A DNA stretch of 44,960 nt from Nitrospirota bacterium. GTDB lineage: Bacteria; Nitrospirota; JACRHJ01. The notes beneath the pieces were generated by a model. It was not told the origin of the DNA. It did not search any database and saw only the letters and a program-made list of their open reading frames with translations. The stretch lies in contig DAHWTK010000002.1 in the NCBI GenBank assembly GCA_027328825.1, positions 1-44,960 on the forward strand, in the 5' to 3' direction. The translations under genes were made by a program, and so were the position numbers. Every line of letters begins with the position of its first letter. Position 1 is the first letter of the stretch. Positions 1 through 44,960 of the stretch are shown here, piece after piece.

Positions 1-1152
1 TGCCATAACCATGCCGGAAACATAGTTATTCGTCGTGGACATGTTCCCGAATGTCGCTTGAACACCCCCTTTAACCGGACCCGTAAGCGTGCCGCCGCTA
101 CGAGGCAATGCACCAGCCGCCATACTCCCGATGTTGCCGTAATAATTGTCGATGAAACCGTTTGAGCCGTTATTCGCCACAAACATTATTCCGCTTACGT
201 TTCCTAACGTCGCCTGGACGCCGCCTTTAACCGCTCCCGTCAGTGTTCCGCCTGTTACGGGAAACGCGCCAATAAACGCCGGCGTGTAATCGGACGCCTG
301 GGGTGCCACAGCCCCTGTGCGTCCGTTGAATGACGCAACTCCGGAAACGGACGCGGTTATCTCCTTCCGAAGACTCGACGTGGCGTTCTCGAAAATCACC
401 GCGTTAACAGGAACGTAACCGTTCCAGCTCATTGCCGTTATATTACCAAATGTTCCTTGGACACCGCCTTTTATCGCCCCCAACATCGTGCCGCCAGCGC
501 GAAGGAGCGCACCGTTATGCAGGCTCGACGTGGCGTTCTCGAATATCGTGGAGCTTATGGGCATATAACCATTCCATGCCAGTGCCGTTACATTACCGAA
601 CTTGCAATCACCGTTCACTTCCAGTTTGTGAGTCGGACTCACGCCAATGCCGACATTGCCGTCCGTAGGCGCGAGAATAATGCTGTCGTGATCTGTCTGA
701 TTGCCCTGAATATTCAAAAATCCGTTGACAACATCGCGCCAGAATGTAAATAGATAACCGGCAGTGGAACCGATAAGCAGGTTGTTCGCATTGTCGCTGA
801 TTAAATTAAGCGTGGTCGCCGTCATATTTCCGAACGTCGTACTAACGCCGCCTTTTATCGGGCCAAGCATTGTACCGCCTGCTACAGGGAGCGCCCCAAG
901 CTGGGCGGCCGTGTAGTCGTTCGCCATCGGAACCACCGCCCCTGTGCGTCCGTTGAATGACGCAACGCCGGAAACCGCCCCTACTATCTCGTGATGCAGG
1001 CTCGACGTGGAATTATTAAAAACATTATGATGCACATAGATGACGTTGGCTTCCTCTGGCGTAAGGCCGATCTCGCCCGCAGGGCATGGACGCGGCAATG
1101 TCGCCGCCGCTATCCCCGCAATTAGAACGATTACCGCAAAAAGTTTTTTCAT
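1..1152 (-). CDS. Exported tail-fibre-like repeat protein (first 384 aa; ORF runs off the left edge)
   Basis: ATG at 1152 preceded by GGAGG (5-nt spacer). Frame stays open to nt 1, so it is absent from the ORF track (no stop in window). N-terminus MKKLFAVIVLIAGIAAATL looks like a signal peptide. Two copies of SFNGRTGAV..DYT and four of GGT(M/L)xGxxKGG, motifs typical of phage tail fibres. Confidence 0.6.
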   Translation of the reverse strand, partial: MKKLFAVIVLIAGIAAATLPRPCPAGEIGLTPEEANVIYVHHNVFNNSTSSLHHEIVGAVSGVASFNGRTGAVVPMANDYTAAQLGALPVAGGTMLGPIKGGVSTTFGNMTATTLNLISDNANNLLIGSTAGYLFTFWRDVVNGFLNIQGNQTDHDSIILAPTDGNVGIGVSPTHKLEVNGDCKFGNVTALAWNGYMPISSTIFENATSSLHNGALLRAGGTMLGAIKGGVQGTFGNITAMSWNGYVPVNAVIFENATSSLRKEITASVSGVASFNGRTGAVAPQASDYTPAFIGAFPVTGGTLTGAVKGGVQATLGNVSGIMFVANNGSNGFIDNYYGNIGSMAAGALPRSGGTLTGPVKGGVQATFGNMSTTNNYVSGMVMA

Positions 1153-1161
1153 GATACCTCC

Positions 1162-3687
1162 TTATCGATACGCCGCCGAAAGTTCCGGAATAATATGTTC
1201 CCGGACGATCCTGCGCCAGTCCTGGCCGGTCTGCGCCGGAGTCCCCGCGGGCAGGTGAATGTGTATGCCTCCTCCGATGCTCATGGAACCCGCGCCCCGA
1301 CTGTTCTCTTCCGCCGTCATAACGCGCTCGCCACGGTGCAGGATAGCCCGATAGCCGTCGAAGGGGACGTAATCGAGGCCGGAAGCGTGGGAGCCGTCCG
1401 CGCCCCCCAAAAAACCTATCAGCTTGCCCGTCTGGTCGATGACGGTCGTGCTGATTTTGTCGAGCCTGCTGAGAATGGGATCGCCGAGCGCGGTCTTGAT
1501 GCCGGTAAGCAGATTAAAAACATAGGTGGACGTAAGCGATTCGCTGGTGTCTTTTAAATATCCCATCAGATCGCTTCCGGCGAGGAGCGAAGTCTTGACG
1601 CTGAACAAGGAATTCGCCGCCAGGTCGTTTGCGCTCAATGAGTTGTAAATTTTACCGAGATAGCCGCCCGCGCCTCCGCCGCCGCCCCCTAAATCCGGGT
1701 AGCCCCAGTCCGTCGCGCCCCAGCCGTCCGAGCCCCAGTTCGATGCGGGCGGGAGGAAGTTAAACATGCCGTCGAGTTCCTTCCCGAAAGTCGCGGAATC
1801 GAATTTGCCGCCCGCAAGACTGCCCTTTAAAACCGTTCGCTGAGTTGTCGCGGGCGCGGGACGATAATAGTTCTGCCACTCCGCGTTCACCCTTTGAAGC
1901 GTCGCCCCAGGGCCGCTTGTAAGTTTATGCAAGGCGCTGTTCTGCGACGCCGTGAGCACCGCCTCGCCCTGATGAAGCACCGCCTTGTAGCCGTCGAAGG
2001 GGACGTAAGACAGGCCGCCCGCATGGGAGCCGTCTGCTACCGTCGCGCCTGCGGGCATGGCGTCCATATCACGTGCGCCAAAGGCCATCCCAATTTTATT
2101 AAAGCCTTCCTGTACCCAGTCGTTGATACTTTTGCCGAATACGTGGAGACTGCCGATCCATTTTCCGATTTCCCATCCGGCGATAGCCGCCGCGACGATG
2201 GCACCCATCACTCCGGCGGCTTTTGAGAGGTTGCCGAGCATCCCCTCGAATTTTAAATTATTAATGGCGCCCAACGCCTTTCTGGCGGCCTTGGCTGCGC
2301 CGACTACACCACCTTTTCCGGTATCCATTAAAACTTTTATGACAAATTTTGTGCCGTCGAGAAGGTTGCTAAAACTGGCCTTGCCTAAACCTCCAAGAGC
2401 TTTAATCGCTTTTGTGGCCGCCTGAGCCGCGCCAAGAACACCGCCTTCTCCAACCCCGAATTCTTTTGCAATCTCTCCGATTGGGCCAAGTATCACTTTC
2501 ATGCCGCCGGCCAATACACCAATGCCGACAACAGACAAGATGCCATCGACCAACACGGGATGTTTCTCTATCTCACCTAAAACCGTGTTAAGCGCATGAA
2601 GCGGTCCGGATAAATCATCGTCGGCAAATTTAAACGCAATCGCATGGAGACCTTCCAGTTCGGCGGAAAACTTATGCGTCGCAGCAGCCGCATCTTTTGT
2701 AATCTGGTCGGTGCCTTTACCTTTATTAAGTAAATCGTCAAAAAATTTAAAATTCCCAGTTTTAGAAAACGGTATCTCAAAAGCGTTAACAGCGCGTATT
2801 GCCCGAATGTTAAACAATTTGGTTAATTTATCAAGGTTTCCCCCCGCTGCCGTGAGAATATCTTTCATCAAAACATCGATAGATCGGATAGCCGTCTTGC
2901 GCGAATTGGCCCATACTTTCACGCCGAGCGTTTTTTCTATCTTGTCGGCGTTTTTTATCAACTGGCGGCTGAGGTTTTCATAAGCCGTCGACGCTTCATC
3001 GGATGAGCCGGTAGCCGACCTAATAACAGTAAGCATGGCGCCCATAACGCGAGCGCCATCGGCGCCATGAAGGCCAATTTGAGCAGATGCCGCTGCCACT
3101 CTTTCGGCTTGCGAGGCAAATTGAGGCAGAACGAGGGCTCCTCCTTTGCCCTGCTCGTTCAAAGCGTTCAAGGCTTTAAGCATTTCGGGGCCGGCGGGGA
3201 TACCCATTTTTTTGTTTAGATCGGCAACTATGGCCCCCAAGTCCGACAAATTCGCGCCGCTTGCCCTCCCCGCGATTCCCATGTCGTGAACCGAATTAAT
3301 AGCAAGATTGACATCGCCGGTTTTTTCGATTATTTTGCTAACGCCCTCAAGAAGTTTTGACGGCATCATGTGCACATTGGGATCTGAGGCAGTATCCAAG
3401 ATGACTTTTTTAAGTTTTGCCATTTGTTCGGCGGACATATTGCCCGCCCGGCCTACGTCCGATAGTTTATCGTCAAAATTTGCGGCCTCTTTTGTTAATT
3501 CAGCAAAACCAGCCGCCCCTGCCAACGTAGCCCACTTGCCGCCCAAGGTGTCGAAGGACTGACCTATTTTGCTGAACATGGAGTGCGAGGTTTTTCCGAG
3601 ATGCTTTATCTGCCCCTCGAAGCTCTTGATCGTGGCCGCGCCGGTCTTGCCGTCCACCTTTATTTTCAGAACGATGTCCTGTGCCAT
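1162..3687 (-). CDS. Tail tape measure protein
   Basis: 841-aa ORF directly downstream of a G/GT chaperone pair. Helical Ala/Lys-rich N-half, Gly-rich hydrophobic middle, poly-Gly tract. ATG at 3687. Confidence 0.85.
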   Translation of the reverse strand: MAQDIVLKIKVDGKTGAATIKSFEGQIKHLGKTSHSMFSKIGQSFDTLGGKWATLAGAAGFAELTKEAANFDDKLSDVGRAGNMSAEQMAKLKKVILDTASDPNVHMMPSKLLEGVSKIIEKTGDVNLAINSVHDMGIAGRASGANLSDLGAIVADLNKKMGIPAGPEMLKALNALNEQGKGGALVLPQFASQAERVAAASAQIGLHGADGARVMGAMLTVIRSATGSSDEASTAYENLSRQLIKNADKIEKTLGVKVWANSRKTAIRSIDVLMKDILTAAGGNLDKLTKLFNIRAIRAVNAFEIPFSKTGNFKFFDDLLNKGKGTDQITKDAAAATHKFSAELEGLHAIAFKFADDDLSGPLHALNTVLGEIEKHPVLVDGILSVVGIGVLAGGMKVILGPIGEIAKEFGVGEGGVLGAAQAATKAIKALGGLGKASFSNLLDGTKFVIKVLMDTGKGGVVGAAKAARKALGAINNLKFEGMLGNLSKAAGVMGAIVAAAIAGWEIGKWIGSLHVFGKSINDWVQEGFNKIGMAFGARDMDAMPAGATVADGSHAGGLSYVPFDGYKAVLHQGEAVLTASQNSALHKLTSGPGATLQRVNAEWQNYYRPAPATTQRTVLKGSLAGGKFDSATFGKELDGMFNFLPPASNWGSDGWGATDWGYPDLGGGGGGAGGYLGKIYNSLSANDLAANSLFSVKTSLLAGSDLMGYLKDTSESLTSTYVFNLLTGIKTALGDPILSRLDKISTTVIDQTGKLIGFLGGADGSHASGLDYVPFDGYRAILHRGERVMTAEENSRGAGSMSIGGGIHIHLPAGTPAQTGQDWRRIVREHIIPELSAAYR

Positions 3688-3693
3688 AAACCC

Positions 3694-3736
3694 AAACCTC
3701 TAAAGTCGCTGGGTTCCCGCTTTCGCGGGAATGACG
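3694..3736. repeat. Family-A palindromic repeat, intergenic (gpT stop / TMP start)
   Basis: aaacctctaaagtcgctgggTTCCCGCtttcGCGGGAAtgacg. Near-identical copies at 4476, 14026, 16885 and 17056. Confidence 0.9.
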
Positions 3737-3737
3737 A

Positions 3738-4474
3738 TTATTTTTTATGCGCTCGCTCTGCCGCGTCCTTCATGGCCTTCTCATATATGATGTCCACCGC
3801 TTTCATCGCCAGCCGGAAAGTGTCCTCGCCGCAATCCTCGAAGAACCTGTCCATCACCCACGGGCCCAGACCGACTTCCTTCACGCTCAAAAGAGTTTCG
3901 GCCACGTCCCACGCCGCGAGAGCCGCCGGGAGCGGCCTCGGGTTCTTGCAGTTATCGCAGTCCGGCTCGTCTCCTATTTCCCGGTGGAGCGCCCGGCACT
4001 CGTATTTCCCCGGAAAGAGGCAGTCCACCCGGCCCGGGTTGTTTACCATCCACCGGGCGAACTCTACGAGTTTTTTTCCGTATACTCGCCGCCTTCCGGC
4101 ATCCCGGCGTCTGCTTTGGCCGGGAATATTTGCTCCTCGATGAAATCGAAGAATGGATACGAGTCGTCGCCGTCCTGAAAGTCGAGGAGCGCGAGCTTGT
4201 TCTCCTGGGTGCAGGGAAGCTCGACAGGCCCGGCGCCGTCTCCGCTGTCGGCCTTGATGCCCTTCCAGTCGAGGATCATTGCTGCATAGCTCTCGGCGTA
4301 GTAACGGTTCATGTCGGGCTTCTTGTCTTTGCCGTTACCTGCGGCGGTAAGCAACAGCGCCGCCCTTGCGCGCCGCCGGGTGAGCGGCTGGAGAAGGACC
4401 TGCGCCTCCTGGCCGTTGTATGTCCAGGTTGCCCAAAACGCCTCGCTTTTCTTTTTGTCGAGTTTTAAGTCCAT
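3738..4474 (-). CDS. Tail assembly chaperone gpGT-like fusion made by -1 frameshift
   Basis: The -1 frame from the A-run at 4070-4076 reads ..EKKLVEFARWMVNNPGRVD.. without stops into ORF 3738..4049. Position between major tail and TMP matches the conserved G/GT arrangement. Confidence 0.75.
4064..4474 (-). CDS. Tail assembly chaperone gpG-like
   Basis: 136-aa acidic ORF between the major tail gene and TMP, ending just after the slippery site. Confidence 0.75.
   Translation of the reverse strand: MDLKLDKKKSEAFWATWTYNGQEAQVLLQPLTRRRARAALLLTAAGNGKDKKPDMNRYYAESYAAMILDWKGIKADSGDGAGPVELPCTQENKLALLDFQDGDDSYPFFDFIEEQIFPAKADAGMPEGGEYTEKNS
4070..4076 (-). promoter_or_regulatory. -1 programmed frameshift slippery heptamer A_AAA_AAC
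   Basis: Zero frame reads ACG GAA AAA AAC TCG TAG. The heptamer fits X_XXY_YYZ, lies 2 codons before the gpG stop, and the -1 frame is open. Confidence 0.7.
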
Positions 4475-4475
4475 G

Positions 4476-4521
4476 AAAAACCCCCTAAAGTCGCTGGATT
4501 CCCGCCTTCGCGGGAATGACG
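4476..4521. repeat. Family-A palindromic repeat, intergenic (major tail stop / gpG start)
   Basis: aaaaaccccctaaagtcgctggaTTCCCGCcttcGCGGGAAtgacg. Confidence 0.9.
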
Positions 4522-4522
4522 T

Positions 4523-5959
4523 TTACAAAAACCAGATTGCCAGGTCGTCGTTACCGGCGTTGTAATACGGGTCCGCGTCGATTGTCAGGACGCGCTCGCC
4601 GGATTTGTCCGTTATCTTCGGGATCTTGAACGTCGTCTGCGGAAGGACCAGAGCGCAGACGTAGCCCGCCTTCGGGTTGCCGTTCGCGTCCATGGCGTAG
4701 CTCGGGAGCATCACCGCTTCCGACGTTATCGTCAGAGCGTCCCCGAAGAGGAACAGATCGCTCTGCCGGAAAAAGACTTCAAGCTTCGGCTTCAGGTCCC
4801 TTTCGCCGGGCGTGGCGTAGGACAGGACGTAGTCCTGCGCTATTGCCTCGTCCTCGTGGAACACGACCTTATTGTCCATGTCCACCTGGCCGGAAAGGAC
4901 GTTCATGGCCGCCCCGTTCAGGACCATCGTCCCGCGATGGCCCATGACTACCGTCCCGGACTCTACGCCCGCCGGTATCCAGGGATATACGTCTATTCCG
5001 TTCGCCGCCGTCCAGGCCTGCGCGCCCGTGCCCCTCGTCACCGTAAGGTCCGTCAGGTACGGGTTCGTGGGGCCGGCCCCGGCGTTCAGGGCCTTCCCGG
5101 TGACGATAAGCTTCGTCTCCGTGCTCGTCCCGTCGGAGAGGTTGAAACGCGCGCCGACGTCGAATTTCCGGCCGTCCTGCACCGTTACGACCGTCGCCGC
5201 GCCTGACGCGACGTCCGCATAAAGCGTGTCCGTGCCGCACCTGATGACGCGCTGGAAACCGGAACCCATGGTGAGCTCTACGTCCTCTCCGGGCTTTTTT
5301 ACGACCGAGATTTTGTCCCACACCGTGCCGAGATAAACGAAGACCTCGTCGTAAAAATCCTGCCAGACCGAGTAAGACGGAAGCTCGTCGGCGAGTGTAT
5401 AACCCACGGCGGCGTAAATGTTCGCCGTGGCGACGGGCGCGGCGGAAAATGCGGGGGCGACCGTGACGACGTTCGTTACCGCGTCTATCGCCGTTATGAG
5501 AGCAAGCTCCTGGTGCGCCGGGTTTCCGATATCCACGAGCACCGGTTGCCCGACAGAGAAGTTCGCGGGAGTACCGGGAAGGAAAGTCGTCGTCGTCGGG
5601 GCGGGAGCGGCCTGGACGGTATCCGCGGCGCGCGCGATCTTGTTCCCCATGCCGCCGTTCAGAAGCCTATCCTGAGGCGGAGCAGTCCCGGCGGTCCCGG
5701 AGACATACATGTGCGTCTTGAGGCTCCCGGTGCCGTGCTTGAGCATCCCAAGGAGCATCTTGCGTTTGCTCCGGGTCGCATGCGCGGCCTTGTCCTTCTT
5801 CAGGTCCGGCTCCTGGTCCCAGTTAGACGGGTCTATCGGGATAACGAGGTCTGTATTCGCCGGCTCGGCAATAGCGCCGTAACTCGTCTCCGGCACGACA
5901 AAGAAACGCTCCTTTCTGGACAGAGCGATATTGCTTGCGTTATATCTTTTCAGCGTCAT
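4523..5959 (-). CDS. Major tail (tube) protein with extra central domain
   Basis: 478 aa, ATG with GAGGAG RBS, immediately upstream of the G/GT chaperones. N-terminus ..FFVVPETSYGAIAEP.. resembles tail-tube N-termini. Called mainly from synteny. Confidence 0.5.
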   Translation of the reverse strand: MTLKRYNASNIALSRKERFFVVPETSYGAIAEPANTDLVIPIDPSNWDQEPDLKKDKAAHATRSKRKMLLGMLKHGTGSLKTHMYVSGTAGTAPPQDRLLNGGMGNKIARAADTVQAAPAPTTTTFLPGTPANFSVGQPVLVDIGNPAHQELALITAIDAVTNVVTVAPAFSAAPVATANIYAAVGYTLADELPSYSVWQDFYDEVFVYLGTVWDKISVVKKPGEDVELTMGSGFQRVIRCGTDTLYADVASGAATVVTVQDGRKFDVGARFNLSDGTSTETKLIVTGKALNAGAGPTNPYLTDLTVTRGTGAQAWTAANGIDVYPWIPAGVESGTVVMGHRGTMVLNGAAMNVLSGQVDMDNKVVFHEDEAIAQDYVLSYATPGERDLKPKLEVFFRQSDLFLFGDALTITSEAVMLPSYAMDANGNPKAGYVCALVLPQTTFKIPKITDKSGERVLTIDADPYYNAGNDDLAIWFL

Positions 5960-6188
5960 CGATCTTCTCCTCTTCCGCCTGCGGCTGTGGCGCGGGCTCC
6001 GTTACGTGTTCCTTTCCCATCCCGTCGCCCTCCGGGAGAGGGGCTGGTATTCGGGTTACCGTCCAGTCTTTTTCGCCGTCGAACGACCTGGCGATTTCCT
6101 CGCTTACCAAAAACCGCGTCCCCTTGACGAATACCCCGACGCCGTCTATCCTGACCTCGCCGGGTCCCTCGTATTTCAGTATCGGCAT
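5940..6188 (-). CDS. Hypothetical small virion-module protein (carries a family-B repeat in frame)
   Basis: ATG 6188 with GAGGTGAGG RBS, 82 aa. Confidence 0.5.
   Translation of the reverse strand: MPILKYEGPGEVRIDGVGVFVKGTRFLVSEEIARSFDGEKDWTVTRIPAPLPEGDGMGKEHVTEPAPQPQAEEEKIDDAEKI
6021..6044. repeat. Family-B palindromic repeat, in frame in CDS 5940..6188 (..PAPLPEGDGMG..)
   Basis: cccgtcgCCCTCcgggaGAGGGgc hairpin. Confidence 0.85.
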
Positions 6189-6192
6189 GTCC

Positions 6193-6681
6193 TCACCTCG
6201 AAAGAAGGTTTGTTTCCCAAAGTATCTCGATGCCCTTTACAACCGCGAACCTCGGATAATTGCTGCCCTCGTCGTACCCGGAGCCGAGCGGCTTTATCTG
6301 CTTGACGAGGCCGCCAAGGTTATCCGCCCGCTGGACGGCCTGGTCCACCAGCTCCTCAAGCGTCGTGACGTCGATAAAGCCGGGCTGGATATTCGGGAGT
6401 TCGCCTGAGTTCTCGCCATTGTTGAAAATCAGGATGTAGAGCAGGACCTTGTCGCTCATCTCGCCCATCATGCCGCCGATGAGCTTCGGCTCCTGCTCGA
6501 CACGGGTCATGAGGACCATCGGGCACATCTCCGCAGGTATCTCCTTCACTTCCCGGACGCCGTAGCGTATCGTGAGCGCTTTTCCGTACTGAGCCTGGCA
6601 GAATGCGGAGACGTCGGCGTCGGCGGTTATCGCGGCGGAAAGCGCGTCGAGGATGGATATGAAGGACTTATTCAAGGCCAT
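6193..6681 (-). CDS. Putative neck / tail-terminator protein
   Basis: 162 aa between the gp10-like gene and the major tail gene. Called from position only. Confidence 0.3.
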   Translation of the reverse strand: MALNKSFISILDALSAAITADADVSAFCQAQYGKALTIRYGVREVKEIPAEMCPMVLMTRVEQEPKLIGGMMGEMSDKVLLYILIFNNGENSGELPNIQPGFIDVTTLEELVDQAVQRADNLGGLVKQIKPLGSGYDEGSNYPRFAVVKGIEILWETNLLSR

Positions 6682-7120
6682 ATTTGTCCACCGTCTTTTT
6701 CAGTTCCTCGTCCGCGAAGCGAGGAGCGAGGCCGAGAAATTCCTTTGCGGGCGCCGACAGAAACGGGCGCCGCATCCCGATGACGCCGCCCAGTGCGCCG
6801 CGATGGACCCGGCCTTTCTCAATTGCGCCCGCGTATGCCGCCGAGTTCCCGACGTAAGCGACGCCCGGCTCAATGCGGAGTTTCATAAAAAGAGACCGCC
6901 GCAGGTGACCGGTTCGCACCGGGACGGGCCAGCCGCCGATTCCGGGATTGCGCCGATCCTTCGGCGCGATCCGCGGCCCCGACAGGTTGTCGAACGCCTT
7001 TTTGAAGACGTTCGTCGCGATCCTGCCGGCGATGTTGCTCGCCGTCTCGTCGGCGAGCGCCCTCTTCACTCCGGTGAGGGCGTTTAGCGCTTCCTGCGCA
7101 TGGAATTCGAAGCCGCTCAT
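6668..7120 (-). CDS. HK97 gp10-like head-tail joining protein
   Basis: 150 aa containing ..VRTGHLRRSL..VAYVGNSAAYAGAIEKG.., similar to the DTGxLRxS...YAxxVExG signature of the HK97 gp10 family. TAATG overlap with the upstream gene. Confidence 0.6.
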   Translation of the reverse strand: MSGFEFHAQEALNALTGVKRALADETASNIAGRIATNVFKKAFDNLSGPRIAPKDRRNPGIGGWPVPVRTGHLRRSLFMKLRIEPGVAYVGNSAAYAGAIEKGRVHRGALGGVIGMRRPFLSAPAKEFLGLAPRFADEELKKTVDKYGLE

Positions 7121-7896
7121 TACATATCCCCCGGGTCTGGCCCCGGAAGTGGAGGAGCTCCCGGGCCATAAGGCAAATCCTCAGGTAGAAACGACTGGCG
7201 CGGGAAATGACTCGACCGTGCTGTGATAGACGCAAAGGTCGATGGTCTCCCTGCGATACCCTCTATCCATTCGCAGGCCTTGTCGTACTCCGCGAGCGCG
7301 TCCTTTGCCGCCTGCTCCTCGGATAGTCCCACGCGGACATGCGCCTCCGCCGTCCCCTGGAACTCGCGGAGGAGCCTGGCCTTCCGCATCTGCCAGAGCT
7401 GAGCAACGGAAAGCTCGACAATGGCCTTGTTCGCCGCCGCGATCTGAAGCTCGTCGGTCGCGTTGATGATGATGTCATCGCCGTAACGCGCCCGGAGCTC
7501 GAGCAATTTATTGGCGACGATATTCGCGACCTTCGTCTGGAATCCGGCATTATCAGCCGGAGACAGCCCAAACATCGCGGGCGAGAAACCTCGGTCGATG
7601 ACATCCTGGATAAGGTCGGACTGCCCGACGGGCGCGGCTACGGTGGCGGCGTTCACACCGTAAACGAAGTTCCACTGCTGTTGCCCGACGGTAATCAGCA
7701 GAGAATATGCCCCACCCGTAGAAGGCGTGAAGCTCAGGGAATAAACACCCGGTTGACCGGCGACCGGCGTAACCGTCACGACGATAGCGGAGGCGTCGCC
7801 GTCGACGAGGACAAGATTTTTCGTAAAATCCACATCCGTAAGCCCGTCGGGCGCGCCGTAGAAAATGTCGGTTATCGTTTGTCCGGCAATATTCAT
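7120..7896 (-). CDS. Virion protein: beta-rich (Ig-like) N-domain plus helical C-half, possible head-tail adaptor
   Basis: 258 aa, ATG with GAGGA RBS. N-terminal ..VTVTPVAGQPGVYSLSFTPSTGGAYSLLITV.. looks Ig-like. Role inferred from position. Confidence 0.35.
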   Translation of the reverse strand: MNIAGQTITDIFYGAPDGLTDVDFTKNLVLVDGDASAIVVTVTPVAGQPGVYSLSFTPSTGGAYSLLITVGQQQWNFVYGVNAATVAAPVGQSDLIQDVIDRGFSPAMFGLSPADNAGFQTKVANIVANKLLELRARYGDDIIINATDELQIAAANKAIVELSVAQLWQMRKARLLREFQGTAEAHVRVGLSEEQAAKDALAEYDKACEWIEGIAGRPSTFASITARSSHFPRQSFLPEDLPYGPGAPPLPGPDPGDM

Positions 7897-7903
7897 GGGT
7901 TCC

Positions 7904-8704
7904 TCAATTCAAGACGCTCGCGTCTATCCACAGATTAAACCTGAGCACGGTGTTTATCATGGTGCCGTTTCTGATTTCGACCTCTGCCAGATATTTGCCA
8001 ACACGCAAAGAGGTATCGCTCGTCGATAAATTAATCAGGCCGGCACCCGTAGAGGCGTCGGTAACCTGCGCGGTAATGTCGCGGGCAGGGATTGCATACT
8101 GTGAGCTGATATAATTGGATTTCGCCCCGAACCAGACGGTATAACCCGTGATGTCCTTATTTACCGAATACGGTATCGATGCAGAGTCCCCATACGTCAC
8201 GTGGACGTCGTTGCCCTGGGCGACCGTCTCATAGGAAGCCGCGCCCTGGAACGGCAGGATCGTAATCGCTCCTGCGCCCCACTGGCCCGCGCCGTGGACG
8301 CTCGAAAGGTAGCTATTTATCGAGGTGGAGTTGACGTAGACCTGCGGTTCGGCTTCCACGTCTATCGATTCCGTCTCGCTGTCCGCATACATCCCCGTCG
8401 TGTTCTCGTAGGCGGTATAATGCGCGGAACCCGCCGGGCACGTGAACGACCCGCCGTAGACGCCCGACTGGCCGTCCGCCGGGACCATCGTAGTCGCCGA
8501 GCGGAAGACGGTGCCGTCCTGCCGGATAATCGTGAGCTTCGGCTTTAGGCCAGTAACACCCGCGCCCGCCGATGTAATCTGCAACCGGAGCGGTACTACG
8601 TCCCCCGGCGCGGCGACAATCGCCCAGGCTGTCCCGGCTATCAGCAGAGCGAGCGCGGCAAAAACGCCTGTCATTCTGAGCGTAGTGAAAAATCCGCTTT
8701 TCAT
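7904..8704 (-). CDS. Exported beta-rich protein
   Basis: ATG at 8704 preferred over the track's TTG at 8719 (GGAGG 6 nt upstream). N-terminus MKSGFFTTLRMTGVFAALALLIAGTAWA, whose first 12 codons are encoded by a family-C repeat. Confidence 0.6.
   Translation of the reverse strand: MKSGFFTTLRMTGVFAALALLIAGTAWAIVAAPGDVVPLRLQITSAGAGVTGLKPKLTIIRQDGTVFRSATTMVPADGQSGVYGGSFTCPAGSAHYTAYENTTGMYADSETESIDVEAEPQVYVNSTSINSYLSSVHGAGQWGAGAITILPFQGAASYETVAQGNDVHVTYGDSASIPYSVNKDITGYTVWFGAKSNYISSQYAIPARDITAQVTDASTGAGLINLSTSDTSLRVGKYLAEVEIRNGTMINTVLRFNLWIDASVLN
8670..8704. repeat. Family-C repeat, supplies the start codon and N-terminus of CDS 7904..8704
   Basis: gtcattctgagcgtagtgaaaaatccgcttttcat. Compare 9570-9604 and 35808-35839. 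Confidence 0.9.
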
Positions 8705-8731
8705 TTCATGCCTCCGCAAGGCCCGCAGTGT

Positions 8732-8747
8732 TCCCGAAATTTCGGGA
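8732..8747. repeat. Perfect 16-bp palindrome TCCCGAAATTTCGGGA (function unknown)
   Basis: Read directly. Lies about 30 nt upstream of the 8704 start, in the cytochrome / exported-protein intergenic gap. Confidence 0.5.
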
Positions 8748-8861
8748 CGCTCCGGAGCACCTCACAGCACCCCTTGTTAATCGGTTGGCCGTTGAACTGC
8801 CATACCGGGCAGGCGCTCACGAGGATTGCAGTTATCGTTTTCCAGGGCCGTCCGCGTTTTT

Positions 8862-9422
8862 TCATTTGTAAATACCCGTCGTGTTTAAATAGTTGAGGCC
8901 CGTATTATTTTCATAATGCGGGTTATGGCAATGCGGGCACTCGTATGCCTGCGACACCACCGGCGTCCCCCCCGACACCGCCGCGCCGGATTTAAACACG
9001 CTTATGGCCCCGGTCGTGAGGCTGTGCGAGGCAAGCGGTGCCGGGCCGTTGTAGACGCTCAATAATTTTGTCGATGTCAGCGTCATTTTCGGCGTCCCGA
9101 CGCCCGCGCTGTTGTGGCAGGACAGGCACGCGGAATCCATGTAGCGGACGTTCCCCAATATCCCCAAAACCCACCCGCGAGAGCTCCGATTGACGAACCG
9201 CGTCCTGTTGACGGTCGTATAATTCCGTATCAGCCCCCATACGCTTCCGCGCGCCGCATGGCACGCGCCGCAGTTGTTAGCGCCATACATGCTGGTATAG
9301 TTAGCGTGCGGCCCGGACACGGTTACGCCGTCCAGACGGTAGCTCGGCATGGCGGACGCGGCAACCACGGCCAGAAACAGCGTAACCGCCGCGAACGCGG
9401 ATATGGATACCGTGCGCCTCAA
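8862..9422 (-). CDS. Exported tri-haem c-type cytochrome
   Basis: Three CXXCH motifs (CGACH, CLSCH, CPHCH followed by NPH). Signal-like N-terminus MRRTVSISAFAAVTLFLAVVAASA. TTG start overlapping the upstream stop (TTGA), GGAGGG 8 nt upstream. Confidence 0.7.
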   Translation of the reverse strand: MRRTVSISAFAAVTLFLAVVAASAMPSYRLDGVTVSGPHANYTSMYGANNCGACHAARGSVWGLIRNYTTVNRTRFVNRSSRGWVLGILGNVRYMDSACLSCHNSAGVGTPKMTLTSTKLLSVYNGPAPLASHSLTTGAISVFKSGAAVSGGTPVVSQAYECPHCHNPHYENNTGLNYLNTTGIYK

Positions 9423-9604
9423 AGACTATGCCCTCCAAGCGGAGCAACGCTATAATCCCGGAGCGGGGCGGCAACCGCCGCCGACGCCCCGGAAACCGGC
9501 GCGGGAGACCCGTTCATATCGCCCATCCAGGCATACGCGCACCCGCCGAATACGGCGAGGAGCAGGAGTGTCATTCTGAGCGTAGCGAAGAATCTGCTTT
9601 GCAT
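9419..9604 (-). CDS. Small exported / lipoprotein-like protein
   Basis: MQSRFFATLRMTLLLLAVFGGCAYA.. The N-terminus is encoded by a family-C repeat. Start is ATG 9604 or TTG 9610. Confidence 0.4.
   Translation of the reverse strand: MQSRFFATLRMTLLLLAVFGGCAYAWMGDMNGSPAPVSGASAAVAAPLRDYSVAPLGGHSL
9570..9604. repeat. Family-C repeat, supplies the start codon and N-terminus of CDS 9419..9604
   Basis: gtcattctgagcgtagcgaagaatctgctttgcat. Confidence 0.9.
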
Positions 9605-9606
9605 CG

Positions 9607-10155
9607 TCAATACCTGTATAAAATCGTAAAATAATACGACGCCGGGCTTGCCCCGGTATTTGTAACGGTCGCCTCAATCTGGCTGTTGCCGTCCTCATTT
9701 ACGTATGGGATTATCCCCTGGCTGTCCTCGCTCCACATGGAGCCGTCGGCCACCAGACTGTTGAAGTTCGCCGAGCCGCAATACGTGTCCGAGTTATATG
9801 CGCCGCCGCGCCGGGCCGCGCGGGAGTAAAATTTCACCTTGCACGCAGAGTTAGCTGTCGCCACGGTTGACACCGATACAATCTCGACCTGATCCGGGTC
9901 GGTTATCGCCGCACCCGCGGTGAGCACCGGCACGGTCACATCCACGGACGCCCCCGCAGCGAGGCTCCCGGCGTCGATGTGCGCAATGCCGTATTGATAT
10001 TTTACGAATATCGGCGTCGACGCCTCGGTGCGGATGCCGAGCGTTTTTGTCGAGGCATCGTATGTGAGGTTCCCCAGGTTCACCTCGCCGGCGTAGGCAT
10101 AAATCGACCATATTGCTGACGCCAGCAATATGGTTATCGCAAATAATTTTTTCAT
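9607..10155 (-). CDS. Exported protein of unknown function
   Basis: Trimmed to ATG 10155 (AGGAG RBS). MKKLFAITILLASAIWSIYAYA signal peptide, beta-rich mature part. Confidence 0.6.
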   Translation of the reverse strand: MKKLFAITILLASAIWSIYAYAGEVNLGNLTYDASTKTLGIRTEASTPIFVKYQYGIAHIDAGSLAAGASVDVTVPVLTAGAAITDPDQVEIVSVSTVATANSACKVKFYSRAARRGGAYNSDTYCGSANFNSLVADGSMWSEDSQGIIPYVNEDGNSQIEATVTNTGASPASYYFTILYRY

Positions 10156-10252
10156 ATCGCTCCTTTCGATTCTCCGTTTATGCCGCCCCCTGAATCCCCG
10201 GCTCATTTACCGGATATTGCGTCAAGGCTCCGGGAGCGGCGAAAAGGGAGAG

Positions 10253-10654
10253 CTACTGAATTATCCCCTTCGTCCGGAGCGCGCCGACGGTGGACGTGAT
10301 GAAATTGTCCAGCGTGTTCGCGTCGATTCCGGTGGCTGTGGCTACGGCGCCGAGATTGTCCGTTACCGCGCTTTCGGCGGACTGGATGCCGGTCTTTTCC
10401 AGGCCGGAAAGGATCGTCTTGGCCGCGATGTCCTTTTTGTTGGCGCCCGCGGGCGCGGATGCCGCCGCCACGACGCCCTGGATAACGAGGTTCGGAAGCT
10501 GAGGCGCTTCTTTCTCGATTGCCGCTTTCAGGACGTGCCAGGTCCAGAGGCCGACTTCCTCCAGCGCCGTCAATGTCTTTTTGCCTGCGCTCTCGACGAA
10601 AGCCGAGACCTCTCCGATAAGCTGCTGCCCGGGGCTTTTCTGTTCCTCTGACAT
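10253..10654 (-). CDS. Hypothetical protein
   Basis: Trimmed to ATG 10654 (GGAGGG RBS), abutting the stop of 10656..10871. Confidence 0.5.
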   Translation of the reverse strand: MSEEQKSPGQQLIGEVSAFVESAGKKTLTALEEVGLWTWHVLKAAIEKEAPQLPNLVIQGVVAAASAPAGANKKDIAAKTILSGLEKTGIQSAESAVTDNLGAVATATGIDANTLDNFITSTVGALRTKGIIQ

Positions 10655-10655
10655 A

Positions 10656-10871
10656 TTACCCTCCTGTGAAAAATCTTCTGACTGCTCTCCCGACCTTCCG
10701 CCAGTAGGAAGGCTCGTCCCAGTCGCCTTTTCCTGAAACCTCAAAAAAAACGCCTTGACCGCCTGTGGTGTCCTGTCCATCTTTCGGTTTCCCCTTCACA
10801 TCTACCGAGATGCCGATGTCCTCGCCCTCGATGCCGTCGCTGTCGTCCAGTTTCAGGTCTAACCGGGCCAT
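10656..10871 (-). CDS. Hypothetical acidic protein
   Basis: 71-aa ORF with ATG 10871, directly after the holin-like gene. Confidence 0.4.
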   Translation of the reverse strand: MARLDLKLDDSDGIEGEDIGISVDVKGKPKDGQDTTGGQGVFFEVSGKGDWDEPSYWRKVGRAVRRFFTGG

Positions 10872-10875
10872 TTAT

Positions 10876-11334
10876 TTATATTCCAGGAAATTCAAATAAG
10901 TGAAAACAGCCTGACAGCATAAGCGCAACCAGAACAAAACCGGTCAAGAATAACACTTTAAGACGCGCAAAACCCTTGTCGTTAAACGCCGTCATCTTGT
11001 CATCGGAAAGTTCCGAATGCTTTGCTGTGATAGTGGTTGCGGCGGCGTCATAACTCGGCGGATCCAGACCCGCGTCCGTCATCATCTTTGTGTAGAGCTC
11101 CACGGCCTGGTCGAGCTTCTGTTTGCCGCTCCAGCCGTTCAATTTTCCGGACGCCTCGGCAGCGCGGACCGCCTTCTCCGCGAAAAGGCCGCCAGCGACG
11201 GCCACGTCCTGGATATACTTCGGCTGTTTTTTCAGCCAGCCGACGTACCACTTCATGCCGAACTTCATGGCCAGTCCGATAATCGCCGACGCGCCTATCA
11301 ACCCGATCGCCGCGTGGATTAAGTAGTTCTGCAA
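10876..11334 (-). CDS. Holin-like membrane protein (LL-H-like layout)
   Basis: TTG start with GGAGGTG RBS. N-terminal TM (AAIGLIGASAIIGLA), ..AEKAVRAAEASG.. helix, C-terminal hydrophobic segment. Lies next to the endolysin. Confidence 0.45.
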   Translation of the reverse strand: MQNYLIHAAIGLIGASAIIGLAMKFGMKWYVGWLKKQPKYIQDVAVAGGLFAEKAVRAAEASGKLNGWSGKQKLDQAVELYTKMMTDAGLDPPSYDAAATTITAKHSELSDDKMTAFNDKGFARLKVLFLTGFVLVALMLSGCFHLFEFPGI

Positions 11335-11346
11335 AACGCACCTCCT

Positions 11347-11799
11347 TTATGCAAGCGGCTCGCGCGCAACCTTTTCGAGATTCGCGAGCCTGTTCAACCA
11401 ACCCGACAAGAACCGGGCTTCTTTAGGTTTGTTCTTCGCTATCGTCTCATAACGAAGCTTTCTGATACCGATGAAGGCGTTCCAGTCGTCGCCCGCAGCC
11501 GCGAGCATATTCCGCGCGGTTCCCTCGCCCATGTTCACTGCGGTATCGAATACCAGCAGACACAAAGGCCAGGAAAGCTTGTCGCAACCCGCGAGTTTCC
11601 AGTAATTATTGAAATACAGGTCTTTCGCGGCGGCGAGAGCATCACCTCTCGACATGGTCATCATGCGCTTCACAAGGTAGGGGTAATACCTGCCTGAGAC
11701 ACCGAAGATAGTCAGACCGCCGGGGTCGCCCTGGAGGTTCGATTCGTAACCCTCCTCGCCGACGACCACGGAAAAAGATTTCTCAAATTCAGCGCTCAT
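11347..11799 (-). CDS. Endolysin, GH108-type muramidase with peptidoglycan-binding C-half
   Basis: ..VVGEEGYESNLQGDPGGLTIFGVS.. matches the EGGY..D.GG.T..GI motif. ..FDTAVNMGEGTA.. and ..GWLNRL.. match the associated PG-binding region. Confidence 0.8.
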   Translation of the reverse strand: MSAEFEKSFSVVVGEEGYESNLQGDPGGLTIFGVSGRYYPYLVKRMMTMSRGDALAAAKDLYFNNYWKLAGCDKLSWPLCLLVFDTAVNMGEGTARNMLAAAGDDWNAFIGIRKLRYETIAKNKPKEARFLSGWLNRLANLEKVAREPLA

Positions 11800-11996
11800 A
11801 ATGTCCTCTCGTCTTCTTCCGGAGCCAGGAGCGCGTCCAGGTCAGTGAATGCCTGGCGCGCGCGGGCCTCAAAATTAATGCACGCCTGGGTTGGGCCGCC
11901 TTCGCGGTCGCAGCGCATCGCCGGGTCCATACAGGCATAGGCGTTCCCGAAAATGTGTTTTACCTCGGCGATCTGCTCACGGGTGAAGGTAACCAT
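11796..11996 (-). CDS. Hypothetical protein in lysis cassette
   Basis: 66 aa, with ATGA/TAATG coupling to both neighbours. Confidence 0.45.
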   Translation of the reverse strand: MVTFTREQIAEVKHIFGNAYACMDPAMRCDREGGPTQACINFEARARQAFTDLDALLAPEEDERTL

Positions 11997-12262
11997 TATG
12001 TTTTCTTAAGCTCCGAAAGCCAGGAACGGAAATCATCTTTTACTTCCTGAAGCGCATCGTGGAAGTCTTTTTTTACATCCTTAATAAAACTCTCAAGGTT
12101 GGCCTTCTCCGCCGCCTGGGCGCGCTTGCATTCCGCGCATTTCTCGGTCAGATCGCGTTTTGTGACGAACTTATTCATCGTCATGTAGAAACCGGCGATG
12201 ATGCCGAGAAGCGAACCGATGACGGTACACGATGGAATCACTATGGCGGCCCAGGTCGGCAT
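11996..12262 (-). CDS. Single-pass membrane protein with coiled coil (holin/antiholin or spanin-like)
   Basis: N-terminal TM AAIVIPSCTVIGSLLGIIAGFYM followed by a charged helix. GGAGGG RBS. Confidence 0.45.
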   Translation of the reverse strand: MPTWAAIVIPSCTVIGSLLGIIAGFYMTMNKFVTKRDLTEKCAECKRAQAAEKANLESFIKDVKKDFHDALQEVKDDFRSWLSELKKT

Positions 12263-12277
12263 CCGTTCGCCCTCCTC

Positions 12278-12832
12278 TTACCACTGATTGTCGCGGCCTT
12301 CCGTCACGTAAAAATCGACTGCGCGGTTGCCGGATCTCGTAAATGAAACAGCCAGTTTATTGGCGCAGACAGGGATTGTAATCGCGCCGTCGTGAGTGAA
12401 ATCCATACCCGTCGCACCGACGTAATAAAGAGACCATGGGCCGCTGTCGGTCGGCGCGGTATAGATTTTAAAATGACTAGGCGAGATGTCCGAATAGCCG
12501 CCGAAACGATATGCGTGGCCGGCCGTCTTCCCGGATGCCGTGGAATAGTTGTACCAGCCGCCGTAAACGCCTTTCCACTGGATGGTGGCGTAACGCCAGC
12601 CCGCGATGTCCCATATTTCGCCGTTGCCGGTAGACTGGACGTTGTAGTTCGTGTCCAGGATATTCATCGTCCCGCTGAAGTCGAACTGCTCGACGCCAGA
12701 GACGCCGGTCCAGTTCGTATATCCGGCGGTGGTGGTCTGCGACGCCGTGCCGCCGGTAAACCTGTCCGCAAAAGCGGAGACGGCCATGATGCTTATGAGC
12801 ATCGCCGCCATGAAAAACAAGAATTTTTTCAT
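12278..12832 (-). CDS. Exported beta-rich protein
   Basis: Trimmed to ATG 12832 (GGAGG, 5-nt spacer), because the track's longer ORF overlaps the capsid gene. MKKFLFFMAAMLISIMAVSAFA signal peptide. Confidence 0.6.
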   Translation of the reverse strand: MKKFLFFMAAMLISIMAVSAFADRFTGGTASQTTTAGYTNWTGVSGVEQFDFSGTMNILDTNYNVQSTGNGEIWDIAGWRYATIQWKGVYGGWYNYSTASGKTAGHAYRFGGYSDISPSHFKIYTAPTDSGPWSLYYVGATGMDFTHDGAITIPVCANKLAVSFTRSGNRAVDFYVTEGRDNQW

Positions 12833-12858
12833 CTGACCCTCCAAGTGAAAATGGGTTT

Positions 12859-12877
12859 GGGGGCCGGAAAGGCCCCC
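12859..12877 (-). terminator. GC hairpin after the capsid gene (possible attenuator)
   Basis: GGGGGCC-ggaaa-GGCCCCC. On the minus strand only a weak T-tract follows. Confidence 0.3.
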
Positions 12878-12890
12878 TTCCCCGTGATTA

Positions 12891-14006
12891 TTACGCGGCC
12901 ATCGGCAAGCGCTTGAACTGTTTCGGGTTGCCAATGCCGAAATTGTATTGTTCCTTGCCGACCATCTCCTCGGACTTCTTGAAGATGTCGCGCTGCCCCT
13001 CCATCTGAAGGTCCATCCACGTGCCCATCTTCGTCTGGTAAAAAGGAAGCACCACGTAGAAGCGCGTCTTGTCCTTGAGCCTCCTGGTCGTGATGATGTT
13101 GTCGATGGTGTAGTTTATCCGGGAGACCTTCTGCTCTGCCTGGGCGAAGGGGTTCAGGAGCGAGTCCAGGGCGAACGCGATCGCCTTGAATGCCTCCGGC
13201 GGGCAGAGGATGTTGAAGCTCGGGTTATCCGGCAACCCGTAGCCCATGTACTCGATGTCATAGACCATCTGGATACAGGCGTTGTCGATGGTCGTGATGA
13301 GGTTCGTGTCGTAGGCAAAGTCCACGCCGTTATTCGGCAGGATGTTGCCGTTCGCGTCCTTACCGAGCGCCTCGATGAGGCCGTAGGCCAGGGAAGTTTT
13401 GAGCATCTGCCTCTTCAGGCGGAACTGCTCCAAAACGTCGTCCATCTTCCAGAACCACTCGAACTCCCACCAGTCGTCCAGGAAACCGATGGCGGCCATG
13501 AAGTTCAGGTAGTAGACCGCGAGTATCTGCGACTTGTCTCCGACACCGCCGACCGTTACCTTCTCGCCCTCGCCGACCTGCTGCCAGACGATGGAGTCCG
13601 TGGCGGAGTCTATCGTAAAGTGGTCTTTGCGCGTTCCCCTCATGTCCACCGGTTTGTATATCTTCTCGTACCCCAGATCGGGCGCAAGCGCGCCGGTGAT
13701 GTACCGCTCAATCATGAACGGGTCCGGGGCCTGCGTCAGAGGCGTCCCGCCTCCGGTGCCAGGCGCGGCGAAGGGATAACCCGACGGGGCGGGGATGTTA
13801 TCCTTCATGCCGCCCGCCATCCACGCCTTGAGCATCATGGCCGACATAACCCTTCCGGAGTCTGCACCCAGCCGCGGGTCGGGCGTTTTCAGGTAGGCGT
13901 TTATCGCGCCCACGAACTTCTTTGTCTCTTCGGGCGTCCAATCCCTGGGCGTCCTTCCGCCCATGGACTGCATCATTTTCGCCCACTTTATCTTCGGTGC
14001 GAACAT
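12891..14006 (-). CDS. Major capsid protein
   Basis: 371 aa, strong GGAGGG RBS. Position after portal, protease/scaffold and the DUF2190-like gene. Confidence 0.7.
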   Translation of the reverse strand: MFAPKIKWAKMMQSMGGRTPRDWTPEETKKFVGAINAYLKTPDPRLGADSGRVMSAMMLKAWMAGGMKDNIPAPSGYPFAAPGTGGGTPLTQAPDPFMIERYITGALAPDLGYEKIYKPVDMRGTRKDHFTIDSATDSIVWQQVGEGEKVTVGGVGDKSQILAVYYLNFMAAIGFLDDWWEFEWFWKMDDVLEQFRLKRQMLKTSLAYGLIEALGKDANGNILPNNGVDFAYDTNLITTIDNACIQMVYDIEYMGYGLPDNPSFNILCPPEAFKAIAFALDSLLNPFAQAEQKVSRINYTIDNIITTRRLKDKTRFYVVLPFYQTKMGTWMDLQMEGQRDIFKKSEEMVGKEQYNFGIGNPKQFKRLPMAA

Positions 14007-14025
14007 TTCGTGTCCCTCCTGTTAA

Positions 14026-14063
14026 TTAAAAAGTCTCTGGATTCCCGCTTTTGCGGGGACGAC
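14026..14063. repeat. Family-A palindromic repeat, intergenic (DUF2190-like stop / capsid start)
   Basis: ttaaaaagtctctggaTTCCCGCttttGCGGGGAcgac. Confidence 0.85.
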
Positions 14064-14067
14064 TAAA

Positions 14068-14445
14068 TTAAAGAAGCGCGTGCTCCATCATCAGCTCGCA
14101 GTCTACCGTCGCATTGCCCTGCGCCGAGTCCGCATGCGCGACACCGAAGAGCTTCAGACCCGCCGCATCGACGTTCGTAGCCCAGTTGTTCACCGGGTCC
14201 CAGTAGAGCTTGTCGCCGCCCTTTATCGCGACGGCCGCCTGCGGAAACGCGATTATCTCCGCATCCACGATAAACATGCCGCTTACGCCGGCGGCTATCG
14301 CGGCGAACGCCACGGCAACCAGCGTGTTGCCCGCGGTGCCGGTCAAAACAACGATGTCCATCGGGCCGCACGCGGCGGCGGGAGTCATACGGCGCGTTCT
14401 GTAGCCGCCGCTCGAAGATTTATTTATTGCCTGCACGTTTGCCAT
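14068..14445 (-). CDS. DUF2190-like head protein (decoration/cement type)
   Basis: 125 aa with ..GMFIVDAEIIAFPQAAVAIKGGDKLYWD.. pattern. Placed between the protease and capsid genes, as is typical for this family. Confidence 0.55.
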   Translation of the reverse strand: MANVQAINKSSSGGYRTRRMTPAAACGPMDIVVLTGTAGNTLVAVAFAAIAAGVSGMFIVDAEIIAFPQAAVAIKGGDKLYWDPVNNWATNVDAAGLKLFGVAHADSAQGNATVDCELMMEHALL

Positions 14446-14525
14446 TTGAAAACCCTCCTGTTAAAAGTTCATAACCCCCTCGCTTCGCTTCCCCCTCTTA
14501 TCTTAAGAGGGAGACAGAGGGGACG

Positions 14526-16019
14526 TTACTCCAGCCAGTCGTTTCCGGCGGCGGTTTCGAGCGATTTCGTGCCTTCGCCGGGACCCCCGGTGGTGCGCTT
14601 TTTGTCCTTCATCTCCTCGCCGGGGAGTTCGGCCTGGTCGGGGAACCTCTTCATGGCTTCCTCGGCCTGCACTTTTCCTTCCCTTCTGAGGTCGGCTATC
14701 GACCAGCCGCCGATGAAGGACTTGTAATTCTCAATGTCCTCCGGTCTGTCGCCGCATTTTCCCAGGAGCCGGGCGTTCTTGATGTAGTTGTCTATCAAGC
14801 CGTCCCGGTATGCCTTCCCGGCGGCGGCAAGGACCTTGATGTCCGCGACGGTCACGCCGTCCTTTATACCCAGGACTGCCTTCATGTCCTTCAGCTTCGT
14901 CTCGGTGGCCTCGTTAAGCACCACGAGGTCTTTATGCTTCGTCTCGGTCTCCTCGCGGCGCGCCTTCTCCGCCTCATAAAGTTCCTTGTATTCCATGTTT
15001 TCTCCTTCATCTTCAGGGTTGATGTGATTATGTGAACAACCGGCGCAGGCGGCCTTATCGACCGTAACCGCGCCAGGCTGGGCGCCAAGCCAGACAGACG
15101 AGGTCTCGTATGCCTCGCCGGGAGACTGCCACTCGTCATAAAGGGTATTCGACGGGTTCGACGGGTCTTTTACGGTCACCGGTCCCGAACCGCTAAACGA
15201 GAGCGATACGAAACGGTGGATGCCGCCGTCGATGTTCTTGCGCATGTCCTCGTTGGACGGCATTTTTATCGCGTACATATGCCCCTTCAGGACGGTCATC
15301 ATGCCCATACCCGGAGGGAGCTGAGGCCTTTCGCCTGTCATGGCCTCAAACTCATCCGGCGACATCATGGCCGTCTCTGCGTGGAACCAGGTCCCTTGCG
15401 CAGGCCCTTTCTGGCCGCCGTAACTCCCCGGATGGCCGCCGGAATTGTTAAAATAGCCCTTGCCGGGAAGCGTCCGGGCGAAATCCGAAAGAACGGACTC
15501 GTGAAACCGCTCGCCGTCCCGATCCACCGCGTTATGCGCCACCATAAAAGGAGCAACATAAACATCGTCAGGCGTGAGAGCGGCATGTGAAAAACGGTTT
15601 ATCTTCGACATCATCTCTGGTGTGGCCTCTACGCCCTCACCGAGTTTACGCGGGACGCCCTCGGCGTCCTTCCACTTATAAAGCGTGAGACCTTTAGTAT
15701 GCATTCCGGAAACCGACTTGCCGTCTATCAGATTCAGGAGCGTAGCTGCTGCGGACTCGATGACCGTCGCGCCTTCGGCTCCGGCGCGTTGCTTCGCGGC
15801 GATAACGCCAGAGCGGTAGACCCTCCCGCCTTTAACGATGGGATATTTCCACTCCTGCTCCGTTCCCTTCTTGGCCGGATCGTGGCCAAGAAAACAGTTT
15901 GGAGCGAGCTTTTTGCGCTCGTCGTTTGAGAGACTCCAGCCGGAATTCCTGTCCACTGAGCCACCAGCGATAAGCGTCCGGGCATGAGAGACGCCGGCGC
16001 TATTCAATTCAACCCCCAC
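14526..16019 (-). CDS. Prohead protease (HK97/S78-like) fused to a coiled-coil scaffold-like C-terminus
   Basis: ..AHNAVDRDGERF.., ..IDGGIHRFVSLSF.. and ..YETSSVWLGAQPGA.. resemble S78 protease blocks. C-terminal EYKELYEAEKARREETETKHKDL.. is coiled coil. GTG start with GGAG RBS. Confidence 0.6.
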   Translation of the reverse strand: MGVELNSAGVSHARTLIAGGSVDRNSGWSLSNDERKKLAPNCFLGHDPAKKGTEQEWKYPIVKGGRVYRSGVIAAKQRAGAEGATVIESAAATLLNLIDGKSVSGMHTKGLTLYKWKDAEGVPRKLGEGVEATPEMMSKINRFSHAALTPDDVYVAPFMVAHNAVDRDGERFHESVLSDFARTLPGKGYFNNSGGHPGSYGGQKGPAQGTWFHAETAMMSPDEFEAMTGERPQLPPGMGMMTVLKGHMYAIKMPSNEDMRKNIDGGIHRFVSLSFSGSGPVTVKDPSNPSNTLYDEWQSPGEAYETSSVWLGAQPGAVTVDKAACAGCSHNHINPEDEGENMEYKELYEAEKARREETETKHKDLVVLNEATETKLKDMKAVLGIKDGVTVADIKVLAAAGKAYRDGLIDNYIKNARLLGKCGDRPEDIENYKSFIGGWSIADLRREGKVQAEEAMKRFPDQAELPGEEMKDKKRTTGGPGEGTKSLETAAGNDWLE

Positions 16020-16020
16020 G

Positions 16021-16275
16021 TCAGGCTCCTTTCTTCTTTTCTTCCATGGAGAGAGCCTTTGCCGTCGGAAGCTTGTGCAGCCCGAGCAGGTGGTGGCCGG
16101 TTATCCCGCTACCCTCAGACCGCGACTTGTGCTCATCCGGCGTCGTTTTACCGAAGAGGGCATGTCCCGTGATTGGTTTCGTTTCCGGGGAAGGAGACGG
16201 TTTAAAAATCTTGGTCTCTCCGCGCGCTTCCTTCGGAGACGTTTTTTCTTCGGTTTTCGGTTCCTCTTTCGACAT
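16021..16275 (-). CDS. Lys/Glu/Pro-rich small head-module protein
   Basis: Strong AAGGAGGG RBS. Duplicated ITGHxLxG motif. Confidence 0.5.
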   Translation of the reverse strand: MSKEEPKTEEKTSPKEARGETKIFKPSPSPETKPITGHALFGKTTPDEHKSRSEGSGITGHHLLGLHKLPTAKALSMEEKKKGA

Positions 16276-16284
16276 ATTCCCTCC

Positions 16285-18585
16285 TTAAGTTAATTCGCTC
16301 TGAGCCAGATTGACCGAGCAGGTGCAGCGCGGGTGCGTGTCCTCCACGGGAACCGGGCAATCGTCGATGTCATAGTCGCCTTCGAGCGAGGCGCAGATCG
16401 AACAAGCGCCCGACGCCGGGGAAAAATGGACTCGCTTTATCTTTTCCGCCTTCCACTCGTCGCGCTTTCCCCGTTCCTGGGCGAGGCAGACCTCCGAGCG
16501 GACGAGCCGCTCCCAGTTCCCGTTCCATGCGCCGAACTGTTTCGCAAGGCCGGACGCAATCTCGCGCGGGTTCGCGCCCCGGAGCATACCAGTCTGGAGT
16601 GCGGGTTTTATCTCGTCCTGATAGAACCGTGTCGCGTCGTTCCTCACGAGGTCGAAGCCGTTATTCAAGAGCTTTTTGTAGACCTCCTCGTTGTGGAGGA
16701 GGTCGAGGACGGGAATCCCAACGCCGGACTCCTGCGCCGCCTGGAGGAAGCCAAGCGCGTGGGCCTGCCCGGTATAACTCGACACGGGGCCCTGTGTGGT
16801 CTGCGAGTCTGCGTTCATCTCGTCCGCGAACTGCCGTATGGCGTCCCGGACCTCCCGGAGGTCGGCGGCCGTGAACTCGAAACCCTTAAAAAGTCCCTGG
16901 GTTCCCGCTTTCGCGGGAATGACAAGATTAAGTATCCCGAAGACCTTCTCCTGAAGGCTTACCCAGAGAGCGGAAACGGAAGCGAGGCCCTGCTGGATAA
17001 TCGCCTCGGCCTGGGAGTCCTTGACCTTCGCCTCCTTGCAGACGTGATGCGTTTTGTCATTCCCGCGAAAGTGGGAATCCGGGGATTTAAAAGTCGCTGG
17101 GCCCCCGTTTTCACGGGGGTGACGGACGAACTTTACCGTCGTGAGTACCTTGCCGGTGGCGACATCCGTTTCCGTCTCGATCTCGGTATCGTTTTGGAGT
17201 TGCAGACTATTTGCGATCATCATGTCCGCCTGAGCGTTCAGGAACCGGGCCTGGGCCGCCTGTTGGATGTTATGCAGGTTCGGCGAGACAAGCGAGAGCA
17301 CGTAATCGCCTTTCTTCCATGTGCGGCCACGAGCGCGAAGCACATCGCGGGCGAGAAGATCGAGATGTGGAAGAATTACTGCTTTCCTTTGTTCGGCATC
17401 CTGCATCGCAAGGGCGGACTCCGGGTCGTCCACCGCACCCGCCTGACGGCCGGATGAGATGCCTGCCATCCACGGCTGAAGCCTTGCCTTGGCAAGTATC
17501 TGCTCGACGCATATCCTGTAGGACACCTCTTTTTGCGTGATAATTTTTCCGTCGCCGCCGATGACCTTTATGTCTAATACGCTGTCCTTGTCAAGGACGT
17601 TTATAAAGTCACCGGAAAGGCCATGCCGTTTTCTGTGCATCACCTCGTCGAAATCTTCACGTAAATCCTCGGCAAGTTTTTCCGCCTTTGTTTTGCCGTC
17701 GGCATCGGTGGAATCGAGATATTTTTCTGAACTCCGAAGCTGAACATTGTAGCTGGGGTCTCCGAACCGCTCGAAAATGTTCCGGTCCTGGTTAATTAGC
17801 GTTGCAAAAAGCTGCGCGACAAACTCCATCCCGGAAAGAAGGCTCTCGCCGTAAGGGTCCTGGTTGTTACCATGAAAGGAGAGGTACATCTTGTTCGTGA
17901 GATCGAGCGGGATTTCCATCGGCGCCCAGACGGGATAATATCCGAGCGACGACCATGTCCCGCTCAGGAGATGCGGATCTATAAGCTGGTGCGTACGATA
18001 CGTCGGGTCGTACAGGCCGAGCCGCGGCCAGGGCTTAGGCCGCATCGTCGCGTAGATATTGCCGAACTCGTCATTTTTAAAGAAAAGAAACTTGGAGTCG
18101 CCAATCCTAAGCTGCCGGATGTCTTTCCGGTCTTTCGTCCAGACCTTCTCGGCGAACGCGAAGCCCTGTTCGAATACCTCGTTCTGCCAATTATCGAGAA
18201 AGGCCTGTATGCCAACCTGAAAATCATTAACCTGCACAAAAGTGAAAAACTCGCGAAGCTCCTCCACAATTTTGTCGTTGCCGCCCGTGATTTGAAGTGT
18301 GCCGGTAAGACCTGCCAGAGTCCTGATTATCCCGCCGATAAGAGGTATCGCCTCGCGCATCACCTCGTAAAACTCAGGCGCGACCACGCGCGGGACATAA
18401 CCCTGGAACCACGTTGAGAACGGCCCCTGCGGTGCGGCCTGACGGAGCTGTGCGACGCTGACATTCGGTCTTGCGGGCGGCAAAGGCCACGTCGGGAACG
18501 CCGCCCGACCTGCGCCGGAACTTGCCCCGGACGGGTCTTTGGCATTCCGCAGGTCGAGCGCGTCTATAAGGGGATAACCGCTCAT
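16285..18585 (-). CDS. Portal protein fused to a MuF/SPP1-gp7-like head morphogenesis domain
   Basis: ATG 18585 overlaps the TerL stop (ATGA), with AAGGGGG RBS. The N-terminal ~480 aa are portal-like by size and position. The C-terminus ..VRSEV..FSPASGACSICASL..THPRCTCSV matches the MuF HPxCRC end. Confidence 0.7.
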   Translation of the reverse strand: MSGYPLIDALDLRNAKDPSGASSGAGRAAFPTWPLPPARPNVSVAQLRQAAPQGPFSTWFQGYVPRVVAPEFYEVMREAIPLIGGIIRTLAGLTGTLQITGGNDKIVEELREFFTFVQVNDFQVGIQAFLDNWQNEVFEQGFAFAEKVWTKDRKDIRQLRIGDSKFLFFKNDEFGNIYATMRPKPWPRLGLYDPTYRTHQLIDPHLLSGTWSSLGYYPVWAPMEIPLDLTNKMYLSFHGNNQDPYGESLLSGMEFVAQLFATLINQDRNIFERFGDPSYNVQLRSSEKYLDSTDADGKTKAEKLAEDLREDFDEVMHRKRHGLSGDFINVLDKDSVLDIKVIGGDGKIITQKEVSYRICVEQILAKARLQPWMAGISSGRQAGAVDDPESALAMQDAEQRKAVILPHLDLLARDVLRARGRTWKKGDYVLSLVSPNLHNIQQAAQARFLNAQADMMIANSLQLQNDTEIETETDVATGKVLTTVKFVRHPRENGGPATFKSPDSHFRGNDKTHHVCKEAKVKDSQAEAIIQQGLASVSALWVSLQEKVFGILNLVIPAKAGTQGLFKGFEFTAADLREVRDAIRQFADEMNADSQTTQGPVSSYTGQAHALGFLQAAQESGVGIPVLDLLHNEEVYKKLLNNGFDLVRNDATRFYQDEIKPALQTGMLRGANPREIASGLAKQFGAWNGNWERLVRSEVCLAQERGKRDEWKAEKIKRVHFSPASGACSICASLEGDYDIDDCPVPVEDTHPRCTCSVNLAQSELT
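16885..16923. repeat. Family-A repeat, in frame in portal/MuF linker (..VIPAKAGTQGLFKGF..)
   Basis: cttaaaaagtccctgggTTCCCGCtttcGCGGGAAtgac. Confidence 0.9.
17056..17123. repeat. Full-length family-A element (two hairpins), in frame in portal/MuF linker (..HPRENGGPATFKSPDSHFRGNDK..)
   Basis: gtcaTTCCCGCgaaagtGGGAAtccggggatttaaaagtcgctggGCCCCCGttttcaCGGGGGtgac. Confidence 0.9.
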
Positions 18586-20630
18586 ACGCGCCCCCTTATG
18601 TTGGCGCAAGATGCGAAAGCGCCGTGCGAAACCTCTTTCGTGCAGACGCGGGCGAGGATACGGAGCCGGTTCATGTCGATAAGGTGGTCGTTTTCCTTGC
18701 TGAAAATGCGGTGCTTGCCGCCGTTCCGTGCAGTGTGGTTCGGATACCAGAGCATGACATCCGGGTCGGGCGCGTACTCGCTTTCCAAGCTCTGCATCTT
18801 CTGGACGAGCAGGTCGGTCGCAAGCTCCTTATAGGTCTTTTTGATAGGCTTCCCGGTCTTGGCGTCCACGAGGGTCTCGCCATCCTCGTTTATCGCCTCG
18901 GTTACGCCCTCAAACTGGACGCCGAAAACGCGGTCTTCGTAATTCTTGCGCCCGTATTTTTCGCTGAAAAGGATATGCCCGACGGACGTCCCGGCGTTGC
19001 CGTAGTCGAGGCCCCAGGGCATCGTCCGTTTGGCGTTGTCGTAGAGGTCGTCCAGGGCGTCCAGGGCCTCCGCCTGCTGGTCGTATGTCACGTGCTCAAG
19101 GTGCAGCCTGGCGATCTCCCGCTCGCGCTTGCCGATAACCGTCGAGACGCCGATCTCGGTCGGGTCGTCCCAGTACCCGAAGTCCGCGCCGCCGTAATTC
19201 GCAAGCGGCGACGGGACGAAAAAGCTCTTGATGAGGCGCACAAACTCGGACTGGCTGCCTTCCGGCCTGGCGAAAAAGGCGTCTTTCGACGATGCCCGGG
19301 TAAGGATAATCTCCTCGTCGGGCGCGGGCATCCCGCCGTCCTGCGCCGGTTGATAGTTGTATGAATAGCCGGTGACGGAGACGTCGCCGTCCTCGGTAAC
19401 GATTACCTTGAGCGTCCGATACTCCGGGATGTCCCGCACGCAAGGCGCGAACTGGACGACCGGGAAAACGGTGTCCTCCGGGTCTCCGTGCTCGCCCAGG
19501 ACGTTATGGATGTACCCGCTTGAGTTCTCGCCGCCGTACTCCTTTATCGCCTTCTGTTTCCGGGCGTCGTCCCAGAACGGCGACGGCATGAGCGTCTTCG
19601 GCCAGTGGAACCGGACAAGCGAGAGGCCCAGGCGGTTGAAGTCGTCAAGCGAGGTTTTTGCGCCGTCGCCCTGTCCCCCGGAGGTAGAGAGGGACAGGGG
19701 CGGCGCGTCCGCTTCCGGAAAGGAGGTTACGGGAGTGGAATCGTTACCGCCCTCACCCGCTGCCCCTCTCCCGGAAGGAGAGGGGTTGAGGTCCGCGGTT
19801 TTGTTTTCGTAAAGAGGCGTCGTGACGCAGAGCCGGTAATATTCGGTCCCGCGGTCGCCGTCCGGGACGGAATAAAGGCGCGCGCGGCAACCGGGTTTAA
19901 GTGACCGCCAGAACTCCGTCCACGTCTTTTTGTTCTTGTCCTTCGCGCACTCGTCCTTTATCGCGAACGTTGTGGCATGAACACCGCGGTACGGGGCGCC
20001 GTCGAAGTCCGAGGGGCGGAAGTCCAGCCGGAAGCCATTCGAGAATAAAAACTGATGGTACGGCTGTTTCCTGTGCCGGACGAGAGTCTGAGCGAGAAGC
20101 GGGCTGGCGTTGAACTGTTCCTCGAAGGCGTCCACAATCTCCAGGAGATAAACCGAAAGCGGCGCGCCGATAAGGCCGGAGCCGCGCTTCGTCGTCTCGG
20201 CCTTCCAGAGGCTGTAGGCGATAATCTCACGCGTCTTGCCCACTTCCGCCCCGTCCTGGTGGATTATGTCGCCCTGGTAACGTATGGACGGCTTCTGGTA
20301 GTCGAAAAAGTTGTAAGGCTCCTCGAAGTCCGGGTCGGTCGGCTCCCGGAGGAACGACTGAGACCAGAGGACGGGGTCCTCGCAGATGCAGGCAAGCTGG
20401 AGCTCGCCCAGGTCCCTGAATCCGCCGGGCATCTCGCCGCGGGCGACCTGGTGCCAGGACCAGCCGAAACTTCGGAGGAAAGTATCGAAATGCTCCTCCG
20501 GCACCAGAACGGATTTTTGTAAATCCGAAAGATCGGAAAGAGGCGTTGCGATGTTGGCCCTGGCGTTCGCCGTAACGATGCCGATGCTCATGATTGCCGC
20601 CGTAAAAAGGAGGATGAGCGCACGCTTCAC
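18582..20630 (-). CDS. terL: Terminase large subunit
   Basis: 682 aa. Walker-A-like ..QDGAEVGKTREI.., Walker-B-like ..FAIKDECAK... GTG start overlapping the TerS stop (GTGA), GGGAGG RBS. Followed by the portal gene. Confidence 0.8.
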   Translation of the reverse strand: MKRALILLFTAAIMSIGIVTANARANIATPLSDLSDLQKSVLVPEEHFDTFLRSFGWSWHQVARGEMPGGFRDLGELQLACICEDPVLWSQSFLREPTDPDFEEPYNFFDYQKPSIRYQGDIIHQDGAEVGKTREIIAYSLWKAETTKRGSGLIGAPLSVYLLEIVDAFEEQFNASPLLAQTLVRHRKQPYHQFLFSNGFRLDFRPSDFDGAPYRGVHATTFAIKDECAKDKNKKTWTEFWRSLKPGCRARLYSVPDGDRGTEYYRLCVTTPLYENKTADLNPSPSGRGAAGEGGNDSTPVTSFPEADAPPLSLSTSGGQGDGAKTSLDDFNRLGLSLVRFHWPKTLMPSPFWDDARKQKAIKEYGGENSSGYIHNVLGEHGDPEDTVFPVVQFAPCVRDIPEYRTLKVIVTEDGDVSVTGYSYNYQPAQDGGMPAPDEEIILTRASSKDAFFARPEGSQSEFVRLIKSFFVPSPLANYGGADFGYWDDPTEIGVSTVIGKREREIARLHLEHVTYDQQAEALDALDDLYDNAKRTMPWGLDYGNAGTSVGHILFSEKYGRKNYEDRVFGVQFEGVTEAINEDGETLVDAKTGKPIKKTYKELATDLLVQKMQSLESEYAPDPDVMLWYPNHTARNGGKHRIFSKENDHLIDMNRLRILARVCTKEVSHGAFASCANIRGRV
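19667..19702. repeat. Family-B-like hairpin, in frame in TerL (..PPLSLSTSGGQGDG..)
   Basis: cgCCCTGTCCCccggaggtagagaGGGACAGGGgcg. Confidence 0.7.
19749..19791. repeat. Family-B palindromic repeat, in frame in TerL (..LNPSPSGRGAAGEGG..)
   Basis: gccctcacccgctgCCCCTCTCCcggaaGGAGAGGGGttgagg. Confidence 0.9.
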
Positions 20631-21442
20631 TTTGCCTCCCTTGCTCGCCTGGCCTTGTCAACGAGGCCGGAGAAGATGGAGGCTGCGGTCTCCGCCGCCT
20701 TTTCGTCCGTCTTGTTCTTGAGTACTTCGCGCTCCGTGAGGTTCCAGGCGGGCATCGTTATGCCGAACTCGGCCAGGAGGCGCGGGTAGACGTTCAGGAG
20801 CGGGTTCAGCTTCAGGGTCGTCCTTACGACTTTCCCGTTCTCGTCGAGTTCCTCCTCTTTCACCAGCGTGCCGTATTTCGCTATCTCCTCGCGCATCTGC
20901 CGGACTACGTCCTGGGCACCCGCCAGCTCGACGGCCATCATGTCCTTAATGCCTTCCGTGTCTCCGTCCAGGGCGGCGGAGAAGGCGTCCAGCATCTCTA
21001 TCAGGTGCGCGCGGTCAAGGCACTCGGCGCCGGGACGCGTGCCGCCCTCCTTTACCATCTCGCAGTCGGCGAACTGCGGGCAGGTGCTCTTACAGGGCTT
21101 GCCGAACTTCAAAAGAAAACTGGAGGCGTAGAGGCCGTACTTCACGGCGTTTTTGCGGGAGGACCGCTTGCCTTCGGCAGTCGTCGGGCCGGTCGAATTC
21201 TCGGCGGCGTTGCGGCGCTGTTCGAGGGCTTCCGGGGAAAGGGTGTACCGTCTGCGGGGGCGGAGCTTTTCGAGAGACGACGGGGCAGGGCGTGACGAAG
21301 ATTTCTCGTGGCGGTCGAGCTTTATCAGTTCGCCGGCGAGGTCGGTCTTGCCGTCAAGAATCTCTTGGCCGATCTTTCCCTTGTATGCCTTAAGGAGCTT
21401 CTCGGCGCTGACTCCCGAATCCGGCTTTTTGTCCTTGCCCAA
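20627..21442 (-). CDS. terS: Putative terminase small subunit
   Basis: 271 aa immediately upstream of, and coupled to, TerL. TTG start with GAGGG RBS. ..RKNAVKYGLYAS.. motif seen in small terminase-like proteins. Confidence 0.5.
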   Translation of the reverse strand: MGKDKKPDSGVSAEKLLKAYKGKIGQEILDGKTDLAGELIKLDRHEKSSSRPAPSSLEKLRPRRRYTLSPEALEQRRNAAENSTGPTTAEGKRSSRKNAVKYGLYASSFLLKFGKPCKSTCPQFADCEMVKEGGTRPGAECLDRAHLIEMLDAFSAALDGDTEGIKDMMAVELAGAQDVVRQMREEIAKYGTLVKEEELDENGKVVRTTLKLNPLLNVYPRLLAEFGITMPAWNLTEREVLKNKTDEKAAETAASIFSGLVDKARRAREAK

Positions 21443-21458
21443 TTAGCCCTCGCAGTAC

Positions 21459-21531
21459 TGGAGCGGGCGGAAGGAGTTGCACCTTCGCCTCCGGCCTGGT
21501 GGGACGGCGCTATACACTTAGCTACGCCCGC
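21459..21531 (-). ncRNA. tRNA-like element / degenerate tRNA ending in CCA
   Basis: The minus strand GCGGGCGTAGCTAAGTGTATAGCGCCGTCCCACCAGGCCGGAGGCGAAGGTGCAACTCCTTCCGCCCGCTCCA folds as follows:
- perfect 7-bp acceptor stem and U8
- 4-bp D stem
- 5-bp T stem with 7-nt loop
- 17-nt anticodon arm with one T:C mismatch
Atypical points: C33, no GG in the D loop, G55. Confidence 0.4.
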
Positions 21532-21573
21532 ATATTCAGTACTCCCTCTTGCTTGCTCGCAACTCGGAAAGGA

Positions 21574-21602
21574 TTTTTACAGCGACGGGAAAACCATATC
21601 AA
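21574..21602 (-). promoter_or_regulatory. Candidate late promoter
   Basis: Minus strand TTGATA-17 nt-TAAAAA, between the terminator at 21651 and the tRNA-like element. Confidence 0.25.
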
Positions 21603-21650
21603 GAATTCTGTCCGCTATGGGGCCGTTAGCGGAATATTTGAAGCTCGGCG

Positions 21651-21675
21651 AAAAAAGACCGGGAAACTCCCGGTC
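21651..21675 (-). terminator. Rho-independent terminator
   Basis: Minus strand GACCGGGA-gtt-TCCCGGTC followed by TTTTTT, about 50 nt after the stop of CDS 21725..22279. Confidence 0.6.
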
Positions 21676-21680
21676 ATAAG

Positions 21681-21716
21681 CCCTCACCCCCGCCCCTCTC
21701 CCGGAGGGCGAGGGGT
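21681..21716. repeat. Family-B palindromic repeat, intergenic
   Basis: ccctcacccccgCCCCTCTCCcggaggGCGAGGGGt. Confidence 0.9.
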
Positions 21717-21724
21717 AAAAGGTG

Positions 21725-22279
21725 TTATGCGCGGGCGGCGCGGTGGGAGTGTTTGCGGGAAAGGAAAAGCTCGCGCATGGCGGCTTGCTCGGCGGCCAGT
21801 TTCTCGCGCTTCGAGGCGAAGACCTGGGCGCGGAGAGAAGCAAAGACGGCGGTGGCGGATGGTTCACCCTCTCCCGGCCTTCGGCCACCCTCTCCCCTCG
21901 AAGGGCGAGGGTAATATTTGGCGTATTCCAAGGCGCGCCGACGGTACTCCGGGTCGCTCTGGTACTTGGCCTTCATCCGCTCACGCTGTCTTTGCGCCTG
22001 CTCGTTCCGGACGACATTGACGTAAGGGCAGCCGCCGCGCCCTTCATACGCGCAGGCCGGGAGACCACAACTCAGGCAGACCGCCGGATCCACCGGATAA
22101 AGGCCGAGTTCCAACTTCCACTCCCTGGCGCCCCCGTGTCTGCCGTGTTCGGTAGTCTTACTGTTCCAGTTATAACAGACATGGTCTCGATACTCTTGCC
22201 TGCTCATTCGGTTATCTGCCACATCCTCGAATGCCGTCCAGTCCACCTGCATCCTTTGCATCTCCGCCATCTGTACCAT
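21725..22279 (-). CDS. Cys-rich protein, candidate late-gene regulator (by position)
   Basis: 184 aa, ATG with AAGGGGG RBS. Has its own near-consensus promoter and terminator. ..CLSCGLPACAYEGRGGCPY.. Cys cluster. Confidence 0.5.
   Translation of the reverse strand: MVQMAEMQRMQVDWTAFEDVADNRMSRQEYRDHVCYNWNSKTTEHGRHGGAREWKLELGLYPVDPAVCLSCGLPACAYEGRGGCPYVNVVRNEQAQRQRERMKAKYQSDPEYRRRALEYAKYYPRPSRGEGGRRPGEGEPSATAVFASLRAQVFASKREKLAAEQAAMRELFLSRKHSHRAARA
21865..21912. repeat. Family-B repeat (double), in frame in CDS 21725..22279 (..PRPSRGEGGRRPGEGE..)
   Basis: caCCCTCTCCcggccttcggccaCCCTCTCCCctcgaaGGGCGAGGGt. Confidence 0.85.
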
Positions 22280-22300
22280 AACGCGCCCCCTTTTCTCGGT

Positions 22301-22327
22301 AAAAACCCAATAAAATCAATAGTTTAT
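22301..22327. repeat. Direct repeat 1 (operator candidate), in the 5' UTR of CDS 21725..22279
   Basis: aaaaaCCCAATAAAATCAATaGtTTAT. Second copy 65 bp away. Confidence 0.7.
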
Positions 22328-22333
22328 AATTTA

Positions 22334-22361
22334 AGTATACTTTTTTACCCGCGTTTGTCAA
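22334..22361 (-). promoter_or_regulatory. Sigma70-like promoter
   Basis: Minus strand TTGACA-16 nt-TATACT, flanked by the two 22-27 bp direct repeats. Confidence 0.5.
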
Positions 22362-22363
22362 GC

Positions 22364-22392
22364 AAAAAAATCCAATAAAATCAATGGGTTAT
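22364..22392. repeat. Direct repeat 2 (operator candidate), upstream of the -35
   Basis: aaaaaaaTCCAATAAAATCAATgGgTTAT. Confidence 0.7.
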
Positions 22393-22419
22393 GTTGTTTT
22401 TTTAGGAAATTTTTCGAGG

Positions 22420-22447
22420 CAAAAAAGAAGGGCGGTTTGGCCGCCCT
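22420..22447 (-). terminator. Rho-independent terminator after the early operon
   Basis: Minus strand AGGGCGG-ccaaa-CCGCCCT followed by TCTTTTTTG, 30 nt after the DUF488 stop. Confidence 0.6.
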
Positions 22448-22476
22448 CTTGGGTTTGCAAAAGGGATAATCGAGTC

Positions 22477-22863
22477 TTAAAGCTTGTCGGCGGGGATTTC
22501 TTTGCCGTCGAAAAGATGGATACAGACGACGCCATATTTCAGGAGCCGGACAGCGATGTCGTAATGGCGGTGGCATTTGGCTGGGTCTTTCTCGGCGCAC
22601 ATCAGGAGGATGGCCGCCGAGCGGTTAGCCAGGTCTTTGATGGATGATTCGGCAATCGGAGCCATTCCGCCGAGAGTGAGTCCCTGCCATCGGTAGCACC
22701 ACGCAAATTCCTTTTCAAGATAAGCCCGGTTGAAAATTACTCTGCGGCTTAAAGGTTTTGAGCGAACGTCAAAAAGAAGCTCTATACCTTTTTTCTCATC
22801 TTTAATAACAGTTTTAAGCTCGTCGATGCTCTTCATCCCGCCATAACCAATCGTGTAAATCAT
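22477..22863 (-). CDS. DUF488-family protein
   Basis: MIYTIGYGG..LLFDVRSKPLS.., ..LGG.., ..LLMCAEKDPAKCHRHY.. follow the DUF488 pattern. AAGGAGG RBS. Confidence 0.75.
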   Translation of the reverse strand: MIYTIGYGGMKSIDELKTVIKDEKKGIELLFDVRSKPLSRRVIFNRAYLEKEFAWCYRWQGLTLGGMAPIAESSIKDLANRSAAILLMCAEKDPAKCHRHYDIAVRLLKYGVVCIHLFDGKEIPADKL

Positions 22864-22871
22864 GAGCCTCC

Positions 22872-23078
22872 TTAAATTTTGATGTCAACCTTGCGTATGC
22901 GGAAGTAAATCTGCCATGCGGCAGGGTTTTCGCTGACCTTCTGTGTCTGGTATGGGAGCATCACGGCCTCGGTTATCGGGCCGTACGGGTGTACCAGGCC
23001 GTCCATCGTCTCCCTCGCCTCTTTCTCCGCGTCCGCTCTGTTCTCTTTGAATACAACAATACTGGTTTCTTCGGTCAT
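22872..23078 (-). CDS. Hypothetical protein
   Basis: 68-aa ORF with ATG and weak AGAGG RBS. Confidence 0.4.
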   Translation of the reverse strand: MTEETSIVVFKENRADAEKEARETMDGLVHPYGPITEAVMLPYQTQKVSENPAAWQIYFRIRKVDIKI

Positions 23079-23205
23079 GCTTTGCCTCTTGACTTTCCGG
23101 CCCGCGCTATGCTATTAAGACAACGGGCCAATGGGGTTAGTGAAAACTGCTCTGTGCCGGCCTGAGGGGCGTCCACTCTTCACGGGGGAGACGCCCCTTA
23201 AATTT

Positions 23206-23955
23206 TTACCTCCTTCCAGGATAAAGTTCGTCAAGTCTTCCGCGGGCCAGCTTAAATATCATGCCCCCCGCGGCGGCGTTATTCACGATAGCGTATTTCT
23301 CCTTCACGTCGGCGAACAGAGCGAAGGCCGGGTCATATGTATTACGGGACAGAATGTAGTTCTCGTCACCGGAGAAAACCAACTCAATGTCCTTGTAAAG
23401 CGCCTTGAGCATCTCAGCATCCTCCGGGAAAAATGCGAGGACGATGACCTTAAAATCCGGACGGGCCTCGGCGATGGACGTGAACTCTAATTTCTCAAGC
23501 TCCTTCAGCGTCTCGCTGTCGAGGCCCGCGTAAAGTTTCTGGTCGATGTCCTCAAGCTCCTCCCAAAGCGACTTCAGGATAACCATGTCGTCCTTGCCGA
23601 CGATCGCGTTATGCGAAAGCTGGATCGCGATTTTTTCGCCCCGAGTCATGCTCCGATCTACATACATGACCAGTATCTCTTCAAGACCGGCGGCTCGCGC
23701 GGCCATGACACGATGATTCCCGGAAAGCACCGAGAATACTCCCCCATCGTTATAGCAAAGCGGAACAGATGTCAGGCCGCCGTCGCGCTTTATGTTGCTC
23801 ATGAGTTGGTCGAACGTAGTCTTGTCCATGTAGCGCGCGTTTTTGTCAGAAAGTTTCAGCCGGGAGGGATCCAAAAGTGCGAGCTTGTACGGCTGACCCT
23901 GGGCCTCCAAGAGAGCGTTCAGCGAGTCTAAGGCTTGCAGTGCTTTTTCTTCCAT
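23206..23955 (-). CDS. ParB-like nuclease-domain protein
   Basis: ..SVPLCYNDGGVFSVLSGNHRVMAARAAGL.. is the ParB N-terminal domain signature. GGAGGTG RBS. Confidence 0.7.
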   Translation of the reverse strand: MEEKALQALDSLNALLEAQGQPYKLALLDPSRLKLSDKNARYMDKTTFDQLMSNIKRDGGLTSVPLCYNDGGVFSVLSGNHRVMAARAAGLEEILVMYVDRSMTRGEKIAIQLSHNAIVGKDDMVILKSLWEELEDIDQKLYAGLDSETLKELEKLEFTSIAEARPDFKVIVLAFFPEDAEMLKALYKDIELVFSGDENYILSRNTYDPAFALFADVKEKYAIVNNAAAGGMIFKLARGRLDELYPGRR

Positions 23956-25286
23956 ATCGAAACCACCTCCTTGAAAGTCATATCGCTAAATTCACCCTGG
24001 TAATTCAGGAACGGTTTCTCCGCACCTTCAGGCGAGCGCTTGACGAGCTTATAGATTCCGCGATATTTCATGCTCTGTTTCGCGGGCGTGAAAGCGGTTG
24101 TGAGAATACACGTCAGACGCGAGAGGAGTTTCTCTTCCAGGACGCGGCGAGTATCCGCGCAAAGCGAAACCATCAGGAGAAGCTTCGCCAGGCGTCTCTC
24201 TTTCGGGGCCGGACGCACGAAATCCGACAGAAGATAAATCGATCCGACCTCGCCCTTTTTCTTGCTGTATGCCTGGAAAATAAGACAGCCGAGCACTTTC
24301 CCATCGACCATCGCCAGGTAGCAGGGACCTCCCGATCCAGGCTCGATGCTCTTGGCCAACCACATCGCCCGGTAATGGTCGATGATGTCCTGCGGGACCT
24401 CGCGGAGCCGGATGTCCGCGCCGTCCGGGATGTTTTCGTCCGGCGCCAGGATAGGGAGTTTCGGGTCGGTTTCCCGGAGTCTGCGGCGGATTATGCCCTT
24501 CGGGAACGGCAGGTTCGAGTAGATAAAGACGCTCTTCTTGCCGAAAAGGTCCATCCGGGCCACGCAAGGGAGCTCAGGGCGCTCCTTGTCGTCGTAGAGC
24601 ACGTAATCGCCCCGGGTCATGCGCCTTACCGTTTCTTCACGCCGTTCGGTCGTGAGCATTTCGTATTTCGGCTTGTCCCAGGCGATGGACTCCTCCAGGC
24701 GCTTGAAAAGCCGCTCGTAGCCGCCCTCATAGGTCGGCAGGAAGCCCACCCTCACCCCCTGCCCCTCTCCCGGAAGGCGAGGGGTCAAGGAAGTGTCGAA
24801 ATAATCATAAACGTCGATGGCGGTATATTCGGCGATTTTGATATGCTCCATCGCCTTCAGGACCTTCGAGAGCGTCTTTGCGAAAAGCTCGTTCCAGTGC
24901 GCCTGGTAATACTCCCACATCCGGACGGCGTAGACGCTGTTCTTCTTCTCGTATTTCAGCATCTCCATCATCAGGAGCAATGCGGCGACAGGGAAAGGTG
25001 ACGTGGCCAGATTTAGCGCGTTGTCAAGGTAAGGTTGAAGCCAGCGCAGTTCTTCGTTCACCACTTGCAGCTTCATTAAGCGGCCAACCAGCGCGTTTCC
25101 CAGGACACAGGAATACAGCGACACGTCGTTACTGTAGAGCCGGGCGTTCGGGGCGTGGCGGGTCAGGATCTGCTCGATGCTGAAGTTGCCGGAACAGCCG
25201 ATGTAACAGTCACGGCCGTCCAAAAGCTTCGCGTGTGTGGCGAAGAACTGCCGGAGCTTCGCGTTTATCGAACCGATGAAGGGCAT
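23928..25286 (-). CDS. Dam-like (D12-class-like) DNA methyltransferase candidate with unknown C-half
   Basis: N-terminus ..CYIGCSGNFSIE..LYSNDVSLYS.. resembles motif I plus the NDxN region of Dam-type enzymes. The DPPY motif is not clear (LPTYEGGY). Adjacent to the ParB-like gene. Confidence 0.35.
   Translation of the reverse strand: MPFIGSINAKLRQFFATHAKLLDGRDCYIGCSGNFSIEQILTRHAPNARLYSNDVSLYSCVLGNALVGRLMKLQVVNEELRWLQPYLDNALNLATSPFPVAALLLMMEMLKYEKKNSVYAVRMWEYYQAHWNELFAKTLSKVLKAMEHIKIAEYTAIDVYDYFDTSLTPRLPGEGQGVRVGFLPTYEGGYERLFKRLEESIAWDKPKYEMLTTERREETVRRMTRGDYVLYDDKERPELPCVARMDLFGKKSVFIYSNLPFPKGIIRRRLRETDPKLPILAPDENIPDGADIRLREVPQDIIDHYRAMWLAKSIEPGSGGPCYLAMVDGKVLGCLIFQAYSKKKGEVGSIYLLSDFVRPAPKERRLAKLLLMVSLCADTRRVLEEKLLSRLTCILTTAFTPAKQSMKYRGIYKLVKRSPEGAEKPFLNYQGEFSDMTFKEVVSIWKKKHCKP
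24748..24786. repeat. Family-B repeat, in frame in CDS 23928..25286 (..PRLPGEGQGVRVG..)
   Basis: caccctcaccccctgCCCCTCTCCcggaaGGCGAGGGGt. Confidence 0.9.
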
Positions 25287-25672
25287 TAATCCTCCTTTTC
25301 CGCGAGGGCGCGGTAGACAGCTGGGCGGGACATATTGTATTGGAGCGCGAGTTGGGCCGTATTCGCGCCATTAAACTCTTTCCGGATGCGGCGTCGCTTC
25401 TCGCGGCTCACGAGTGCCAGCGGGGACGGTATCCGCACGCGCGCGCCGACAAGCTTGCGGACGATCGCCTCCTCAATCTGGCGGCCAAGTTCGTTGCCGT
25501 AGACCTCGGAACAGGAGAGGCAGTGCCAGGGCAGGCCCTCCGCGGCCCCTCCCCTCGCGGGAGAGGGGCGCAGAAGGCAGGCGCGGCAGGCGCGGGCGCG
25601 GGCAACAACGCCCTGGACAACGTGCGCCCGGATGATTATGGCCATTTCTTCGACGCGGCGGCTAATCCGCAT
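25286..25672 (-). CDS. Mor-family transcriptional activator-like protein
   Basis: C-terminus ..SREKRRRIRKEFNGANTAQLALQYNMSRPAVYRAL.. matches the Mor/C-family HTH pattern (R..I...F.G.N...LA..Y.ls...iY.i). Start is uncertain (25645, 25672 or 25732). Confidence 0.6.
   Translation of the reverse strand: MRISRRVEEMAIIIRAHVVQGVVARARACRACLLRPSPARGGAAEGLPWHCLSCSEVYGNELGRQIEEAIVRKLVGARVRIPSPLALVSREKRRRIRKEFNGANTAQLALQYNMSRPAVYRALAEKED
25546..25570. repeat. Family-B repeat, in frame in the Mor-like CDS (..RPSPARGGAAEG..)
   Basis: CCCCTCCCCTCgcggGAGAGGGGcg. Confidence 0.8.
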
Positions 25673-26129
25673 GGGCGGCTTTCCGGGCATCCAGACGATC
25701 GAGCGCGTCGTTGTAGGCTTGCCAGCCCTCAAAACACGTATGTCTCATATCAGTAAGACTGACAACGCAATTTGCATGATGCGCAGCCAAGAATGCACGA
25801 AGGCCATGCTTCCCATAATGACCCGCGTGCTCTTCGGCTGATTTTAAAAATCCCTCGACATTGTCCGTTTCAAACAACATCCCGCCGCGCGGATCACAAG
25901 GAAGAGCGGCTATCAGGCTAAGGAGTTTCAAGGCCGACGTCTCGATAGCCACCAGCCCCTGGGCGGCGGGGGGAATTTCACGCCCATTGTCCATCGTAAG
26001 TTTCGGCGTTTTTGTGCTGCAAAGATGCGTGGGATCATGCGTCCACCAACAGGTGTTCACCCCATAAAATATTTTTTTAGGCTTGGCTTTCCTTACGTCG
26101 TCGATGGTAATATTTTCGATAATTTCCAT
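25662..26129 (-). CDS. Hypothetical protein
   Basis: 155-aa ORF with ATG 26129, abutting the stop of the ASCH gene. Confidence 0.5.
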   Translation of the reverse strand: MEIIENITIDDVRKAKPKKIFYGVNTCWWTHDPTHLCSTKTPKLTMDNGREIPPAAQGLVAIETSALKLLSLIAALPCDPRGGMLFETDNVEGFLKSAEEHAGHYGKHGLRAFLAAHHANCVVSLTDMRHTCFEGWQAYNDALDRLDARKAAHAD

Positions 26130-26621
26130 TTACGCTTTTACCTCTTCTGGAATATCGACGTTAAAAAATCCCTGCTTGCCTTTGACAGGGAAAGGATTAT
26201 CGAAAACCTTGATCAGGCGCGTTTTCCATGCGTAGCGACCGATCTCGTAGTTCCCAAAATGGCGCTCGATAATTATTTCCTCCTGGGTCATTTTGTCCGT
26301 CGGAACACAGTCATAAAGCTCGACGATGCCGAGGGCCGCGCCCATTGGCAATAGCGACCATTCCACGCCATTCCACCGCCAGGGATGCTCATCTGTCGGG
26401 CCGTTCGGAAGCTTGCAGGGCTTGCCGACAAGCGGGCCAAGAGCCGACTGCATGTGCCAGTAGGACATTTCTGCAATAAGATCGCTTTTTGAGAGGCCGC
26501 CCTTTGCCGCGCAGATAACCAGCGGGCCGCGGTAGCTCGTCGCCCAGGAGCGCGTCTCGTTGCGCTTGGCCGGCGTCATCATCAGTGACGCCCAGGGCTG
26601 CCAGAGAGAGAGTGCTTTCAT
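26130..26621 (-). CDS. ASCH-domain protein
   Basis: Trimmed to ATG 26621 (GAGGTG RBS). MKALSLWQPWASLMM..NETRSWATSYRGPLVICAAK is the typical ASCH N-terminus. Confidence 0.7.
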   Translation of the reverse strand: MKALSLWQPWASLMMTPAKRNETRSWATSYRGPLVICAAKGGLSKSDLIAEMSYWHMQSALGPLVGKPCKLPNGPTDEHPWRWNGVEWSLLPMGAALGIVELYDCVPTDKMTQEEIIIERHFGNYEIGRYAWKTRLIKVFDNPFPVKGKQGFFNVDIPEEVKA

Positions 26622-26863
26622 TGATTCACCTCTTTTAACGTCATCTCGATGGGAAATTTTCCGCGCGCGCCTTCCTTCCATTCCGTGTATTCCGCCAGAC
26701 CGCGCTTAACCAGAGCCTCGATAGTCGGCGTGCCGAAATGTTTGCGGCCATACAATTCCGTTTTCGAGGCATACCAAAAGCCGCCGGGAAAACGGTACAA
26801 TTTCCCGTCGTGCTCCCGCGCTAAGGCAATGGTGGCGCACATGGTCTGAGTAAGCTTAGACAT
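26618..26863 (-). CDS. Hypothetical protein
   Basis: 81 aa, GGAGGAGG RBS, ATGA coupling to the ASCH gene. Confidence 0.5.
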   Translation of the reverse strand: MSKLTQTMCATIALAREHDGKLYRFPGGFWYASKTELYGRKHFGTPTIEALVKRGLAEYTEWKEGARGKFPIEMTLKEVNQ

Positions 26864-27089
26864 GTGGGACCTCCTCCTGATACGCCTCTTCGATGTCGGT
26901 CCCTTTTAATATCTTACGGATCGATTTAGGCGAGTAATTTTCCTGGCCTTTAATAATTATGCGGGCGTTATAGTCCCCTGACGGCTGAACACGCTTAATG
27001 GCGTCGATTATCTTCCTGCCTAAAAAGCTCTTGCCCGAACCTATGCCGCCGCGAAGGACCACCACGATTGTTTCGGTTTCCGGATTCAT
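26856..27089 (-). CDS. Small P-loop-motif protein
   Basis: 77 aa containing ..LRGGIGSGKSF.. GGAGGG RBS. Confidence 0.45.
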   Translation of the reverse strand: MNPETETIVVVLRGGIGSGKSFLGRKIIDAIKRVQPSGDYNARIIIKGQENYSPKSIRKILKGTDIEEAYQEEVPHV

Positions 27090-28019
27090 TTATCCCTCCT
27101 GTTTTGTGAGTTCCCGCCAGCGCGCGTTGGAAATTTTCCCGGAATTCAACGCCGTCTGGCTGTTTTCGATGTAGCGCATCGTCGTCTTCACGTCCTCGTG
27201 CCCCATCTTCGCCGCCACGACCAGAGGGTCCTTTATCTGGTCGTAAAGGTCGCTCGCAAAAGTCGAACGCATCTTGTGGACGAAGGCGTCCGCGTCCGGG
27301 ATGCCGAACCGGACGGCGTATTTCTTCAGGATCGCGTTAATGGACTCCTTCGTTATGCCATAACCGCGGCGTCCCCTGTCCCGCGTCAGGGAAGTGAACA
27401 GCGGCTCGTCCATCTTTGAGGCGGCAACGCGTATCTGCCACCAGTTTCGGATGGCCGCGGTGGGGACTCGCTCAAGTTTTACCGTGCGCTCCTTCGCCCC
27501 CTTGCCAAAGAAAGTGAGCGTGCAGGTCTCGGCGGTGAACTGCATCTGCCTGAGCGTCAAAGAAGCGATCTCCGACACGCGGGGCCCGGCGCCGTAAAGC
27601 ACCATGAGAACGGCCAGGTCGCGGATTCCGATCTCCGTGGAGAGGTCCGGCGCCGCGAATATCTGGCGAAGCTCCTCCGTGGAGAACTTGCGCGCGGAGT
27701 GCTGCGCGAACTTCGGGGATGGGATGTCCTGGCATGGGGACGCGCTCAGGTACCGCTCCCGAACGAGCCAGGCGTAAAAATCCCGGACGGCGGCGAGCTT
27801 CACGGCGCGCGAGGAATTGGAATTATGCCGGTCGAAGAAAAGCGATTTCAACCAGTCCTCGACGTCGGCGCGAGTCGCGGAGAAAATTTCATCGCCGCGC
27901 GCGTTCAAAAATTCGGAAAATTTCCTAACATTCCAAATATACGCCGAAACGGTCGCGCGCGAACGACCACGAAGGATAGTGCAATACTCCGAATAAGCTG
28001 TAAGCTCCGAATCAAGCAT
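27090..28019 (-). CDS. XerC/XerD-like tyrosine recombinase
   Basis: SAM-like N-domain (..TVSAYIWNVRKFSEFL..), ..GAGPRVSEI.., ..HKMRSTFAS.. and ..GHEDVKTTMRYI.. catalytic blocks. Trimmed to ATG 28019 (the track starts at 28130). Confidence 0.8.
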   Translation of the reverse strand: MLDSELTAYSEYCTILRGRSRATVSAYIWNVRKFSEFLNARGDEIFSATRADVEDWLKSLFFDRHNSNSSRAVKLAAVRDFYAWLVRERYLSASPCQDIPSPKFAQHSARKFSTEELRQIFAAPDLSTEIGIRDLAVLMVLYGAGPRVSEIASLTLRQMQFTAETCTLTFFGKGAKERTVKLERVPTAAIRNWWQIRVAASKMDEPLFTSLTRDRGRRGYGITKESINAILKKYAVRFGIPDADAFVHKMRSTFASDLYDQIKDPLVVAAKMGHEDVKTTMRYIENSQTALNSGKISNARWRELTKQEG

Positions 28020-28416
28020 TTTCGACCTGAAAATAGCTCCAATTATAGAAACGAGTAAGTACAGGCAATTCCCGGATTGCACCCTCCAAGGGTATGGGGG
28101 GGGGAGCAAATCCATGACGTTGACCATCAAATCCCGATTGACATTGCATGTTTCCCGGAAATAAACACGCTAAGTCATTGATTTTATGTGTCTCGAAAGG
28201 TAGAAAACTGCATATATTCCGTAAAAGATGCAAGGAAAATTCCGGTTTATTCCGGTTCGTTTTCGGCCTTGTCTTTATGTTCGCCGGTAAGAGTCGCCAC
28301 AGAGAGAATTGATTTTTTTTCATAATTAAATAGTTATCTTGTTTATTGTTAAACTTATAAATACCCTGTATAACCCATTTTAAGAAAACCATTCCGCGCC
28401 CTGGAAAAAGTTAGAT

Positions 28417-28726
28417 ATATCGTTTTTTTGCTCCACTTCTCCACCCGAACTGCTAAACTCGCGTAACAATCTTTTTATTTTCAATAAGTTATTTCAGGTG
28501 GCGCAACTTTTATCAGTAACCACTTACAATTAGCCTTTTTAATCCAATTTCTTTTACTTTACAACGGGTTATCTATCGGGTGGAGCAACCCGACAACCCG
28601 TTTTGCTCCACCCTTAATCCACCCATCTCCACCCTTGCTCCACCCTTGCTCCACCCGACTTTTCCTTAATAAAAATAAATAGTTAAGCCATTTTGGGTGG
28701 AGAAGTGGAGCATTTTTAAACGATAT
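28417..28726. repeat. Iteron array bounded by ~30-bp inverted repeats: putative replication origin or recombinase target
   Basis: - Five tandem 10-11 bp units (ttGCTCCACCC, ttaaTCCACCC, atCTCCACCC, ttGCTCCACCC, ttGCTCCACCC) at 28603-28656.
- Single inverted copy at 28578-28587.
- Doublet tgctccacttctccaccc at 28429-28446, with its exact reverse complement at 28695-28712.
- AT-rich stretch at 28661-28694. Confidence 0.55.
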
Positions 28727-28786
28727 AGGTCAAACTTTTCGGCCTCACGGCTAAAAAATTTTTGATTACTATTATTTTTCATAGTG

Positions 28787-30910
28787 TTATACGCCATATA
28801 CCAACTCTTTCCTAAAACGGTAAACCGTCGTGCCGTTTACTACCCTGTTGTGCAGAGCGCCGTCCTGTTTCCCCAGTAGGAGCCACCCGCTCTTGAGCAG
28901 CGTCTCCCGGTCATTGCTGATGCGCCTGCCGAGCGTCGAAGGGCTTTCGTACGGGTTCCTGATGCCGTGTTCCCGGCAGTAACGGTTCAAGGCCTTGTGC
29001 AGGTCCGCCATCTTCGCGTCGAATTGGACGACCTTTACGGTTGCCTCCACGTCCGTGCCGTCCACCTTTACAGTCCGCTTCTCGCCGACCGAGCGGAACA
29101 GGTCTATCAGATAGGTTGGATGCCGGAAAAAGTGGCACTTCGACTCAAACCCTTTCACCTCGACCGGTTCGCGGTCCCGTTCCGCCGGGACGAGCCATCC
29201 GCCGCCGAGCTTTATCTCCTCAGGCACGAGCGTCTTTTCGCGCATCATCTCCTCGTATTCGAGGTACAGGCCGTCGAGGAAGTTCACGATGCTGTTGGAG
29301 CCGACGCTGATGTCGCCGGCCAGGGCATCCTGGCGTTTTATCCAGTGCTTTAAAATTTCGCCCGCGTCCTCGCCTTCGCCGTAATTGATATGCCCCTTGT
29401 CGAAGAACGGGATGACCTTCACGACCTCTTCGAGGATGAGAAGCCAGACGGTGATCACCTCGTTGGCGCGGTTTTTGTTGTGCTTCGGATACGCGCTCTC
29501 GATATGGTTCAACCATCGCCTGCGGCCTTCCTTGAGGTTCGGCAGGATCGCGTTCACCGCGAGGTCGAGCAGGCCGGACAATATAATGTCGCGCTTCTCA
29601 AGGAGCTCCTGGACGACGTCGAGCATCATAAAACCGCGCTTCTTGAACTTCTCATGGAAGAGCACGGTAAACGCGCCCGTCATAAGCTCGCTCAGAGACC
29701 CGGGAATCGGCTCGATGGCCGTCCAGAGCAGAAGCCCGCGGAGCGTCTGGTTGATCGTCTGGTTATCGGTGCCGCCTTTGCTGATATCGCGTCCGCGGCC
29801 GTCGCGCGCCATGAGAAGGATGTTCTTAAAGTTCCGGGTGAGGTCCGCAGACTCCATGTTGTCGATTACCAGGAGCGGCAGCCCGGAGAGCCTGAACGCC
29901 GCCGCCGCCGACATCTGCCCCACCTTCCCTTCACCGTACAGTAGCGCGAAGCACAGGTCGCCTGCGCTGGATTTGCCGCTCTGCGCGTCTCCCTCGAATT
30001 TCATGAAGCCCTTCGTGTTGCTGTAATCGGTGAAAAGATAGGATATGAGCCAGCATAATATCAGGTAGCGGTCGGTCAGCTCGCACGTAAGGTTGTCGAA
30101 GAGCAATGTCCGCAACAGTTCGAGCGCTTCGCGCGCCTTTGTTCCCTGTATAAAACGCGCGGGTTTAATTGCGGGACACGTATCGAGGAGAACGCCGTCC
30201 GGGTTCGTCGCGTTCGGGATTTCCTCCACCTTTTTGGGCGAGAGCTTCAAAATCGTGTTGTTTGGAGAGCTGAAATTGACGTATATGGAGTTTTTTTCCT
30301 TGTCGGTATGAATCCACGACAGAAGTTGTATCTGCGTCCCGTGGCCAGCGCAGAACGTCTCCAGCCAGTACCAGACGTTCTTCCCCGGCGCCTCGATGGC
30401 GGACAGGTGCGTCCGCCGGTCCATCATGGAGTTGAAGTGGTTATTGTTGCCAATCTCGTAGAGCGACTTGTTGTAAAAAAGGTAAGCCTTCCCGTCCTTG
30501 TTGTAGAAAAATTTCCCTTTCTCGTTAAACCACTTGTATATTTTTTCGCCCAGGGTGCGCGATTTGACGTTCTTCTCGCCCACGGCCTCGTAGTAGTCGG
30601 AGATAACCCTCAGCAGGTCGCCGTCGGTTTCCAGGGCCTCGTGGACGGCCTTCGGGGTGAGGCTTGTCAGCCTCACGATTTTATCTATAAAAAGCTCCTG
30701 CTCCAGGTCTCCGAGCGCGCCAACGGCCTTGTAGACGCCGTGCTCCTTCAGGTGCCCGTGCCGCGCCTCCAGGCCCTCCAGTTTCGCCGCCTGCATGACT
30801 TCCCATGTCAGGACGTCCACGGCCGCTCCCTGGAGCCGCTTAAACTCCCGGTGCCGGTCGCCGTTAACCCCCCGGAGATATTCGTCGATGTCTTTAATCA
30901 GTTCGGGCAT
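28787..30910 (-). CDS. P-loop NTPase, putative replicative helicase/initiator (SF3-like)
   Basis: 707 aa. Walker A ..FEGDAQSGKSSAG.., Walker B-like ..PLLVIDNMES... Sits next to the primase and the iterons. Confidence 0.45.
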   Translation of the reverse strand: MPELIKDIDEYLRGVNGDRHREFKRLQGAAVDVLTWEVMQAAKLEGLEARHGHLKEHGVYKAVGALGDLEQELFIDKIVRLTSLTPKAVHEALETDGDLLRVISDYYEAVGEKNVKSRTLGEKIYKWFNEKGKFFYNKDGKAYLFYNKSLYEIGNNNHFNSMMDRRTHLSAIEAPGKNVWYWLETFCAGHGTQIQLLSWIHTDKEKNSIYVNFSSPNNTILKLSPKKVEEIPNATNPDGVLLDTCPAIKPARFIQGTKAREALELLRTLLFDNLTCELTDRYLILCWLISYLFTDYSNTKGFMKFEGDAQSGKSSAGDLCFALLYGEGKVGQMSAAAAFRLSGLPLLVIDNMESADLTRNFKNILLMARDGRGRDISKGGTDNQTINQTLRGLLLWTAIEPIPGSLSELMTGAFTVLFHEKFKKRGFMMLDVVQELLEKRDIILSGLLDLAVNAILPNLKEGRRRWLNHIESAYPKHNKNRANEVITVWLLILEEVVKVIPFFDKGHINYGEGEDAGEILKHWIKRQDALAGDISVGSNSIVNFLDGLYLEYEEMMREKTLVPEEIKLGGGWLVPAERDREPVEVKGFESKCHFFRHPTYLIDLFRSVGEKRTVKVDGTDVEATVKVVQFDAKMADLHKALNRYCREHGIRNPYESPSTLGRRISNDRETLLKSGWLLLGKQDGALHNRVVNGTTVYRFRKELVYGV

Positions 30911-31160
30911 TAGGAAGCCTTAATCGCTTGGCAATTTCTATTAGTTCGCCGGAGCTTATCTGAACGGCTCCATTAATGACTGCTTGTAAGCGCTTGCTTT
31001 CGCTAATATCATAATGAGGATGCCTGCCGTCTTGAAAACACTCGCGCCTTAATCCAAGGCGTTCTGCAAAGGCATGAAGCTCCTCGCGGCTATCGGCGGT
31101 CATATGCGACATTTTCATGTTGCGGAATGGGAATCGATAAGCATCAATAAAAACGCTCAT
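30894..31160 (-). CDS. DUF4031-family protein
   Basis: ..MSHMTADSREELHAFAERLGLRRECF..HPHYDISESKR..AVINGA.. matches the DUF4031 pattern. Confidence 0.7.
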   Translation of the reverse strand: MSVFIDAYRFPFRNMKMSHMTADSREELHAFAERLGLRRECFQDGRHPHYDISESKRLQAVINGAVQISSGELIEIAKRLRLPNARTD

Positions 31161-31184
31161 TTTCTACCTACCATCCCATTACCC

Positions 31185-31439
31185 TCACTTTCGCTTCTGC
31201 CGCTTCAAACAAAAAGAAAACATCTGATTTATAAACGATTTTTTAAGTTTAACTGCATGTCCGAAATTCATTGATAGATATGCGCCTGCGTAAGAATTGC
31301 CGGAATATCCATGAATTTTTAAAATTACCTTTTCACTGTGGCCCTCGTTCACAAATCGCCCTAACAACAAACTTTCTTCCTCGGTCTCAGTGGTCAATAT
31401 AATCTGTAAATACGTCCCATCGCCAAATCGCGCCTTCAT
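31185..31439 (-). CDS. Hypothetical protein
   Basis: 84-aa ORF in a lower-GC stretch. Confidence 0.4.
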   Translation of the reverse strand: MKARFGDGTYLQIILTTETEEESLLLGRFVNEGHSEKVILKIHGYSGNSYAGAYLSMNFGHAVKLKKSFINQMFSFCLKRQKRK

Positions 31440-31443
31440 ATTT

Positions 31444-32502
31444 CTACCATCCCATCACCCTCACTTTCGCCTCTTCCGCTTCCAGGAGCGGAGCGAACTT
31501 CCTCACGTATTTGTGGCCGCCGTCGTCATTGTCGAAACAGAGATAGACGTGGCGACCGGAGCAGTGCGATACGATGCCTTTGAGCCGTTCGTCCGACGGG
31601 TTGCCGCACAGCGCTATCACGTTGTGCGCGCCCGCGTCCACCAGGCTCATCAGGTCGTTTTCGCCCTCGACGATTATCAGCTCGCCCTTTTTGTAAAGCG
31701 CGTCCTGGTTCCAGCCAAGCCAGGACTCCCCGCGCACGGGCCGCTCGGCCAGTTCCTTTTCGCAGGCCCGGCACTTGCCCTTTCTCCCCTGCACGTCGAG
31801 CGGATGCTCCGGACAGACGAACACGCTCTTCGGGAGTTGCATCTCGTATTTTTTGTTCGGATCCTTGCAGGTGAAGTGGACGACGCGCCCTTGCGAGAAA
31901 TGCGGGAAGATGGCGAGACCCGCGAAAAAGTAATCGTCAAGGGACATCTCGCCCTTTTTCGTGCGCTCGACGACGAGGCCGGACGCCAGAATGTCTTCGT
32001 CCGCGAAGCCGGAGCCTCGCAGGTGCGCCAGAAGCTTCCCGTCCGACCATCCGCACGTCATGGCCGCGATCGTCGATTCCTGGTGCTTTCTGGCCTCGAT
32101 AAAGTAGTTTTTCCCCGCCTGCCAGTTGGCGTGATAGTAATCGGCGGCGGCGAGAAAGATTTTGTCCTTGACGCTCGGCGGATCTTCCTTATCCCGTCGC
32201 CCTCCGGGAGAGGGGTTGGGGTGAGGGCGTTCGGAGAGGGTTATTCCGGCCAGCGCCGCGGCCTTCTTGAGCGCCTCCGGGAACTCCAGCCGCTCGTAAA
32301 GGCCGATAAAGCTCAATATGTCGCCCTTCGTGCCGCAGGAATGGCAGACAAAGCCGCCATCCGGCGGGAAAGAGAAACAGTCGTGATGCGCGCAGAAAGG
32401 ACACTCCGCCAGGTGATGGCCCTTCATCGCAAGGCCGGTCAGACGGAGGACCGTCTCTCTAATCGGCAGTGCGTCTTTTACTCGCTGAACGTCTTCGCTC
32501 AT
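31444..32502 (-). CDS. DnaG-type DNA primase (CHC2 zinc finger + TOPRIM)
   Basis: ..CPFCAHHDCFSF..FVCHSCGTKGDILSF.. zinc finger. ..IIVEGENDLMSL.. and ..CFDNDDGG.. TOPRIM motifs. Confidence 0.85.
   Translation of the reverse strand: MSEDVQRVKDALPIRETVLRLTGLAMKGHHLAECPFCAHHDCFSFPPDGGFVCHSCGTKGDILSFIGLYERLEFPEALKKAAALAGITLSERPHPNPSPGGRRDKEDPPSVKDKIFLAAADYYHANWQAGKNYFIEARKHQESTIAAMTCGWSDGKLLAHLRGSGFADEDILASGLVVERTKKGEMSLDDYFFAGLAIFPHFSQGRVVHFTCKDPNKKYEMQLPKSVFVCPEHPLDVQGRKGKCRACEKELAERPVRGESWLGWNQDALYKKGELIIVEGENDLMSLVDAGAHNVIALCGNPSDERLKGIVSHCSGRHVYLCFDNDDGGHKYVRKFAPLLEAEEAKVRVMGW
32193..32227. repeat. Family-B repeat, in frame in primase (..RPHPNPSPGGRR..)
   Basis: cccgtcgCCCTCcgggaGAGGGgttggggtgaggg. 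Confidence 0.9.
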
Positions 32503-32624
32503 GTGCCTCGAAATGCTCGAATCGTGAAATTGCGAAATTTGGAAATTTAGGGGCGCAGTTGTTTCTGTCGTTTAAAGATAGGCGCGGGCCGAAAAGCCGT
32601 GTTCCGGGGTGCGTTCCCCTCTCC

Positions 32625-33146
32625 TTAGTCCCCTTCCTTGAGTTTAAATGGGGATACAATTATTCGAGGTTCTATATAAACGGGTTTTACATCCTTACCG
32701 TTAGGGTCTTTAAGCAGAACCCATGTCCCTTCTGCCGAAGATGGAGAATAGAGTCCATTTGGGTCTGCTTGGGGAATGGCGACATTTCCATTTCCTGTAT
32801 GAGCGGTCATACCCCCATCTGTAACACGCTCTGGATTGGTATACTCTGTAGCGTAGGGAATCCCGTAGCCTATACTCTCCCCTAAAAATATCAGTTTGCC
32901 TGTGAACTGATTAAACAGATACGTGTATGTTGTTAACCCCGCCTGGTCGCGCAGTTCGTATATGTCTTTGAGGAGCTTCCGCTCCCGGAAATTCTTTATG
33001 TTGGGCATCCCTGTTTCCGAGAACGCCTCATTGGAAAGTTTTTCTTGCTGTCTTGCCTCACGGGTAGTGCTCGATGAACTACACCCACAACAAGACACAA
33101 GCGCAATAATAGAAATACACACTATAAACACCCATAACTTTTTCAT
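32625..33146 (-). CDS. Lipoprotein (moron)
   Basis: MKKLWVFIVCISIIALVSCCGC lipobox-like signal. Lower-GC segment. ATGA overlap with the upstream TM gene. Confidence 0.6.
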   Translation of the reverse strand: MKKLWVFIVCISIIALVSCCGCSSSSTTREARQQEKLSNEAFSETGMPNIKNFRERKLLKDIYELRDQAGLTTYTYLFNQFTGKLIFLGESIGYGIPYATEYTNPERVTDGGMTAHTGNGNVAIPQADPNGLYSPSSAEGTWVLLKDPNGKDVKPVYIEPRIIVSPFKLKEGD

Positions 33147-33478
33147 CTACATCCCCTTTCTTTTTTCAGGTTCTCGATAAAATCCCGTAAATCCGGCGGA
33201 CAGTTATCCAAATCAAACGCTGCCGCACGATGTAGTATGATAGATGCCAACGCATCTTTTTGGTCGGGCGTAGCTTTGATGTATTCCATTTGCATATTCT
33301 GGAGTTCTTCTATCATCCCTTCATTATATGCTTTGGACTGCTCGAAGACCTGACGCCTGACCGCTTCCTGTTTCGGGGCAAAGACTTTGTACAAGAAGAA
33401 GCCATTCCCCATAGCTATCCATGTAAAAGCGAGTGCCCCTACAAGACACGCTAAACCTATAGCTATTCCTTTTAACAT
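33143..33478 (-). CDS. Single-pass membrane protein with helical ectodomain
   Basis: N-terminal TM IAIGLACLVGALAFTWIAM. AAGGAGG RBS. Confidence 0.55.
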   Translation of the reverse strand: MLKGIAIGLACLVGALAFTWIAMGNGFFLYKVFAPKQEAVRRQVFEQSKAYNEGMIEELQNMQMEYIKATPDQKDALASIILHRAAAFDLDNCPPDLRDFIENLKKERGCR

Positions 33479-33621
33479 TTTGTTCTACCTCCTTTTAAAA
33501 TTTTCCCGCCTTGGTCATTCATGGCTCGCCTCCTTTTCCGCTTTTGCCGATTGCCGTAATACTTCTCGTGCAGGGGAAAATAAGCTTCCACCTACCAGGT
33601 TGCGGCGTCATTCAAACTTTC

Positions 33622-33873
33622 TTAACCACGGCCAATTTCCCTTTCGCCAATACGTTTATTTATCTGCGAAATTGTCTCTATCTGAATTTTTTTGTTTTGA
33701 AAAGTAAACATCCGGTGGTCGTAGGCGACACCAAGCCACTGGTCGCCGTAAAGCGCCTGAAGACCAAAAAGAGTTACCCCGGTGCGAACATCCCACCAGT
33801 TCATAGCGCGGACGCCGTAGATGTTTTTCGAACGGAAAAGGATTTCAATTATTTTTGACGCCGGAACTACCAC
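33622..33873 (-). CDS. Hypothetical protein
   Basis: GTG start with AAGGAGGGG RBS, 83 aa. Confidence 0.45.
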   Translation of the reverse strand: MVVPASKIIEILFRSKNIYGVRAMNWWDVRTGVTLFGLQALYGDQWLGVAYDHRMFTFQNKKIQIETISQINKRIGEREIGRG

Positions 33874-33885
33874 GTTTCCCCTCCT

Positions 33886-34056
33886 TTAAACTATTTCCAC
33901 GAGAAACCAGTTTTTGTCCTGGATGAGAATATAGAACGTCCTCCTAAACATCGCCTCGAACAGTAACCTCAGCGCCTCGATATCGTCGGTCTTGACCCAC
34001 ATGATGTTGCTTCGCTTTTTAATTTCGAATCTAAAATTAATATGATCTTTCGCCAT
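33886..34056 (-). CDS. Hypothetical small protein
   Basis: Trimmed to ATG 34056. No clear RBS. Confidence 0.3.
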   Translation of the reverse strand: MAKDHINFRFEIKKRSNIMWVKTDDIEALRLLFEAMFRRTFYILIQDKNWFLVEIV

Positions 34057-34058
34057 CG

Positions 34059-34661
34059 CTACACAAGCGGCGGTTGCGCGGCCATGGCCGCGAACTCGCC
34101 GACGGCCCATTTGATCGAATCACTCCATGCGCTCTGGAGGCTCTCGAATTCCGCGCGTGCTCCGTCGTCTCCTTTTGTGTAAAGCTCTTCCAACCTGCTT
34201 TCGAGCTTCACAAACTTCGCGTAGACCCTGTGCGCCTTGAACCATGTCCAGAACTCGGGATACGGCAGGTGCGCGCCGTAGCCGGCGGAAGATTTTACCC
34301 ACGCCTCCAGCTTTGTAGCCGTCAGATCGAATATCTCGCCAAGATAGGAATATCCGGACGTGCGTCCCACGAAAGACGGAAGCAATTCGCGGCCGGACCT
34401 CAAAGCGCGGAACTCATGGGCGAGCGTCCTGTAAAAAGCGAAATGCTCCGAGAGCGCCTTCTTGAAGGCCCGCACTTTTTCCGTGCTTGTGTCGCCAGCC
34501 TCCCATATCGACTTGAAGGCTTCCTCGCTGGCCCAGTATTTCTCGGCGTGTTCGCCGTCGCGGAGCCAGTCTCCAAACCCGTCCGGGATCCGCTCGTCGA
34601 GGACCCAGACCTGCAACCTGTCGAGCTCGGCGTCGAAGATGCTCTCGAAGACATCAGCCAT
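34059..34661 (-). CDS. Hypothetical early protein
   Basis: 200-aa ORF coupled to its upstream neighbour. Confidence 0.5.
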   Translation of the reverse strand: MADVFESIFDAELDRLQVWVLDERIPDGFGDWLRDGEHAEKYWASEEAFKSIWEAGDTSTEKVRAFKKALSEHFAFYRTLAHEFRALRSGRELLPSFVGRTSGYSYLGEIFDLTATKLEAWVKSSAGYGAHLPYPEFWTWFKAHRVYAKFVKLESRLEELYTKGDDGARAEFESLQSAWSDSIKWAVGEFAAMAAQPPLV

Positions 34662-35283
34662 GTATTTTCACCGTCTTGATGTATGCTTTGACATCGCCCT
34701 CCCGCTGGTCGGCAATCATGTTGTAATCTCCCATCTGGCAGAGGTAGCCTTCCAAGGTTACCGTCGCGCCCTGGGGCGGCTCGGCGTCCTTTATCTTTTT
34801 TGCGTCCTTCGGATGCAGGAAAAGTATGAAATCCTCCTCGTTTACCTCGTCGCCTTCCTTGCCGCGCGGGCGTTCGAGATGCAGATAAAACTCCTTCTCC
34901 TTCCCGTCCGCCGAGTCGAGTATGCGCGTAAGCTCGCCGGTCAGGACGAACCCGCAGCGCGGAACCTGGCCCTCGCGCTCTTCCCAGTCGAAGAAGCGAA
35001 GCTGGTTGTAAAGTGTTCCCTTCTCGCTTCGGTACTGGCTGAAATAGCCGTTCAGCTTGATGAGCGCGTCCGGGTGCTTCTTGTGAAAATCCAGGAACGC
35101 CTTGGCGCGCTCGTTGAATACGCGGGCGAATACCGTCACGTTGCCGTAGACCTCGGAACGACAGCGCATCTGCACCTCGACGGTGAACGCGCCGGTATCT
35201 TCCTTCCCTTCCTTTTTCTTCGACGGCTCGGCCTTCGTCACGACTCCGAAGGCGTTACCCATGTTAAAATGTTTTACCGGCAT
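34654..35283 (-). CDS. Hypothetical early protein (possibly OB-fold / DNA-binding)
   Basis: 209-aa ORF. The functional guess is weak. Confidence 0.45.
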   Translation of the reverse strand: MPVKHFNMGNAFGVVTKAEPSKKKEGKEDTGAFTVEVQMRCRSEVYGNVTVFARVFNERAKAFLDFHKKHPDALIKLNGYFSQYRSEKGTLYNQLRFFDWEEREGQVPRCGFVLTGELTRILDSADGKEKEFYLHLERPRGKEGDEVNEEDFILFLHPKDAKKIKDAEPPQGATVTLEGYLCQMGDYNMIADQREGDVKAYIKTVKIHG

Positions 35284-35287
35284 TTTT

Positions 35288-35440
35288 TTATCCTTTCAAA
35301 AGAAAGCCGAGCGCGATCCCGGCAACGAAAACCATAACCGCAAGCGAGAAGGCCTTAACGAGGTAGCGGTTCGCGGCCCGGCGCTGCATGGTGCGAAAAT
35401 CGTTGAATCCCATCATGTAATTTACGGTTCCTCTTTTCAT
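35288..35440 (-). CDS. Small membrane protein
   Basis: Trimmed to ATG 35440 (GAGGGGGG RBS). C-terminal TM AFSLAVMVFVAGIALGFLL. Confidence 0.4.
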   Translation of the reverse strand: MKRGTVNYMMGFNDFRTMQRRAANRYLVKAFSLAVMVFVAGIALGFLLKG

Positions 35441-35537
35441 TTTTCCCCCCTCGACCCGACCGTAAGGATCGCACATAAAAAATATCCAAGAATAACGCCG
35501 CAGACCAGACAACCATACATTTTCATGGCATTCTCCT

Positions 35538-35777
35538 TTAATTCCAGAGCCGGGGCGCAAGATGCCCGGGCCTTTTCCTTAATTCCTGAGGCTGGTCGGG
35601 CGCAGGCGTTATATCTTCATGAACGAAGGGCTTATTTATTTCCTCCCGGCAGCGCACACACTTTACCCGGATTCTGAGATTGGGATCAAAAAGGATATAT
35701 TGAACGTGGATGCGCCAGTCGTGGAAGCCGACCGCACAGAGGATTTTTCCGAGGATTTTCGTAAGTCTCTTTTTCAT
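35538..35777 (-). CDS. Small Cys-containing protein (DUF1660-like N-terminus)
   Basis: MKKRLTKILGKILCAVGFHDW..VKCVRCREE.. resembles the ..C..G.H.W...C.RC.. prophage family. Confidence 0.4.
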   Translation of the reverse strand: MKKRLTKILGKILCAVGFHDWRIHVQYILFDPNLRIRVKCVRCREEINKPFVHEDITPAPDQPQELRKRPGHLAPRLWN

Positions 35778-35807
35778 TCGATCTCTTTAAATTTCGTAAC
35801 GCTATAA

Positions 35808-35839
35808 AAAAGCAGATTCTTCGCTTCGCTCAGAATGAC
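35808..35839. repeat. Family-C repeat, intergenic (opposite orientation to the other two)
   Basis: aaagcagattcttcgcttcgctcagaatgac. Confidence 0.85.
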
Positions 35840-35907
35840 GGTTGTTGCGGCCCGGAGGTGCGGCCCTCCGGGACTGTTATCCCGTCCGAAGGGGGTGAAC
35901 GGGAAAC

Positions 35908-36624
35908 CTAAGCCGCCTGTTCCTCCTCGCGCACATCGAAGAGGGCGTATTTCTGCGTCGTCTCGATGTCGGCGTGACCCATGATGAGCTTGAGCTTCGT
36001 ATAGGCTGCCGCCGGCGAGAGGTTGTCGTGCGAGGAGAGCCAGCGCACGGCGAACGTGTGTCTGAGGTCGTGGAACGAGTATTTCGGCAGTAGCCTGCCG
36101 TCCACGACGTCTGTCAACCCCGCCTGCCTGCACCGGCGGGAAATTACGTCCTGAAGGCTGCGATACGAGAGTCGCTCGCCGTCCGGCCCGCAGAAAAAGG
36201 GGATGCGCGCGCCTTCCTTGCCCTCGCCCTCCGGGAGAGGGGGAACCGTCTCCGGACGGTGGGTGAGGGCTTCCCCGGCCATCCGCTTCGTCTTGAGGTG
36301 ATACTGTATCACCTCCCGGAGCTCCGGGCTTATCGGGACCTCGCGCTCGACGCGCTTTTCCCGCACGGTAATCTTGTCCTTTATCTCGCCGGTGGTCGGA
36401 TTGCAAACATCCTCCACGTCCAGGTGGTGGACGCCGGAAACCCTAAGGCCGGAGTACCAGCCGAACTCGATGATGGCCTTGTCGCGCCGGGCGTCCATCC
36501 CCTTCCGGTCGCGGCCGTGGGCCTTGATTTTCTCGGATAACAAAATTGTTATGAGGCGACGGTCTGCCGCCTTAAAATATTTCGGCAGCTGCATTTTCCT
36601 TTTTACCTGCATTTCCTGATTCAT
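35908..36624 (-). CDS. Short tyrosine recombinase (catalytic domain only)
   Basis: Trimmed to ATG 36624 (GGAGGG RBS). ..GWYSGLRVSG.., ..HDLRHTFA.. and ..GHADIETTQKY.. blocks. No N-terminal core-binding domain. Confidence 0.7.
   Translation of the reverse strand: MNQEMQVKRKMQLPKYFKAADRRLITILLSEKIKAHGRDRKGMDARRDKAIIEFGWYSGLRVSGVHHLDVEDVCNPTTGEIKDKITVREKRVEREVPISPELREVIQYHLKTKRMAGEALTHRPETVPPLPEGEGKEGARIPFFCGPDGERLSYRSLQDVISRRCRQAGLTDVVDGRLLPKYSFHDLRHTFAVRWLSSHDNLSPAAAYTKLKLIMGHADIETTQKYALFDVREEEQAA
36221..36268. repeat. Family-B repeat, in frame in the short recombinase (..PPLPEGEGKEG..)
   Basis: ccctcgCCCTCcgggaGAGGGggaaccgtctccggacggtgggtgaggg. Confidence 0.85.
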
Positions 36625-36694
36625 AACTCCCTCCAAGTCACCTCGTAAATATCCGGGGCAGGGCGGCGAGGCATCCGCCTTTTCGGTTGCAAGC

Positions 36695-36946
36695 CTATCC
36701 CCGAAGCCTTTGTTCGGCGCCGCGTATAAAGGAGCGCAAAATAAGCTCCTTCGCTTGCGTGCCGCCCTTTGACAGAATATCAAAAACCTTTGAGACGTCG
36801 CCCCTGGCGTGGGCGTCCAGCGCCTCGTCTATCTCGTCCTTCTCCGAAAGCCCGCTCCTGGCCAGGAGCGCGTCGAGCTTCACGTTTATCTCCCGGAGCA
36901 TGGAGAAGGCGTCTTCAAGCGTAAAAATTTTCTTAGCGGCTTTCAT
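36695..36946 (-). CDS. Hypothetical helical protein
   Basis: 83-aa ORF with TAATG-type coupling. Confidence 0.45.
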   Translation of the reverse strand: MKAAKKIFTLEDAFSMLREINVKLDALLARSGLSEKDEIDEALDAHARGDVSKVFDILSKGGTQAKELILRSFIRGAEQRLRG

Positions 36947-37153
36947 TTATTTCTCCCAACCAGGTATGAGGAATTTTTCCTGTATCCAAATTGATTGAAT
37001 CTTGCCCTTACGGACGGGAACGTATACGCAAGCCTCGCATTGTGATGTTTGCATAATAAAAATGACGGCCTCATAACCCTTGAATTTCCGCGCCACGGGG
37101 TCGGTTGTGTCGCCGATTATTACCTTGCGCCCGACATACAAGGAATCGCTCAT
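36947..37153 (-). CDS. Hypothetical small protein
   Basis: 68-aa ORF with ATGA overlap to the upstream gene. Confidence 0.45.
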   Translation of the reverse strand: MSDSLYVGRKVIIGDTTDPVARKFKGYEAVIFIMQTSQCEACVYVPVRKGKIQSIWIQEKFLIPGWEK

Positions 37154-37632
37154 AGTTTCCCCGGTTTCGATTTCGCCTTAATGCCCTCAAGCTCGCGCTC
37201 GATACCATCCGCCGCCGCCCTGATTGACTCCGCTTCGTACTCGGAAATGACCCCGTCCTCCACGGCCAGCCTCACCGTTGAGATGAGAGCGCCGACACCC
37301 TCCGCCGCGTCGAGGAGCTCCTTGTCGAGGTTGTCGCATGTGTCCGCCCGGTCTACCGGCACCGCCTCAAGGCCGGTCCCGTCCATCAGAAATGACCACA
37401 GGCGCATCTCGCCGCCGCGCGGGATGTTGCGCTCGGCGTCGATCTCTTTCGTGGCGATGAAAAGGGACGGAATCAGGTCCGGCGGGAAATATTGATAGCC
37501 GCCGGTGTAGGAATAGAAGCGGGAAGGCGAGAGGCCCGTCTTCTTGCAGACGGCCTCGACGGTGTATTTTTTCTCTGTGATAAAAACGGTGTAGAGAAGG
37601 GACTGAAAACCTATCTCGTCGATGTTTCCCAA
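37150..37632 (-). CDS. CII (CP76)-like early regulatory protein
   Basis: TTG start with GGAGG RBS. C-terminal ..EDGVISEYEAESIRAAADGIERELEGIK.. resembles the CII/CP76 family. Second gene of the early operon. Confidence 0.35.
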   Translation of the reverse strand: MGNIDEIGFQSLLYTVFITEKKYTVEAVCKKTGLSPSRFYSYTGGYQYFPPDLIPSLFIATKEIDAERNIPRGGEMRLWSFLMDGTGLEAVPVDRADTCDNLDKELLDAAEGVGALISTVRLAVEDGVISEYEAESIRAAADGIERELEGIKAKSKPGKL

Positions 37633-37691
37633 GTCTTACGCCTCCTATAAAACCGGGTATACGTTTCTATTTGCCTCGACTGCGGTCGGTG

Positions 37692-37919
37692 CTATTTTAG
37701 CAGCGACTTGACCGGGACCTTTAATGCGCTGGAGATGATCGCCAGCGCGCGGTTAGCCTGGCCGCCGGTGATAAAACCGGAATTGTTCTTCACATTCACA
37801 AACACCGTGTAAAGGTTCGCATTACCGGACTCATTGGCAATCCGAAGCAGGGAAAGCCTCTTGTCGTAAAGGAGCCGGTTTATCTTTGCGGTGTCAGCTA
37901 TCGGACGTTCTATTTTCAT
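37692..37919 (-). CDS. First early-operon ORF, Cro-like by position
   Basis: 75 aa, divergent from the repressor gene. No RBS is visible. Confidence 0.35.
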   Translation of the reverse strand: MKIERPIADTAKINRLLYDKRLSLLRIANESGNANLYTVFVNVKNNSGFITGGQANRALAIISSALKVPVKSLLK

Positions 37920-38043
37920 TGACTTATCAAGGTTGATGAGTTATAAAATTGTAGTTTTGCCATTTTTAAATTCCGAAGCCCCGGAGGGCCAATGAACGAA
38001 AGAATAACCGACGAAGAAGTTATGTATGCCGTCTTGAGCCGTC

Positions 38044-38160
38044 TTATCCAAGCTCATATGCCGACAGGAGATGCTTTCCGGCAAAAGACTGACGGAGGCG
38101 GTCAATGCTTTGGAAGCCGCCGGTATTCATGATCCGTTTTGTTTCGACTTTTGTGAACAT
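38044..38160 (-). CDS. 38-aa ORF in the immunity switch region
   Basis: ATG 38160 preceded by GGAGG (5-nt spacer). Encodes MFTKVETKRIMNTGGFQSIDRLRQSFAGKHLLSAYELG. Below the ORF-track size cut-off. Confidence 0.3.
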   Translation of the reverse strand: MFTKVETKRIMNTGGFQSIDRLRQSFAGKHLLSAYELG

Positions 38161-38267
38161 CAGCGCCTCCTTCGTAATGGACGGTTTGATTATTAATGTT
38201 GATGAATATATACGCCTATGCGTAAATTGTCAAGAAAAAAAACGCCTACGAGTTTTATTTTTTTTAA

Positions 38268-38657
38268 ATGATTGATAATCCTGAAAAATTTTGGAATAGA
38301 GTTACCGAAAGACTTAAGCTCGAAGGTTTTTCACTTCGAAAGCTTTCCCAAGATATTGAAGTTCCTTACACAACATTAAAAAGTGCGCAGGATAGGAAAC
38401 AAATCCCTGGAACAAGAGAGGTTTTGAAAATAGCTGAATTTTTAGGTCTTACCATGGAATATCTTTTAACCGGCAAGGACCCGTGGACGGGCGCTCCCGC
38501 CGCGGACATAGAACTAATCCGGGAAGTGAAAGACGCCCCGGACGAGACGCGGCGCCGGATAAAGGCGCTCCTGGAGGCCGACCGGAAAATGATTGAAGAG
38601 AAAAAACAAAAGGCGGATAATCTACCGGACAAGGAACGGAAGACGGGAAACGGTTAA
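38268..38657 (+). CDS. XRE-family HTH repressor (CI-like by position)
   Basis: ..LRKLSQDIEVPYTTLKSAQDRKQIP..VLKIAEFLGLTMEYLLTG.. HTH. Divergent from the early operon. No S24 peptidase domain. Confidence 0.7.
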   Translation: MIDNPEKFWNRVTERLKLEGFSLRKLSQDIEVPYTTLKSAQDRKQIPGTREVLKIAEFLGLTMEYLLTGKDPWTGAPAADIELIREVKDAPDETRRRIKALLEADRKMIEEKKQKADNLPDKERKTGNG

Positions 38658-38698
38658 ACTCCCGCCATGGCTGGTTATCGTCAAATAGGAGGCCGGAA

Positions 38699-39304
38699 AT
38701 GCTGAAATTTATTTTTGTATTGATTTTGCTTTTCCCGGTTGTCGCCAATGCGGAAGTTTTTATGTATCAGGATTCATCTGGACAGTGGCACGGTGTAAGC
38801 TCAAAAAACCAGGTGCCAGCGGAATATCAAAACCAGTTGAATAGCGTTATCGATAACGAACCGACGCCAACCCCAAGCCGGATTAAGGCACAAAAAGTTA
38901 AAGAAAAGAGAGAAGCCCGTCAGGAAAAATCACGGGAAGCGGTGCTGCAAAAAATTGAAGCAAAAGAAAAAAAAGACATCGATAACCAGAAGAAAAAAAT
39001 GAGAAATGACGCCATAGAAATTTTTAAACAATTTGCGCAGACCTTAATCGGCACAACGATATATACGTCTGTTTTAAACGGCGCTGGACAGATGCGGTTG
39101 GAACTGGTCGATTATAAAATCATAAGCCAGAAAGTCGATGTTAATTATTCGGATTTTTCAATGGAACGGTGGGCTGGTAACGCTTATTTCAAAGTCAAAT
39201 GGGATTGTTCTGATACTTCCTCGACAGGTTCGTATGTTACAGAATACGTGTCTCATCTCGATGAAGGAGCTTGGACGCCTTTTCAAAACCTGAAAGCCTA
39301 CTAA
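38699..39304 (+). CDS. Exported protein: DUF4124-like N-terminus, Lys/Glu coiled coil, beta C-domain
   Basis: Signal MLKFIFVLILLFPVVANA followed by EVFMYQDSSGQWHGVSS... GGAGG RBS. Confidence 0.6.
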   Translation: MLKFIFVLILLFPVVANAEVFMYQDSSGQWHGVSSKNQVPAEYQNQLNSVIDNEPTPTPSRIKAQKVKEKREARQEKSREAVLQKIEAKEKKDIDNQKKKMRNDAIEIFKQFAQTLIGTTIYTSVLNGAGQMRLELVDYKIISQKVDVNYSDFSMERWAGNAYFKVKWDCSDTSSTGSYVTEYVSHLDEGAWTPFQNLKAY

Positions 39305-39313
39305 GGAGCCTCT

Positions 39314-39679
39314 ATGCGCAAAATTTCTGCCATTATTTTTTTCTTTATCCTTGTTGTCTCGGCAAGTATCGCCCTTGCGTTCATAACTCCTGAAGAAGCG
39401 GCGCGGCATATCGGCGAGCGTCAGACCGTCTGCGGGACGGTCGTCAGCGCGCATTACGCATATAACCTCAATGGTCAGCCGACGTTCCTGAACCTCGACC
39501 AGCCCTATCCGAATCAGATTTTCACGATCGTAATCTGGGGCGATAACAGGGACAAATTCAAAACACCGCCGGAAACGCTCGAAGGACAAAAAATCTGTGT
39601 GACGGGAAAAATAAAAAACTATCGCGGCGGTCCGCAGATCATCGTCAGCAAGCCTTCCCAAATACGCATTAGTCAATGA
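39314..39679 (+). CDS. Exported OB-fold-like small protein
   Basis: Signal MRKISAIIFFFILVVSASIALA. ..HIGERQTVCGTVVSAHY..PTFLNLDQPYPNQIFTIVIW..ICVTGKIKNYRGGPQI.. pattern. AAGGAG RBS. Confidence 0.6.
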   Translation: MRKISAIIFFFILVVSASIALAFITPEEAARHIGERQTVCGTVVSAHYAYNLNGQPTFLNLDQPYPNQIFTIVIWGDNRDKFKTPPETLEGQKICVTGKIKNYRGGPQIIVSKPSQIRISQ

Positions 39680-40761
39680 GCGTCCGCGAGAAAAACGGCC
39701 GTCTCGTCATCGACTGCTACCCGCACGGGAAGCACGGACGGCGTCTCCAGCGCGTCCTACCGGAGGGAACCTCGAAGGCCGACGCGCGGGCTATTCACGA
39801 CTCGCTGATGGGAATGAAAGGCGCGCTCCCGGAACTACCGAAGGATGGGACGCTCCGGGAGCTTTATCCGCGCTTCGAACGCCACGTAAAAATGTTTTTC
39901 AAAGGGTCCGAGAAGGATTATGCGAGCGTATTCAAAAACCGGCTCCTGCCGTATTTCGGAAAGTTGAGGCTGTCGGAAATCACCTCGGATTACATCGCGG
40001 CGTATCAGTCGAAAAGAAGCGCGGAGAAAAAGAAAAACGGCGAATTATACAGCACGAAGACAATCAACAACGAAATCATGATCCTTCGCTCCCTCATGAA
40101 ATGGGGCGCCGAGGAGCGGCTGTGCGAGCCGCTTCCGCGAGTCCGAATGCTGAAGTATACGAGGCCGCTTCCGAAGGTCCTGGGGCCGAAAGACATGTCA
40201 AGAATAATCTCCTGTGCGGACGACCTGCACAGGCCGCTTTTCACGCTCCTGTATGTCCTGGGACTACGTTTCGGGGAGGCGACGGCGCTCGCCTGGGAAG
40301 ATGTGAACTGGTCTGCCCGTGCAATCATTATCCGAAAGGCGAAGGGAAACAAGACGCGCGCGCTGCCTCTGGACAATGACCTGACCGCGACGCTGAAAGC
40401 GCTGTGGGAGAATGCACGGCGACCAGCGCGCGGGTATGTCTTTGTAAGCCCCAGGACGGGGAAGCGGATAAAAGACATCAGGAAGGCAATACGGCGGGCC
40501 TGCAAAGCGGCGGGGATAGACCAGCACGTCAACCCGCACCTTTTCCGGCACAGCGGGGCAACGCAGACGCTCGCGGAGTCCGGCGACCTCCGCGCCGTCC
40601 AGAATCTACTCGGGCATGCCTCCATCGGCACGACCGAGATTTACACGCACCTGAACCTCGAGCATCTCAGAGGAAAGATAGTGAGAATCACTACTACCGG
40701 GGAACCCATGAAAAATGAAAATAATTCGGAAGTTGGAACAGAAACGGGAGGGAACTCATAA
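39676..40761 (+). CDS. int: Phage integrase (tyrosine recombinase)
   Basis: ..GLRFGEA.., ..HLFRHSGAT.. and ..LLGHASIGTTEIYTHL.. blocks. ATGA overlap with the upstream gene. Its stop codon lies inside the tRNA-derived att core. Confidence 0.85.
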   Translation: MSVREKNGRLVIDCYPHGKHGRRLQRVLPEGTSKADARAIHDSLMGMKGALPELPKDGTLRELYPRFERHVKMFFKGSEKDYASVFKNRLLPYFGKLRLSEITSDYIAAYQSKRSAEKKKNGELYSTKTINNEIMILRSLMKWGAEERLCEPLPRVRMLKYTRPLPKVLGPKDMSRIISCADDLHRPLFTLLYVLGLRFGEATALAWEDVNWSARAIIIRKAKGNKTRALPLDNDLTATLKALWENARRPARGYVFVSPRTGKRIKDIRKAIRRACKAAGIDQHVNPHLFRHSGATQTLAESGDLRAVQNLLGHASIGTTEIYTHLNLEHLRGKIVRITTTGEPMKNENNSEVGTETGGNS

Positions 40762-40799
40762 CCCGAAGGCCGCAGGTTCAAATCCTGCCCCCGCTACCA
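40755..40799 (+). other. att core: 3' 45 nt of an initiator-type tRNA-Met (CAU), with no 5' half
   Basis: CTCATAA-CCCGA-AGGCC-GCAGG-TTCAAAT-CCTGC-CCCCGCT-A-CCA gives, in order, the anticodon loop, 3' anticodon stem (CCC, an initiator hallmark), variable region, T arm, acceptor 3' strand and CCA. The upstream sequence cannot form the 5' half. Confidence 0.65.
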
Positions 40800-40807
40800 A
40801 ACAAATC

Positions 40808-40845
40808 AAGGGGTTAGCCTTAAAAAGCTAACCCCTTATTTTTTC
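40808..40845 (+). terminator. Rho-independent terminator
   Basis: AAGGGGTTAGC-cttaaaaa-GCTAACCCCTT followed by ATTTTTTC. Confidence 0.7.
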
Positions 40846-40876
40846 TCGACTTCACTACTTTTCACTACCATCCGCC

Positions 40877-43800
40877 TCAATACGTCCGCGACGTGAACTC
40901 CACGCTGTGAATCCGCTTCGATTTGCCGGAGCCGGGATAGTATTTCAGGTTCTCGGTCTCGGCCATGAGCGCGTTGAAATTGAATGCCGGGGCGTCGTGG
41001 GTCAGGGCGAGGTCGTCAAACCGTTCGACCGCGACCACCTGCGAGAAACCCGTCCAGGCAATCCTGAAATGCCGCTTTATGTAAAACCCGATGTAGAAAT
41101 CGCGTAAGTCCTTGGCCATGGCCATCGTCGGGACGAACTCCATCAGCTCCCATTCGGTCTTGCGCTTGATGCCGATCACCGACACGCTCGTCGGGTCTCC
41201 GTTCAAGGGATAAGCGGTTGAGGCGTCGCAGTTGCCCATACAGACCTGTATCCAGCTTTGGCTGCCCGGCTCCTGCTTCCAGTACGGCGAGCCTTTCTTC
41301 CAGTCCGGTTGAAAACTGATTTTCATGTCGTTTATGATTTCGTCCTTCGGCGTAACCGATACGCTTACACTCCTGAACTTCATCATCGCCTTTGTGACGG
41401 AAAGCTGGCTCGCGCCGGCGGTAAGATCCCTGAACTTCGCCTTGAACGTCGCCCCTTCCATCCATATCCTCGTACGGCACTGGAAGGCGAGCCGGGCGAT
41501 CATGGTCTTGAAGCTGACCGGTTTCGATATTACCATCTCGAAGAAGTAGCCGCCGGAAATCGCCGCAAGCTGAGAGGCGCGCACTGCCGCGAAGCTCGTC
41601 AAATCGCAACATCCTTTCGGCGCGCCGAAGTTCTGTATAAAATGCGAGATCACGTCTATCGGGACCTCAATGCGCGCGTTCGGCGTCCCGGTATAAGTGC
41701 CGTTCGCGTCGTCCTCGTAGCCCGCCACGTCGCAGGTTATTTTCGTGCCGATAATCCAGTCCGCCGCCGACCGGCCCTCAAGCCCCACGCCCGTCGCGGG
41801 CGAGGCGGCATTATACGGGACGTAGAAGACCTCGACCCAGTGTTCATAACAATACGCCGCCGCGCTACCGGAAGAAAAGGTAAAACGAATCGACATGTTA
41901 TTAAAAGCCGCCCAATTCACCGCTCCGTTGCATTGCAGGTCCCTCCAGGCGGTTGCCATCGACGAGCCGCCGCCCTGAGCGTAAAGGCCGTTAAATATGC
42001 CGCCCAGAATGGTGCTGCGGCCTGTCCCGTTATATGTCGCCTGGCCGATGTTGGAGCACAGCCTTGCGCCGACGATGTATCCGTCGTCGGAAACCGGGAA
42101 AGAATTTGTCGTATCGACGTAACCGTCTGTGGCGATTATCCCGCACCCGGCGTTATTAGTCTTGTCGCATAAAGCTGTGGCGACCCCGGCTGCCGGAGCA
42201 TCAAAATTATCAACGACTGCGTCCTGCCATACCATCTTCGTTTGCACCGGATAAATGCCTCCGGTATAGCTTCCGGTGGCGAGCGCGGTATGGCTGATAC
42301 TGAAGACGTCCAGATAATTGGAGCCGTTGTCGAGGATTAAAAACCAGTTATTATTCGAGTCCAGGAAGGCGTATCCCGCCCATTGGTTGGAATACCAACG
42401 GGGATTAATGGACGATGTCCAGCGCGTTGAACTGCTTGCATATCCCTGACCGGTCCACTGGCTGTTCTTGTGCGAGTGGCTGCCCTGGCTGACGCTCTGG
42501 TCGATGGATTTCGTAATATAAAATTTGGAGCTGAAAGCCAATGTCGCCTTGCCGTTATTGTTAGTGTTGATAGTTACAGCACCGTTCTGGCCGTTGACTA
42601 CCCGGACGCCGTCTACATAGACGTTTCCGATGCTCTTCACGGGATGCCCGGCGACCAGATACTCATAAGACGGGATCACCTGGAAAACCACGTCGCCCAT
42701 CTGGTGGGATAAGGCCTGCGTCCCATTCTGGGCGCGCATGACGCCGGAAAGAACGCCGGAAGCGGATATGGATGTGTAGGTTATCTGTTCGTCGCCCACC
42801 TGGAGCGTGCCGGACGGCAGAAACGGTATCTCGTTGGGGGCGCAGGTTAATATCCACGCATATAACTGCTTGGCGTCAACGGCTGCGACCAGCGTCGAGA
42901 GCGCCCCGGCCACGACCGCCGGGCATGGGACGTTTTTCACGTTGCCGTAGATGATGTTCTCGCCCCTGTTGTAGGCTTCCGGGTCGGCATACGGCCAGTT
43001 GGTCGGGCTGATTTTGTTGCAGACGCCGTCGGAATTGGCGTCGTATTTCTCGATAAGGGAGACAAGATCGAGCTCGATCTTCTCCTCGTCGTAGGACGCG
43101 ATGTCAGAGACGACGAAGCTGTCGTAATAGAGTTTGTCGGAGTCGGTCGTCCCCGCGAACCAGTGATATACGTCCACCTGGACGGTCAGCGGGTCTATTC
43201 CGGCAAAGTAACTCGAAAACGGAGTCCCGGTATTCGCGAGCGTGAGTTTCCAGTCGGCGGTGTCGAACTGGAGGGGGTCCGGGTTCACCTGCTTGTAAAT
43301 CGGTTGCCAGGCCAGAACAAGTGGCTCATAGGCTTGCGCGCCGGTATTCCATGGGCCGTCAGAGACAAAAATCTGGCCAGGACTTCCGCCCTCGAAAAGC
43401 GTGAGGTCGTCCCACCAGGCGGTACCGACACCGTAAATATCGAGACGCAGTTGTAACTGTGTCGTCGTGGGCTGTGTCGTCCACGCATAAATCACATGTT
43501 GCCAGCCAGAATTAACCGAAATTGGAGGGGTTGGAGGGGACGGAATATCTTTTACCACGTTTCCGGAAGCATCCCACTCTATTGCCCGAAGATACGTAGC
43601 GCCCCCGCTTATAGCCTGTGGAACGTAAACCCACCCTGAATAAATATATTCCGTAGAAGGATTGACGGGGACGTTCTTAGCCGACGCCAGATAATTATCT
43701 CCACTGGTAGGTGCCGAGAGTTTAACGGAAGCTTTCCCGTTGTGAAAAGTTGCGATATCGAGGATGGCCGTTAAAGCATTGAATGATGTCCAACCTGCGA

Positions 43801-43918
43801 GACCAAACTCGAATCCACCGTTTGACAGAAGATTATTAAAAGTAAAGCAAATCAATGTCCGCGGATTATTGCCGGCCTTGTTCATTCCCGTCTGAAATGC
43901 GGCGGTGGGCGTTTTCAT
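40877..43918 (-). CDS. Tail-tip / host-specificity protein with an N-terminal CBM-like insert
   Basis: 1013 aa. ..NGGFEFGLAGWTSF..GKASVKLSA.. resembles a carbohydrate-binding module. ..GDEQITYTSIS..LSGVMRAQNGTQALSHQMGD.. resembles the E.I.Y....L.G..RG..GT.A..H motif of phage tail-tip proteins. Confidence 0.55.
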   Translation of the reverse strand: MKTPTAAFQTGMNKAGNNPRTLICFTFNNLLSNGGFEFGLAGWTSFNALTAILDIATFHNGKASVKLSAPTSGDNYLASAKNVPVNPSTEYIYSGWVYVPQAISGGATYLRAIEWDASGNVVKDIPSPPTPPISVNSGWQHVIYAWTTQPTTTQLQLRLDIYGVGTAWWDDLTLFEGGSPGQIFVSDGPWNTGAQAYEPLVLAWQPIYKQVNPDPLQFDTADWKLTLANTGTPFSSYFAGIDPLTVQVDVYHWFAGTTDSDKLYYDSFVVSDIASYDEEKIELDLVSLIEKYDANSDGVCNKISPTNWPYADPEAYNRGENIIYGNVKNVPCPAVVAGALSTLVAAVDAKQLYAWILTCAPNEIPFLPSGTLQVGDEQITYTSISASGVLSGVMRAQNGTQALSHQMGDVVFQVIPSYEYLVAGHPVKSIGNVYVDGVRVVNGQNGAVTINTNNNGKATLAFSSKFYITKSIDQSVSQGSHSHKNSQWTGQGYASSSTRWTSSINPRWYSNQWAGYAFLDSNNNWFLILDNGSNYLDVFSISHTALATGSYTGGIYPVQTKMVWQDAVVDNFDAPAAGVATALCDKTNNAGCGIIATDGYVDTTNSFPVSDDGYIVGARLCSNIGQATYNGTGRSTILGGIFNGLYAQGGGSSMATAWRDLQCNGAVNWAAFNNMSIRFTFSSGSAAAYCYEHWVEVFYVPYNAASPATGVGLEGRSAADWIIGTKITCDVAGYEDDANGTYTGTPNARIEVPIDVISHFIQNFGAPKGCCDLTSFAAVRASQLAAISGGYFFEMVISKPVSFKTMIARLAFQCRTRIWMEGATFKAKFRDLTAGASQLSVTKAMMKFRSVSVSVTPKDEIINDMKISFQPDWKKGSPYWKQEPGSQSWIQVCMGNCDASTAYPLNGDPTSVSVIGIKRKTEWELMEFVPTMAMAKDLRDFYIGFYIKRHFRIAWTGFSQVVAVERFDDLALTHDAPAFNFNALMAETENLKYYPGSGKSKRIHSVEFTSRTY

Positions 43919-44367
43919 TACTGATAGTTCTCCTCAATAAGCTCGAAGGAGATGTTGACGTAAAGATAATCCGGGTCGGCAGGTTTCAGGTCGCCGCTGT
44001 GGAACCTGACGTTATGCGCCGCCCCGGTCTCGTCCGTGAAGGAAAACTGGTTTAACTGCCTGCCGACACCAAGGTAAAAAGTAAAAAGCGTGTTATAATC
44101 GGCAACCGGCAAGTTCTCGAAAACCATCGGGTGAATAAGGGCAAGCGAGTAATTCGCCACCTGGTAGGTACCCGCCTCGGTAAGAGCGGCGACCGAATTG
44201 TCCAGCGTCTTCGGCGTAATCGGACGGCTCCTGCCGCGCGTGGGAACCCATGACGTGAGGCCCGCAAAGGCAAAGGTTATTCCGGACGGCTGGAAAAACG
44301 ACTGAGTCGACGCGCCGACATCACCCTGGATGCCAAAATTGCTTTGCTCGCTATCGAGTGGCGGCAT
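43918..44367 (-). CDS. Minor tail protein (distal-tail-like by position)
   Basis: 149 aa, TAATG-coupled on both sides, directly upstream of the tail-tip gene. Confidence 0.4.
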   Translation of the reverse strand: MPPLDSEQSNFGIQGDVGASTQSFFQPSGITFAFAGLTSWVPTRGRSRPITPKTLDNSVAALTEAGTYQVANYSLALIHPMVFENLPVADYNTLFTFYLGVGRQLNQFSFTDETGAAHNVRFHSGDLKPADPDYLYVNISFELIEENYQ

Positions 44368-44957
44368 TATTTTACTTCCCAGATTCGCTGATTAGAGAGC
44401 TTCCCATTCGCAAAAGTTGCAGAAGTCGAATAGACGGCAAGGACATTGTTGCCGCTATTCGCCCGTGCGTCAGCCGCATTTGTATACAACCTCATCCGCA
44501 TCGATAACAATTGATTCTGAGAATTATATGATGAGGAATCGAATGCAATGTTTTGCCTGCACAGCCCAAGGAGCCGGAGGGCCGTCGGGTTGCTCCAGGT
44601 GGTATCCACATCCCAGAGGCGCACGTTATCCGTGAACGTCCCGACAGCCGTGTTATTGTAAAACACGATGAGCTTGTATTCTCCGGCGGATGCAGGGGTC
44701 GTCGTGGCGTCGTAACCGGCAGAACTCTGGTTTGTAAATGTCCACACGACAGGCGTGGGGACATCGTTTATCCAGGTCTTGGTGCTGAATTTCGTCAGGT
44801 CGCAATTGGTGCGCGAGGAGGCGTCGGAATTTAACACATAGAAAGCCTCGTACATCGGCTTGTTTACAGTGTAGTCTGCCAGAGCGCAGACCGAAAGAGC
44901 GACGGCAATCATTATGGCAGCCATTCCTACGAGTAATCCACTTCTACGTTTTTTCAT
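44367..44957 (-). CDS. Exported beta-rich protein in the tail module
   Basis: MKKRRSGLLVGMAAIMIAVALSVCALA signal-like N-terminus. ATG at 44957. Confidence 0.55.
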   Translation of the reverse strand: MKKRRSGLLVGMAAIMIAVALSVCALADYTVNKPMYEAFYVLNSDASSRTNCDLTKFSTKTWINDVPTPVVWTFTNQSSAGYDATTTPASAGEYKLIVFYNNTAVGTFTDNVRLWDVDTTWSNPTALRLLGLCRQNIAFDSSSYNSQNQLLSMRMRLYTNAADARANSGNNVLAVYSTSATFANGKLSNQRIWEVK

Positions 44958-44960
44958 CGT

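Follow-up and report, generated by a model that had tools for sequence, protein, structure and literature searches.

The window (the whole 44,960-nt stretch of DNA analysed here) carries seven signal-bearing genes of a temperate phage whose source is mine-drainage sediment, packed tightly on the same strand as its virion and lysis genes. The best reading of their N-termini is that they are functional Sec-type export signals, as predicted from sequence, marking late proteins directed to the periplasm. We hypothesize, with a probability of roughly one half, that these are late accessory proteins acting on the host envelope and not virion parts assembled in the cytoplasm. Among the three options offered by a preliminary description of this DNA, envelope modification is thus the one favoured, because the gene cassette spans unrelated virions, adjoins lysis genes, and has relatives in which a lipobox or transmembrane anchor replaces the signal; attachment to particles after release is retained as a tentative rival.

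Predicted signal peptides and their start codons

All seven open reading frames (ORFs) were found on the minus strand at the starts given in the preliminary description (1152, 8704, 9422, 9604, 10155, 12832 and 44957), with matching peptides, and its claim of seven signal-bearing proteins is upheld: all seven pass a crude tripartite test (n-region net positive; h-region uncharged, of at least 8 residues and mean Kyte-Doolittle value at least 1.9; small residues at -3 and -1). The same test is passed by 12 of the 59 curated window genes and, as chance controls, by 1 of 198 internal methionine positions and 4 of 162 non-gene ORFs (0.5-2.5%); in phage lambda it selects 5 of 68 genes, namely those for the known envelope proteins Lom, Rz, Rz1 and Bor, together with RexB. 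Ribosome-binding sites are good at five of the seven starts:

1152, minus: AAGGAGG 6 nt upstream; in-frame TAA 4 codons upstream
8704, minus: ribosome-binding site GGAGG
9422, minus: TTG instead of ATG; GGAGGG upstream; TTGA stop/start overlap with the preceding ORF
9604, minus: weak Shine-Dalgarno; 2 nt past the stop of the upstream gene
10155, minus: ribosome-binding site AAGGAG
12832, minus: GGAGGG, right after a GC-rich hairpin 3' of the capsid stop
44957, minus: 3 nt from the window edge; homologue P0023 aligned from residue 1

Upstream in-frame starts, which the preliminary description had raised as an objection, are absent or not credible at three of the seven starts: the TAA closes the frame before 1152, an ATG at 10206 in frame with the 10155 gene was rejected (it lacks a Shine-Dalgarno sequence and is used by no homologue), and a TTG at 12934 upstream of the 12832 gene falls within the capsid gene. 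The region upstream of 44957 is unreadable because the start lies so close to the edge. An independent gene call on a second assembly of the same phage agrees with the starts of the five genes it covers (184, 182, 61, 186 aa). The suggestion that homologues in other phages be examined also gave a positive answer: across five families (A to E, described below), the fibre-like protein and the Ig-like protein, the N-terminus is divergent yet signal-like in nearly all full-length homologues (test passed by 4 of 5 in A, 7 of 7 in B, 6 of 8 in D and 29 of 36 in E); where the mature part begins, conservation in these four families turns sharp.

For two of the signals labelled "textbook", at 8704 and 9604, the n-region (FFxTLRMT) is encoded by a copy of a dispersed hairpin repeat:

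8677..8704, minus: type-2 repeat copy, GATTTTTCACTACGCTCAGAATGAC; codes for n-region FFTTLRMT of the E signal peptide
9577..9604, minus: type-2 repeat copy, AGATTCTTCGCTACGCTCAGAATGAC; codes for n-region FFATLRMT of the C signal peptide

At the positions of the second of these copies, L002, L008 and P0004/5 have a related repeat, reading (W)[IV]PAFAGMT. The preliminary description had passed over this overlap of two signals with a repeat, as it had the TTG start at 9422 and the tri-haem cytochrome encoded at 8862-9422.

Signal-bearing families and a putative tri-haem cytochrome

The proteins predicted to be exported, and the late genes around them, are as follows:

12891..14006, minus: major capsid protein, without signal (PHROG 24071, 65 bits; tblastn match to Microcystis phage MACPNOA1)
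12278..12832, minus: family A, beta-rich, 184 aa, directly 3' of the capsid gene; cleavage predicted near VSA/FA-DRF
10253..12262, minus: lysis-type block between A and B (TM88 protein, 66-aa ORF, endolysin, holin-like protein, p71, p133)
11996-12262, minus: TM88 protein of this block
11347-11799, minus: GH108 endolysin (Pfam Glyco_hydro_108, 58 bits)
10876-11334, minus: Holin_LLH-like protein, 152 aa (Phage_holin_6_1, 26.7 bits)
10656-10871 and 10253-10654, minus: p71 and p133, kept upstream of B in L007
9607..10155, minus: family B, jelly-roll protein, 182 aa; predicted cleavage AYA|GE
9419..9604, minus: family C, 61 aa, of which about 36 form the mature peptide (WMGD...PLGGHSL) behind the signal; stop overlaps the D start (TTGA)
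8862..9422, minus: family D, tri-haem c-type cytochrome, 186 aa, signal peptide, TTG start (Pfam and NCBIfam matches)
7904..8704, minus: family E, two-domain protein, 266 aa, C-terminal BppU_N-like Ig domain; predicted cleavage AWA|IVAAPG
1162..3687, minus: tape-measure protein, without signal (PHROG 28 and 794, both tape-measure families)
1..1152, minus: fibre-like protein, 5' part (384 codons), directly after the tape-measure gene and running on into about 486 bp absent from the window
44367..44957, minus: 196-aa protein upstream of the tail-tip genes; ALA|DYTVNKPM; passes the signal test
40877..44367, minus: tail-tip context without signals, p149 (43918-44367) and a 1013-aa hub (40877-43918)

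At the sequence level D shows all the hallmarks of a c-type cytochrome with three haems. It scores 36.1 bits with Pfam Paired_CXXCH_1 (gathering cutoff 20.6) and 26.6 with NCBIfam TIGR01905 (cutoff 25.2), and three CxxCH motifs and the candidate distal ligands H39, M45 and H169 are invariant in 8 homologues of 29-100% identity. Attachment of c-type haem occurs only after Sec export, so a protein of this kind, maturing only once exported, lends independent support to the signals; every homologue has a hydrophobic N-terminus, which in the two of eight that fail the test follows a repeat-encoded extension. D resembles the small periplasmic multihaem cytochromes (c7/PpcA, Paired_CXXCH_1) in its Sec signal, three CxxCH motifs, His and Met distal ligands and C..CH.PH motif; unlike c7, it has about twice the size per haem (a low density of 3 haems per ~160 residues) and occurs in phage late operons only. 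A search for full-length similarity to solved structures found none. Among 5.8 billion proteins D has only some 10 relatives, in phage context for every one on a contig long enough to judge, and none in representative genomes of 185,579 species; recent capture of D from a host was therefore rejected.

Homologues of A (L003 8002-8487, L008 6881-7330 and P0069/70/73/74) all begin with MKK and then a hydrophobic stretch, and the family has only 7 relatives among 1.84 billion cluster representatives. The signal region of B has diverged, and its mature part is on average 78% identical; a low-confidence AF2 model (pLDDT 63) gives a beta-sandwich like TNF-like lectins and fibre knobs. C is kept in L002, L007, L008 and L011 and is longer in L003, and by gene coordinates its 4-nt overlap with D is retained in the window, L002, L003, L007 and L011; the two would be translationally coupled and are probably a pair.

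That Ig-like proteins are among the signal-bearers was borne out by E: residues 160-262 are modelled by AF2 at pLDDT above 90, Foldseek matches them to Ig domains in the baseplates of phages 80alpha and NF5, and the homologue P0018 scores with BppU_N (36.5 bits vs 23.1). The AF2 model is weak for the N-terminal domain of E, as it is for B. Among the 36 homologues of E, those failing the signal test are mostly fragments, lipobox forms (LLQGC in P0030 and P0031, in place of the cleavable signal) or forms in which a Cys-rich, zinc-finger-like cytoplasmic domain and a transmembrane anchor replace it (L003, L007, P0035); such swaps fit membrane-held proteins facing the periplasm. Residues 1-123 of the 196-aa protein, signal included, are 56% identical to residues 1-125 of P0023 (E = 6e-51), and this N-domain recurs in other phages fused to an E-type C-domain.

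A tail-fibre-like protein had also been claimed among the signal-bearers, and the 1152 protein indeed has PHROG tail-fibre repeat matches and a 398-aa homologue in prophage L013 that has a hydrophobic N-terminus and extends 157 aa beyond the point where the window ends. A 640-bp unitig links window 44884-44960 to window 1-77 across the 486 missing bases, which places the 44957 gene in the same operon. The hub has an N-terminal CBM_4_9 domain (Pfam, 35.4 bits), is homologous to L007 8427-11105 (BLAST cluster), and by eye has the motif NIIYG..V.CPAV in common with L013 4997-7573. Metatranscriptomes of the same study had no reads on the locus.

A cassette shared by unrelated phages

Homologues come from at least 8 lineages of phages or prophages whose head and tail modules are unrelated, and the B-C-D-E cassette, which has no cellular relatives, is portable between virion types:

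Window phage: capsid without Pfam match, its sole similarity a weak one to a Microcystis phage
L003: Mu-like myovirus
L002: P2/Mu-tailed phage
L008: lambda-like GpA/ClpP-capsid phage
L011: Mu-protease-capsid fusion with SU10 adaptor
L007: IMG/VR contig

Such portability matches host-directed modules, for example lysis cassettes, and not virion-docking parts. In four lineages (window, L007, L008, L011) B-C-D-E directly follows lysis genes (endolysin, holin, p71 and p133 in the window), and in L008 genes of similar size (67 and 133 aa) hold the p71/p133 position upstream of B; in L003 the cassette is flanked by the capsid gene and the adaptor gene, not by lysis genes. In the compact prophages L013 and L015 the lysis cassette is followed, at the prophage end, by a pair of genes, one fibre-like and one E-like, in the position that bor has in lambda; no fibre-like genes other than the signal-bearing ones are present there. 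Both prophages also encode spanin-like proteins: a typical overlapped i-spanin/o-spanin-like pair in L015 and, in L013, a small spanin-like lipoprotein. The carriers are best read as temperate phages that infect diderm bacteria in sediments of mine drainage and groundwater, their hosts being possibly Nitrospirota.

A proposed envelope role and its competitors

The proteins would be produced late, together with those of the virion and of lysis, and leave the cytoplasm through the host Sec system; in the periplasm the host maturation system would load D with its haems. The proteins would then work at the host envelope and not be incorporated into particles in the cytoplasm. As they have folds typical of adhesins or receptor-binding proteins (tail-fibre repeats, BppU_N-like Ig domain, TNF-like jelly-roll), their most likely job would be to bind or mask envelope components, possibly giving superinfection exclusion or keeping progeny from re-adsorbing to debris, to which D would contribute a redox or electron-transfer component. 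The presence of a cytochrome beside receptor-masking proteins counts against this reading.

The nearest parallels are the late-operon moron envelope proteins Lom and Bor of lambda, which are likewise signal-bearing, lie within a temperate phage's late region or at its end, are found by the same heuristic and act in the host envelope, not the virion. Unlike Lom and Bor, each a lone gene that has homologues in cells and carries its own expression signals, the genes described here number at least seven, five of them in conserved phage-only families; A to E have the GC3 of neighbouring structural genes and are therefore taken as long-term residents, and no promoter or terminator of their own was detected. 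T5 Llp, phi80/T1 Cor, and T4 Spackle and Imm are similar in being phage-encoded, exported or lipid-anchored, and active from the periplasm or outer membrane; such exclusion proteins often adjoin receptor-binding genes, and some E-family members are lipoproteins. Those proteins are, however, small and single-domain, whereas the present ones are multi-domain with fibre or Ig modules, one being a cytochrome, and show no sequence similarity to them (PADLOC, Pfam); PADLOC found no homology to known exclusion or defence proteins.

True virion appendages have the same kinds of domain content, gene position and modular shuffling, and it is conceivable, if rather improbable, that the proteins (the haem protein included) fold and mature in the periplasm and attach to heads, necks or tail tips. 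Such attachment would have to await the opening of the inner membrane by holin lesions, or else lysis, and particles would then bear fibres or decorations never exposed to the cytoplasm. Gene order mirrors virion order: A directly follows the capsid gene, B-E immediately precedes the gene for the head-tail adaptor, which in L002 and L003 is Gp36, and the fibre-like gene follows the tape measure, lying with the 196-aa protein between it and the hub. The tail-fibre matches with their full-length fibre-like homologue, the Ig domain and fibre-knob-like jelly-roll, the joining of the 196-aa N-domain to the E C-domain, a read depth over the fibre region about 12 times that of the rest (as expected of a module common to several phages), and the lack of other fibre-like genes in L013 and L015 all agree with this. 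The Ig domain of E is of the same type as in BppU of lactococcal phage TP901-1 and the 80alpha baseplate; BppU, however, has it N-terminally, without a signal peptide, and its host is a monoderm, in whose cytoplasm it is assembled. PblA and PblB of Streptococcus mitis phage SM1 are also tail-fibre-like proteins that reach the bacterial surface; they differ from the window proteins in having no signal peptides, and arrive there after holin/lysin-mediated lysis. We know of no precedent in tailed phages for appendages matured in the periplasm, a common docking site is unlikely because the cassette co-occurs with unrelated capsid and neck proteins, lipoprotein and transmembrane-anchored members are not easily joined to particles, and the hub, with its carbohydrate-binding module, could itself be the receptor-binding protein.

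It is doubtful that B-C-D-E is a phage-borne periplasmic electron-transfer unit sustaining host respiration or metal redox metabolism, late in infection or in the lysogen, with the other signal-bearers as unrelated morons. Periplasmic cytochromes are central to energy metabolism in mine drainage, the habitat concerned, and the bona fide-looking D, with weak c7-type and nanowire-type similarity, and its coupling to C fit such a unit; yet no cellular homologue offers a capture source, A, B and E have adhesin-type and not redox folds and no cofactor motifs, and the haem density of D is low.

Unlikely, too, is that the proteins stand in for spanins or regulate lysis from the periplasm, completing envelope disruption, or setting its timing, in a host whose outer layer is unusual. 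Like spanins (Rz/Rz1), they are late products facing the periplasm, encoded beside holin and endolysin genes in the four lineages named above, and the window has no obvious spanin pair. Unlike Rz/Rz1, however, B to E lack coiled-coil architecture and, in the window, any lipobox; L015 and L013 have fibre-like and E-like signal proteins in addition to their spanin-like ones, and the L003 cassette has no lysis genes beside it.

That these are not export signals but wrong starts, repeat insertions or uncleaved anchors of cytoplasmic proteins is very improbable: two n-regions are repeat-encoded, the 9604 site is weak, 9422 is a TTG and the heuristic flags a probable terminase (18582-20630), but five of seven starts have strong, correctly spaced Shine-Dalgarno sequences, the independent gene call agrees on the starts, repeat-free homologues keep their signals, the cytochrome requires export, and chance controls rarely pass.

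Besides that probable terminase, whose signal is doubtful, four further genes missed by the preliminary description pass the test credibly (32625, 33143, 38699 and 39314):

32625..33478, minus: two early-region genes, for a 173-aa lipoprotein (lipobox ALVSC) and a 111-aa protein; GC3 low in both, 0.44-0.46
38699..39679, plus: two genes beside the integrase, for a 201-aa protein (GC3 0.42) and a 121-aa OB-fold-like protein (GC3 0.58)

By these GC3 values, the pair beside the integrase looks like recently acquired morons.

Signal-like N-termini in a continuous late operon

All seven signal-like N-termini reported in the preliminary description, with starts at 1152, 8704, 9422, 9604, 10155, 12832 and 44957, were found in the window. 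They belong to the genes listed here, together with two tail-tip genes that lack signals.

Signal-bearing genes and adjoining tail-tip genes (window coordinates)
1-1152 (minus strand), fibre-like protein, 5' part of the gene, signal-bearing
7904-8704 (minus strand), protein E, signal-bearing
8862-9422 (minus strand), protein D, signal-bearing
9419-9604 (minus strand), protein C, signal-bearing
9607-10155 (minus strand), protein B, signal-bearing
12278-12832 (minus strand), protein A, signal-bearing
44367-44957 (minus strand), 196-aa protein, signal-bearing
43918-44367, p149, tail-tip gene without signal
40877-43918, tail hub, tail-tip gene without signal

Strong Shine-Dalgarno sequences at the right spacing precede five of the seven starts (1152, 8704, 9422, 10155 and 12832), and the TTG start at 9422 overlaps the stop of the ORF before it (TTGA); the start at 9604 has only a weak ribosome-binding site, and 44957 lies at the window edge. 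Upstream in-frame starts, which could make the hydrophobic stretches internal, were considered at 10206, 12934, 8719 and 9610 and are not credible: these candidates have no Shine-Dalgarno sequence, lie inside the capsid gene, or contain the Shine-Dalgarno sequence of the real start. The gene calls of another assembly give identical starts for the five genes covered, and homologues start at the equivalent residue.

A Sec (SPase I) signal is marked by a positive n-region, then a hydrophobic h-region that is 7-15 residues long and free of charge, with small residues at -3 and -1; N-termini were scored for this pattern with a crude, home-made n/h/c heuristic. All seven N-termini passed, as did 12 of 59 curated window genes, 1 of 198 internal Met positions and 4 of 162 non-gene ORFs. 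In phage lambda 5 of 68 genes passed, namely RexB and the known envelope proteins Lom, Rz, Rz1 and Bor; by this crude measure the window is therefore about three times richer in signal-like N-termini, and its morphogenetic operon holds seven of them versus one in lambda. The 682-aa probable large terminase (18582-20630, minus strand), with a Walker-A-like GAEVGKT and no Pfam or PHROG match, also has a signal-like N-terminus when read from its GTG start, a doubtful call with a probably miscalled start.

Family searches identified in the window a portal fused to a MuF-like domain, a protease/scaffold protein, a cement protein, a major capsid protein, a Neck1/tail-completion protein, a tape measure protein, the tail hub (1013 aa, with a carbohydrate-binding module), a GH108 endolysin, an LLH-type holin and an integrase. 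This set of head, tail, lysis and integrase genes indicates that the window, which spans a whole contig of 44,960 bp from a mine-drainage metagenome and has almost all of its genes on the minus strand, is a temperate tailed phage. A 640-bp unitig from the same run joins window positions 44884-44960 to positions 1-77, and thus the genome is contiguous across the window ends; a gap-free circular contig is ruled out, as there is no terminal overlap and the unitig has 486 extra bases between the two ends. What had been described as a separate right-hand tail cluster (start 44957) is accordingly the late operon continued, in the order tape measure, fibre-like protein, 196-aa protein, p149 and hub. 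Read depth is about 1,000 at window positions 1-880 and 44884-44960 versus about 85 in the remaining genome, and positions 579-777 contain 10 SNPs; these values indicate that far more abundant relatives in the sample share the fibre-like gene's 3' part, along with the opening bases of the gene that follows.

Conservation, distribution and domains of the signal-bearing families

Families A-E were defined by BLAST clustering of neighbour genes, and signals, which the preliminary description had proposed to look for in other phages, are present in their homologues. The crude signal test was passed by 7 of 7 members of B, 6 of 8 of D (the remaining two have a hydrophobic stretch behind a repeat-encoded extension), 29 of 36 of E (the others being mostly fragments, members with a lipobox, or members in which a Cys-rich cytoplasmic domain is combined with a transmembrane helix) and four of the five small homologues of A. 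In the B alignment the first 22 residues vary freely, and mean identity is 78% right after the predicted cleavage site; the same jump in conservation is seen in E (AWA/IVA[AS]PG, the slash marking predicted cleavage), the 196-aa type (ALA/DFTV) and C (A[WY]A/WMGD). A signal region that evolves fast but keeps its pattern, with a conserved mature part, is found by alignment and heuristic in B, D, E and A. In three relatives (contig L003, 10591-11784; contig L007, 6666-7289; homologous protein P0035) the protein in the E position carries at its N-terminus a conserved segment rich in Cys (C-x10-11-C-x9-12-C-x2-C, including an xGMTEE motif) that precedes a transmembrane helix and then a periplasmic domain, an anti-sigma-like topology.

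Gene A lies directly after the capsid gene, with B, C, D and E downstream in that order, and the 4-nt stop/start overlap of C and D is kept in five lineages. The cassette turns up as an insertion in six distinct morphogenetic backgrounds; no close relatives without it were found.

Morphogenetic backgrounds of the cassette
Window: capsid without a Pfam match, with only weak similarity to a Microcystis phage
L003 (same phage as L012): Mu-like myovirus
L002: P2/Mu-type contractile tail
L008: lambda-like GpA terminase and ClpP-capsid fusion
L011: Mu-protease-capsid fusion and SU10 adaptor
L007: IMG/VR contig

In the window, L007, L008 and L011 the endolysin, the holin and a pair of small conserved ORFs come directly before the B-C-D-E genes; in L003 these genes have the capsid gene on one side and the Gp36 adaptor gene on the other. 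The L007 protein after the capsid gene, tried as a homologue of A, has no detectable homology and is a positional analogue only; no capsid relatives were found in IMG/VR. Two further relatives (L013 and L015) are prophages inside bacterial contigs, where the order is hub, lysis cassette with spanin-like genes, signal-bearing fibre-like gene, signal-bearing E-type gene, GIY-YIG-like gene and host DNA; the fibre-like protein of L013 is homologous to the window protein starting at 1152. The sole hints to the host come from two proteins of the E family that bear the label Nitrospirota or Nitrospirae MAG. The sigma-54 regulator beside prophage L013 has matches of only 39-46% identity across many phyla and is uninformative. 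The GC3 of A-E (0.66-0.75) equals that of the phage backbone and neighbour genes, and promoter and terminator scans of 7.0-13.1 kb gave no matches above shuffled expectation; the signal genes with atypical GC3 are four others, in the stretches 32.6-33.5 kb and 38.7-39.7 kb.

Protein D matches Pfam PF09699 (Paired_CXXCH_1; 36.1 bits versus a cutoff of 20.6) and TIGR01905 (26.6 bits versus a cutoff of 25.2). Its three CxxCH motifs are invariant in eight homologues of 29-100% identity, and occur also in L007; H39, M45 and H169 are likewise invariant in the eight, giving one candidate distal ligand per haem, and we infer which of them serves which haem. Judged by its sequence, D is a predicted multihaem c-type cytochrome with all the hallmarks of the tri-haem type. 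Haem attachment of the c type takes place exclusively after Sec export, and hence the predicted cytochrome provides evidence for a signal peptide that is independent of the signal sequence. The D profile had no match in GTDB species genomes, and matched one IMG/VR locus and one JGI metagenome locus (the same phage as L003); all D homologues on contigs long enough to judge lie in phage late operons. PDB sequence searches with D and the fibre-like protein gave only haem-motif-level or insignificant matches. Small spanin-like lipoproteins in the lysis cassettes of L013 (8563-8796) and L015 (7484-7660) carry one CxxCH each (HCVDCH and HCIECH), which would place a possible haem or metal site in an o-spanin-like protein.

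Searches of Pfam, PHROG, NCBIfam and PADLOC assigned the other signal-bearing proteins to no family, apart from PHROG tail-fibre repeat matches of the protein that starts at 1152 and a BppU_N score for the C-terminal domain of an E homologue (P0018). Residues 160-262 of E are modelled by AlphaFold as an Ig domain with pLDDT above 90, and its Foldseek matches are Ig domains of the phage 80alpha and NF5 baseplates; the model of B, of lower confidence (pLDDT 63), is a jelly-roll with likeness to TNF-like lectins and fibre-knob domains. Fibre repeats and receptor-binding folds, the marks of tail fibres, are thus present as the PHROG repeats (1-1152) and the Ig and jelly-roll folds, and the fibre-like protein begins with a signal peptide in place of a recognisable attachment domain. 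The E family (36 matches) is modular: many members combine an N-domain, PTNPLL..D.RL..LD repeats and the E-type Ig domain, and this N-domain and the 196-aa protein of the window are homologous (56% identity, signal included). Directly downstream of E, a 258-aa protein (7120-7896, minus strand) without a signal peptide shows weak similarity to the E N-domain in an Ig-like segment at its N-terminus (E = 0.005, small database), and its C-terminal half resembles a head-tail adaptor.

Possible roles of the signal-bearing set

The exported proteins known from phage late operons are single morons or lysis factors. Among known kinds, envelope proteins encoded in the late operons of temperate phages come closest, such as lambda Lom and Bor, along with the exclusion proteins T5 Llp and T4 Spackle; unlike these, the window set consists of many genes from conserved, phage-only families, built from fibre and Ig modules and with a cytochrome alongside. 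Morons of the lambda lom/bor type have their own promoter/terminator and atypical composition, and A-E show neither. PADLOC gave no match between the seven proteins and described defence or exclusion families, and literature searches turned up neither tailed-phage virion proteins with signals nor cytochromes encoded in the structural operons of phages. This case stands apart as a conserved, phage-only, multi-gene exported set that includes a predicted tri-haem cytochrome family without cellular relatives and that, in phages whose sediment hosts are poorly studied, travels among virion types with no relationship to one another.

The exported proteins would leave the cytoplasm via Sec late in infection, with C and D probably produced in equal amounts and D presumably matured by the host in the periplasm. 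Their adhesin or receptor-binding-type folds make the binding or masking of envelope components the most economical function, which could lead to exclusion of related phages or to protection of progeny. The preliminary description had suggested that the proteins modify the cell envelope before lysis, attach to particles after release, or form an extracellular structure: its observation of signal-like N-termini is confirmed and extended to their conservation, and its interpretation is partly supported, in that an envelope-directed role is favoured over a virion role, the function itself being what we infer. This preference follows from five features: the set occurs with virion architectures that are unrelated, a mobility known from lysis cassettes and not from docking parts; it usually adjoins lysis genes or the prophage end; family members swap the cleavable signal for a lipid or transmembrane anchor, which fits periplasm-facing proteins; the hub carries a carbohydrate-binding module itself; and the phage-like composition of A-E and the lack of cellular relatives of D argue against recent metabolic gene capture. 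Acting on the envelope, the proteins would form a new class of phage-host interface factors made of receptor-binding modules.

A virion appendage matured in the periplasm is unlikely on these grounds, even though domain content, gene order and modular shuffling all resemble virion appendages, the signal-bearing proteins are the sole fibre-like genes in L013 and L015, and pick-up after holin triggering is physically conceivable. Proteins joining the virion in this way would overturn the rule that tailed-phage particles consist entirely of cytoplasmic proteins. Decidedly doubtful is the specific form in which a haem-containing appendage (A, B-C-D-E) and fibres (the fibre-like protein and the 196-aa/E-type proteins) are exported, matured in the periplasm and joined to heads or tails once the holin opens the inner membrane; if true, tailed-phage virions would bear covalently haem-loaded cytochrome c, in a particle partly built outside the cytoplasm. 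A redox auxiliary module has a similarly small chance. As for a lysis accessory, which is very unlikely, spanins pair an inner-membrane signal anchor bearing a periplasmic coiled coil with an outer-membrane lipoprotein, and B-E do not fit, having in the window no lipobox and being beta-rich, not coiled coil. An annotation artefact is extremely improbable. The genes are real, conserved and signal-bearing, and they lie tightly arranged among the virion and lysis genes, with which they share a strand. The phage-specific conserved set is directly testable by haem binding, export reporters, and virion and periplasm proteomics.

Dispersed repeats and other features of the window

The window shows no clear spanin pair. 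A holin-like ORF of 152 aa (10876-11334, minus strand) has a second hydrophobic stretch near its end and a lipobox-like LMLSGC nine residues before the stop, possibly a remnant or else a tiny lipoprotein embedded in the ORF. A phage-borne tRNA-Gly (21459-21531, minus strand) has, according to ARAGORN, the unusual anticodon ACC. By motif reading, this one 45-kb phage genome has three tyrosine-recombinase-like genes (27090-28130, minus; 35908-36783, minus; 39676-40761, plus), and an int-alpA RNA motif from Rfam (36640-36705, minus strand; 43.9 bits versus a gathering score of 35.8) overlaps the 5' end of the second.

Two dispersed repeats are present: repeat 1, a hairpin (...AAAGTCSCTGGRTTCCCRCYTTCGCGGGAATGAC, stem TCCCGC/GCGGGA) in four copies, and repeat 2 (AGCAGATTCTTCGCTWCGCTCAGAATGAC) in three.

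Repeat copies in the window (approximate coordinates)
3685-3735 (plus strand), repeat 1
4470-4520 (plus strand), repeat 1
16873-16923 (plus strand), repeat 1
17040-17106 (minus strand), repeat 1
8677-8704 (minus strand), repeat 2
9577-9604 (minus strand), repeat 2
35805-35840 (plus strand), repeat 2

Two copies of repeat 1 lie in intergenic spacers of tail genes, and an inverted pair is in frame in the 774-aa portal/MuF ORF, where it encodes the peptides DSHFRGNDK and VIPAKAGTQ in an interdomain linker. Metatranscriptomes of the same study cover the repeats only and nothing else, their contigs matching only the repeat 1 copies. Two copies of repeat 2 encode the n-region FFxTLRMT of the E and C signal peptides, so that dispersed hairpin repeats can become part of signal-peptide coding sequence; at these two sites related phages have repeat 1 instead, reading WIPAFAGMT, and contigs of relatives often stop near the C/D/E starts, the sites of these repeats. 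Short in-frame insertions (...PSPSGRG..., ...PLPEGEG..., ...LPGEGQGVR...) at about 19700, 24760, 32200 and 36200, in terminase-like, methylase-like, primase-like and recombinase-like ORFs, look like a third dispersed repeat that is tolerated within coding sequence.

Follow-up and report, generated by a model that had tools for sequence, protein, structure and literature searches.

BoxC/PIT/TM repeats have been on record since the 1990s. They were described by Bachellier, by Hoyne and Maher (2000) and by Holder et al. (2015; PMC4666352), and the last of these reported a three-arm motif with a conserved stem mismatch, following the pattern CCCTCNCCC-N3-6-GGGNGAGGG-N3-GGGNGAGGG. The TMs were tied by the same authors to local instability and to polymerase blocking in vitro, and a stable triplex was not found in double-stranded DNA or in vivo (PMC4666352). 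The single strand of the motif is described as folding into an intrastrand triplex in vitro. The E. coli K-12 chromosome contains 23 copies in total, TMs have been linked to rearrangement in E. coli, and PIT elements were found to be without promoter or terminator activity. No protein partner of the TM and no mechanism of its spread were described in Holder et al. (2015) and the papers searched. Translated in-frame insertions in unrelated genes are known for another group, the Rickettsia palindromic elements (RPEs; Ogata et al. 2000, reviewed in PMC10969869).

The repeat of the present window (the whole stretch of 44,960 nucleotides that was analysed) is the known G/C-rich intrastrand-triplex motif BoxC = PIT = TM(ECO) and no new family, an identity that had escaped the first-pass annotation. 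The 24-nt core GCCCCTCTCCCGGANGGCGAGGGG was found seven times at three mismatches or fewer (6021-, 19762+, 21692+, 24761+, 25546-, 32193- and 36220-) and was not expected at all in shuffled sequence (100 shuffles), followed by the presence of an eighth, variant copy at 21867-21912 (+). The copies were as follows:

6021..6044, minus strand: TM copy with hairpin arms only, read as ..APLPEGDG.. in ORF 5940-6188
19750..19785, plus strand: full three-arm TM copy, contributing ..NPSPSGRGAAGEG.. to the 682-aa terminase-like ORF on the minus strand
21681..21715, plus strand: full TM copy, intergenic, flanked by the stop codon of ORF 21725-22279 and by the hairpin 21652-21676
21867..21912, plus strand: variant TM copy whose first loop, of 12 nt, contains a mini-hairpin (GGCCTTCGGCC); it contributes ..RPSRGEGGRRPGEGE.. 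to ORF 21725-22279
24749..24797, plus strand: full TM copy with an AAGGAAG tail, contributing ..TSLTPRLPGEGQGVRV.. to the product of the DAM-like/GNAT gene
25546..25569, minus strand: degenerate TM copy with hairpin arms only and 3 mismatches, contributing ..RPSPARGGAAE.. to the Mor-family protein
32193..32227, minus strand: full TM copy, contributing ..RPHPNPSPGGRRD.. to the primase linker between Zn-ribbon and Toprim
36220..36269, minus strand: TM copy whose first loop, of 17 nt, contains a mini-hairpin (ACCGTCCGGAGACGGT); it contributes ..THRPETVPPLPEGEGKEG.. to the tyrosine recombinase

All eight copies, together with copies from Nitrospirae genomes, could be aligned as the single family that had been proposed, and they occupied both strands, as had also been noted. 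The three arms CCCTCACCC / CCCCTCTCCC / GGGCGAGGGG were complete in six copies, two of which (21867 and 36220) contained a long first loop of 12-17 nt with a nested mini-hairpin, and the copies at 6021 and 25546 contained the hairpin arms without the third arm. The published TMECO pattern, with loop 2 relaxed to 3-5 nt, was matched exactly by the copy 21681-21714 only; five further copies were three-armed with 1-2 mismatches or longer loops. With the strict N3 second loop of BoxC no window copy was seen to fit, the second loops being 4-5 nt by eye. The exact 33-base pattern was found at more than 119 genomic loci of many phyla and at more than 120 viral loci, and the taxonomic range of the motif was widened to Nitrospirota, Planctomycetota, Chloroflexota and others. 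The window copies share with BoxC/PIT/TM the three-arm architecture, a nearly identical sequence, a frequent stem mismatch, the multi-copy interspersed arrangement in both orientations and the near-identity across many taxa. E. coli BoxC copies, however, were reported to be always intergenic and unassociated with phages, plasmids and transposons (PMC4666352), whereas the present copies are on a phage contig and 7/8 of them fall within ORFs; this intergenic location is a property reported for E. coli and not a structural definition of BoxC.

The contig represents a phage whose host is probably a Nitrospirota bacterium, and the temperate lifestyle is inferred from three tyrosine recombinases and a CI-like repressor. 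ORFs were found to cover 93% of the window, and those containing repeat copies were the following:

5940..6188, minus strand: 82-aa host ORF, a putative gene supported by codon usage only
18582..20630, minus strand: terminase-large-subunit-like host ORF of 682 aa, directly upstream of the portal gene, with Walker A/B-like motifs by eye
21725..22279, minus strand: conserved Cys-rich protein of unassigned function with 4 homologues
23928..25286, minus strand: DAM-like-phage1 + GNAT-phage-like host gene (PF22555 + PF22559)
25286..25732, minus strand: Mor-family activator host gene (PF08765)
31444..32502, minus strand: DnaG-type primase host gene with Zn-ribbon and Toprim
35908..36783, minus strand: tyrosine recombinase host gene (PF00589), with its true start probably at the ATG at 36624

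Six of these seven ORFs were confirmed as genes by Pfam or by homologues. No homologue was found for ORF 5940-6188, although its codon usage was best in its own frame on both sides of the repeat. The profile search with the terminase-like ORF gave no match, and PDB sequence searches (integrase and terminase-like profile) gave none. The closest protein homologues were found in Nitrospirae and Thermodesulfovibrionales; a megablast of window positions 16000-26000 returned no relatives among GenBank phages, and a search of viral contigs for further homologues returned only distant relatives of the primase and the integrase and none of Mor. An Rfam scan of the window (E ≤ 1) gave a tRNA, an int-alpA match and a sub-threshold RsmY match, and no family for the repeat.

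Seven copies were found in frame within ORFs and one, at 21681, was intergenic, as the first-pass annotation had stated for this copy; its count of at least eight different genes is reduced to seven ORFs, one of them without homologue. Because ORFs make up 93% of the window, 7/8 copies in ORFs agrees with random placement (P of at least 7/8 = 0.89). The density, which had been called striking, was found to be so, with 8 copies in 45 kb (~1 per 5.6 kb) being ~35 times the density of E. coli K-12, and with other viral contigs usually containing 1-2 copies. The peptide class had been tied to the orientation of the repeat, but the copies encoding PSPxGRG lie on strands +,-,-,+ and those encoding PLPEGEG on +,-,-. 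Since the repeat is close to a palindrome, the peptide is set by the reading frame. Copies occur in both orientations, and at least four frames are used. Survival in stop-free frames only, which had also been suggested, would be a weak filter, since translation of the consensus gave 5/6 open frames.

The copies interrupt phage genes that are conserved apart from these segments, and they do so in loops or linkers; the reading frames run on into homologous sequence on either side of the repeats. The repeat segment was absent from the DAM-like protein in 23/23 homologues and from the terminase-like protein in 16/16 homologues, where the site is a linker of highly variable length. For the Mor protein and the integrase, one homologue each was aligned, and it was gapped exactly at the repeat, by 24 aa and 17 aa respectively. 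The DAM-like segment formed a coil in the AlphaFold2 model, with pLDDT of 75/74 for its ten-residue blocks vs 88/90 for the two preceding blocks. A sharp insertion of 33-36 nt without target duplication was shown for at least one copy: the intergenic copy was clean in comparison with the homologous loci L259 and L261, this being the only filled/empty site pair found, with its direction given by parsimony over four mosaic loci. In the filled site the insert overlaps 2-3 pre-existing C residues, and the empty site already contains GGGTAAAGAGGTTA, similar to the extended 3′ end of the element in the Nitrospirae locus L053. The earlier proposal of a spread into coding DNA is supported by homologues that lack the peptide or are gapped at the repeat. 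Some events, in the linker of the primase, in ORF 21725 and in the loop of the DAM-like protein, look like replacements and not like pure insertions, with equal or similar length in the first two.

Read-through of the TM peptide was also found in other bacteria and phages, in Pfam-verified genes for TerL, Mu portal, Mu-like_Pro, HsdM and MetRS. These examples were relied upon because ORF-spanning and GC3 statistics discriminate poorly in GC-rich DNA, where a long spurious ORF is present even at the intergenic copy. In other genomes the TMs were ~2-3 fold depleted in coding-like frames vs random positions, yet present.

The particular subfamilies of the window match those of Nitrospirota genomes. 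A 50-nt unit, consisting of the copy at 24749..24797 with its AAGGAAG tail, was 96-98% identical to the Nitrospirae/Nitrospirota MAG loci L262 and L263, and the subfamily with this tail was found at 4 loci only, three of them from Nitrospirae/Nitrospirota MAGs. The variant subfamily of 21867..21912 recurs at 3020-3068 of locus L053, a Nitrospirae MAG locus which was found to carry every repeat family of the window. With all these families present together in one Nitrospirae MAG, the host is the probable source of the copies.

Loci containing TMs gave 15 tblastn matches to DUF559, of which 14 were full-length DUF559 ORFs, and all matches in these TM-selected loci were located 13-66 nt from the TM hairpin core. 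Among 80 DUF559 loci picked by protein similarity alone, a TM was present within 300 nt in 58 and on both sides in 38; the shuffled loci contained 0 matches to the TM pattern. The orientation was biased, with 41/47 upstream TMs pointing one way and 41/49 downstream TMs the inverse way. The TMs form the inverted ends in 33 cassettes, taking a cassette as a DUF559 ORF that has inverted TM copies on its two sides within ~110 nt, and a target-site duplication was absent in 29 of them. Such TM-DUF559-TM cassettes, ~440 bp in length, were found in frame in the MetRS linker; they were also present in the Nitrospirae MAG locus L317 and in 38 of the 80 DUF559 loci. The window itself contained no DUF559 gene (hmmsearch E > 0.3), so that its copies are solo TMs outside the cassette definition. 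In E. coli a TM was found 168 nt downstream of ycjD; a crude comparison in this species gave no clear link between having ycjD and how many TM-like matches a genome contains. A DUF559 protein has been reported to cause DNA damage in vivo (PMC12907096), and Vsr-like folds are already used by homing endonucleases (PMC3239194, PMC2677866). The bracketing of DUF559 genes by inverted TMs, together with the 58/80 loci near a TM, suggests DUF559, a Vsr-like nuclease, as the candidate mobilising enzyme of the TM. It could equally be a passenger targeting TM pairs, and the TMs could be expression signals for DUF559.

Taken as a whole, we regard it as fairly probable that BoxC/PIT/TM copies of Nitrospirota subfamilies were inserted into phage genes from a host pool with DUF559 as the likeliest engine. 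The phage probably acquired the copies from the host repeat pool while it was a resident prophage. The insertions would have been roughly random across the ORF-rich genome and would have persisted where the unit was frame-preserving and stop-free (~36 nt or 12 codons) and where the encoded peptide, flexible and rich in Pro/Gly/Ser/Glu/Arg, fell in a surface loop or an interdomain linker. The likeliest engine would be a host-encoded DUF559 (Vsr-like PD-(D/E)XK) nuclease, assumed to act in trans on TM sequences by a break or a nick, which would be repaired by copying another TM copy in a homing-like manner with no target duplication. A wider reading is put forward only tentatively: the TMs may form the inverted ends of a ~440 bp cross-phylum selfish element encoding the DUF559 Vsr-like nuclease, and solo or paired TMs may be its non-autonomous derivatives. 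The element would insert without target duplication, and frequently in frame, into the linkers of phage genes, restriction-modification genes and essential genes, with phages ferrying copies between hosts. The conserved TM stem mismatch may be a recognition feature for a mismatch-type (Vsr-like) nuclease.

A spread with no dedicated enzyme is considered unlikely but has several observations in its favour; the structure-prone repeat would then serve as donor for template switching or gene conversion where forks stall or DNA breaks, with end-like sequences as targets. There was no target duplication, the insert overlaps 2-3 C residues, GGGTAAAGAGGTTA was already at the empty site, the ancestral DAM-like codons for PR..GV resemble both TM ends, equal-length replacements were found in the primase and ORF 21725, and the instability and polymerase block of Holder et al. 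(PMC4666352) point in the same direction. The replacements of similar length and the likeness of the empty site to the 3′ flank of the element count against a dedicated enzyme and would fit homology-driven patching. The microhomologies, however, are short and come from one to three cases, and neither the near-identity of a 35-nt sequence across phyla nor the tight oriented bracketing of DUF559 genes is explained by this process.

Retention of the copies for a phage function, as recombination hotspots with host copies, as replication or transcription pause sites or as RNA hairpins, is improbable. The density far above that of other viral contigs, the link of TMs to rearrangement in E. coli and the location of one copy directly between a stop codon and the hairpin 21652-21676, intrinsic-terminator-like by eye, would agree with it, but the copies occur in both orientations and at least four frames, two are degenerate, their positions are not kept in homologous phages, and PIT elements lack promoter and terminator activity. 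The predicted Watson-Crick hairpins were also mostly unremarkable vs shuffled sequence (z-scores -0.3 to -3.3).

Movement of a REP/REPIN-like element by a host REP-associated tyrosine (Y1/HUH) transposase, the enzyme suggested in the first-pass annotation, was rejected as highly improbable. The element is short, hairpin-bearing, present in both orientations and without target duplication, and one Y1_Tnp gene adjoins a homologue of ORF 21725 in L261; but the GTAG head is absent from the consensus, no Y1 gene was found in the window, and of several hundred loci only L060 was matched by tblastn with a Y1_Tnp, apart from L261 itself. REPs are moreover species-specific whereas the TM sequence is common to several phyla, and the gene beside the TMs is DUF559 and not Y1. 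Convergent low-complexity linkers or an assembly artefact, for which the Pro/Gly-rich, natural-linker-like peptides and the metagenome origin of the contig might speak, are scarcely credible, since DNA identity reaches synonymous positions and a 50-nt unit in unrelated Nitrospirae loci, one DNA is read in different frames and strands, and homologous sequence resumes in frame beyond either end of the repeats.

In the published view TMs are intergenic and apart from mobile elements, whereas the phage contig shows dense copies translated in core genes, and the oriented DUF559 association provides a testable hypothesis for the spread of TMs and the instability of TM loci. Compared with REP/REPIN elements, the repeat is likewise short, hairpin-forming, interspersed and without target duplication, but it has neither the 5′ GTAG nor a repeat-flanked RAYT or other Y1 link and is neither species-specific nor extragenic-only, and it does not belong to that class. 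If the DUF559 cassettes are autonomous, the inverted pairs and solo TMs would stand to them as MITEs stand to IS elements; the repeat is nevertheless no MITE (terminal inverted repeats with target-site duplication, 50-500 bp), since target-site duplication is lacking, the candidate enzyme belongs to the Vsr-like PD-(D/E)XK nucleases and not to the DDE transposases, and a solo TM is ~36 nt. The Vsr-like (EDxHD) homing endonucleases such as I-Bth0305I (PMC3239194, PMC2677866) present the Vsr fold in a selfish, gene-inserting element, phage genes included, but they reside in splicing group I introns or inteins, whereas the TM and TM-DUF559-TM units are translated through without evident splicing. 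The RPEs resemble the phage repeat in behaviour only, being palindromic, in frame and adding a peptide at tolerated positions; they are ~100-150 bp, AT-rich, confined to Rickettsia and unrelated in sequence, so that the phage element, ~36 nt, GC-rich and cross-phylum, is not one of them. The TM repeats would thus be a source of protein linker insertions as the Rickettsia elements are, but across phyla.

The 24-nt core GCCCCTCTCCCGGANGGCGAGGGG was found seven times in the window with no more than three mismatches, and no match was found in 100 dinucleotide-preserving shuffles. An eighth, variant copy was recovered by a looser scan together with the three-arm pattern.

6021, minus orientation, core match
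19762, plus orientation, core match
21692, plus orientation, core match
24761, plus orientation, core match
25546, minus orientation, core match
32193, minus orientation, core match
36220, minus orientation, core match
21867-21912, variant copy

The eight copies were found to align as one family, as the first-pass annotation had proposed, with the consensus CCCTCACCCC-NN-(G)CCCCTCTCCC-GGA-GGGCGAGGGG, often followed by T.AAGGAAG. All three arms were present in six copies, including 21867 and 36220, which contained a mini-hairpin in the long first loop, and the copies at 6021 and 25546 contained the hairpin arms only. The predicted DNA hairpins were imperfect and moderately above shuffles in stability (z-scores -0.3 to -3.3). 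A text search with the repeat sequence identified Holder et al. 2015 (PMC4666352), and by its sequence the repeat is the G/C-rich intrastrand-triplex motif (TM) described there, earlier named BoxC and PIT. The published pattern CCCTCNCCC-N3-6-GGGNGAGGG-N3-GGGNGAGGG, which includes a frequent stem mismatch (PMC4666352), was fitted exactly by one window copy when the second loop was relaxed to 3-5 nt, and the remaining copies had either a mismatch or a different loop length. The published census contained 3,610 copies in 262 proteobacterial genomes; triplexes form from the single strand in vitro and neither in duplex DNA nor in vivo, and local instability is elevated at TMs (PMC4666352). The claim of a striking density was borne out, as the window contained eight copies in 45 kb (one every 5.6 kb), against 23 copies per E. 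coli K-12 chromosome (PMC4666352), which by our arithmetic is about one per 200 kb; one or two copies were usual in the motif-carrying viral contigs (>120 contigs). The repeat is a real, well-delimited feature of the window.

Every gene from about 1,160 to 37,900 was found on the minus strand, and the copies were distributed as follows.

ORF of 682 aa immediately upstream of the portal gene; its position and its motifs resembling Walker A/B are terminase-like; no profile match
DAM-like/GNAT protein
Mor-family protein
DnaG-type primase
tyrosine recombinase
ORF 21725-22279, conserved Cys-rich protein, four homologues
ORF 5940-6188, 82 aa; on either side of the repeat this frame has the best codon usage; no homologue in the homologue search
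21681-21715, intergenic copy

Copies had been reported in at least eight genes; all eight copies are real, but they occupy seven ORFs, of which six are verified genes, and one copy is intergenic. ORFs cover 93% of the window, and under random placement the probability of at least seven of eight copies falling in ORFs was 0.89. In our own translation, one of the six consensus frames contained a stop codon and the other five were open. The pairing of peptide class with orientation was not upheld, the PSPxGRG set being encoded by copies oriented +,-,-,+ and the PLPEGEG set by copies oriented +,-,-; because the element is nearly palindromic, the encoded peptide is set by the frame and not by the strand.

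All of the aligned DAM-like homologues (23/23, 38-66% identity) were found to contain YY-PRPDG-VSIGFLPTY at the site where the window protein contained YFDTSLTPRLPGEGQGVRVGFLPTY. In the AlphaFold2 model this segment was a coil, with a helix on one side and a strand on the other, and its ten-residue block had a pLDDT of 75/74, compared with 88/90 in the two preceding blocks. The DAM-like homologue from Thermodesulfovibrionales (P0036) contained an in-frame insertion, ..HSREGGNPS.., which looks like another repeat type of the window, GGGTTCCCGCTTTCGCGGGAATGAC. The repeat of the terminase-like ORF was present in a linker whose length varies widely, with a conserved block on either side, and 16 of 16 viral homologues were without it. 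Comparison with the Nitrospirae prophage L120 gave gaps exactly at the repeat, of 24 aa in Mor and 17 aa in the integrase. The primase homologue contained a linker of equal length and different sequence. The repeat of ORF 21725 was also present in the nearest homologue (75% identity); two further homologues had a segment of comparable length that was similar in part, and the most distant one was 26 residues shorter at this position. The intergenic copy was a clean insertion of 33-36 nt relative to two homologous loci, sharp and without target duplication, the insert overlapping 2-3 pre-existing C residues. From these gene-by-gene comparisons, the window copies are therefore secondary additions at permissive sites, namely loops and linkers; some of the events, as far as the alignments indicate, are replacements and not pure insertions. 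The inserts would be tolerated because the unit has about 12 codons, is mostly stop-free and encodes a flexible peptide.

Read-through of the TM peptide was also found in Pfam-verified genes elsewhere.

L194, TerL, in the ATPase-nuclease linker
L159, just after the Portal_Mu domain
L167, inside Mu-like_Pro
L320, HsdM methylase, twice
L001, MetRS

By rough statistics, TMs were about 2-3 fold depleted in coding-like frames, yet far from absent, and our literature search found no published description of translated TM peptides in genes.

The closest protein homologues of the phage were from Nitrospirae and Thermodesulfovibrionales. The single 45-kb contig was found to encode three tyrosine recombinases and a CI-like repressor; the phage is therefore likely temperate and exposed as a prophage to the repeat dynamics of its host.

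27090-28130, tyrosine recombinase
35908-36783, tyrosine recombinase
39676-40761, tyrosine recombinase
38268-38657, CI-like HTH protein

The TM subfamily with the AAGGAAG tail was limited to four loci, of which three belong to Nitrospirae/Nitrospirota MAGs. One 50-nt unit of the window matched, at 96-98% identity, copies in such MAGs, which had no genes in common with the phage. The window and Nitrospirae also have other repeat families in common: a mosaic cluster in the Nitrospirae MAG DBS1-3.bin157 (L053) contained every repeat family of the window, including the long-loop TM variant, and is similar to enterobacterial BIME clusters. At L053 2990-3270 it consists of a tandem series of four or five different short repeats. 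The phage thus probably acquired its TM copies from the host during lysogeny. The other families were located as follows.

3694-3740, 4479-4525, 14022-14068, 16882-16928, 17054-17093 and 17082-17128, second family, GGGTTCCCGCTTTCGCGGGAATGAC
8663-8701, 9570-9600 and 35808-35846, third family, GTCATTCTGAGCGTAGCGAAGAATC, mostly intergenic; also at L053 6466-6498
14490-14528, different triplex-like-looking motif CCCCCTCTTATCTTAAGAGGGAGACAGAGGGGA at a gene boundary; also at L053 3119-3157

Three copies of the second family were at gene boundaries and three were inside the 774-aa ORF 16285-18609 (portal and minor head); this family, too, is therefore read through. Further features of the contig were observed.

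43-1022, left end, diverged tandem coding repeats (periods about 150 and 630 nt) adjoining an 841-aa protein that matches tape-measure families
21459-21531, minus strand, tRNA-Gly (anticodon ACC) separating the early gene block from the late one
28603-28656, three iteron-like direct repeats TTGCTCCACCC
28429-28452 and 28689-28712, inverted pair in the same gap, upstream of a 707-aa ORF matching the C-terminal part of a PHROG primase family
36640-36705, minus strand, Rfam int-alpA RNA match (43.9 bits, above the gathering score) overlapping the 5' part of the recombinase ORF

The repeat region 28429-28712 may serve as an origin or have a regulatory role.

TM was found to be associated with DUF559, a predicted Vsr-like PD-(D/E)XK nuclease (PMC1189080). 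The MetRS linker of L001 contained an in-frame DUF559 domain between inverted TM copies (2110-2650), and several such cassettes were in frame within MetRS or long RM-like ORFs. Among loci chosen by TM, tblastn gave 15 DUF559 matches (14 full-length ORFs), all with a TM hairpin core 13-66 nt away; the usual layout was TM (G-rich strand), 10-110 nt, DUF559, 0-110 nt and inverted TM. In the reciprocal test, 80 DUF559 loci (L433-L512) were fetched by protein similarity alone, and TM was present within 300 nt in 58 of them and on both sides in 38, oriented one way upstream in 41/47 and inversely downstream in 41/49; the shuffled loci contained no match to the same pattern. The two-sided cassettes (n=33) measured 391-637 bp (median 442), and 29 of them had no target duplication. 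In E. coli K-12, TMECO number 9 sits 168 nt downstream of the DUF559 gene ycjD (L432, NC_000913 1351205-1351760), and four of five close TM pairs were in cassette orientation in our reading of Holder's Table 1 (PMC4666352). The ycjD region was present in 3,377 of 5,426 E. coli genomes. A cassette was also present in the Nitrospirae MAG locus L317, and TM-flanked DUF559 genes were found in five viral contigs. In Geomonas paludis (L032 3732-4824), seven TM copies, regularly spaced at about 137 nt, were observed to either side of a DUF559 ORF, an array-like arrangement not seen in the other loci. A Caulobacter DUF559 protein leads to SOS induction (PMC12907096), and Vsr-like homing endonucleases are described (PMC3239194, PMC2677866). 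The window encodes no DUF559 gene, and DUF559 would drive TM spread in trans, making a break that is then repaired by copying. The literature search on DUF559 found no link to repeats; the TM-DUF559 link, drawn from genome association, is put forward as a new lead that can be tested.

As the main rival, template switching or gene conversion without an enzyme could act at sites that resemble the element ends; flank similarity present before insertion and the equal-length replacements speak for it. REP/RAYT mobilisation, for which the first-pass annotation had suggested a search, is less likely; no Y1 transposase is encoded in the window. An IS200/IS605-type Y1 gene was observed in a homologous locus (L261 10886-11314) directly downstream of the ORF 21725-22279 homologue, and no link between it and TM copies was found. 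A function of the copies for the phage is also less likely, and TMs have no promoter or terminator activity (PMC4666352). Convergence and an assembly artefact are likewise less likely. Beyond the window, the ends of the element were sharp and its flanks not conserved (136 copies), and the exact 33-base pattern was present in >119 genomic loci of many groups, including Xanthomonadales, Pseudomonas, Betaproteobacteria, Planctomycetota, Acidobacteriota, Chloroflexota, Geobacter/Geomonas, Verrucomicrobiota and Nitrospirae.

The TM family is one already known, found here in a context that is new. The TMs of E. coli are always intergenic and are not linked to phages, plasmids or transposons (PMC4666352), whereas the window copies are on a phage, dense, translated within genes and in Nitrospirota. 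In behaviour, the nearest parallel to TM is found in the Rickettsia palindromic elements.

Follow-up and report, generated by a model that had tools for sequence, protein, structure and literature searches.

Why would a phage carry a series of exported proteins, a c-type cytochrome among them, between its major capsid gene and its first neck gene, and what could such proteins do there? An accessory island of ten or more ORFs had been noted at this position in a first-pass annotation of the window (the whole 44,960-nt stretch of DNA analysed here). The island proved to be real and to comprise exactly twelve co-directional, tightly packed genes, all on the minus strand (Table 1), a count that includes gene E, which had been missed. 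A 175-aa ORF (10253-10780) was rejected as spurious; w133 and w71, the latter hidden by this ORF, are the real genes at this place. Gene junctions are overlaps of 1-4 nt or gaps of 1-15 nt with two exceptions, 58 nt from the capsid gene to A and 97 nt from w133 to B, and most of the genes have GGAG/GAGG-type ribosome-binding sites 8-14 nt before the start codon. Neither promoter-like sites (5 vs 3.4 in shuffled sequence, using a sigma-70 scan that may miss promoters of the probably Nitrospirota host) nor terminator-like sites (10 vs 9.3 in shuffled sequence) were in excess within the island, and its GC and GC3 lie within the range of the structural genes (GC3 0.62-0.78 vs 0.60-0.85). As the genes share a strand, ribosome-binding sites and overlapping junctions, with no excess of promoters or terminators and no compositional break, we read them as members of the late operon, in agreement with the first-pass annotation. 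The island is a composite of three parts: gene A, a lysis block, and a cassette of five genes, B-C-D-E-F.

Table 1. Features of the island, its boundaries and related loci in the window
Feature	Position	Strand	Evidence or remark
Putative major capsid protein gene, upstream boundary	12891..14006	-	phrog_24071 (uncharacterised PHROG), 9.8e-18
A, exported beta-rich protein, 184 aa from MKKFLFF, signal peptide ending AFA-D	12278..12832	-	ORF, N-terminal hydrophobic segment; directly downstream of capsid gene
88-aa protein, N-terminal TM helix and coiled coil	11996..12262	-	TM segment residues 5-25; 71% identical in L002
66-aa Cys-containing protein inside lysis block	11796..11996	-	ORF; 1-nt and 4-nt overlaps with neighbours
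Endolysin, glycoside hydrolase family 108, weak PG_binding_3 match	11347..11799	-	PF05838 1.3e-15, 58.2 bits vs cut-off 21.2
Holin (Holin_LLH family), 152 aa	10876..11334	-	PF09682 26.7 bits vs cut-off 24.9; phrog_2609 holin 3.3e-5
w71, conserved acidic 71-aa protein ending ...FFTGG	10656..10871	-	76% identical in L002, 54% in L009
w133, 133-aa protein, first gene of segment missing from L002	10253..10654	-	Weak homology to L009 protein
B, exported 182-aa protein, signal peptide ending AYA-G	9607..10155	-	Seven close homologues
C, exported peptide (about 36 aa once cleaved) ending ...APLGGHSL	9419..9604	-	Homologues before D
Second copy of ~30-nt repeat D1, first codons of C	9569..9604	-	MQSRFFATLRMT; direct repeat family D1
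D, Sec-exported tri-haem c-type cytochrome (by sequence), 186 aa	8862..9422	-	CGACH 51-55, CLSCH 99-103, CPHCH 162-166
E, 54-aa Cys-rich (zinc-ribbon-like) protein	8701..8865	-	Conserved in L003, L008
~30-nt repeat D1 copy, first codons of F	8669..8704	-	MKSGFFTTLRMT; direct repeat family D1
F, exported 266-aa protein, signal peptide ending AWA-I	7904..8704	-	36 homologues
Neck/adaptor-position gene with Ig-like N-terminal domain, downstream boundary	7120..7896	-	71% identical in L002
Second locus: exported 196-aa protein with F-family N-terminal domain	44367..44957	-	56% identical to N-terminal half of P0016
Second locus: exported tail-fibre-like ORF, SFNGRTGAV repeats, running off window start	1..1152	-	Frame translation

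The capsid gene comes after portal, protease/scaffold and head-decoration genes and is called putatively by position and by synteny with L002, a Nitrospirota prophage that is the closest relative of the window phage; its product is 88% identical in both L001 and L002. The gene at the other boundary has no family match itself but is followed by a Neck1/tail-completion gene (6668-7120, phrog_5), and its counterpart in L009 is a SU10-type head-tail adaptor. Within the structural block, AXA-type signal N-termini are found almost only in the island genes and in the two genes after the tape measure, the sole exception being ORF 18582-20630, whose start is probably mis-called.

Gene A, for which no Pfam, PHROG or NCBIfam family was found, lies right after or near the capsid gene across six phage lineages: its homologues follow the capsid gene closely in L002 (61% identical), L004, L009 and L012 and come after a few intervening genes in L008, and its dN/dS against L002 is 0.26. 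The lysis block (10253-12262) contains a holin, with hydrophobic/TM segments at its N and C termini (5-23 and 122-147), a GH108 endolysin that also matches phrog_315 endolysin (2e-25; 75% identical in L002), and small conserved partners. Among these, the 88-aa protein is probably holin-like or i-spanin-like, and L009, L010 and L016 have analogous proteins, with a TM segment and a coiled coil, ahead of the endolysin; the 66-aa protein has no Pfam or PHROG match. w71 has a dN/dS of 0.10 and L012 has a gene of similar size and, as judged by eye, similar C-terminus, while w133 resembles a 136-aa protein in the same position in L009 (27% identity, E = 1.8e-4) but neither the 103-aa protein of L002 nor the 133-aa protein of L012. 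The holin-endolysin pair, the cytochrome and the exported N-termini described in the first-pass annotation are thus all present; its "complete" lysis cassette holds for holin and endolysin, but no spanin or other outer-membrane disruptor was confidently identified in the window.

At the level of sequence D is a c-type cytochrome, matching Pfam Paired_CXXCH_1 (36.1 bits vs cut-off 20.6) and TIGR01905 (26.6 bits vs 25.2). Its three CXXCH motifs together with H39, M45 and H169 are invariant across 8 homologues, the motifs are present in four further, more distant representatives, and motifs and candidate axial ligands are retained down to about 33% identity. Attachment of c-type haem is periplasmic, and the N-terminal hydrophobic segment of D, with its ASA-M site, is conserved.

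D is flanked by genes to which it is tightly joined: the stop codon of C overlaps the start of D (TTGA), and E overlaps both D and F via ATGA. The cassette genes are translated as a coupled set. C, which had been called a small lipoprotein-like ORF, is instead an exported peptide, as it has a signal-peptidase-I type site (AYA-W) and its cysteine is not conserved among homologues; these lie upstream of D as short forms in L003 and L009 and as 176-188-aa forms with the same C-terminus in L004 and L008, and the L012 contig ends within C. B has homologues at 28-40% identity in L004, L008 and L009. An AlphaFold2 model of B (mean pLDDT 63, 7 sequences) is all-beta past its N-terminal helix, and Foldseek ranks the TNF-like lectins BC2L-C and PLTL and jelly-roll capsid proteins highest against it (E about 2e-5, TM about 0.5), which predicts with modest confidence a jelly-roll or TNF-like lectin fold. 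F is modelled as an Ig-like N-terminal domain, which weakly resembles that of the adjacent neck-position protein, a linker and a C-terminal BppU_N-type Ig domain (pLDDT above 90). Its best Foldseek matches are baseplate chains of phages 80alpha and NF5, its matches in BFVD are BppU-domain, minor tail, tailspike and neck-passage proteins, and Pfam BppU_N was found in the homologue P0011 (4.8e-9). B and F thus have predicted folds of virion or binding type. BppU_N domains normally anchor proteins to virions, which would also fit the docking of exported proteins on released particles considered below. F homologues carry signal peptides or lipoboxes, several of the latter reading LQGC-GK, with lipobox lineages represented by P0023 and P0024. 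E is 85% identical over aligned codons in L003, where it is uncalled as a gene, and has a 45-aa homologue in L008. In both L004 and L009 the N-terminus of F bears a fused Cys-rich E-like segment at the corresponding place, followed by a TM helix with positive flanks, so the E segment is cytoplasmic there. The dN/dS values of C (0.17), D (0.29), E (0.13) and F (0.13) indicate that the genes are functional and under purifying selection.

Synteny, which the first-pass annotation had proposed as a check, divides the island in two. In L002, window positions 7897-10651 (w133 plus B-F, 2.75 kb) are swapped for one unrelated 103-aa gene, directly followed by the homologue of the neck-position gene, whereas A and the lysis block are present. 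B-F (7904-10155) is about 80% nucleotide-identical in L003, an unrelated P2/Mu-like myovirus with P2/Mu-type tail genes and a Gp36-type neck gene that gave no BLASTP match to that of the window. Absence from L002 and this identity in L003 indicate that B-F is a horizontally mobile cassette, now embedded in a late operon; the claim that the island was not independently inserted therefore does not hold for its right half. Gene order is kept in at least eight phage backbones, with B-C-D-(E)F, whole or partial, also found in L004 (Mu-like head), L008, L009 (from IMG/VR), L012 (lambda-type terminase and portal), L137 (siphovirus tail) and L138. In the window, L009, L012 and L138, B-F comes immediately after a lysis cassette, as does an F-family gene in L010 and L016, and the lysis cassettes of these six loci encode three endolysin types; in L004 and L008 the cassette does not adjoin recognisable lysis genes. 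Repeat D1 has three copies in the window (0 expected). Related sequences also occur elsewhere in the window: at a second locus the 196-aa protein (signal peptide ending ALA-D) is absent at this position in L002, while the tail-fibre-like ORF is 43% identical to a 398-aa L010 lipoprotein that precedes an F-family gene.

The D family is rare and appears to be restricted to phages. It forms 8 clusters among 5.8 billion proteins, with 13 proteins at E <= 0.001 and 5 at E <= 1e-10 in 1.84 billion representatives and 1 locus in IMG/VR, and no relative was found among 185,579 representative genomes or 50,697 deposited phages. All members with readable genomic context fall in phage late-gene regions. 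A family this small, with such contexts and with no cellular homologue among those genomes, argues against the cassette being either an ordinary set of structural genes or a recent capture from a host. No account of the combination was found in the PHROGs, Pfam, NCBIfam and PADLOC collections, among deposited phage genomes or in the literature searched, in agreement with the first-pass annotation, which did not recognise it as a described phage module.

We tentatively favour the view that the cassette encodes a late-made, membrane-tethered periplasmic haem-protein complex acting at the envelope around lysis. Sec would export B, C, D and F, the host periplasmic cytochrome-c maturation system would attach three haems covalently to D, and the cassette proteins would come together as a complex that F holds to the membrane, by cytoplasmic zinc-ribbon (E) and TM helix in some phages and by signal peptide or lipid anchor in others. 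Translational coupling and conserved gene order are what point to complex formation, and operon structure is what suggests late timing. Made alongside the virion and lysis proteins, the complex would have its function in the envelope close to the time of lysis, outside the virion assembled in the cytoplasm, and would not derive from a recently captured host respiratory gene. The specific job that we consider most likely is that B and F (lectin-like and fibre-like) bind a host surface or periplasmic structure, masking it or excluding other phages and so protecting progeny at release, with D as ligand or redox partner of the bound structure. Receptor masking alone does not explain the need for a haem protein. 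The exclusion proteins Llp, Cor and Ltp have no sequence or fold similarity to the cassette, which also had no PADLOC match. Expression of the cassette in a lysogen is possible, as the sigma-70 scan may miss host promoters.

Less probable, and on balance unlikely, is that the exported cytochrome feeds host periplasmic or extracellular electron transfer, in the manner of an AMG or of lysogenic conversion, with B and F only positioning D, so that energy supply is sustained in infection or a lysogen benefits. An electron carrier is the sole component with recognisable biochemistry, the phage is temperate (integrase at 39676-40761), the cassette is accessory, as close relatives differ in whether they have it, and relatives occur in MAGs of the Nitrospirota, a phylum rich in multihaem cytochromes. 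AMGs, however, normally have close host homologues, and for this extremely small family none was found in the representative genomes, every readable context being a phage late region. The predicted partner folds are of phage-fibre and lectin type rather than redox-partner type, and the cassette, with no promoter of its own in the scan, is translationally coupled and embedded among structural genes.

Two further explanations appear improbable to a similar degree. In the first, D and its partners are exported because c-type haem attachment is periplasmic, and once the cell lyses F uses its BppU_N-type domain to dock the haem complex on the neck or tail of released particles, allowing a haem-decorated virion to adsorb to host cytochromes, haem receptors or minerals. 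This would suit the fold of F, which anchors accessory proteins to baseplates and necks, the jelly roll of B, which is like a receptor-binding head, the restriction of the family to phages, the co-location with lysis genes, and the position of the cassette, which in most backbones falls among the head-neck genes of the structural operon with the adaptor/neck gene next after it. We know of no precedent, though, for a tailed phage gaining structural parts after lysis; F would be held on the cell by its TM helix (L004, L009) or lipobox (P0023, P0024), the L138 cassette follows the tail-terminator gene, away from the head-neck junction, and the D of L137 has an internal deletion. In the second, the complex helps to breach the outer envelope layers or sets lysis timing, acting either as a periplasmic sensor whose signal reaches the holin via cytoplasmic E or as a redox shunt that collapses the membrane potential. 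That L002 lyses with the same lysis block but no B-F, that in L004 and L008 no recognisable lysis gene lies near the cassette, and that no component resembles known spanins, disruptins or antiholins all weigh against such a role, despite the six loci at which a lysis cassette, with one of three endolysin types, immediately precedes it, the want of a convincing spanin in the window, and the two-sided E-F membrane topology of L004 and L009, which is like that of antiholins and anti-sigma factors.

That the genes encode ordinary head-decoration or neck proteins with uncleaved hydrophobic N-termini and haem-free CXXCH motifs, the refutation named in the first-pass annotation, is highly improbable: B and F do have folds common among virion proteins, the N-terminal domain of F weakly resembles that of the neighbouring neck protein, and the genes lie between capsid and neck genes, but a conserved, signal-bearing c-type cytochrome coupled to both, scoring above cut-off with motifs and candidate ligands invariant, fits poorly with ordinary head or neck proteins of the cytoplasm, as do conserved canonical AXA-site signal peptides, lipoboxes in homologues, and dispensability in the close relative L002.

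The left-hand, lysis-side half of the island is not an anomaly. Capsid and neck genes had been taken as normally adjacent, which is not so in this phage group: in L002 too they are separated by A and the same lysis block. The block is ancestral to this phage group, as L002 carries A, the TM protein, GH108 and w71 at the same site. In the classical P2 layout the lysis cassette stands between the head genes and the tail genes, and the window shares this layout, as do L002, L009, L012 and L138.

The window carries a long late operon on the minus strand, and the phage is temperate, as indicated by its integrase gene. Within this operon, an island separates the capsid gene from the gene at the neck position. 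All twelve island genes lie on the minus strand, the majority with GGAG/GAGG-type ribosome-binding sites, and they are joined by 1-4 nt overlaps or 1-15 nt gaps, the exceptions being 58 nt ahead of A and 97 nt ahead of B. The gap ahead of B holds no convincing promoter or terminator signal, no promoter or terminator consensus flanks genes B-F on the coding strand in a scan for sigma-70 type sites, and promoter-like (sigma-70 type) and terminator-like sites occur at the chance level seen in shuffled sequence. As there was no excess of such sites, we rejected the island as an independent transcription unit. A foreign base composition was likewise rejected, since the GC (0.56-0.62) and GC3 (0.66-0.78) of the cassette agree with those of the neighbouring structural genes. 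The island genes are thus members of the late operon, as the first-pass annotation had proposed from strand, ribosome-binding sites and overlapping junctions, and the island that it had placed between the capsid and neck genes does exist, with more structure than first described. Its count of ten or more ORFs becomes twelve genes. One listed ORF of 175 aa (10253-10780) is spurious and masks two genes, the conserved w71 (71 aa) and w133 (133 aa), and the conserved 54-aa Cys-rich gene E was missing from the list. The supposed lipoprotein-like ORF is gene C, which encodes an exported peptide; as its cysteine is not conserved and its homologues have signal-peptidase-I type sites, C was rejected as a lipoprotein or o-spanin.

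Features of the late operon, the island and further exported or accessory loci
Feature	Position	Strand	Match or remark
tRNA-Gly	21459-21531	-	anticodon ACC
682-aa ORF	18582-20630	-	
Portal fused to Mu-F-like minor head protein	16285-18609	-	
Protease/scaffold-like protein	14526-16019	-	
Head decoration protein	14068-14445	-	phrog_122
Putative major capsid protein	12891-14006	-	
Island	7904-12832	-	
A	12278-12832	-	
Lysis block	10253-12262	-	
w71	10656-10871	-	
w133	10253-10654	-	
Cassette B-F	7904-10155	-	
B	9607-10155	-	
C	9419-9604	-	
D	8862-9422	-	cytochrome
E	8701-8865	-	
F	7904-8704	-	
258-aa gene	7120-7896	-	neck/adaptor position
Neck1/tail-completion gene	6668-7120	-	phrog_5
Major tail protein; 841-aa tape-measure-position protein	downstream of 6668-7120	-	
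Tail-fibre-like exported ORF	1-1152	-	
196-aa exported protein	44367-44957	-	
Early-region lipoprotein	32625-33146	-	
Small exported protein	38699-39304	+	
Small exported protein	39314-39679	+	
Integrase	39676-40761		

Signal-type N-termini in the structural block are nearly confined to the island genes and two genes that follow the tape measure. The exception is the 682-aa ORF 5' of the portal gene, in which a GTG start would give a signal-peptide-like segment (VKRALILLFTAAIMSIGIVTANA); this N-terminus probably reflects a mis-called start or else belongs to a separate small ORF, and the 682-aa ORF has no match in Pfam. The tRNA-Gly gene lies upstream of the ORFs that precede the portal gene. 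Outside the late region, the integrase gene is immediately preceded by genes for two small proteins with clear signal peptides, and the early region encodes a lipoprotein (…LVSCC|GC); all three are candidates for further envelope-acting accessory genes. The closest relative found, L002, a prophage-like region in a Nitrospirota MAG with an 88% identical capsid protein, is collinear with the window across its ends, and joining position 44960 to position 1 yields an open reading frame, so the window probably represents an entire genome in circularly permuted form. At this join, the fibre-like ORF would lead directly into the gene that follows, so a little junction sequence may be missing.

The left half of the island follows an established layout, that of the P2-style late-operon lysis cassette, and extends this placement of lysis genes to the present phage group. 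Between the capsid and Neck1 genes lie a holin (Holin_LLH, above cut-off) and an endolysin (GH108, 1.3e-15), both solid assignments. Of the complete lysis cassette reported earlier, the holin and endolysin therefore stand, while no spanin was identified. An 88-aa protein with a transmembrane segment and a coiled coil is an i-spanin candidate, for which Pfam, PHROG and a transmembrane/hydrophobicity scan gave no conserved lipoprotein partner. L002 has the same order of capsid gene, A, transmembrane protein, GH108 endolysin, small membrane protein and w71, which makes A and the lysis block ancestral to this phage group. After w71, L002 carries a single unrelated 103-aa gene and then directly the neck gene, the content of window 7897-10651 (w133 and B-F) being absent. 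The window proteins A, B, C, E, F, w71 and w133 match no Pfam, PHROGs or NCBIfam family, and w133 gave DruM in PADLOC at E = 0.005 only, which is chance level. In two of the other phage loci (L012 8841-9329 and L138 7050-7550), the lysis region contains a dual-specificity-phosphatase-like gene (DSPc, 2.7e-7, below cut-off) immediately 5' of the cassette.

The other half of the island, B-F, is a rare, mobile, phage-only cassette around an exported cytochrome. It recurs at about 80% nucleotide identity in L003, an unrelated P2/Mu-like myovirus whose contig continues beyond F with genes for Mu Gp36, tail terminator, sheath, tube and a P2-type baseplate; the Gp36-type neck gene has no BLASTP match to that of the window. 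As homology to L002 resumes at the start of the neck gene and the L003 neck gene directly follows F, the cassette boundary in both backbones is the stop of F. A search with D gave just 8 clusters out of 5.8 billion proteins. When 1.84 billion representatives were searched exhaustively by profile, 13 proteins were returned at E <= 0.001, 5 of them at E <= 1e-10; IMG/VR contributed one locus, the 185,579 representative genomes of GTDB none, and tblastn of D and of F against deposited phage genomes gave no match. Every family member with readable context lies in a phage late region in the order B, C, D, (E)F, on backbones that include a Mu-like head (L004), a different capsid type (L008), a lambda-type terminase and portal (L012), a siphovirus tail (L137) and a capsid-protease fusion, where the cassette follows the tail-terminator gene (L138). 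In L009 the whole island is repeated as capsid, A, holin-like protein, M15 endolysin, w71, a w133-like gene, B, C, D, an E-F fusion and an SU10-type adaptor. C, D, E and F are clearly under purifying selection, with pairwise dN/dS values against L003 (0.13-0.29) somewhat above those of capsid, neck and endolysin genes (0.08-0.11). In L137 (327-551; protein P0054), an internal deletion in D fuses the signal peptide to the last haem motif, leaving 74 aa with E and F intact; the cassette can apparently decay or function without full D.

D contains three CXXCH motifs. Neither these nor H39, M45 and H169 vary in 8 homologues, at identities as low as about 33%; the CXXCH motifs were found again in four more distant representatives. 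It scores above cut-off against PF09699 (Paired_CXXCH_1; 36.1 versus 20.6 bits) and TIGR01905 (26.6 versus 25.2 bits), and sequence inspection and a hydrophobicity scan revealed a hydrophobic N-terminus with an ASA|M site that is conserved in all homologues. These motifs, scores and N-terminal features argue, at the level of sequence, that D is a Sec-exported tri-haem c-type cytochrome. H39, M45 and H169 are candidate distal ligands, sufficient in number for three haems. Sequence comparison with solved structures gave marginal matches and no significant relative.

Two of the proteins encoded near D, B and F, have predicted folds of lectin and fibre types. B is modelled with modest confidence (pLDDT 63) as a jelly-roll sandwich of roughly 160 residues, with the trimeric TNF-like lectins BC2L-C and PLTL as its nearest structures; on this model, B was rejected as an outer-membrane beta-barrel of the porin or Lom-like type. 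A and B were also rejected as paralogues, as profile-profile comparison aligned only their signal peptides, and by sequence both gave only marginal matches to solved structures. F consists of a signal peptide, a weakly modelled Ig-like N-terminal domain and a C-terminal domain (residues 160-262) modelled at pLDDT above 90, which best matches baseplate chains of phages 80alpha and NF5 and BppU-domain, minor tail and neck-passage proteins; its homologue P0011 matches Pfam BppU_N, and some F homologues match phrog_1084, of unknown function. The C-terminal domain recurs at about 70% identity in proteins of 300-457 aa from Nitrospirota prophages, and all those fetched have a signal peptide, a lipobox or a hydrophobic N-terminus. 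In two such loci, L010 and L016, the F-domain protein lies behind a lysis cassette at the prophage end, beside a tail-fibre-like lipoprotein, and the cytochrome is absent. E is Cys-rich with a zinc-ribbon-like look. In L004 and L009, F is extended by a Cys-rich segment at the place of E, which precedes a transmembrane helix with positive flanks; in these phages the segment is thus cytoplasmic and F spans the membrane with a periplasmic body.

Two further sequence relationships were also observed. The N-terminal Ig-like domain of F is weakly similar (34% over 47 residues, pairwise E = 3e-4) to the N-terminal domain of the adjacent neck-position protein, which hints at domain sharing between exported F and a virion protein. 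C ends in PLG(G)HS(L/I) in the window (9419-9450) and in L004, L008, L009 and L012; the motif is duplicated in some homologues and recurs within D (residues 127-136) as APLASHSL, with P129, L130 and S134 invariant, and may serve for interaction or strand exchange.

The window also contains two families of repeats. A roughly 30-nt element, GCAGATTCTTCGCTWCGCTCAGAATGAC, occurs three times where none is expected, twice as the first codons of F and C (8669-8704 and 9569-9604, minus strand; M.S.FF.TLRMT) and once in apparently non-coding sequence (35811-35840, plus strand). The hairpin repeat CTGGGTTCCCGCTTTCGCGGGAATGAC, with the stem TTCCCGC/GCGGGAA, lies at 3702-3736, 4487-4523 and 16888-16923, with two copies at junctions between genes and one within the portal/Mu-F ORF, and was also found in L003 (151-189, 328-360 and 1049-1084) and L012 (about 10788-10815). 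In L003 it has the other orientation relative to the genes and codes for the N-terminal 'WVPAFAGMT' of C, D and F, and signal-peptide coding regions seem to tolerate its insertion. Exact copies in more than 120 contigs from Alpha-, Beta- and Gammaproteobacteria, Dehalococcoidia and Binatia indicate that it is very widespread. Host prediction from the repeat element was discarded as uninformative, since exact copies are spread over many phyla. A second exported gene pair follows the gene at the tape-measure position. One member is a tail-fibre-like ORF that has both a signal peptide and SFNGRTGAV repeats; it is cut off by the window start and shares 43% identity with the 398-aa lipoprotein of L010. 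The other is the 196-aa protein, which has an F-family N-terminal domain and is 56% identical to the homologue P0016. Both are absent from the corresponding position in L002.

We consider it probable that the cassette specifies a late, extracytoplasmic accessory complex that acts on the envelope. The products of its coupled genes would assemble into one extracytoplasmic complex with F as the tether, the haems of D would be supplied by the maturation system of the host, and the complex, made late, would act in the envelope around lysis. As to its specific role, we tentatively favour the masking of a host surface or periplasmic structure at release, leading to exclusion or to protection of progeny; this is a doubtful proposal in itself, preferred because it agrees with late expression and export, with folds of the lectin and fibre types, with the accessory nature of the cassette and with its link to lysis genes, and by itself it leaves the need for haem unexplained. 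The explanation as a whole is one that we hold with slightly more doubt than belief. We know of no example of receptor masking or exclusion that involves a cytochrome, and a search of PADLOC, PHROGs, Pfam and NCBIfam for exclusion and defence proteins (Llp, Cor, Ltp) gave no relevant match to the cassette proteins. Receptor masking and superinfection exclusion by a phage envelope protein are exemplified by Llp of T5 (PMC9586334), and receptor blocking by prophages protects progeny (bioRxiv 10.1101/2024.03.05.583538). Like exclusion proteins of the Llp type, the cassette products are phage-encoded and exported or lipid-anchored, would act at the cell surface to the advantage of the phage and are encoded beside tail or lysis genes, as exclusion proteins often are; they differ in having no sequence or fold similarity to such proteins, and Llp is an early gene.

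A respiratory role, or one resembling that of an auxiliary metabolic gene (AMG), appears improbable. Redox genes in phages are commonly interpreted as metabolism taken from the host, and D is an exported cytochrome, yet it has no detectable cellular relatives: a close homologue in cellular genomes outside prophages, which is the key criterion for this reading, was absent from the 185,579 representative genomes, and a recently captured host respiratory gene is disfavoured by this absence. D is kept with the same four or five partners across at least eight phage backbones, amid structural and lysis genes. The missing cellular relatives, the stable partners and the late-gene setting speak for a use of a haem protein in the envelope that is specific to phages, and none such has been described. 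Quite unlikely, in our judgement, is that virions are armed after export, with a haem-bearing accessory built outside the cytoplasm and docked on released particles. The cytochrome and its fibre- and lectin-like partners would here be exported and matured in the periplasm, dock after lysis through the baseplate/neck-type domain of F, and equip the virion with a c-type cytochrome for locating host cytochromes, haem receptors or redox-active minerals. Such arming would embody, in a literal form, the 'Ferrojan Horse' hypothesis cited in PMC10980836. If true, this would be the first case of post-lysis arming in a tailed phage. We give equally little credence to a lysis effector or timer; the cassette lies directly behind the lysis cassette in the window, L009, L012 and L138, with three endolysin types, and does not do so in L004 and L008. 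That the products are ordinary cytoplasmic head or neck proteins, the outcome that the first-pass annotation had set against its own proposal, is highly improbable given the conserved signal peptides, the membrane anchors and the cytochrome itself. Once worked out, the role of this cassette could bring to light a new step in how phages of little-studied soil and sediment bacteria, rich in cytochromes, infect, are released or exclude others, and would also give a function to the wider exported fibre-like family of Nitrospirota prophages; the D family itself is very small and uncultured.

Full-text literature searches gave no account of a comparable phage cytochrome cassette, in line with the earlier remark that the combination was not recognised as a described phage module, and its parts each resemble a known system in some respects. 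By sequence, D qualifies as a multihaem c-type cytochrome yet fits no described subfamily. It shares with the c7/PpcA-type tri-haem and paired-CXXCH proteins of Geobacter and Shewanella a Sec signal, three CXXCH motifs, conserved His/Met candidate axial ligands and a Paired_CXXCH_1 match above cut-off. In contrast to c7/PpcA-type proteins, it uses about 160 mature residues for three haems, at a spacing of 45-60 residues; its similarity to c7, the nanowire tri-haem domain and OmcS is marginal, all below cut-offs, and its family is found solely in phage late operons. As in the porin-cytochrome conduits (MtrCAB, Pcc), an exported cytochrome is encoded with beta-rich exported partners, but no partner is a porin-sized beta-barrel, B being a roughly 160-residue jelly roll and A having about 160 mature residues, and D has three haems rather than 8-12, with an MtrC/MtrF domain match below cut-off. 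F shares the Ig-like fold of its C-terminus with BppU_N proteins (TP901-1 BppU, the 80alpha baseplate and lactococcal neck-passage proteins) and a gene position at the head-tail junction with the lactococcal neck-passage genes. Unlike these virion proteins, it has the domain at the C-terminus rather than the N-terminus, an opposite domain order, its family has signal peptides, lipoboxes or a transmembrane anchor, and it is coupled to a cytochrome.

At the level of the operon, the classical layout is that of P2, in which the lysis genes (Y, K, lysA/B/C) separate the head genes from those for tail completion. The window shares with P2 the placement of holin and endolysin between capsid and neck/tail-completion genes, which is kept in relatives, and differs in that its lysis proteins are unrelated in sequence, no spanin pair was recognised, and the exported genes A and B-F flank the lysis genes. 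The cassette itself is accessory cargo in a late operon, as are lambdoid morons such as lom and bor, accessory genes of the late region. Similar to these, it places genes for envelope proteins amid structural genes, is present or absent in close relatives, here between the window and L002, and has been swapped between unrelated backbones. It departs from them in lacking its own promoter and terminator (in the sigma-70 type scan) and any compositional deviation, in being a six-gene, translationally coupled unit instead of a single gene, and in being conserved as a unit across very divergent phages.

Follow-up and report, generated by a model that had tools for sequence, protein, structure and literature searches.

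Cytochromes with doubled CXXCH motifs, cytochromes c7 and the morons of temperate phages are among the described systems closest to the locus analysed here. The doubled-CXXCH multihaem cytochromes (PF09699, Paired_CXXCH_1; TIGR01905) share a C-x-x-C-H-x-P-H signature with the phage protein reported below. Cytochromes c7 of the PpcA type are small, periplasmic three-haem proteins of about 70 amino acids in which the haems are closely packed. Morons sit in the late operons of temperate phages, where they encode an exported product among late genes and represent an insertion with respect to related phages; lambda lom and bor are examples. Cyanophages carry an exported plastocyanin. Multihaem c-type cytochromes have also been found in phages: a NapC/NirT protein was reported as an auxiliary metabolic gene (AMG) of amoC-phages, where it is host-like, groups with host homologues and is carried by jumbo phage genomes (bioRxiv 10.64898/2026.06.18.733297). 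This preprint was the sole multihaem report retrieved from the literature on phage-encoded c-type or multihaem cytochromes, and no description of the family reported here was found there.

The window (the whole stretch of DNA analysed, 44,960 nucleotides from a Nitrospirota bacterium) contains an ORF that very probably encodes a real, secreted c-type cytochrome with three haems (Table 1). A sequence-only reading had pointed to this 186-residue ORF, to its three CXXCH motifs (CGACH at C51, CLSCH at C99 and CPHCH-NPH from C162 to H169), to a signal peptide and to translational coupling with the upstream gene. All of this was borne out, the ORF lying on the minus strand with a TTG start. The six cysteines of the protein all fall within the three CXXCH motifs, which are spaced by 48 and 63 residues, and none of 200,000 composition-preserving shuffles of the sequence contained three such motifs. 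In the six-frame translation of the entire window, CXXCH occurs four times, and three of these occurrences are the motifs of the cytochrome. Their retention in homologues from other phages had been proposed as a check; in an alignment of 13 sequences, with identities down to 25%, the three CXXCH, H39, M45, P168 and H169 are kept without exception. dN/dS values of 0.29 and 0.20 indicated purifying selection. H39, M45 and H169 are candidate sixth (axial) haem ligands and probably fill this place, a prediction made from the alignment; because they would complete the coordination of the haems, the protein may be a hexacoordinate electron-transfer protein rather than an enzyme. Covalent haem attachment is inferred, without experimental or expression data.

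Table 1. Coordinates of the cytochrome gene, its sequence elements and the neighbouring features in the window.
Feature	Position	Strand	Remarks
Tri-haem c-type cytochrome precursor	8862..9422	(-)	186 aa, TTG start; PF09699 and TIGR01905 above cut-offs
Putative signal peptide, residues 1-24, MRRTVSISAFAAVTLFLAVVAASA+MPSY after cleavage site	9351..9422	(-)	hydrophobicity profile, AXA site
Ribosome-binding site (RBS) GGAGGG (9436-9431), 8-nt spacer, TTG start	9419..9436	(-)	start overlaps upstream TGA (TTGA)
Haem-binding motif 1, CGACH, C51-H55	9258..9272	(-)	invariant, 13 sequences
Haem-binding motif 2, CLSCH, C99-H103	9114..9128	(-)	N104 also invariant
Haem-binding motif 3, CPHCHNPH, C162-H169	8916..8939	(-)	P168 and H169 invariant
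Cassette protein B	9607..10206	(-)	exported, ~180 aa, probable ATG at 10155
Cassette protein C	9419..9610	(-)	small, exported, ends ...PLGGHSL; translationally coupled to cytochrome
Cassette protein Z	8701..8865	(-)	54 aa, Cys-rich, N-terminal KKRGRPW, no signal peptide
Cassette protein D	7904..8704	(-)	exported; Ig-like domain and BppU_N-like C-terminal domain
REP-like element, copy 1, TGTCATTCTGAGCGTAGTGAAAAATC...	8669..8704	(+)	family D15; translated as first residues of D
REP-like element, copy 2	9569..9604	(+)	900 bp from copy 1; translated as first residues of C
ORF X	10253-10780		175 aa
Holin	10876..11334	(-)	context gene 5' of cassette
GH108 endolysin	11347..11799	(-)	context gene 5' of cassette
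Exported protein A	12278..12934	(-)	probable ATG at 12832; directly after major capsid gene
Major capsid gene	12891-14006
Neck gene	6668-7120		phrog_5
Protein E	44367-44957		ORF with signal peptide

Export is likewise inferred. The N-terminus consists of MRR, a hydrophobic core at approximately residues 4-22 (12-residue Kyte-Doolittle mean up to 2.7) and ASA before MPSY, and the same n-h-c architecture with an AXA site was found in all homologues. The signal peptide was called on simple sequence features, not with a trained predictor. Tat export was considered and rejected, because the equivalent N-termini of the homologues lack the RR pair; the signal is thus predicted to be of the Sec type. 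Upstream of the cytochrome, the junction reads GGAGGG-catagtct-TTGA, and the TTG overlaps the stop of a 63-aa ORF. An RBS and a 4-nt overlap at this junction were found in seven of seven loci (the window, L001, L002, L007, L008, L009 and L010).

Profile searches placed the protein among the cytochromes, with scores above the curated cut-offs of both PF09699 (36.1 against 20.6) and TIGR01905 (26.6 against 25.2), the test by cytochrome-family profile HMM that the sequence-only reading had suggested. All six further family members that were scanned also exceeded the TIGR01905 cut-off, the relatives scoring 26-32 bits. The likeness to doubled-CXXCH cytochromes claimed earlier was upheld in that these cut-offs are passed and the first half of the profile is matched. 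The phage cytochrome, however, covers only this first half of the 41-residue Paired_CXXCH_1 profile: each matched stretch corresponds to profile positions ~5-25 and contains one motif, the motifs are never paired, and the criterion of two CXXCH within one ~41-residue domain is not met. The family profile also matched, more distantly, three small exported cytochromes (P0020, P0021 and P0024, E 5e-5 to 8e-4). In P0020 and P0024 the elements are arranged as in the phage protein (a His-containing N-terminal motif, CxxCH, CLSCH and CxxCHxPH), followed by a final fourth CXXCH that the phage proteins lack. P0024, a distant relative of cellular type, lies on a 1.6-kb contig whose context was uninformative. 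Matches to both cytochrome c7 models were weak and remained below the cut-offs (PF14522, 22.2 against 24.8; TIGR04257, 21 against 40); in contrast to c7, the mature phage protein has about 160 residues and widely spaced motifs. Scores for the decahaem MtrC/OmcA, DmsE, NrfB and NrfH families were far under every cut-off, and profile searches of PDB sequences with two alignments returned no significant relative (best E 0.01, at the level of the motif only). No PHROGs family was found for the cytochrome, B, C or D. The AlphaFold2 model of the cytochrome, built from an 8-sequence alignment, was uninformative (pLDDT 33, pTM 0.24), a low confidence that is expected because the haems are absent and the alignment is shallow.

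The family is rare. Eight relatives were found among 5.8 billion proteins and 13 among 1.84 billion cluster representatives, all of the latter on phage-like contigs (profile E <= 1e-10). Every context large enough to read was phage-like, on contigs of 30-45 kb. A pattern-based scan of 185,579 GTDB species genomes with two alignments, which could miss distant relatives, returned none, and neither the cytochrome, B, D nor the whole cassette described below had a protein or DNA match in 50,697 GenBank phages. Scans of IMG/VR and JGI metagenomes added one new phage only (L008, on the same contig as L021) and contig L020. Within these searches, no cellular homologue was detected and the cytochrome family appears restricted to phage-like contigs. 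The hosts are probably Nitrospirota, an assignment that rests on NCBI labels of metagenome-assembled genomes (MAGs) and similarity of the tail module, without support from CRISPR or integration sites. The tail-tip protein, the fibre, protein E and the C-terminal domain of D from the window are 43-70% identical to prophage proteins of Nitrospirota-labelled MAGs. As a host marker, REP-element patterns in the fetched loci revealed one family common to the nearest relatives L001 and L018 only; the flanks of Nitrospirota prophages did not contain the REP family of the window, L001 and L018.

The cytochrome gene lies between the major capsid gene and the neck gene, within the late structural operon, as the sequence-only reading had placed it; that reading needs correcting in that the nearer neighbours on the capsid side are the endolysin/holin pair and other exported proteins. 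One of these, protein A, co-occurs with the cassette in L002, L008 and L014/L015. The window has three tyrosine-recombinase genes and no other redox or haem-maturation genes. In a sigma-70 consensus scan of the window and L002, no convincing promoter preceded B, C or the cytochrome, and neither a sigma-54 pattern search nor the aligned regions 5' of B revealed a convincing shared promoter. A strong intrinsic terminator lies ahead of B in L002. The cassette of the window stands out in neither GC nor skew, and PADLOC gave no meaningful match for A, X, B, C, the cytochrome, Z, D, the ORF at 7120-7896 or E. A circular contig was considered and rejected, joining of the ends being found to fuse two ORFs in frame.

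The cytochrome gene belongs to a conserved set of genes for exported proteins, the cassette B-C-cytochrome-Z-D. B, C, the cytochrome and D are syntenic in the window, L001, L002, L007, L008 and L010, and the cassette is partial in L009, L014, L018 and L022. Homologues of B are found 5' of the cytochrome in L002, L007, L008, L009, L010, L014, L018 and L022. The AlphaFold2 model of B suggested a jelly roll of the TNF-like lectin type at moderate confidence (pLDDT 63); Foldseek matched it to the lectins BC2L-C and PLTL and to viral jelly rolls (TM 0.4-0.5), all generic jelly-roll matches. The dN/dS values of C and Z are 0.15 and 0.13, respectively; an assignment of C as a lipoprotein or spanin was rejected, the Cys not being conserved in L001. 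Z was missing from the ORF list and fills an apparent gap 3' of the cytochrome, overlapping by ATGA both the cytochrome stop and the D start. It is conserved as a separate ORF in L001, L007 and L018, has no significant family match, and is fused to D in L002 and L008, where it forms a cytoplasmic N-terminus followed by a transmembrane (TM) helix. D follows directly 3' of the cytochrome or of Z in every case, and adjacent genes overlap by 4 nt at the cytochrome/Z/D junctions of the window, L001, L002, L008 and L010. The BppU_N match of D is weak; its C-terminal domain shares 70% identity with fibre-like proteins that carry a signal peptide and are encoded at the cargo end of Nitrospirota prophages. 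No paralogues of cassette proteins were found within the window, such as a tail protein with the C-terminal domain of D. The two REP-like copies flank C, the cytochrome and Z. Because signal peptides derived from repeat elements break metagenome assemblies, the genes of the cassette are probably under-sampled.

Comparison of the loci showed that the cassette is a mobile insert among unrelated tailed phages. About nine phage backbones carry it between the genes for head and neck, often next to those for lysis; they include Mu-like, lambda-like and siphovirus types and some with a P2-like baseplate. Where they align, the cassette proteins of L002 share 73-86% identity with those of L007 (~52% for D); the head and tail genes of the same two phages have no detectable relationship except a 27% terminase match. 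Prophages L011 and L013 encode a portal, protease, decoration and capsid protein 47-56% identical to those of L002; in both, the capsid gene adjoins gp36 and there is no cassette, whereas in L002 the cassette occupies 3.9 kb between gpT and gp36. L018 has an in-frame deletion of haems 1-2 that leaves B, C, Z and D intact. The cassette is therefore accessory, since related Nitrospirota prophages do without it and L018 has lost haems 1-2. Like a moron, the cassette separates genes that lie next to each other in related phages. Compared with morons of the lambda type, the cassette differs in being a coupled unit of five genes with no promoter of its own detected and no compositional contrast, and in using one slot across unrelated backbones. 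The conserved mobile cassette, the restriction to phage-like contigs and the accessory status were all missed by the sequence-only reading.

We lean, with little more than even confidence, towards a late-made periplasmic electron-transfer protein that acts with its cassette partners and is not a part of the virion assembled in the cytoplasm; this function is inferred. The cytochrome would be translated late from the structural/lysis operon, coupled to the small ORF C, and exported unfolded by the Sec pathway, with cleavage of the signal peptide after ASA. In the periplasm, the cytochrome-c maturation machinery of the host would attach haem to the three CXXCH motifs. The protein would then provide the redox component of the accessory cassette, whose other products are predicted to be exported or membrane-anchored binding proteins (a lectin-like jelly roll for B, a fibre/Ig protein for D). 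Coupled as they are, C, the cytochrome, Z and D would most likely be produced in fixed proportion and cooperate in the infected cell's envelope at lysis or just before it. Electron transfer is an inference, as is complex formation, which rests only on gene coupling and co-occurrence. A cleavable signal peptide and the absence of the gene from related phages make a classical virion role with cytoplasmic assembly unlikely; the criterion for a virion structural protein (cytoplasmic assembly and conservation in related virions) is not met, and in L002 signal peptides are found on cassette proteins only, the core virion proteins having none. Points against the reading that we prefer include the lack of an obvious pay-off for a periplasmic electron carrier made only late in infection, and the binding-protein character of B and D, which gives no pointer to respiration. 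It remains possible that the gene is a respiratory auxiliary gene, a moron, or an envelope or virion factor; none of these is excluded.

A small exported multihaem protein with candidate His/His/Met sixth ligands is typical of electron carriers, and the cytochrome could on these grounds be a stand-alone AMG, a free periplasmic shuttle feeding the respiratory chain of the host independently of its cassette neighbours. It would keep up or redirect the energy supply late in infection, with nitrite oxidoreductase, hydrogenase or sulfur-cycle enzymes of the Nitrospirota host as possible partners. The cyanophage plastocyanin offers a parallel. The phage-borne NapC/NirT cytochrome is a precedent (bioRxiv 10.64898/2026.06.18.733297). 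The present gene, however, sits in the structural/lysis region of 30-45 kb contigs and is coupled to exported binding proteins, unlike that of the amoC-phages. Known AMGs are host-like, whereas the pattern-based scan of GTDB representatives yielded no cellular homologue of the present family, so that the criterion of a close cellular homologue fails. A function shared with C, Z and D is favoured by their strict coupling and joint inheritance with the cytochrome, and the lack of another redox or haem-maturation gene in the window also counts against a stand-alone gene, which we regard as rather unlikely. Lysogenic conversion or superinfection exclusion, in which B, C, the cytochrome and D expressed from the prophage would remodel or mask the envelope (for instance a phage receptor), with the cytochrome as a structural or redox cofactor of that surface complex, is suited to the temperate types that the cassette-bearing backbones resemble, to the tyrosine-recombinase genes of the window, to the insertion of the cassette relative to related prophages and to the similarity of D to exported fibre-like prophage proteins. 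The cassette could be its own transcription unit, since the strong L002 terminator precedes B. This proposal is nevertheless a doubtful one, as no convincing promoter was found in the window or L002, there is no GC or skew anomaly or PADLOC match, and the gene lies among late genes to which it is coupled, next to those for lysis.

The constant position at the head-neck junction of the structural module and production together with the lysis genes would also suit a decoration of progeny virions after lysis, whereby the periplasm-matured cytochrome, B and D bind particles once holin and endolysin mix the compartments. Such a particle would be redox-active, or bind minerals or haem receptors, and the adhesin-type folds (the BppU_N-like domain of D, and a jelly roll in B that is also matched in tail-fibre proteins) are compatible with it. 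To our knowledge, however, decoration of a virion by a haem protein after lysis has no precedent. The cassette is also dispensable in related phages, the cytochrome is hit by the L018 deletion, and in L002 and L008 D is anchored in the membrane with a cytoplasmic N-terminus, unlike a released protein; we consider decoration improbable. The same fused Z-D of L002 and L008, a cytoplasmic Cys-rich domain containing GRP, one TM helix and a periplasmic domain, has a ToxR-like topology and raises the idea that the cytochrome is a periplasmic redox sensor, informing Z-D of the envelope's redox or energy state and so tuning late transcription or the timing of lysis. Strict adjacency of the cytochrome to Z-D, the holin and endolysin genes next to the cassette in the window and L008, and the existence of c-type haem sensor domains in bacteria (PMC12889525) speak for it. 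Z, however, has no family match, DNA binding is no more than a guess based on a short basic GRP motif, and Z is separate from D in the window, L001, L007 and L018, a split that would break a transmembrane relay; a sensor thus seems very improbable. More broadly, the cytochrome and the adhesins B and D could form an envelope or extracellular assembly undescribed in phages, either attached to virions after lysis as part of a redox-active, haem-bearing particle or sensing redox state and relaying it across the membrane to Z-D to time lysis. We regard this as unlikely; if it were true, haem chemistry would belong to the phage's own infection machinery and not to a borrowed host metabolic step. There remains the objection that the protein binds no haem but is a cytoplasmic structural protein whose CXXCH motifs bind zinc or iron, or that the ORF is spurious. 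A weak zf-CHY Pfam match (E 0.005, below cut-off) and the absence of experimental evidence for haem are all that can be said for it; in view of the conserved signal peptide, the above-threshold cytochrome profile score, purifying selection, the invariant His in each CXXCH and the three conserved candidate axial ligands, it is scarcely credible.

The redox genes usually carried by phages are recognisable host copies, and here a multihaem family is apparently found on phage-like contigs only. Kept by purifying selection, it moves between unrelated backbones as a fixed unit with exported binding proteins. The cytochrome is small and easily expressed, which makes its nature as a haem protein of the phage's own, its destination and its electron partner directly testable. 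The probable Nitrospirota hosts have received little study and are important in nitrogen and sulfur cycling. Collectively, the data suggest that haem serves a phage-specific purpose in the host envelope late in infection.

The 186-residue ORF very probably encodes an exported tri-haem c-type cytochrome that belongs to an accessory phage cassette. The ORF is real and lies on the minus strand, and its three haem-binding motifs, CGACH (C51), CLSCH (C99) and CPHCH followed by NPH (C162-H169), contain all six of its cysteines. Shuffling its residues 200,000 times never produced three CXXCH motifs and produced two only once; the six-frame translation of the 45-kb window contains four CXXCH in total, three of them in this ORF. 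The N-terminus is laid out like a Sec signal peptide, with MRR, a hydrophobic core at about residues 4-22 and ASA/MPSY. Its start is coupled to an upstream 63-aa ORF, with GGAGGG and an 8-nt spacing to a TTG overlapping the upstream TGA stop. The motifs, the signal peptide, the coupling and a position between capsid and neck genes had all been claimed in the sequence-only reading, and each was borne out.

Profile-HMM searches, suggested with that reading as a check, gave matches above cut-off to Pfam PF09699 (36.1 bits, cut-off 20.6) and NCBIfam TIGR01905 (26.6 bits, cut-off 25.2). No match extends beyond the first half of the doubled-CXXCH profile, so this is no canonical paired-motif domain; the protein groups with the doubled-CXXCH multihaem cytochromes by profile score, but without the paired motif that gives them their name. 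All matches to the c7, MtrC, c554, NrfB and decahaem family models were below threshold, and identity as a c7 cytochrome was rejected on its score. A search of 5.8 billion proteins returned 8 homologues, and the family profile found 13 matches at E <= 1e-3 among 1.84 billion cluster representatives, only 5 of them at E <= 1e-10; one IMG/VR contig and one more metagenome contig provided further homologues. The reading would have been refuted by homologues without conserved motifs. Across 13 aligned sequences, the most distant at 25% identity, no Cys or His of the haem motifs varied, and Y28, G32, V35, G37, H39, M45, N104, S134, P168, H169, Y178 and L179 were also kept. Among the invariant residues, two His and one Met could be axial ligands; with three haems to serve, such a set is, by inference, what a hexacoordinate electron-transfer cytochrome would need. 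The dN/dS ratio was 0.29 between the window and contig L001 and 0.20 between contigs L002 and L007. The profile's weakest matches, with E from 5e-5 to 8e-4, were the small exported cytochromes P0020, P0021 and P0024, and P0020 and P0024 share the element order of the phage cytochrome, with a fourth CXXCH at the end. No significant relative was found among solved structures, and AlphaFold2 gave no usable model (pLDDT 33).

Coordinates of the features discussed, within the window
Feature	Position	Strand	Remark
Terminase region	18582-20630	minus	
Portal	16285-18609	minus	
Protease/scaffold-like gene	14526-16019	minus	
Major capsid	12891-14006	minus	
Exported protein A	12278-12934	minus	
GH108 endolysin	11347-11799	minus	
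Holin	10876-11334	minus	
Protein X	10253-10780	minus	175 aa
Cassette protein B	9607-10206	minus	signal peptide
Cassette protein C	9419-9610	minus	signal peptide
Cytochrome ORF	8862-9422	minus	TTG start, 186 aa
Cassette protein Z	8701-8865	minus	54 aa
Cassette protein D	7904-8704	minus	signal peptide
Ig-like protein	7120-7896	minus	after cassette
Neck1-type gene	6668-7120	minus	after cassette
478-aa putative major tail protein, then 841-aa tape-measure-like protein		minus	beyond Neck1-type gene
Fibre-like ORF running off window start	1-~1150	minus	tail-fibre-type repeats; 43-56% identity set
CBM_4_9 tail-tip protein, 1013 aa			43-56% identity set
Protein E	44367-44957	minus	43-56% identity set
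tRNA-Gly(acc)	21459-21531	minus	
Tyrosine-recombinase-like ORF	27090-28130	minus	
Tyrosine-recombinase-like ORF	35908-36783	minus	
Tyrosine-recombinase-like ORF	39676-40761	+	
Repeat cluster	28429-28712		
Replication-type ORF, 707 aa	28787-30910		
REP-like family	3694-3740, 4479-4525, 14022-14068, 16882-17128		
REP-like family	6021-6044, 19747-19791, 21677-21721, 24746-24790, 25546-25569, 32193-32216, 36220-36243		
REP-like family	8669-8704, 9569-9604, 35809-35839		

All homologue-bearing contigs long enough to be judged were tailed-phage structural regions, with the cytochrome between head and neck/sheath genes in every case. BLAST comparisons showed that the cassette loci share homologous B, C (or a longer C'), cytochrome and D proteins, and that most flanking genes are not homologous. 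The backbones comprised Mu gp36/gp37 with sheath and P2-like baseplate (L001), Mu-like head and baseplate (L002), Phage_portal with S78 protease (L007), an IMG/VR contig without a recognised sheath gene (L008), Mu gp36/37 with sheath (L010), a siphovirus with Phage_tube_2, tail_L and GpJ (L018), a lambda-like GpA terminase with a ClpP-capsid fusion (L014-L016) and an SU10-type adaptor (L022); L009 is a short contig of an NCBI MAG. Between L002 and L007, cassette proteins shared 73-86% identity across the aligned parts (about 52% for D), whereas the head and tail genes gave no BLAST match except a 27% terminase. The C/cytochrome junction, with its RBS and 4-nt overlap, was conserved in all seven loci, and 4-nt overlaps at the cytochrome/Z/D junctions were found in the window, L001, L002, L008 and L010. 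On L014-L016 and L022, which have B and C, the contig terminates exactly in a repeat element lying at the cytochrome gene's 5' end; the last 23 codons of L022 encode exactly the N-terminus of cytochrome P0004.

The cytochrome cassette is accessory, not structural. Two related prophages without it, L011 (part of a MAG contig of 623 kb) and L013, encode portal, protease, decoration and capsid proteins that share 47-56% identity with their L002 counterparts; in both, the capsid gene gpT is directly followed by gp36, and in L002 the cassette fills a 3.9-kb gpT-gp36 interval. Hydrophobic N-termini in L002 were confined to cassette proteins and absent from head, neck, sheath and baseplate proteins. 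An in-frame deletion in L018 (327-551, P0015) left a 74-aa remnant, the signal peptide joined to the last 54 residues, which keeps only the third CXXCH; the surrounding B, C, Z and D are intact. Among 50,697 deposited phage genomes searched, none contained the cytochrome, B or D.

The AlphaFold2 model of B was an all-beta jelly roll of moderate quality (pLDDT 63, pTM 0.55), and its best Foldseek matches were TNF-like bacterial lectins (BC2L-C N-domain, PLTL), viral jelly-roll capsid proteins and phage tail-fibre protein domains. TM-scores were only 0.4-0.5 and therefore identify the fold class, nothing more. D has an Ig-like N-domain, W-x-Y-x-x-R-x-L-T-type fibre repeats in some loci and a C-terminal domain with weak BppU_N matches. 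This last domain shares about 70% identity with the C-termini of fibre-like proteins that have signal peptides and sit after the lysis genes at prophage ends in MAGs labelled Nitrospirota. The conserved, Cys-rich Z (MKKRGRPWK...CPVW...CCEVL...HCGPCGG; dN/dS 0.13), missing from the ORF list because it has only 54 aa, fills the apparent cytochrome-D gap through ATGA overlaps with the cytochrome stop and the D start. The window, L001, L007 and L018 have Z as an ORF of its own; L002 and L008 encode a Z-D fusion, in which Z forms the Cys-rich, cytoplasmic N-terminus and a single TM helix comes next. PADLOC returned no matches.

C and its homologues in L001, L009, L014, L018 and L022 finish with repeats of (A/T)PLGx[H/Y]S[L/I/V]; the final repeat unit coincides with the RBS and the overlapping cytochrome start; the constraint could be on the peptide, the mRNA or both. 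Directly upstream of B in L002 is a strong intrinsic-terminator hairpin (8763-8788, 11-bp stem plus TTTTTATTTT), and another long hairpin comes after its capsid gene (7936-7976); the L002 cassette may be a separately regulated unit. GC content and skew of the window were unremarkable, and no promoter or terminator signal stood out.

Short palindromic REP-like elements of three families occur throughout the window phage genome, some inside the portal and terminase ORFs. Some are translated as the first signal-peptide residues (FFATLRMT in the window, VPAFAGMT in L001 and L018), and two copies bracket C, the cytochrome and Z. The element in which contigs stop at the cytochrome 5' end is REP-like (L014 10771-10977, the end of L015, L022 9837-9905). 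As assemblies probably break there, the family is probably under-sampled. The window also holds a single tRNA gene and three integrase-type ORFs, more than a single temperate phage usually needs. Short direct and inverted repeats (TTGCTCCACCC units) cluster just upstream of the replication-type ORF and may be an iteron-type origin. The lysis genes lie between capsid and neck, not at the end of the late region, an arrangement shared by L008 with a different endolysin.

The host is probably a member of Nitrospirota, a placement inferred from NCBI MAG labels and tail-module similarity, because the tail-tip protein, the fibre-like ORF, E and the D C-terminus resemble proteins of Nitrospirota-labelled prophages (43-56% identity for the first three). 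The late regions of the cassette phages and of the Nitrospirota prophages are unusually rich in signal-peptide-bearing fibre/adhesin-like proteins, as in the window-start ORF, E, A, L011 8793-10912 and L013 7327-11332. We have no explanation for their export.

Several other functions can be considered, all with less weight than the envelope complex proposed below. The cytochrome motifs might form a non-haem metal site. As a haem protein, it could be a free respiratory auxiliary carrier or a redox sensor coupled to Z-D, and the cassette as a whole could serve lysogenic conversion, receptor masking or post-lysis decoration of virions. We lean slightly towards the hypothesis that the cytochrome forms part of a complex with C, Z-D and B in the envelope and does not act alone or on the virion.

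In the literature searched, a phage multihaem cytochrome was reported once, as a host-like NapC/NirT gene of jumbo amoC-phages (bioRxiv 10.64898/2026.06.18.733297). In contrast to that gene, the present family turned up on phage-like contigs only, lies within the structural/lysis region and is inherited as a unit coupled with exported adhesin-like proteins, on about nine backbones. According to the envelope-complex hypothesis, the cytochrome would be made late and exported by Sec, and the host maturation system would load three haems onto it in the periplasm. There, between a donor and an acceptor that remain unidentified, it would serve in electron transfer alongside the coupled cassette products.

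Follow-up and report, generated by a model that had tools for sequence, protein, structure and literature searches.

How two palindromic repeats came to lie within the open reading frame of a phage portal-MuF protein, and why they are carried there, is the question raised by the locus at 16285–18585 of the window, i.e. the whole 44,960-nt stretch of DNA that was analyzed. The first-pass annotation had reported palindromic elements that are read through inside this open reading frame. A pattern scan and the ORF list show that the elements are real and that their reported coordinates were right to within a few bases. The features at the locus are:

16285–18585, minus strand: portal-MuF fusion gene, 766 aa from ATG (ORF list)
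17056–17123, minus strand: REP dimer in linker V1, inside the portal-MuF ORF and read through
16891–16923, minus strand: single REP unit in linker V2, TGTCATTCCCGCGAAAGCGGGAACCCAGGGACTT, read through

Upstream of the ATG at position 18585 the reading frame stays open to a TTG at 18609 (16285–18609, 774 aa). The PHROG portal family phrog_30703 matches the protein at aa positions 241–475 (E-value = 2e-26) and the MuF/minor head family phrog_115 matches it at positions 664–766 (E-value = 4e-16); by PHROG the MuF part extends over positions 584–766. Pfam gives no match for portal-MuF, for the terminase-like ORF or for the 497-aa ORF at 14526–16019; PF06074 or PF04233 is found on some portal-MuF homologues. 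A PDB sequence search gave chance macro-domain matches and nothing else. Foldseek comparison of the model with solved portals gave a probability of 1.0, an E-value of 8e-9 and a TM score (target) of up to 0.62. By PHROG, by Pfam on homologues and by fold, the chain thus has a portal fold in its N-terminal part and a MuF/SPP1 gp7 domain in its C-terminal part, and is a full member of the portal-MuF family (Mu gp29 portal, PF06074, with Mu F/SPP1 gp7, PF04233). In Mu and SPP1 the portal and MuF parts are separate genes, whereas in this family a single gene encodes both, a fusion that long predates the REP inserts. Since about 90 of 101 homologues span at least 92% of the query, the fusion is the architecture of the whole family; it is not peculiar to the present phage, which corrects the first-pass annotation, where the two domains are called usually separate proteins.

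A search with the repeat pattern GGNTTCCCGCNTTCGCGGGAATGAC, allowing up to 3 mismatches, finds matches on the plus strand at 3711–3735, 4496–4520, 14039–14063 and 16899–16923, and on the minus strand at 17056–17080. These 5 matches compare with 0.00 expected from 100 shuffles. A sixth unit of the family, a variant, is at 17091–17123. The V1 sequence at 17056–17123 is GTCATTCCCGCGAAAGTGGGAATCCGGGGATTTAAAAGTCGCTGGGCCCCCGTTTTCACGGGGGTGAC, which consists of two inverted units, 68 nt in all, with two hairpins. Read in the gene sense it is the unit CGTCACCCCCGTGAAAACGGGGGCCCAGCGACTT (17091–17124) followed by the inverted unit (17056–17088), and it encodes RHPRENGGPATFKSPDSHFRGND at aa positions 488–510 of the protein (P0001). 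The V2 unit encodes VIPAKAGTQGL at aa positions 555–565. The earlier translations, ..RHPRENGGPATFKSPDSHFRGNDK.. and ..VIPAKAGTQGLFKGF.., agree with the translated ORF.

The unit displays a CGTC tag, an 8-bp stem beginning with AT (ATTCCCGC/GCGGGAAT), a 4-nt loop (GAAA, GAAG or AAAA) and a CCA tail, which after the stem reads CCAG or CCCAG in every unit. The variant stem, ACCCCCGT/ACGGGGGT, has A-T at the first pair alone. CGTC is present in four of the six window units, at 3736, 4521, 17124 and, in a GTCGTC variant, 14061–14064. In the remaining two it is replaced by TGTC, at 16924 and 17055. Units in the homologous loci L002 and L243 carry CGTC. Of the unit's six reading frames, five are free of stop codons. 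An Rfam scan assigned no family to the units, its matches being one tRNA and int-alpA RNA and nothing more, and a literature search by repeat DNA and peptide strings found nothing relevant.

The portal-MuF locus was compared with those of six close relatives (L001, L002, L003, L244, L245 and L246; about 70% DNA identity). The V1 insert is absent from L001, L003, L245 and L246. L002 has one unit at the same point and in frame, and L244 has a remnant, CGTCATTC. The V2 unit is missing from all six. In alignments of homologues the repeat-encoded peptides fall in gap columns and are not found in the closest homologues, which shows that the segments are insertions, as had been proposed. That they are instead ordinary conserved portal/MuF protein sequence is thereby refuted; the open reading frame is all that speaks for it, and besides the gap columns, identical DNA is intergenic in the window and in distant bacterial genomes.

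Short repeats are a general cause of metagenome misjoins. An assembler misjoin at shared short repeats, or separate portal and MuF genes with a miscalled intergenic gap, might thus be considered as the source of the inserts. Such an artefact is very improbable here. The flanks of both inserts are colinear with the same relatives at equal identity, L002 is an independent assembly and has its in-frame unit at the same point, the frame runs for 766 codons without a stop, and the fused architecture is found in about 90 homologues.

The inserts do lie between the portal and MuF parts, by PHROG and by fold, which agrees with the first-pass annotation. What it termed an exact domain junction consists of two variable linkers, V1 and V2, which flank a conserved helix. 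In 84 homologues these are among the most length-variable blocks, besides the N-terminus and aa positions 181–220. The AF2 model made with this 84-sequence alignment has a mean pLDDT of 78 (an earlier 22-sequence run, pLDDT 55, was too poor alone). In the model, positions 467–519 (V1) are coil without secondary structure and have a pLDDT below 50, and the V2 insert is a coil between helices 524–551 and 573–592, with a pLDDT of 67–74. V1 is predicted to be a disordered linker and V2 an inter-helix loop, in line with the loops anticipated earlier.

These linkers have been occupied repeatedly. V1 is an occupied site in three separate branches, with units in the window and in L002 and the remnant in L244. 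Between the window and L002 units the only differences are one terminal base and three stem pairs, the latter being compensatory. Independent REP copies in V1 and/or V2 are found in the distant homologues P0034/L242 (two units), P0017/L243, P0060 and P0008. In other lineages the same linkers hold different repeat families.

The five copies listed in the first-pass annotation stand, including three intergenic ones between same-strand genes, which begin 1–4 nt past stop codons. The extent of the repeats in the window is far wider than it described. There are three repeat families (A, B and C) with 16 units, compared with 1 unit in 117 kb from the six relatives, and four more genes have in-frame inserts. 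The copies outside portal-MuF are:

3703–3736, minus strand: intergenic REP unit, 2 nt past the TAA that terminates the gene upstream of tape-measure
4488–4521, minus strand: intergenic REP unit, 1 nt past the stop of a 478-aa tail gene
14031–14064, minus strand: intergenic REP unit, variant GTCGTCCCCGCAAAAGCGGGAAT, between the cement-like and major capsid genes
19677–19826, minus strand: 50-aa in-frame insertion in the terminase-like ORF 18582–20630 (alignment with three relatives, 609–622 aa)
24749–24784, minus strand: family-B unit, TPRLPGEGQGVR, read through in the Dam-like methylase/GNAT ORF 23928–25286
32184–32221, minus strand: family-B unit, PHPNPSPGGRRD, read through in the DnaG-like primase ORF 31444–32502
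36211–36246, minus strand: family-B unit, PPLPEGEGKEG, read through in the tyrosine integrase ORF 35908–36783
6012–6047, strand not given: intergenic family-B unit (sequence)
21680–21715 and 25546–25569: intergenic family-B units (sequence)
9570–9597: family-C unit, GTCATTCTGAGCGTAGCGAAGAATCTGC (sequence)
8670–8697 and 35812–35839: further family-C copies (sequence)

Filled and empty sites were compared with the relatives at both portal-MuF sites and at all three intergenic family-A sites. At the site of 3703–3736 the relatives have a stop/start overlap (TAATG), i.e. an empty site. The site of 4488–4521 is empty in L002, L003, L244 and L245, and a possible TA duplication at 4521 is indistinguishable from chance. 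The site of 14031–14064 is empty in five relatives.

In-frame inserts are present in at least four more genes: terminase-like, Dam-like methylase, primase and integrase. The first of these ORFs is called terminase-like by its gene position alone, Pfam and PHROGs giving no match; its insertion contains a family-B hairpin (19750–19785) and a second hairpin (about 19660–19700). The Dam-like methylase/GNAT ORF displays Pfam PF22555 (aa 3–273) and PF22559. The primase unit sits right behind the zinc ribbon (Pfam Zn_ribbon_DnaG at aa 3–91, Toprim at aa 273–350). In the integrase the Pfam Phage_integrase match at aa 96–280 covers 185 residues, as against 148 profile positions. Among ORFs over the repeat in 78 IMG/VR stretches, most are spurious high-GC frames and one is a convincing in-frame case, a primase/helicase in L194.

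Palindromic elements of Rickettsia (RPEs) were reportedly described by Ogata and co-workers in 2000. The classical RPE-1 elements are about 100–150 bp long and Rickettsia-specific. As with RPEs, palindromic repeats are here in frame in several unrelated, mostly essential genes (two sites in portal-MuF and four further genes) that are left intact, and prediction suggests that the protein fold can accommodate the inserts. The present units are set apart from RPE-1 by description, being 33 nt long (68 nt for the dimer) and common to several phyla, which clearly differs from an element restricted to Rickettsia. RPEs are reviewed in PMC10969869. The units are linked with RPEs solely by PMC3733652, where RPE-6 and RPE-4 are placed in the CGTC class.

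The CGTC-1 REP family (Di Nocera et al. 2013, PMC3733652) includes dRS3 of Neisseria and RPE-6 of Rickettsia conorii. Its members have CGTC at one end, a stem of 8–9 bp with A-T at the first two pairs, a 4-nt loop and an unpaired tail near CCA, and are present in many copies per genome, mostly intergenic and near the 3′ end of the upstream ORF. The window units agree in tag, stem and loop, tail, and copy number and placement. They also share the occurrence as singletons and inverted dimers, the mostly intergenic location near ORF 3′ ends, and the presence of some intragenic units that are read through and encode 10–30 aa. The likeness to Rickettsia-type elements noticed earlier is thus closer than was then known. 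The differences are that the units are here carried by a phage (a word that PMC3733652 does not contain), that the targets are virion and packaging genes, that two units have TGTC tags, and that the phyla given in that paper do not include Nitrospirota or Omnitrophota.

The exact 33-mer is present in at least 118 stretches of bacterial genome contigs, with Xanthomonadales, Burkholderiales, Nitrospirota and Omnitrophota among the matches listed. In the host genomes among these listed matches the unit is found mostly as inverted dimers with spacers of 10–40 nt. The rare CCCCCGTTTTCACGGGGG variant, which is part of the V1 dimer, has 42 matches in all, about 24 of them from Nitrospirota MAGs. Loci sampled from one Nitrospirota MAG with this variant also contain families B and C, and host MAG loci, which were chosen for having at least one unit, display 1–3.5 units per 10 kb. 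The closest named portal homologues are likewise from Nitrospirota MAGs. Because the rare dimer variant is mostly in Nitrospirota MAGs, the repeat provides the host link that the first-pass annotation had hoped for, and the phage host is probably a Nitrospirota bacterium.

We consider it highly probable that small host-type CGTC-1 REPs were inserted in frame in portal-MuF and are tolerated passengers in a temperate phage. Both segments would be copies of a small palindromic repeat that derives from the host, is non-autonomous and belongs to the CGTC-tagged class. REPs of the host pool, probably of Nitrospirota, would have entered this integrase-bearing phage during its residence in the host, the entry into portal-MuF being part of a broader colonization of the phage genome. 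Copies that kept the frame in V1 and V2 may have left the protein undamaged and hence survived. The encoded peptides RHPRENGGPA.., KSPDSHFRGND and VIPAKAGTQ would then be passenger sequence with no functional motif. That the units move by transposition we infer only from their distribution. The finding is of a known kind of selfish DNA in an unusual new setting, with no new mechanism.

As to how the units move, they may be REPINs mobilized by a cognate host RAYT, an IS200/IS605-type tyrosine transposase, although this appears unlikely. In REPIN-RAYT systems (Bertels and Rainey 2011, PMC3116915; PMC3337134) the mobile-looking unit consists of two inverted REPs and a short spacer that may form one long hairpin, and singletons resemble decayed dimers. 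The dimer at 17056–17123 has this architecture. However the tag is CGTC/TGTC instead of the GTAG head, and CGTC REPs have no dedicated transposase known and never flank RAYT genes (PMC3733652). No transposase-like ORF flanked by units was recognized in 1.16 Mb of host loci, a small biased sample whose translations were read by eye, so that this is a weak test with limited power to find a cognate RAYT. In addition, REPINs are described as residents of the chromosome that are inherited vertically, and not as passengers of phages. MITEs have terminal inverted repeats of 15–30 bp, a target-site duplication and a size of 70–300 bp. The dimer arms here are inverted, the element is 68 nt long and most copies are 33-nt singletons.

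In enterobacterial operons, REPs stabilize or process polycistronic mRNA. The hairpins of the window may similarly be kept for an RNA- or single-stranded-DNA-level role in the phage. Intergenic copies would stabilize or process polycistronic mRNA near stops, and copies inside genes would act at the portal/MuF boundary, by pausing of ribosomes or by modulating expression there. Of 14 units in the window, L002, L242 and L243, 13 have the same orientation as the genes, which places a GNRA-type GAAA loop in the mRNA. This bias is not predicted by purely neutral, orientation-blind insertion and counts against the passenger explanation. The intergenic units begin immediately after stops. The hairpins are near perfect, with fold z-scores of –1.9 to –2.75 for single units; the dimer gives –28.2 kcal/mol (z –2.3) on the sense strand and folds as one hairpin of –43.5 kcal/mol (z –5.1) on the plus (antisense) strand. 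Lastly, all stem differences between the window and L002 V1 units are compensatory, and with the occupation of V1 in three branches this could reflect selection on the hairpin, not neutrality.

A role of this type is nevertheless doubtful. The six close relatives function with zero or one of these units, CGTC REPs of cellular genomes generally display the same features of position and orientation, and in other lineages the same linkers are occupied by different repeat families. The units are not terminator-like: as intrinsic terminators they were rejected, none being flagged in a consensus scan and the U-run lying about 9 nt past the stem. The CCCCC stem variant was also rejected as mainly a product of in-situ compensatory evolution, because the exact variant exists as a host subfamily; a different donor copy from this pre-existing subfamily explains the “compensatory” pattern.

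It is similarly doubtful that phages of REP-rich hosts repeatedly recruit and renew host REPs at fixed positions (after stops and in V1/V2) with the hairpin itself being selected. If this were true, the hairpin could affect RNA stability, pause translation or serve as a host-like DNA motif, and essential virion proteins would regularly gain new coding sequence for their linkers from the turnover of REPs. Selection would then have left its footprint in the V1 occupancy in three diverged branches, the purely compensatory stem differences and the 13:1 sense bias.

The finding means that REP-type selfish repeats, known from cellular proteins of Rickettsia and some other bacteria, also colonize phage genomes. 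Their translation can become part of virion and packaging proteins that are essential, and distant phage lineages have them repeatedly in the same flexible linkers. Annotators of phage proteins should take peptides like VIPAKAGIQ, RHSRESGNP, DSRFRGND and PSPxGRG as repeat-derived. V1 and V2 of portal-MuF fusions are insertion-tolerant sites and may be of use for tag engineering. The repertoire of repeat subfamilies on a phage contig is usable as a signal for host assignment, which here points to Nitrospirota, a phylum with few characterized phages.

The minus-strand open reading frame 16285–18609 encodes the portal-MuF fusion protein (P0001) and contains two palindromic elements:

17056–17123, minus-strand ORF: two inverted units (dimer), reads GTCATTCCCGCGAAAGTGGGAATCCGGGGATTTAAAAGTCGCTGGGCCCCCGTTTTCACGGGGGTGAC
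16891–16923, minus-strand ORF: one unit, reads AAGTCCCTGGGTTCCCGCTTTCGCGGGAATGAC

The sequence of 16700–17300, the repeat finder and the ORF translation confirm both elements; the frame is open through each and yields the peptides listed in the first-pass annotation. The repeat finder places 3694, 4479, 14022, 16882 and 17082 in one family (family A), with 17056 paired as an inverted copy. A degenerate 25-mer of the unit has five matches in the window vs 0.00 expected (100 shuffles). The dimer region 17050–17130 has a predicted RNA fold of −43.5 kcal/mol (z −5.1) on the plus strand, antisense to the gene, and −28.2 kcal/mol (z −2.3) on the sense strand. This difference in stability stems from G-U pairing of one unit variant with the other.

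A Pfam search of the portal-MuF protein itself gave no match; PHROGs show a portal family at aa positions 241–475 and MuF/minor-head families at 584–766. Some homologues bear PF06074 (Mu-type portal) or PF04233 (Mu F). The family occurs in MAGs labelled Nitrospirota, Desulfobulbaceae, Deltaproteobacteria and Geoalkalibacter, and also in Frateuria, Rudaea, Lysobacter and Dyella. About 90 of the 101 homologues found cover at least 92% of the query (666–960 aa), thus the fusion is the normal architecture of a large family. The inserts do lie where two usually separate domains meet, as had been proposed, but the fusion is not peculiar to this gene.

Nor is the junction a single point. Across 84 homologues, P0001 positions 461–520 (V1) and 561–580 (V2) are among the blocks most variable in length, with the N-terminus and 181–220, while block 521–560 between V1 and V2 is constant. 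The AlphaFold2 model built with these homologues has a mean pLDDT of 78, and its N-terminal part matches solved portal proteins (Foldseek probability 1.0). Residues 467–519, which include the dimer peptide (aa 488–510), are modelled without secondary structure, at pLDDT below 50. The single-unit peptide (aa 555–565) is a coil between helices 524–551 and 573–592 (pLDDT 67–74). The structure prediction suggested earlier therefore places one insert in a disordered span and the other in an inter-helix coil, and together with the length profile it indicates that the “junction” consists of two variable linkers flanking a conserved helix.

The unit has a CGTC or TGTC tag, an 8 bp stem (ATTCCCGC/GCGGGAAT, or ACCCCCGT/ACGGGGGT in one unit), a 4-nt loop (GAAA, GAAG or AAAA) and a CCAG tail. 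Judged from its sequence, it is a CGTC-tagged REP (small palindromic repeat unit) by the published definition: a stem of 8–9 bp beginning with A-T pairs, a loop of 4–5 nt and a CCA tail (PMC3733652). Such REPs occur as singletons and dimers, have no associated transposase, are known within genes and lie near the 3′ ends of upstream ORFs (PMC3733652); the window's three intergenic copies are likewise close to 3′ ends of upstream ORFs. The four-base loop assigns the unit to family CGTC-1, equated with Neisseria dRS3 and Rickettsia conorii RPE-6 (PMC3733652), and the resemblance to Rickettsia-type elements seen at first pass is thus borne out. The unit is stop-free in five of six frames (VIPAKAGIQ, SFPRKRESS, HSRESGNPA, KSLDSRFRGND, SRWIPAFAGM), therefore any insertion that keeps the downstream frame is read through. 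The units were also considered as terminators and are not terminator-like.

In the protein alignment the closest homologues, P0003, P0004 and P0005, have gaps where the window has RHPRENGGPATFKSPDSHFRGNDK, and P0006 and P0007 have unrelated or remnant sequence there (all five are 68–73% identical to the window protein). Peptide VIPAKAGTQGLFK has no counterpart in the aligned closest homologues. At the DNA level, six close relatives were compared. At the dimer site, L001, L003, L245 and L246 contain no unit, L002 bears a single intact unit (CGTCATTCCCGCGAAAGCGGGAACCCAGCGACT) that matches the window in codon position and reading frame, and L244 retains an 8-mer, CGTCATTC, its sole forward copy within 22 kb. 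The single-unit site is filled in the window only. In portal-gene DNA the window is an outgroup (~70% identity) to three sub-clades that are mutually 78–88% identical. For the three intergenic copies, too, the corresponding sites are cleanly empty in relatives; upstream of the tape-measure gene, relatives show a stop/start overlap (TAATG) where the window has about 50 extra bases. The repeat-encoded segments are therefore insertions, and readings as a conserved motif, a misassembly or a split gene are contradicted by the ORF, the homologue architecture, the alignments and the relatives' DNA.

Intergenic copies 3694–3740 and 4479–4525 are 89% identical across 47 nt. The similarity extends beyond the REP unit into a TAGRGG..TTT stretch, the source of the next gene's Shine-Dalgarno sequence, and one of the two may have arisen by duplication of the other along with its ribosome-binding site. 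Separately, the related phages or prophages L001, L244, L245, L246 and L003 carry defence-type cargo beside the packaging module, at terminase-gene flanks: type I restriction-modification subunits, Abi_C, cyclase with PycTM, HEPN/nucleotidyltransferase and an MmeI-type methylase.

At 35–51% identity, other portal-MuF homologues also contain repeat-derived peptides in V1, V2 or both. P0034 displays VIPAKAGIQ in both V1 and V2, and a local variant, ATTCCTGC/GCAGGAAT, is present as two units in its DNA (L242). P0017, from a prophage remnant in a 5.6-Mb genome (L243), has a V2 unit whose loop is split by 27 nt; a further in-frame CGTC unit (L243:9104–9137) is inside a 653-aa ORF adjoining the portal gene, at the position of the terminase-like gene. 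V1 holds a dimer in P0060 and a family-B peptide in P0008. A 27-mer search of IMG/VR gave 78 stretches and just one more convincing in-frame case, a CGTC unit in a primase/helicase (L194:176–3244, minus strand; ..VLDSRFRGND..). An Omnitrophota MAG has an in-frame CGTC dimer inside a host ORF (L017:34–1011).

An exact 33-mer scan of one-genome-per-species contigs found at least 118 stretches; the matches listed include Lysobacter, Dyella, Luteimonas, Rudaea, Pseudoxanthomonas, Burkholderiales, Nitrospirota and Omnitrophota. Among these the usual form is a unit, a variable spacer of 10–40 nt and an inverted unit, and heterodimers of a ATTCCCGC unit with a CCCCCG unit are present, which is the make-up of the window dimer. 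The rarer variant CTGGRCCCCCGTTTTCACGGGGGTGAC totals 42 stretches, of which about 24 belong to Nitrospirae/Nitrospirota MAGs. The window's two other families, B and C, are also found in loci of one such Nitrospirota MAG (JACRHJ01), and of the named portal homologues the nearest belong to Nitrospirota MAGs. A Nitrospirota host is therefore likely, and the repeat comparison gives the host link that had been anticipated. Reading the translated ORFs of 1.16 Mb of host loci revealed no transposase-like gene with units at its flanks, in accord with PMC3733652.

In total the window contains 16 units, belonging to three families (3.6 per 10 kb), vs one unit in 117 kb of the six close relatives. Four genes besides portal-MuF have in-frame inserts:

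18582–20630, terminase-like ORF: 50-aa insert at 19677–19826, absent from three relatives and containing a family-B hairpin (CCCCTCTCCCGGAAGGAGAGGGG) plus another hairpin
23928–25286, Dam-like methylase/GNAT ORF: family-B unit read through, TPRLPGEGQGVR
31444–32502, DnaG-like primase ORF: family-B unit read through, PHPNPSPGGRRD, immediately after the zinc ribbon
35908–36783, tyrosine integrase ORF: family-B unit read through, PPLPEGEGKEG

ORF 18582–20630 is termed terminase-like by position only, since Pfam and PHROGs give no match. The methylase, primase and integrase units appear to be insertions, judged by their shared repeat sequence and by Pfam domain continuity. The Rfam int-alpA RNA motif (36640–36705, minus strand; 43.9 bits, above the gathering score) is at the 5′ end of the integrase ORF, thus the true start may be downstream of the listed TTG. 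A tRNA-Gly (anticodon ACC; 21459–21531, minus strand) is just upstream of gene 20627–21442, with a family-B unit nearby (21680–21715). Short direct and inverted repeats (TTGCTCCACCC.., iteron-like) cluster at 28429–28712, just upstream of the 707-aa ORF 28787–30910, and may be a replication origin. Long diverged direct repeats (73–196 nt, 60–75% identity) at 43–1022 and 1301–2037, in left-end ORFs that include the tape-measure gene, are repeats within the proteins and have no relation to the palindromic families.

The best-supported reading is passenger insertion of host REPs filtered by selection. Host REPs would insert as passengers into a temperate phage, and selection would leave frame-preserving insertions in disordered linkers. 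Room is left for hairpins that are functional: of the 14 units counted across the window, L002, L242 and L243, 13 are in the sense orientation of the genes (two-sided binomial p ~0.002, the units not being fully independent), V1 is occupied in three branches, and the V1 units of the window and L002 differ only at three compensatory stem pairs and the last base. However, the exact V1 variant is a host subfamily, thus the compensatory pattern is explained more simply if the unit was renewed from the host pool or if a site that already held a unit underwent gene conversion.

Intragenic REPs and RPEs are already established (PMC3733652; PMC10969869). Intragenic REPs encoding 20–30 aa are reported for cellular genes, and phages go unmentioned in the CGTC REP paper (PMC3733652). 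Literature searches with the repeat sequence, and for REPs or MITEs within genes of phages, turned up no account of REPs translated in phage genes. The inserts described here are not a new mechanism; they add a new setting and further examples to a kind of element already known.
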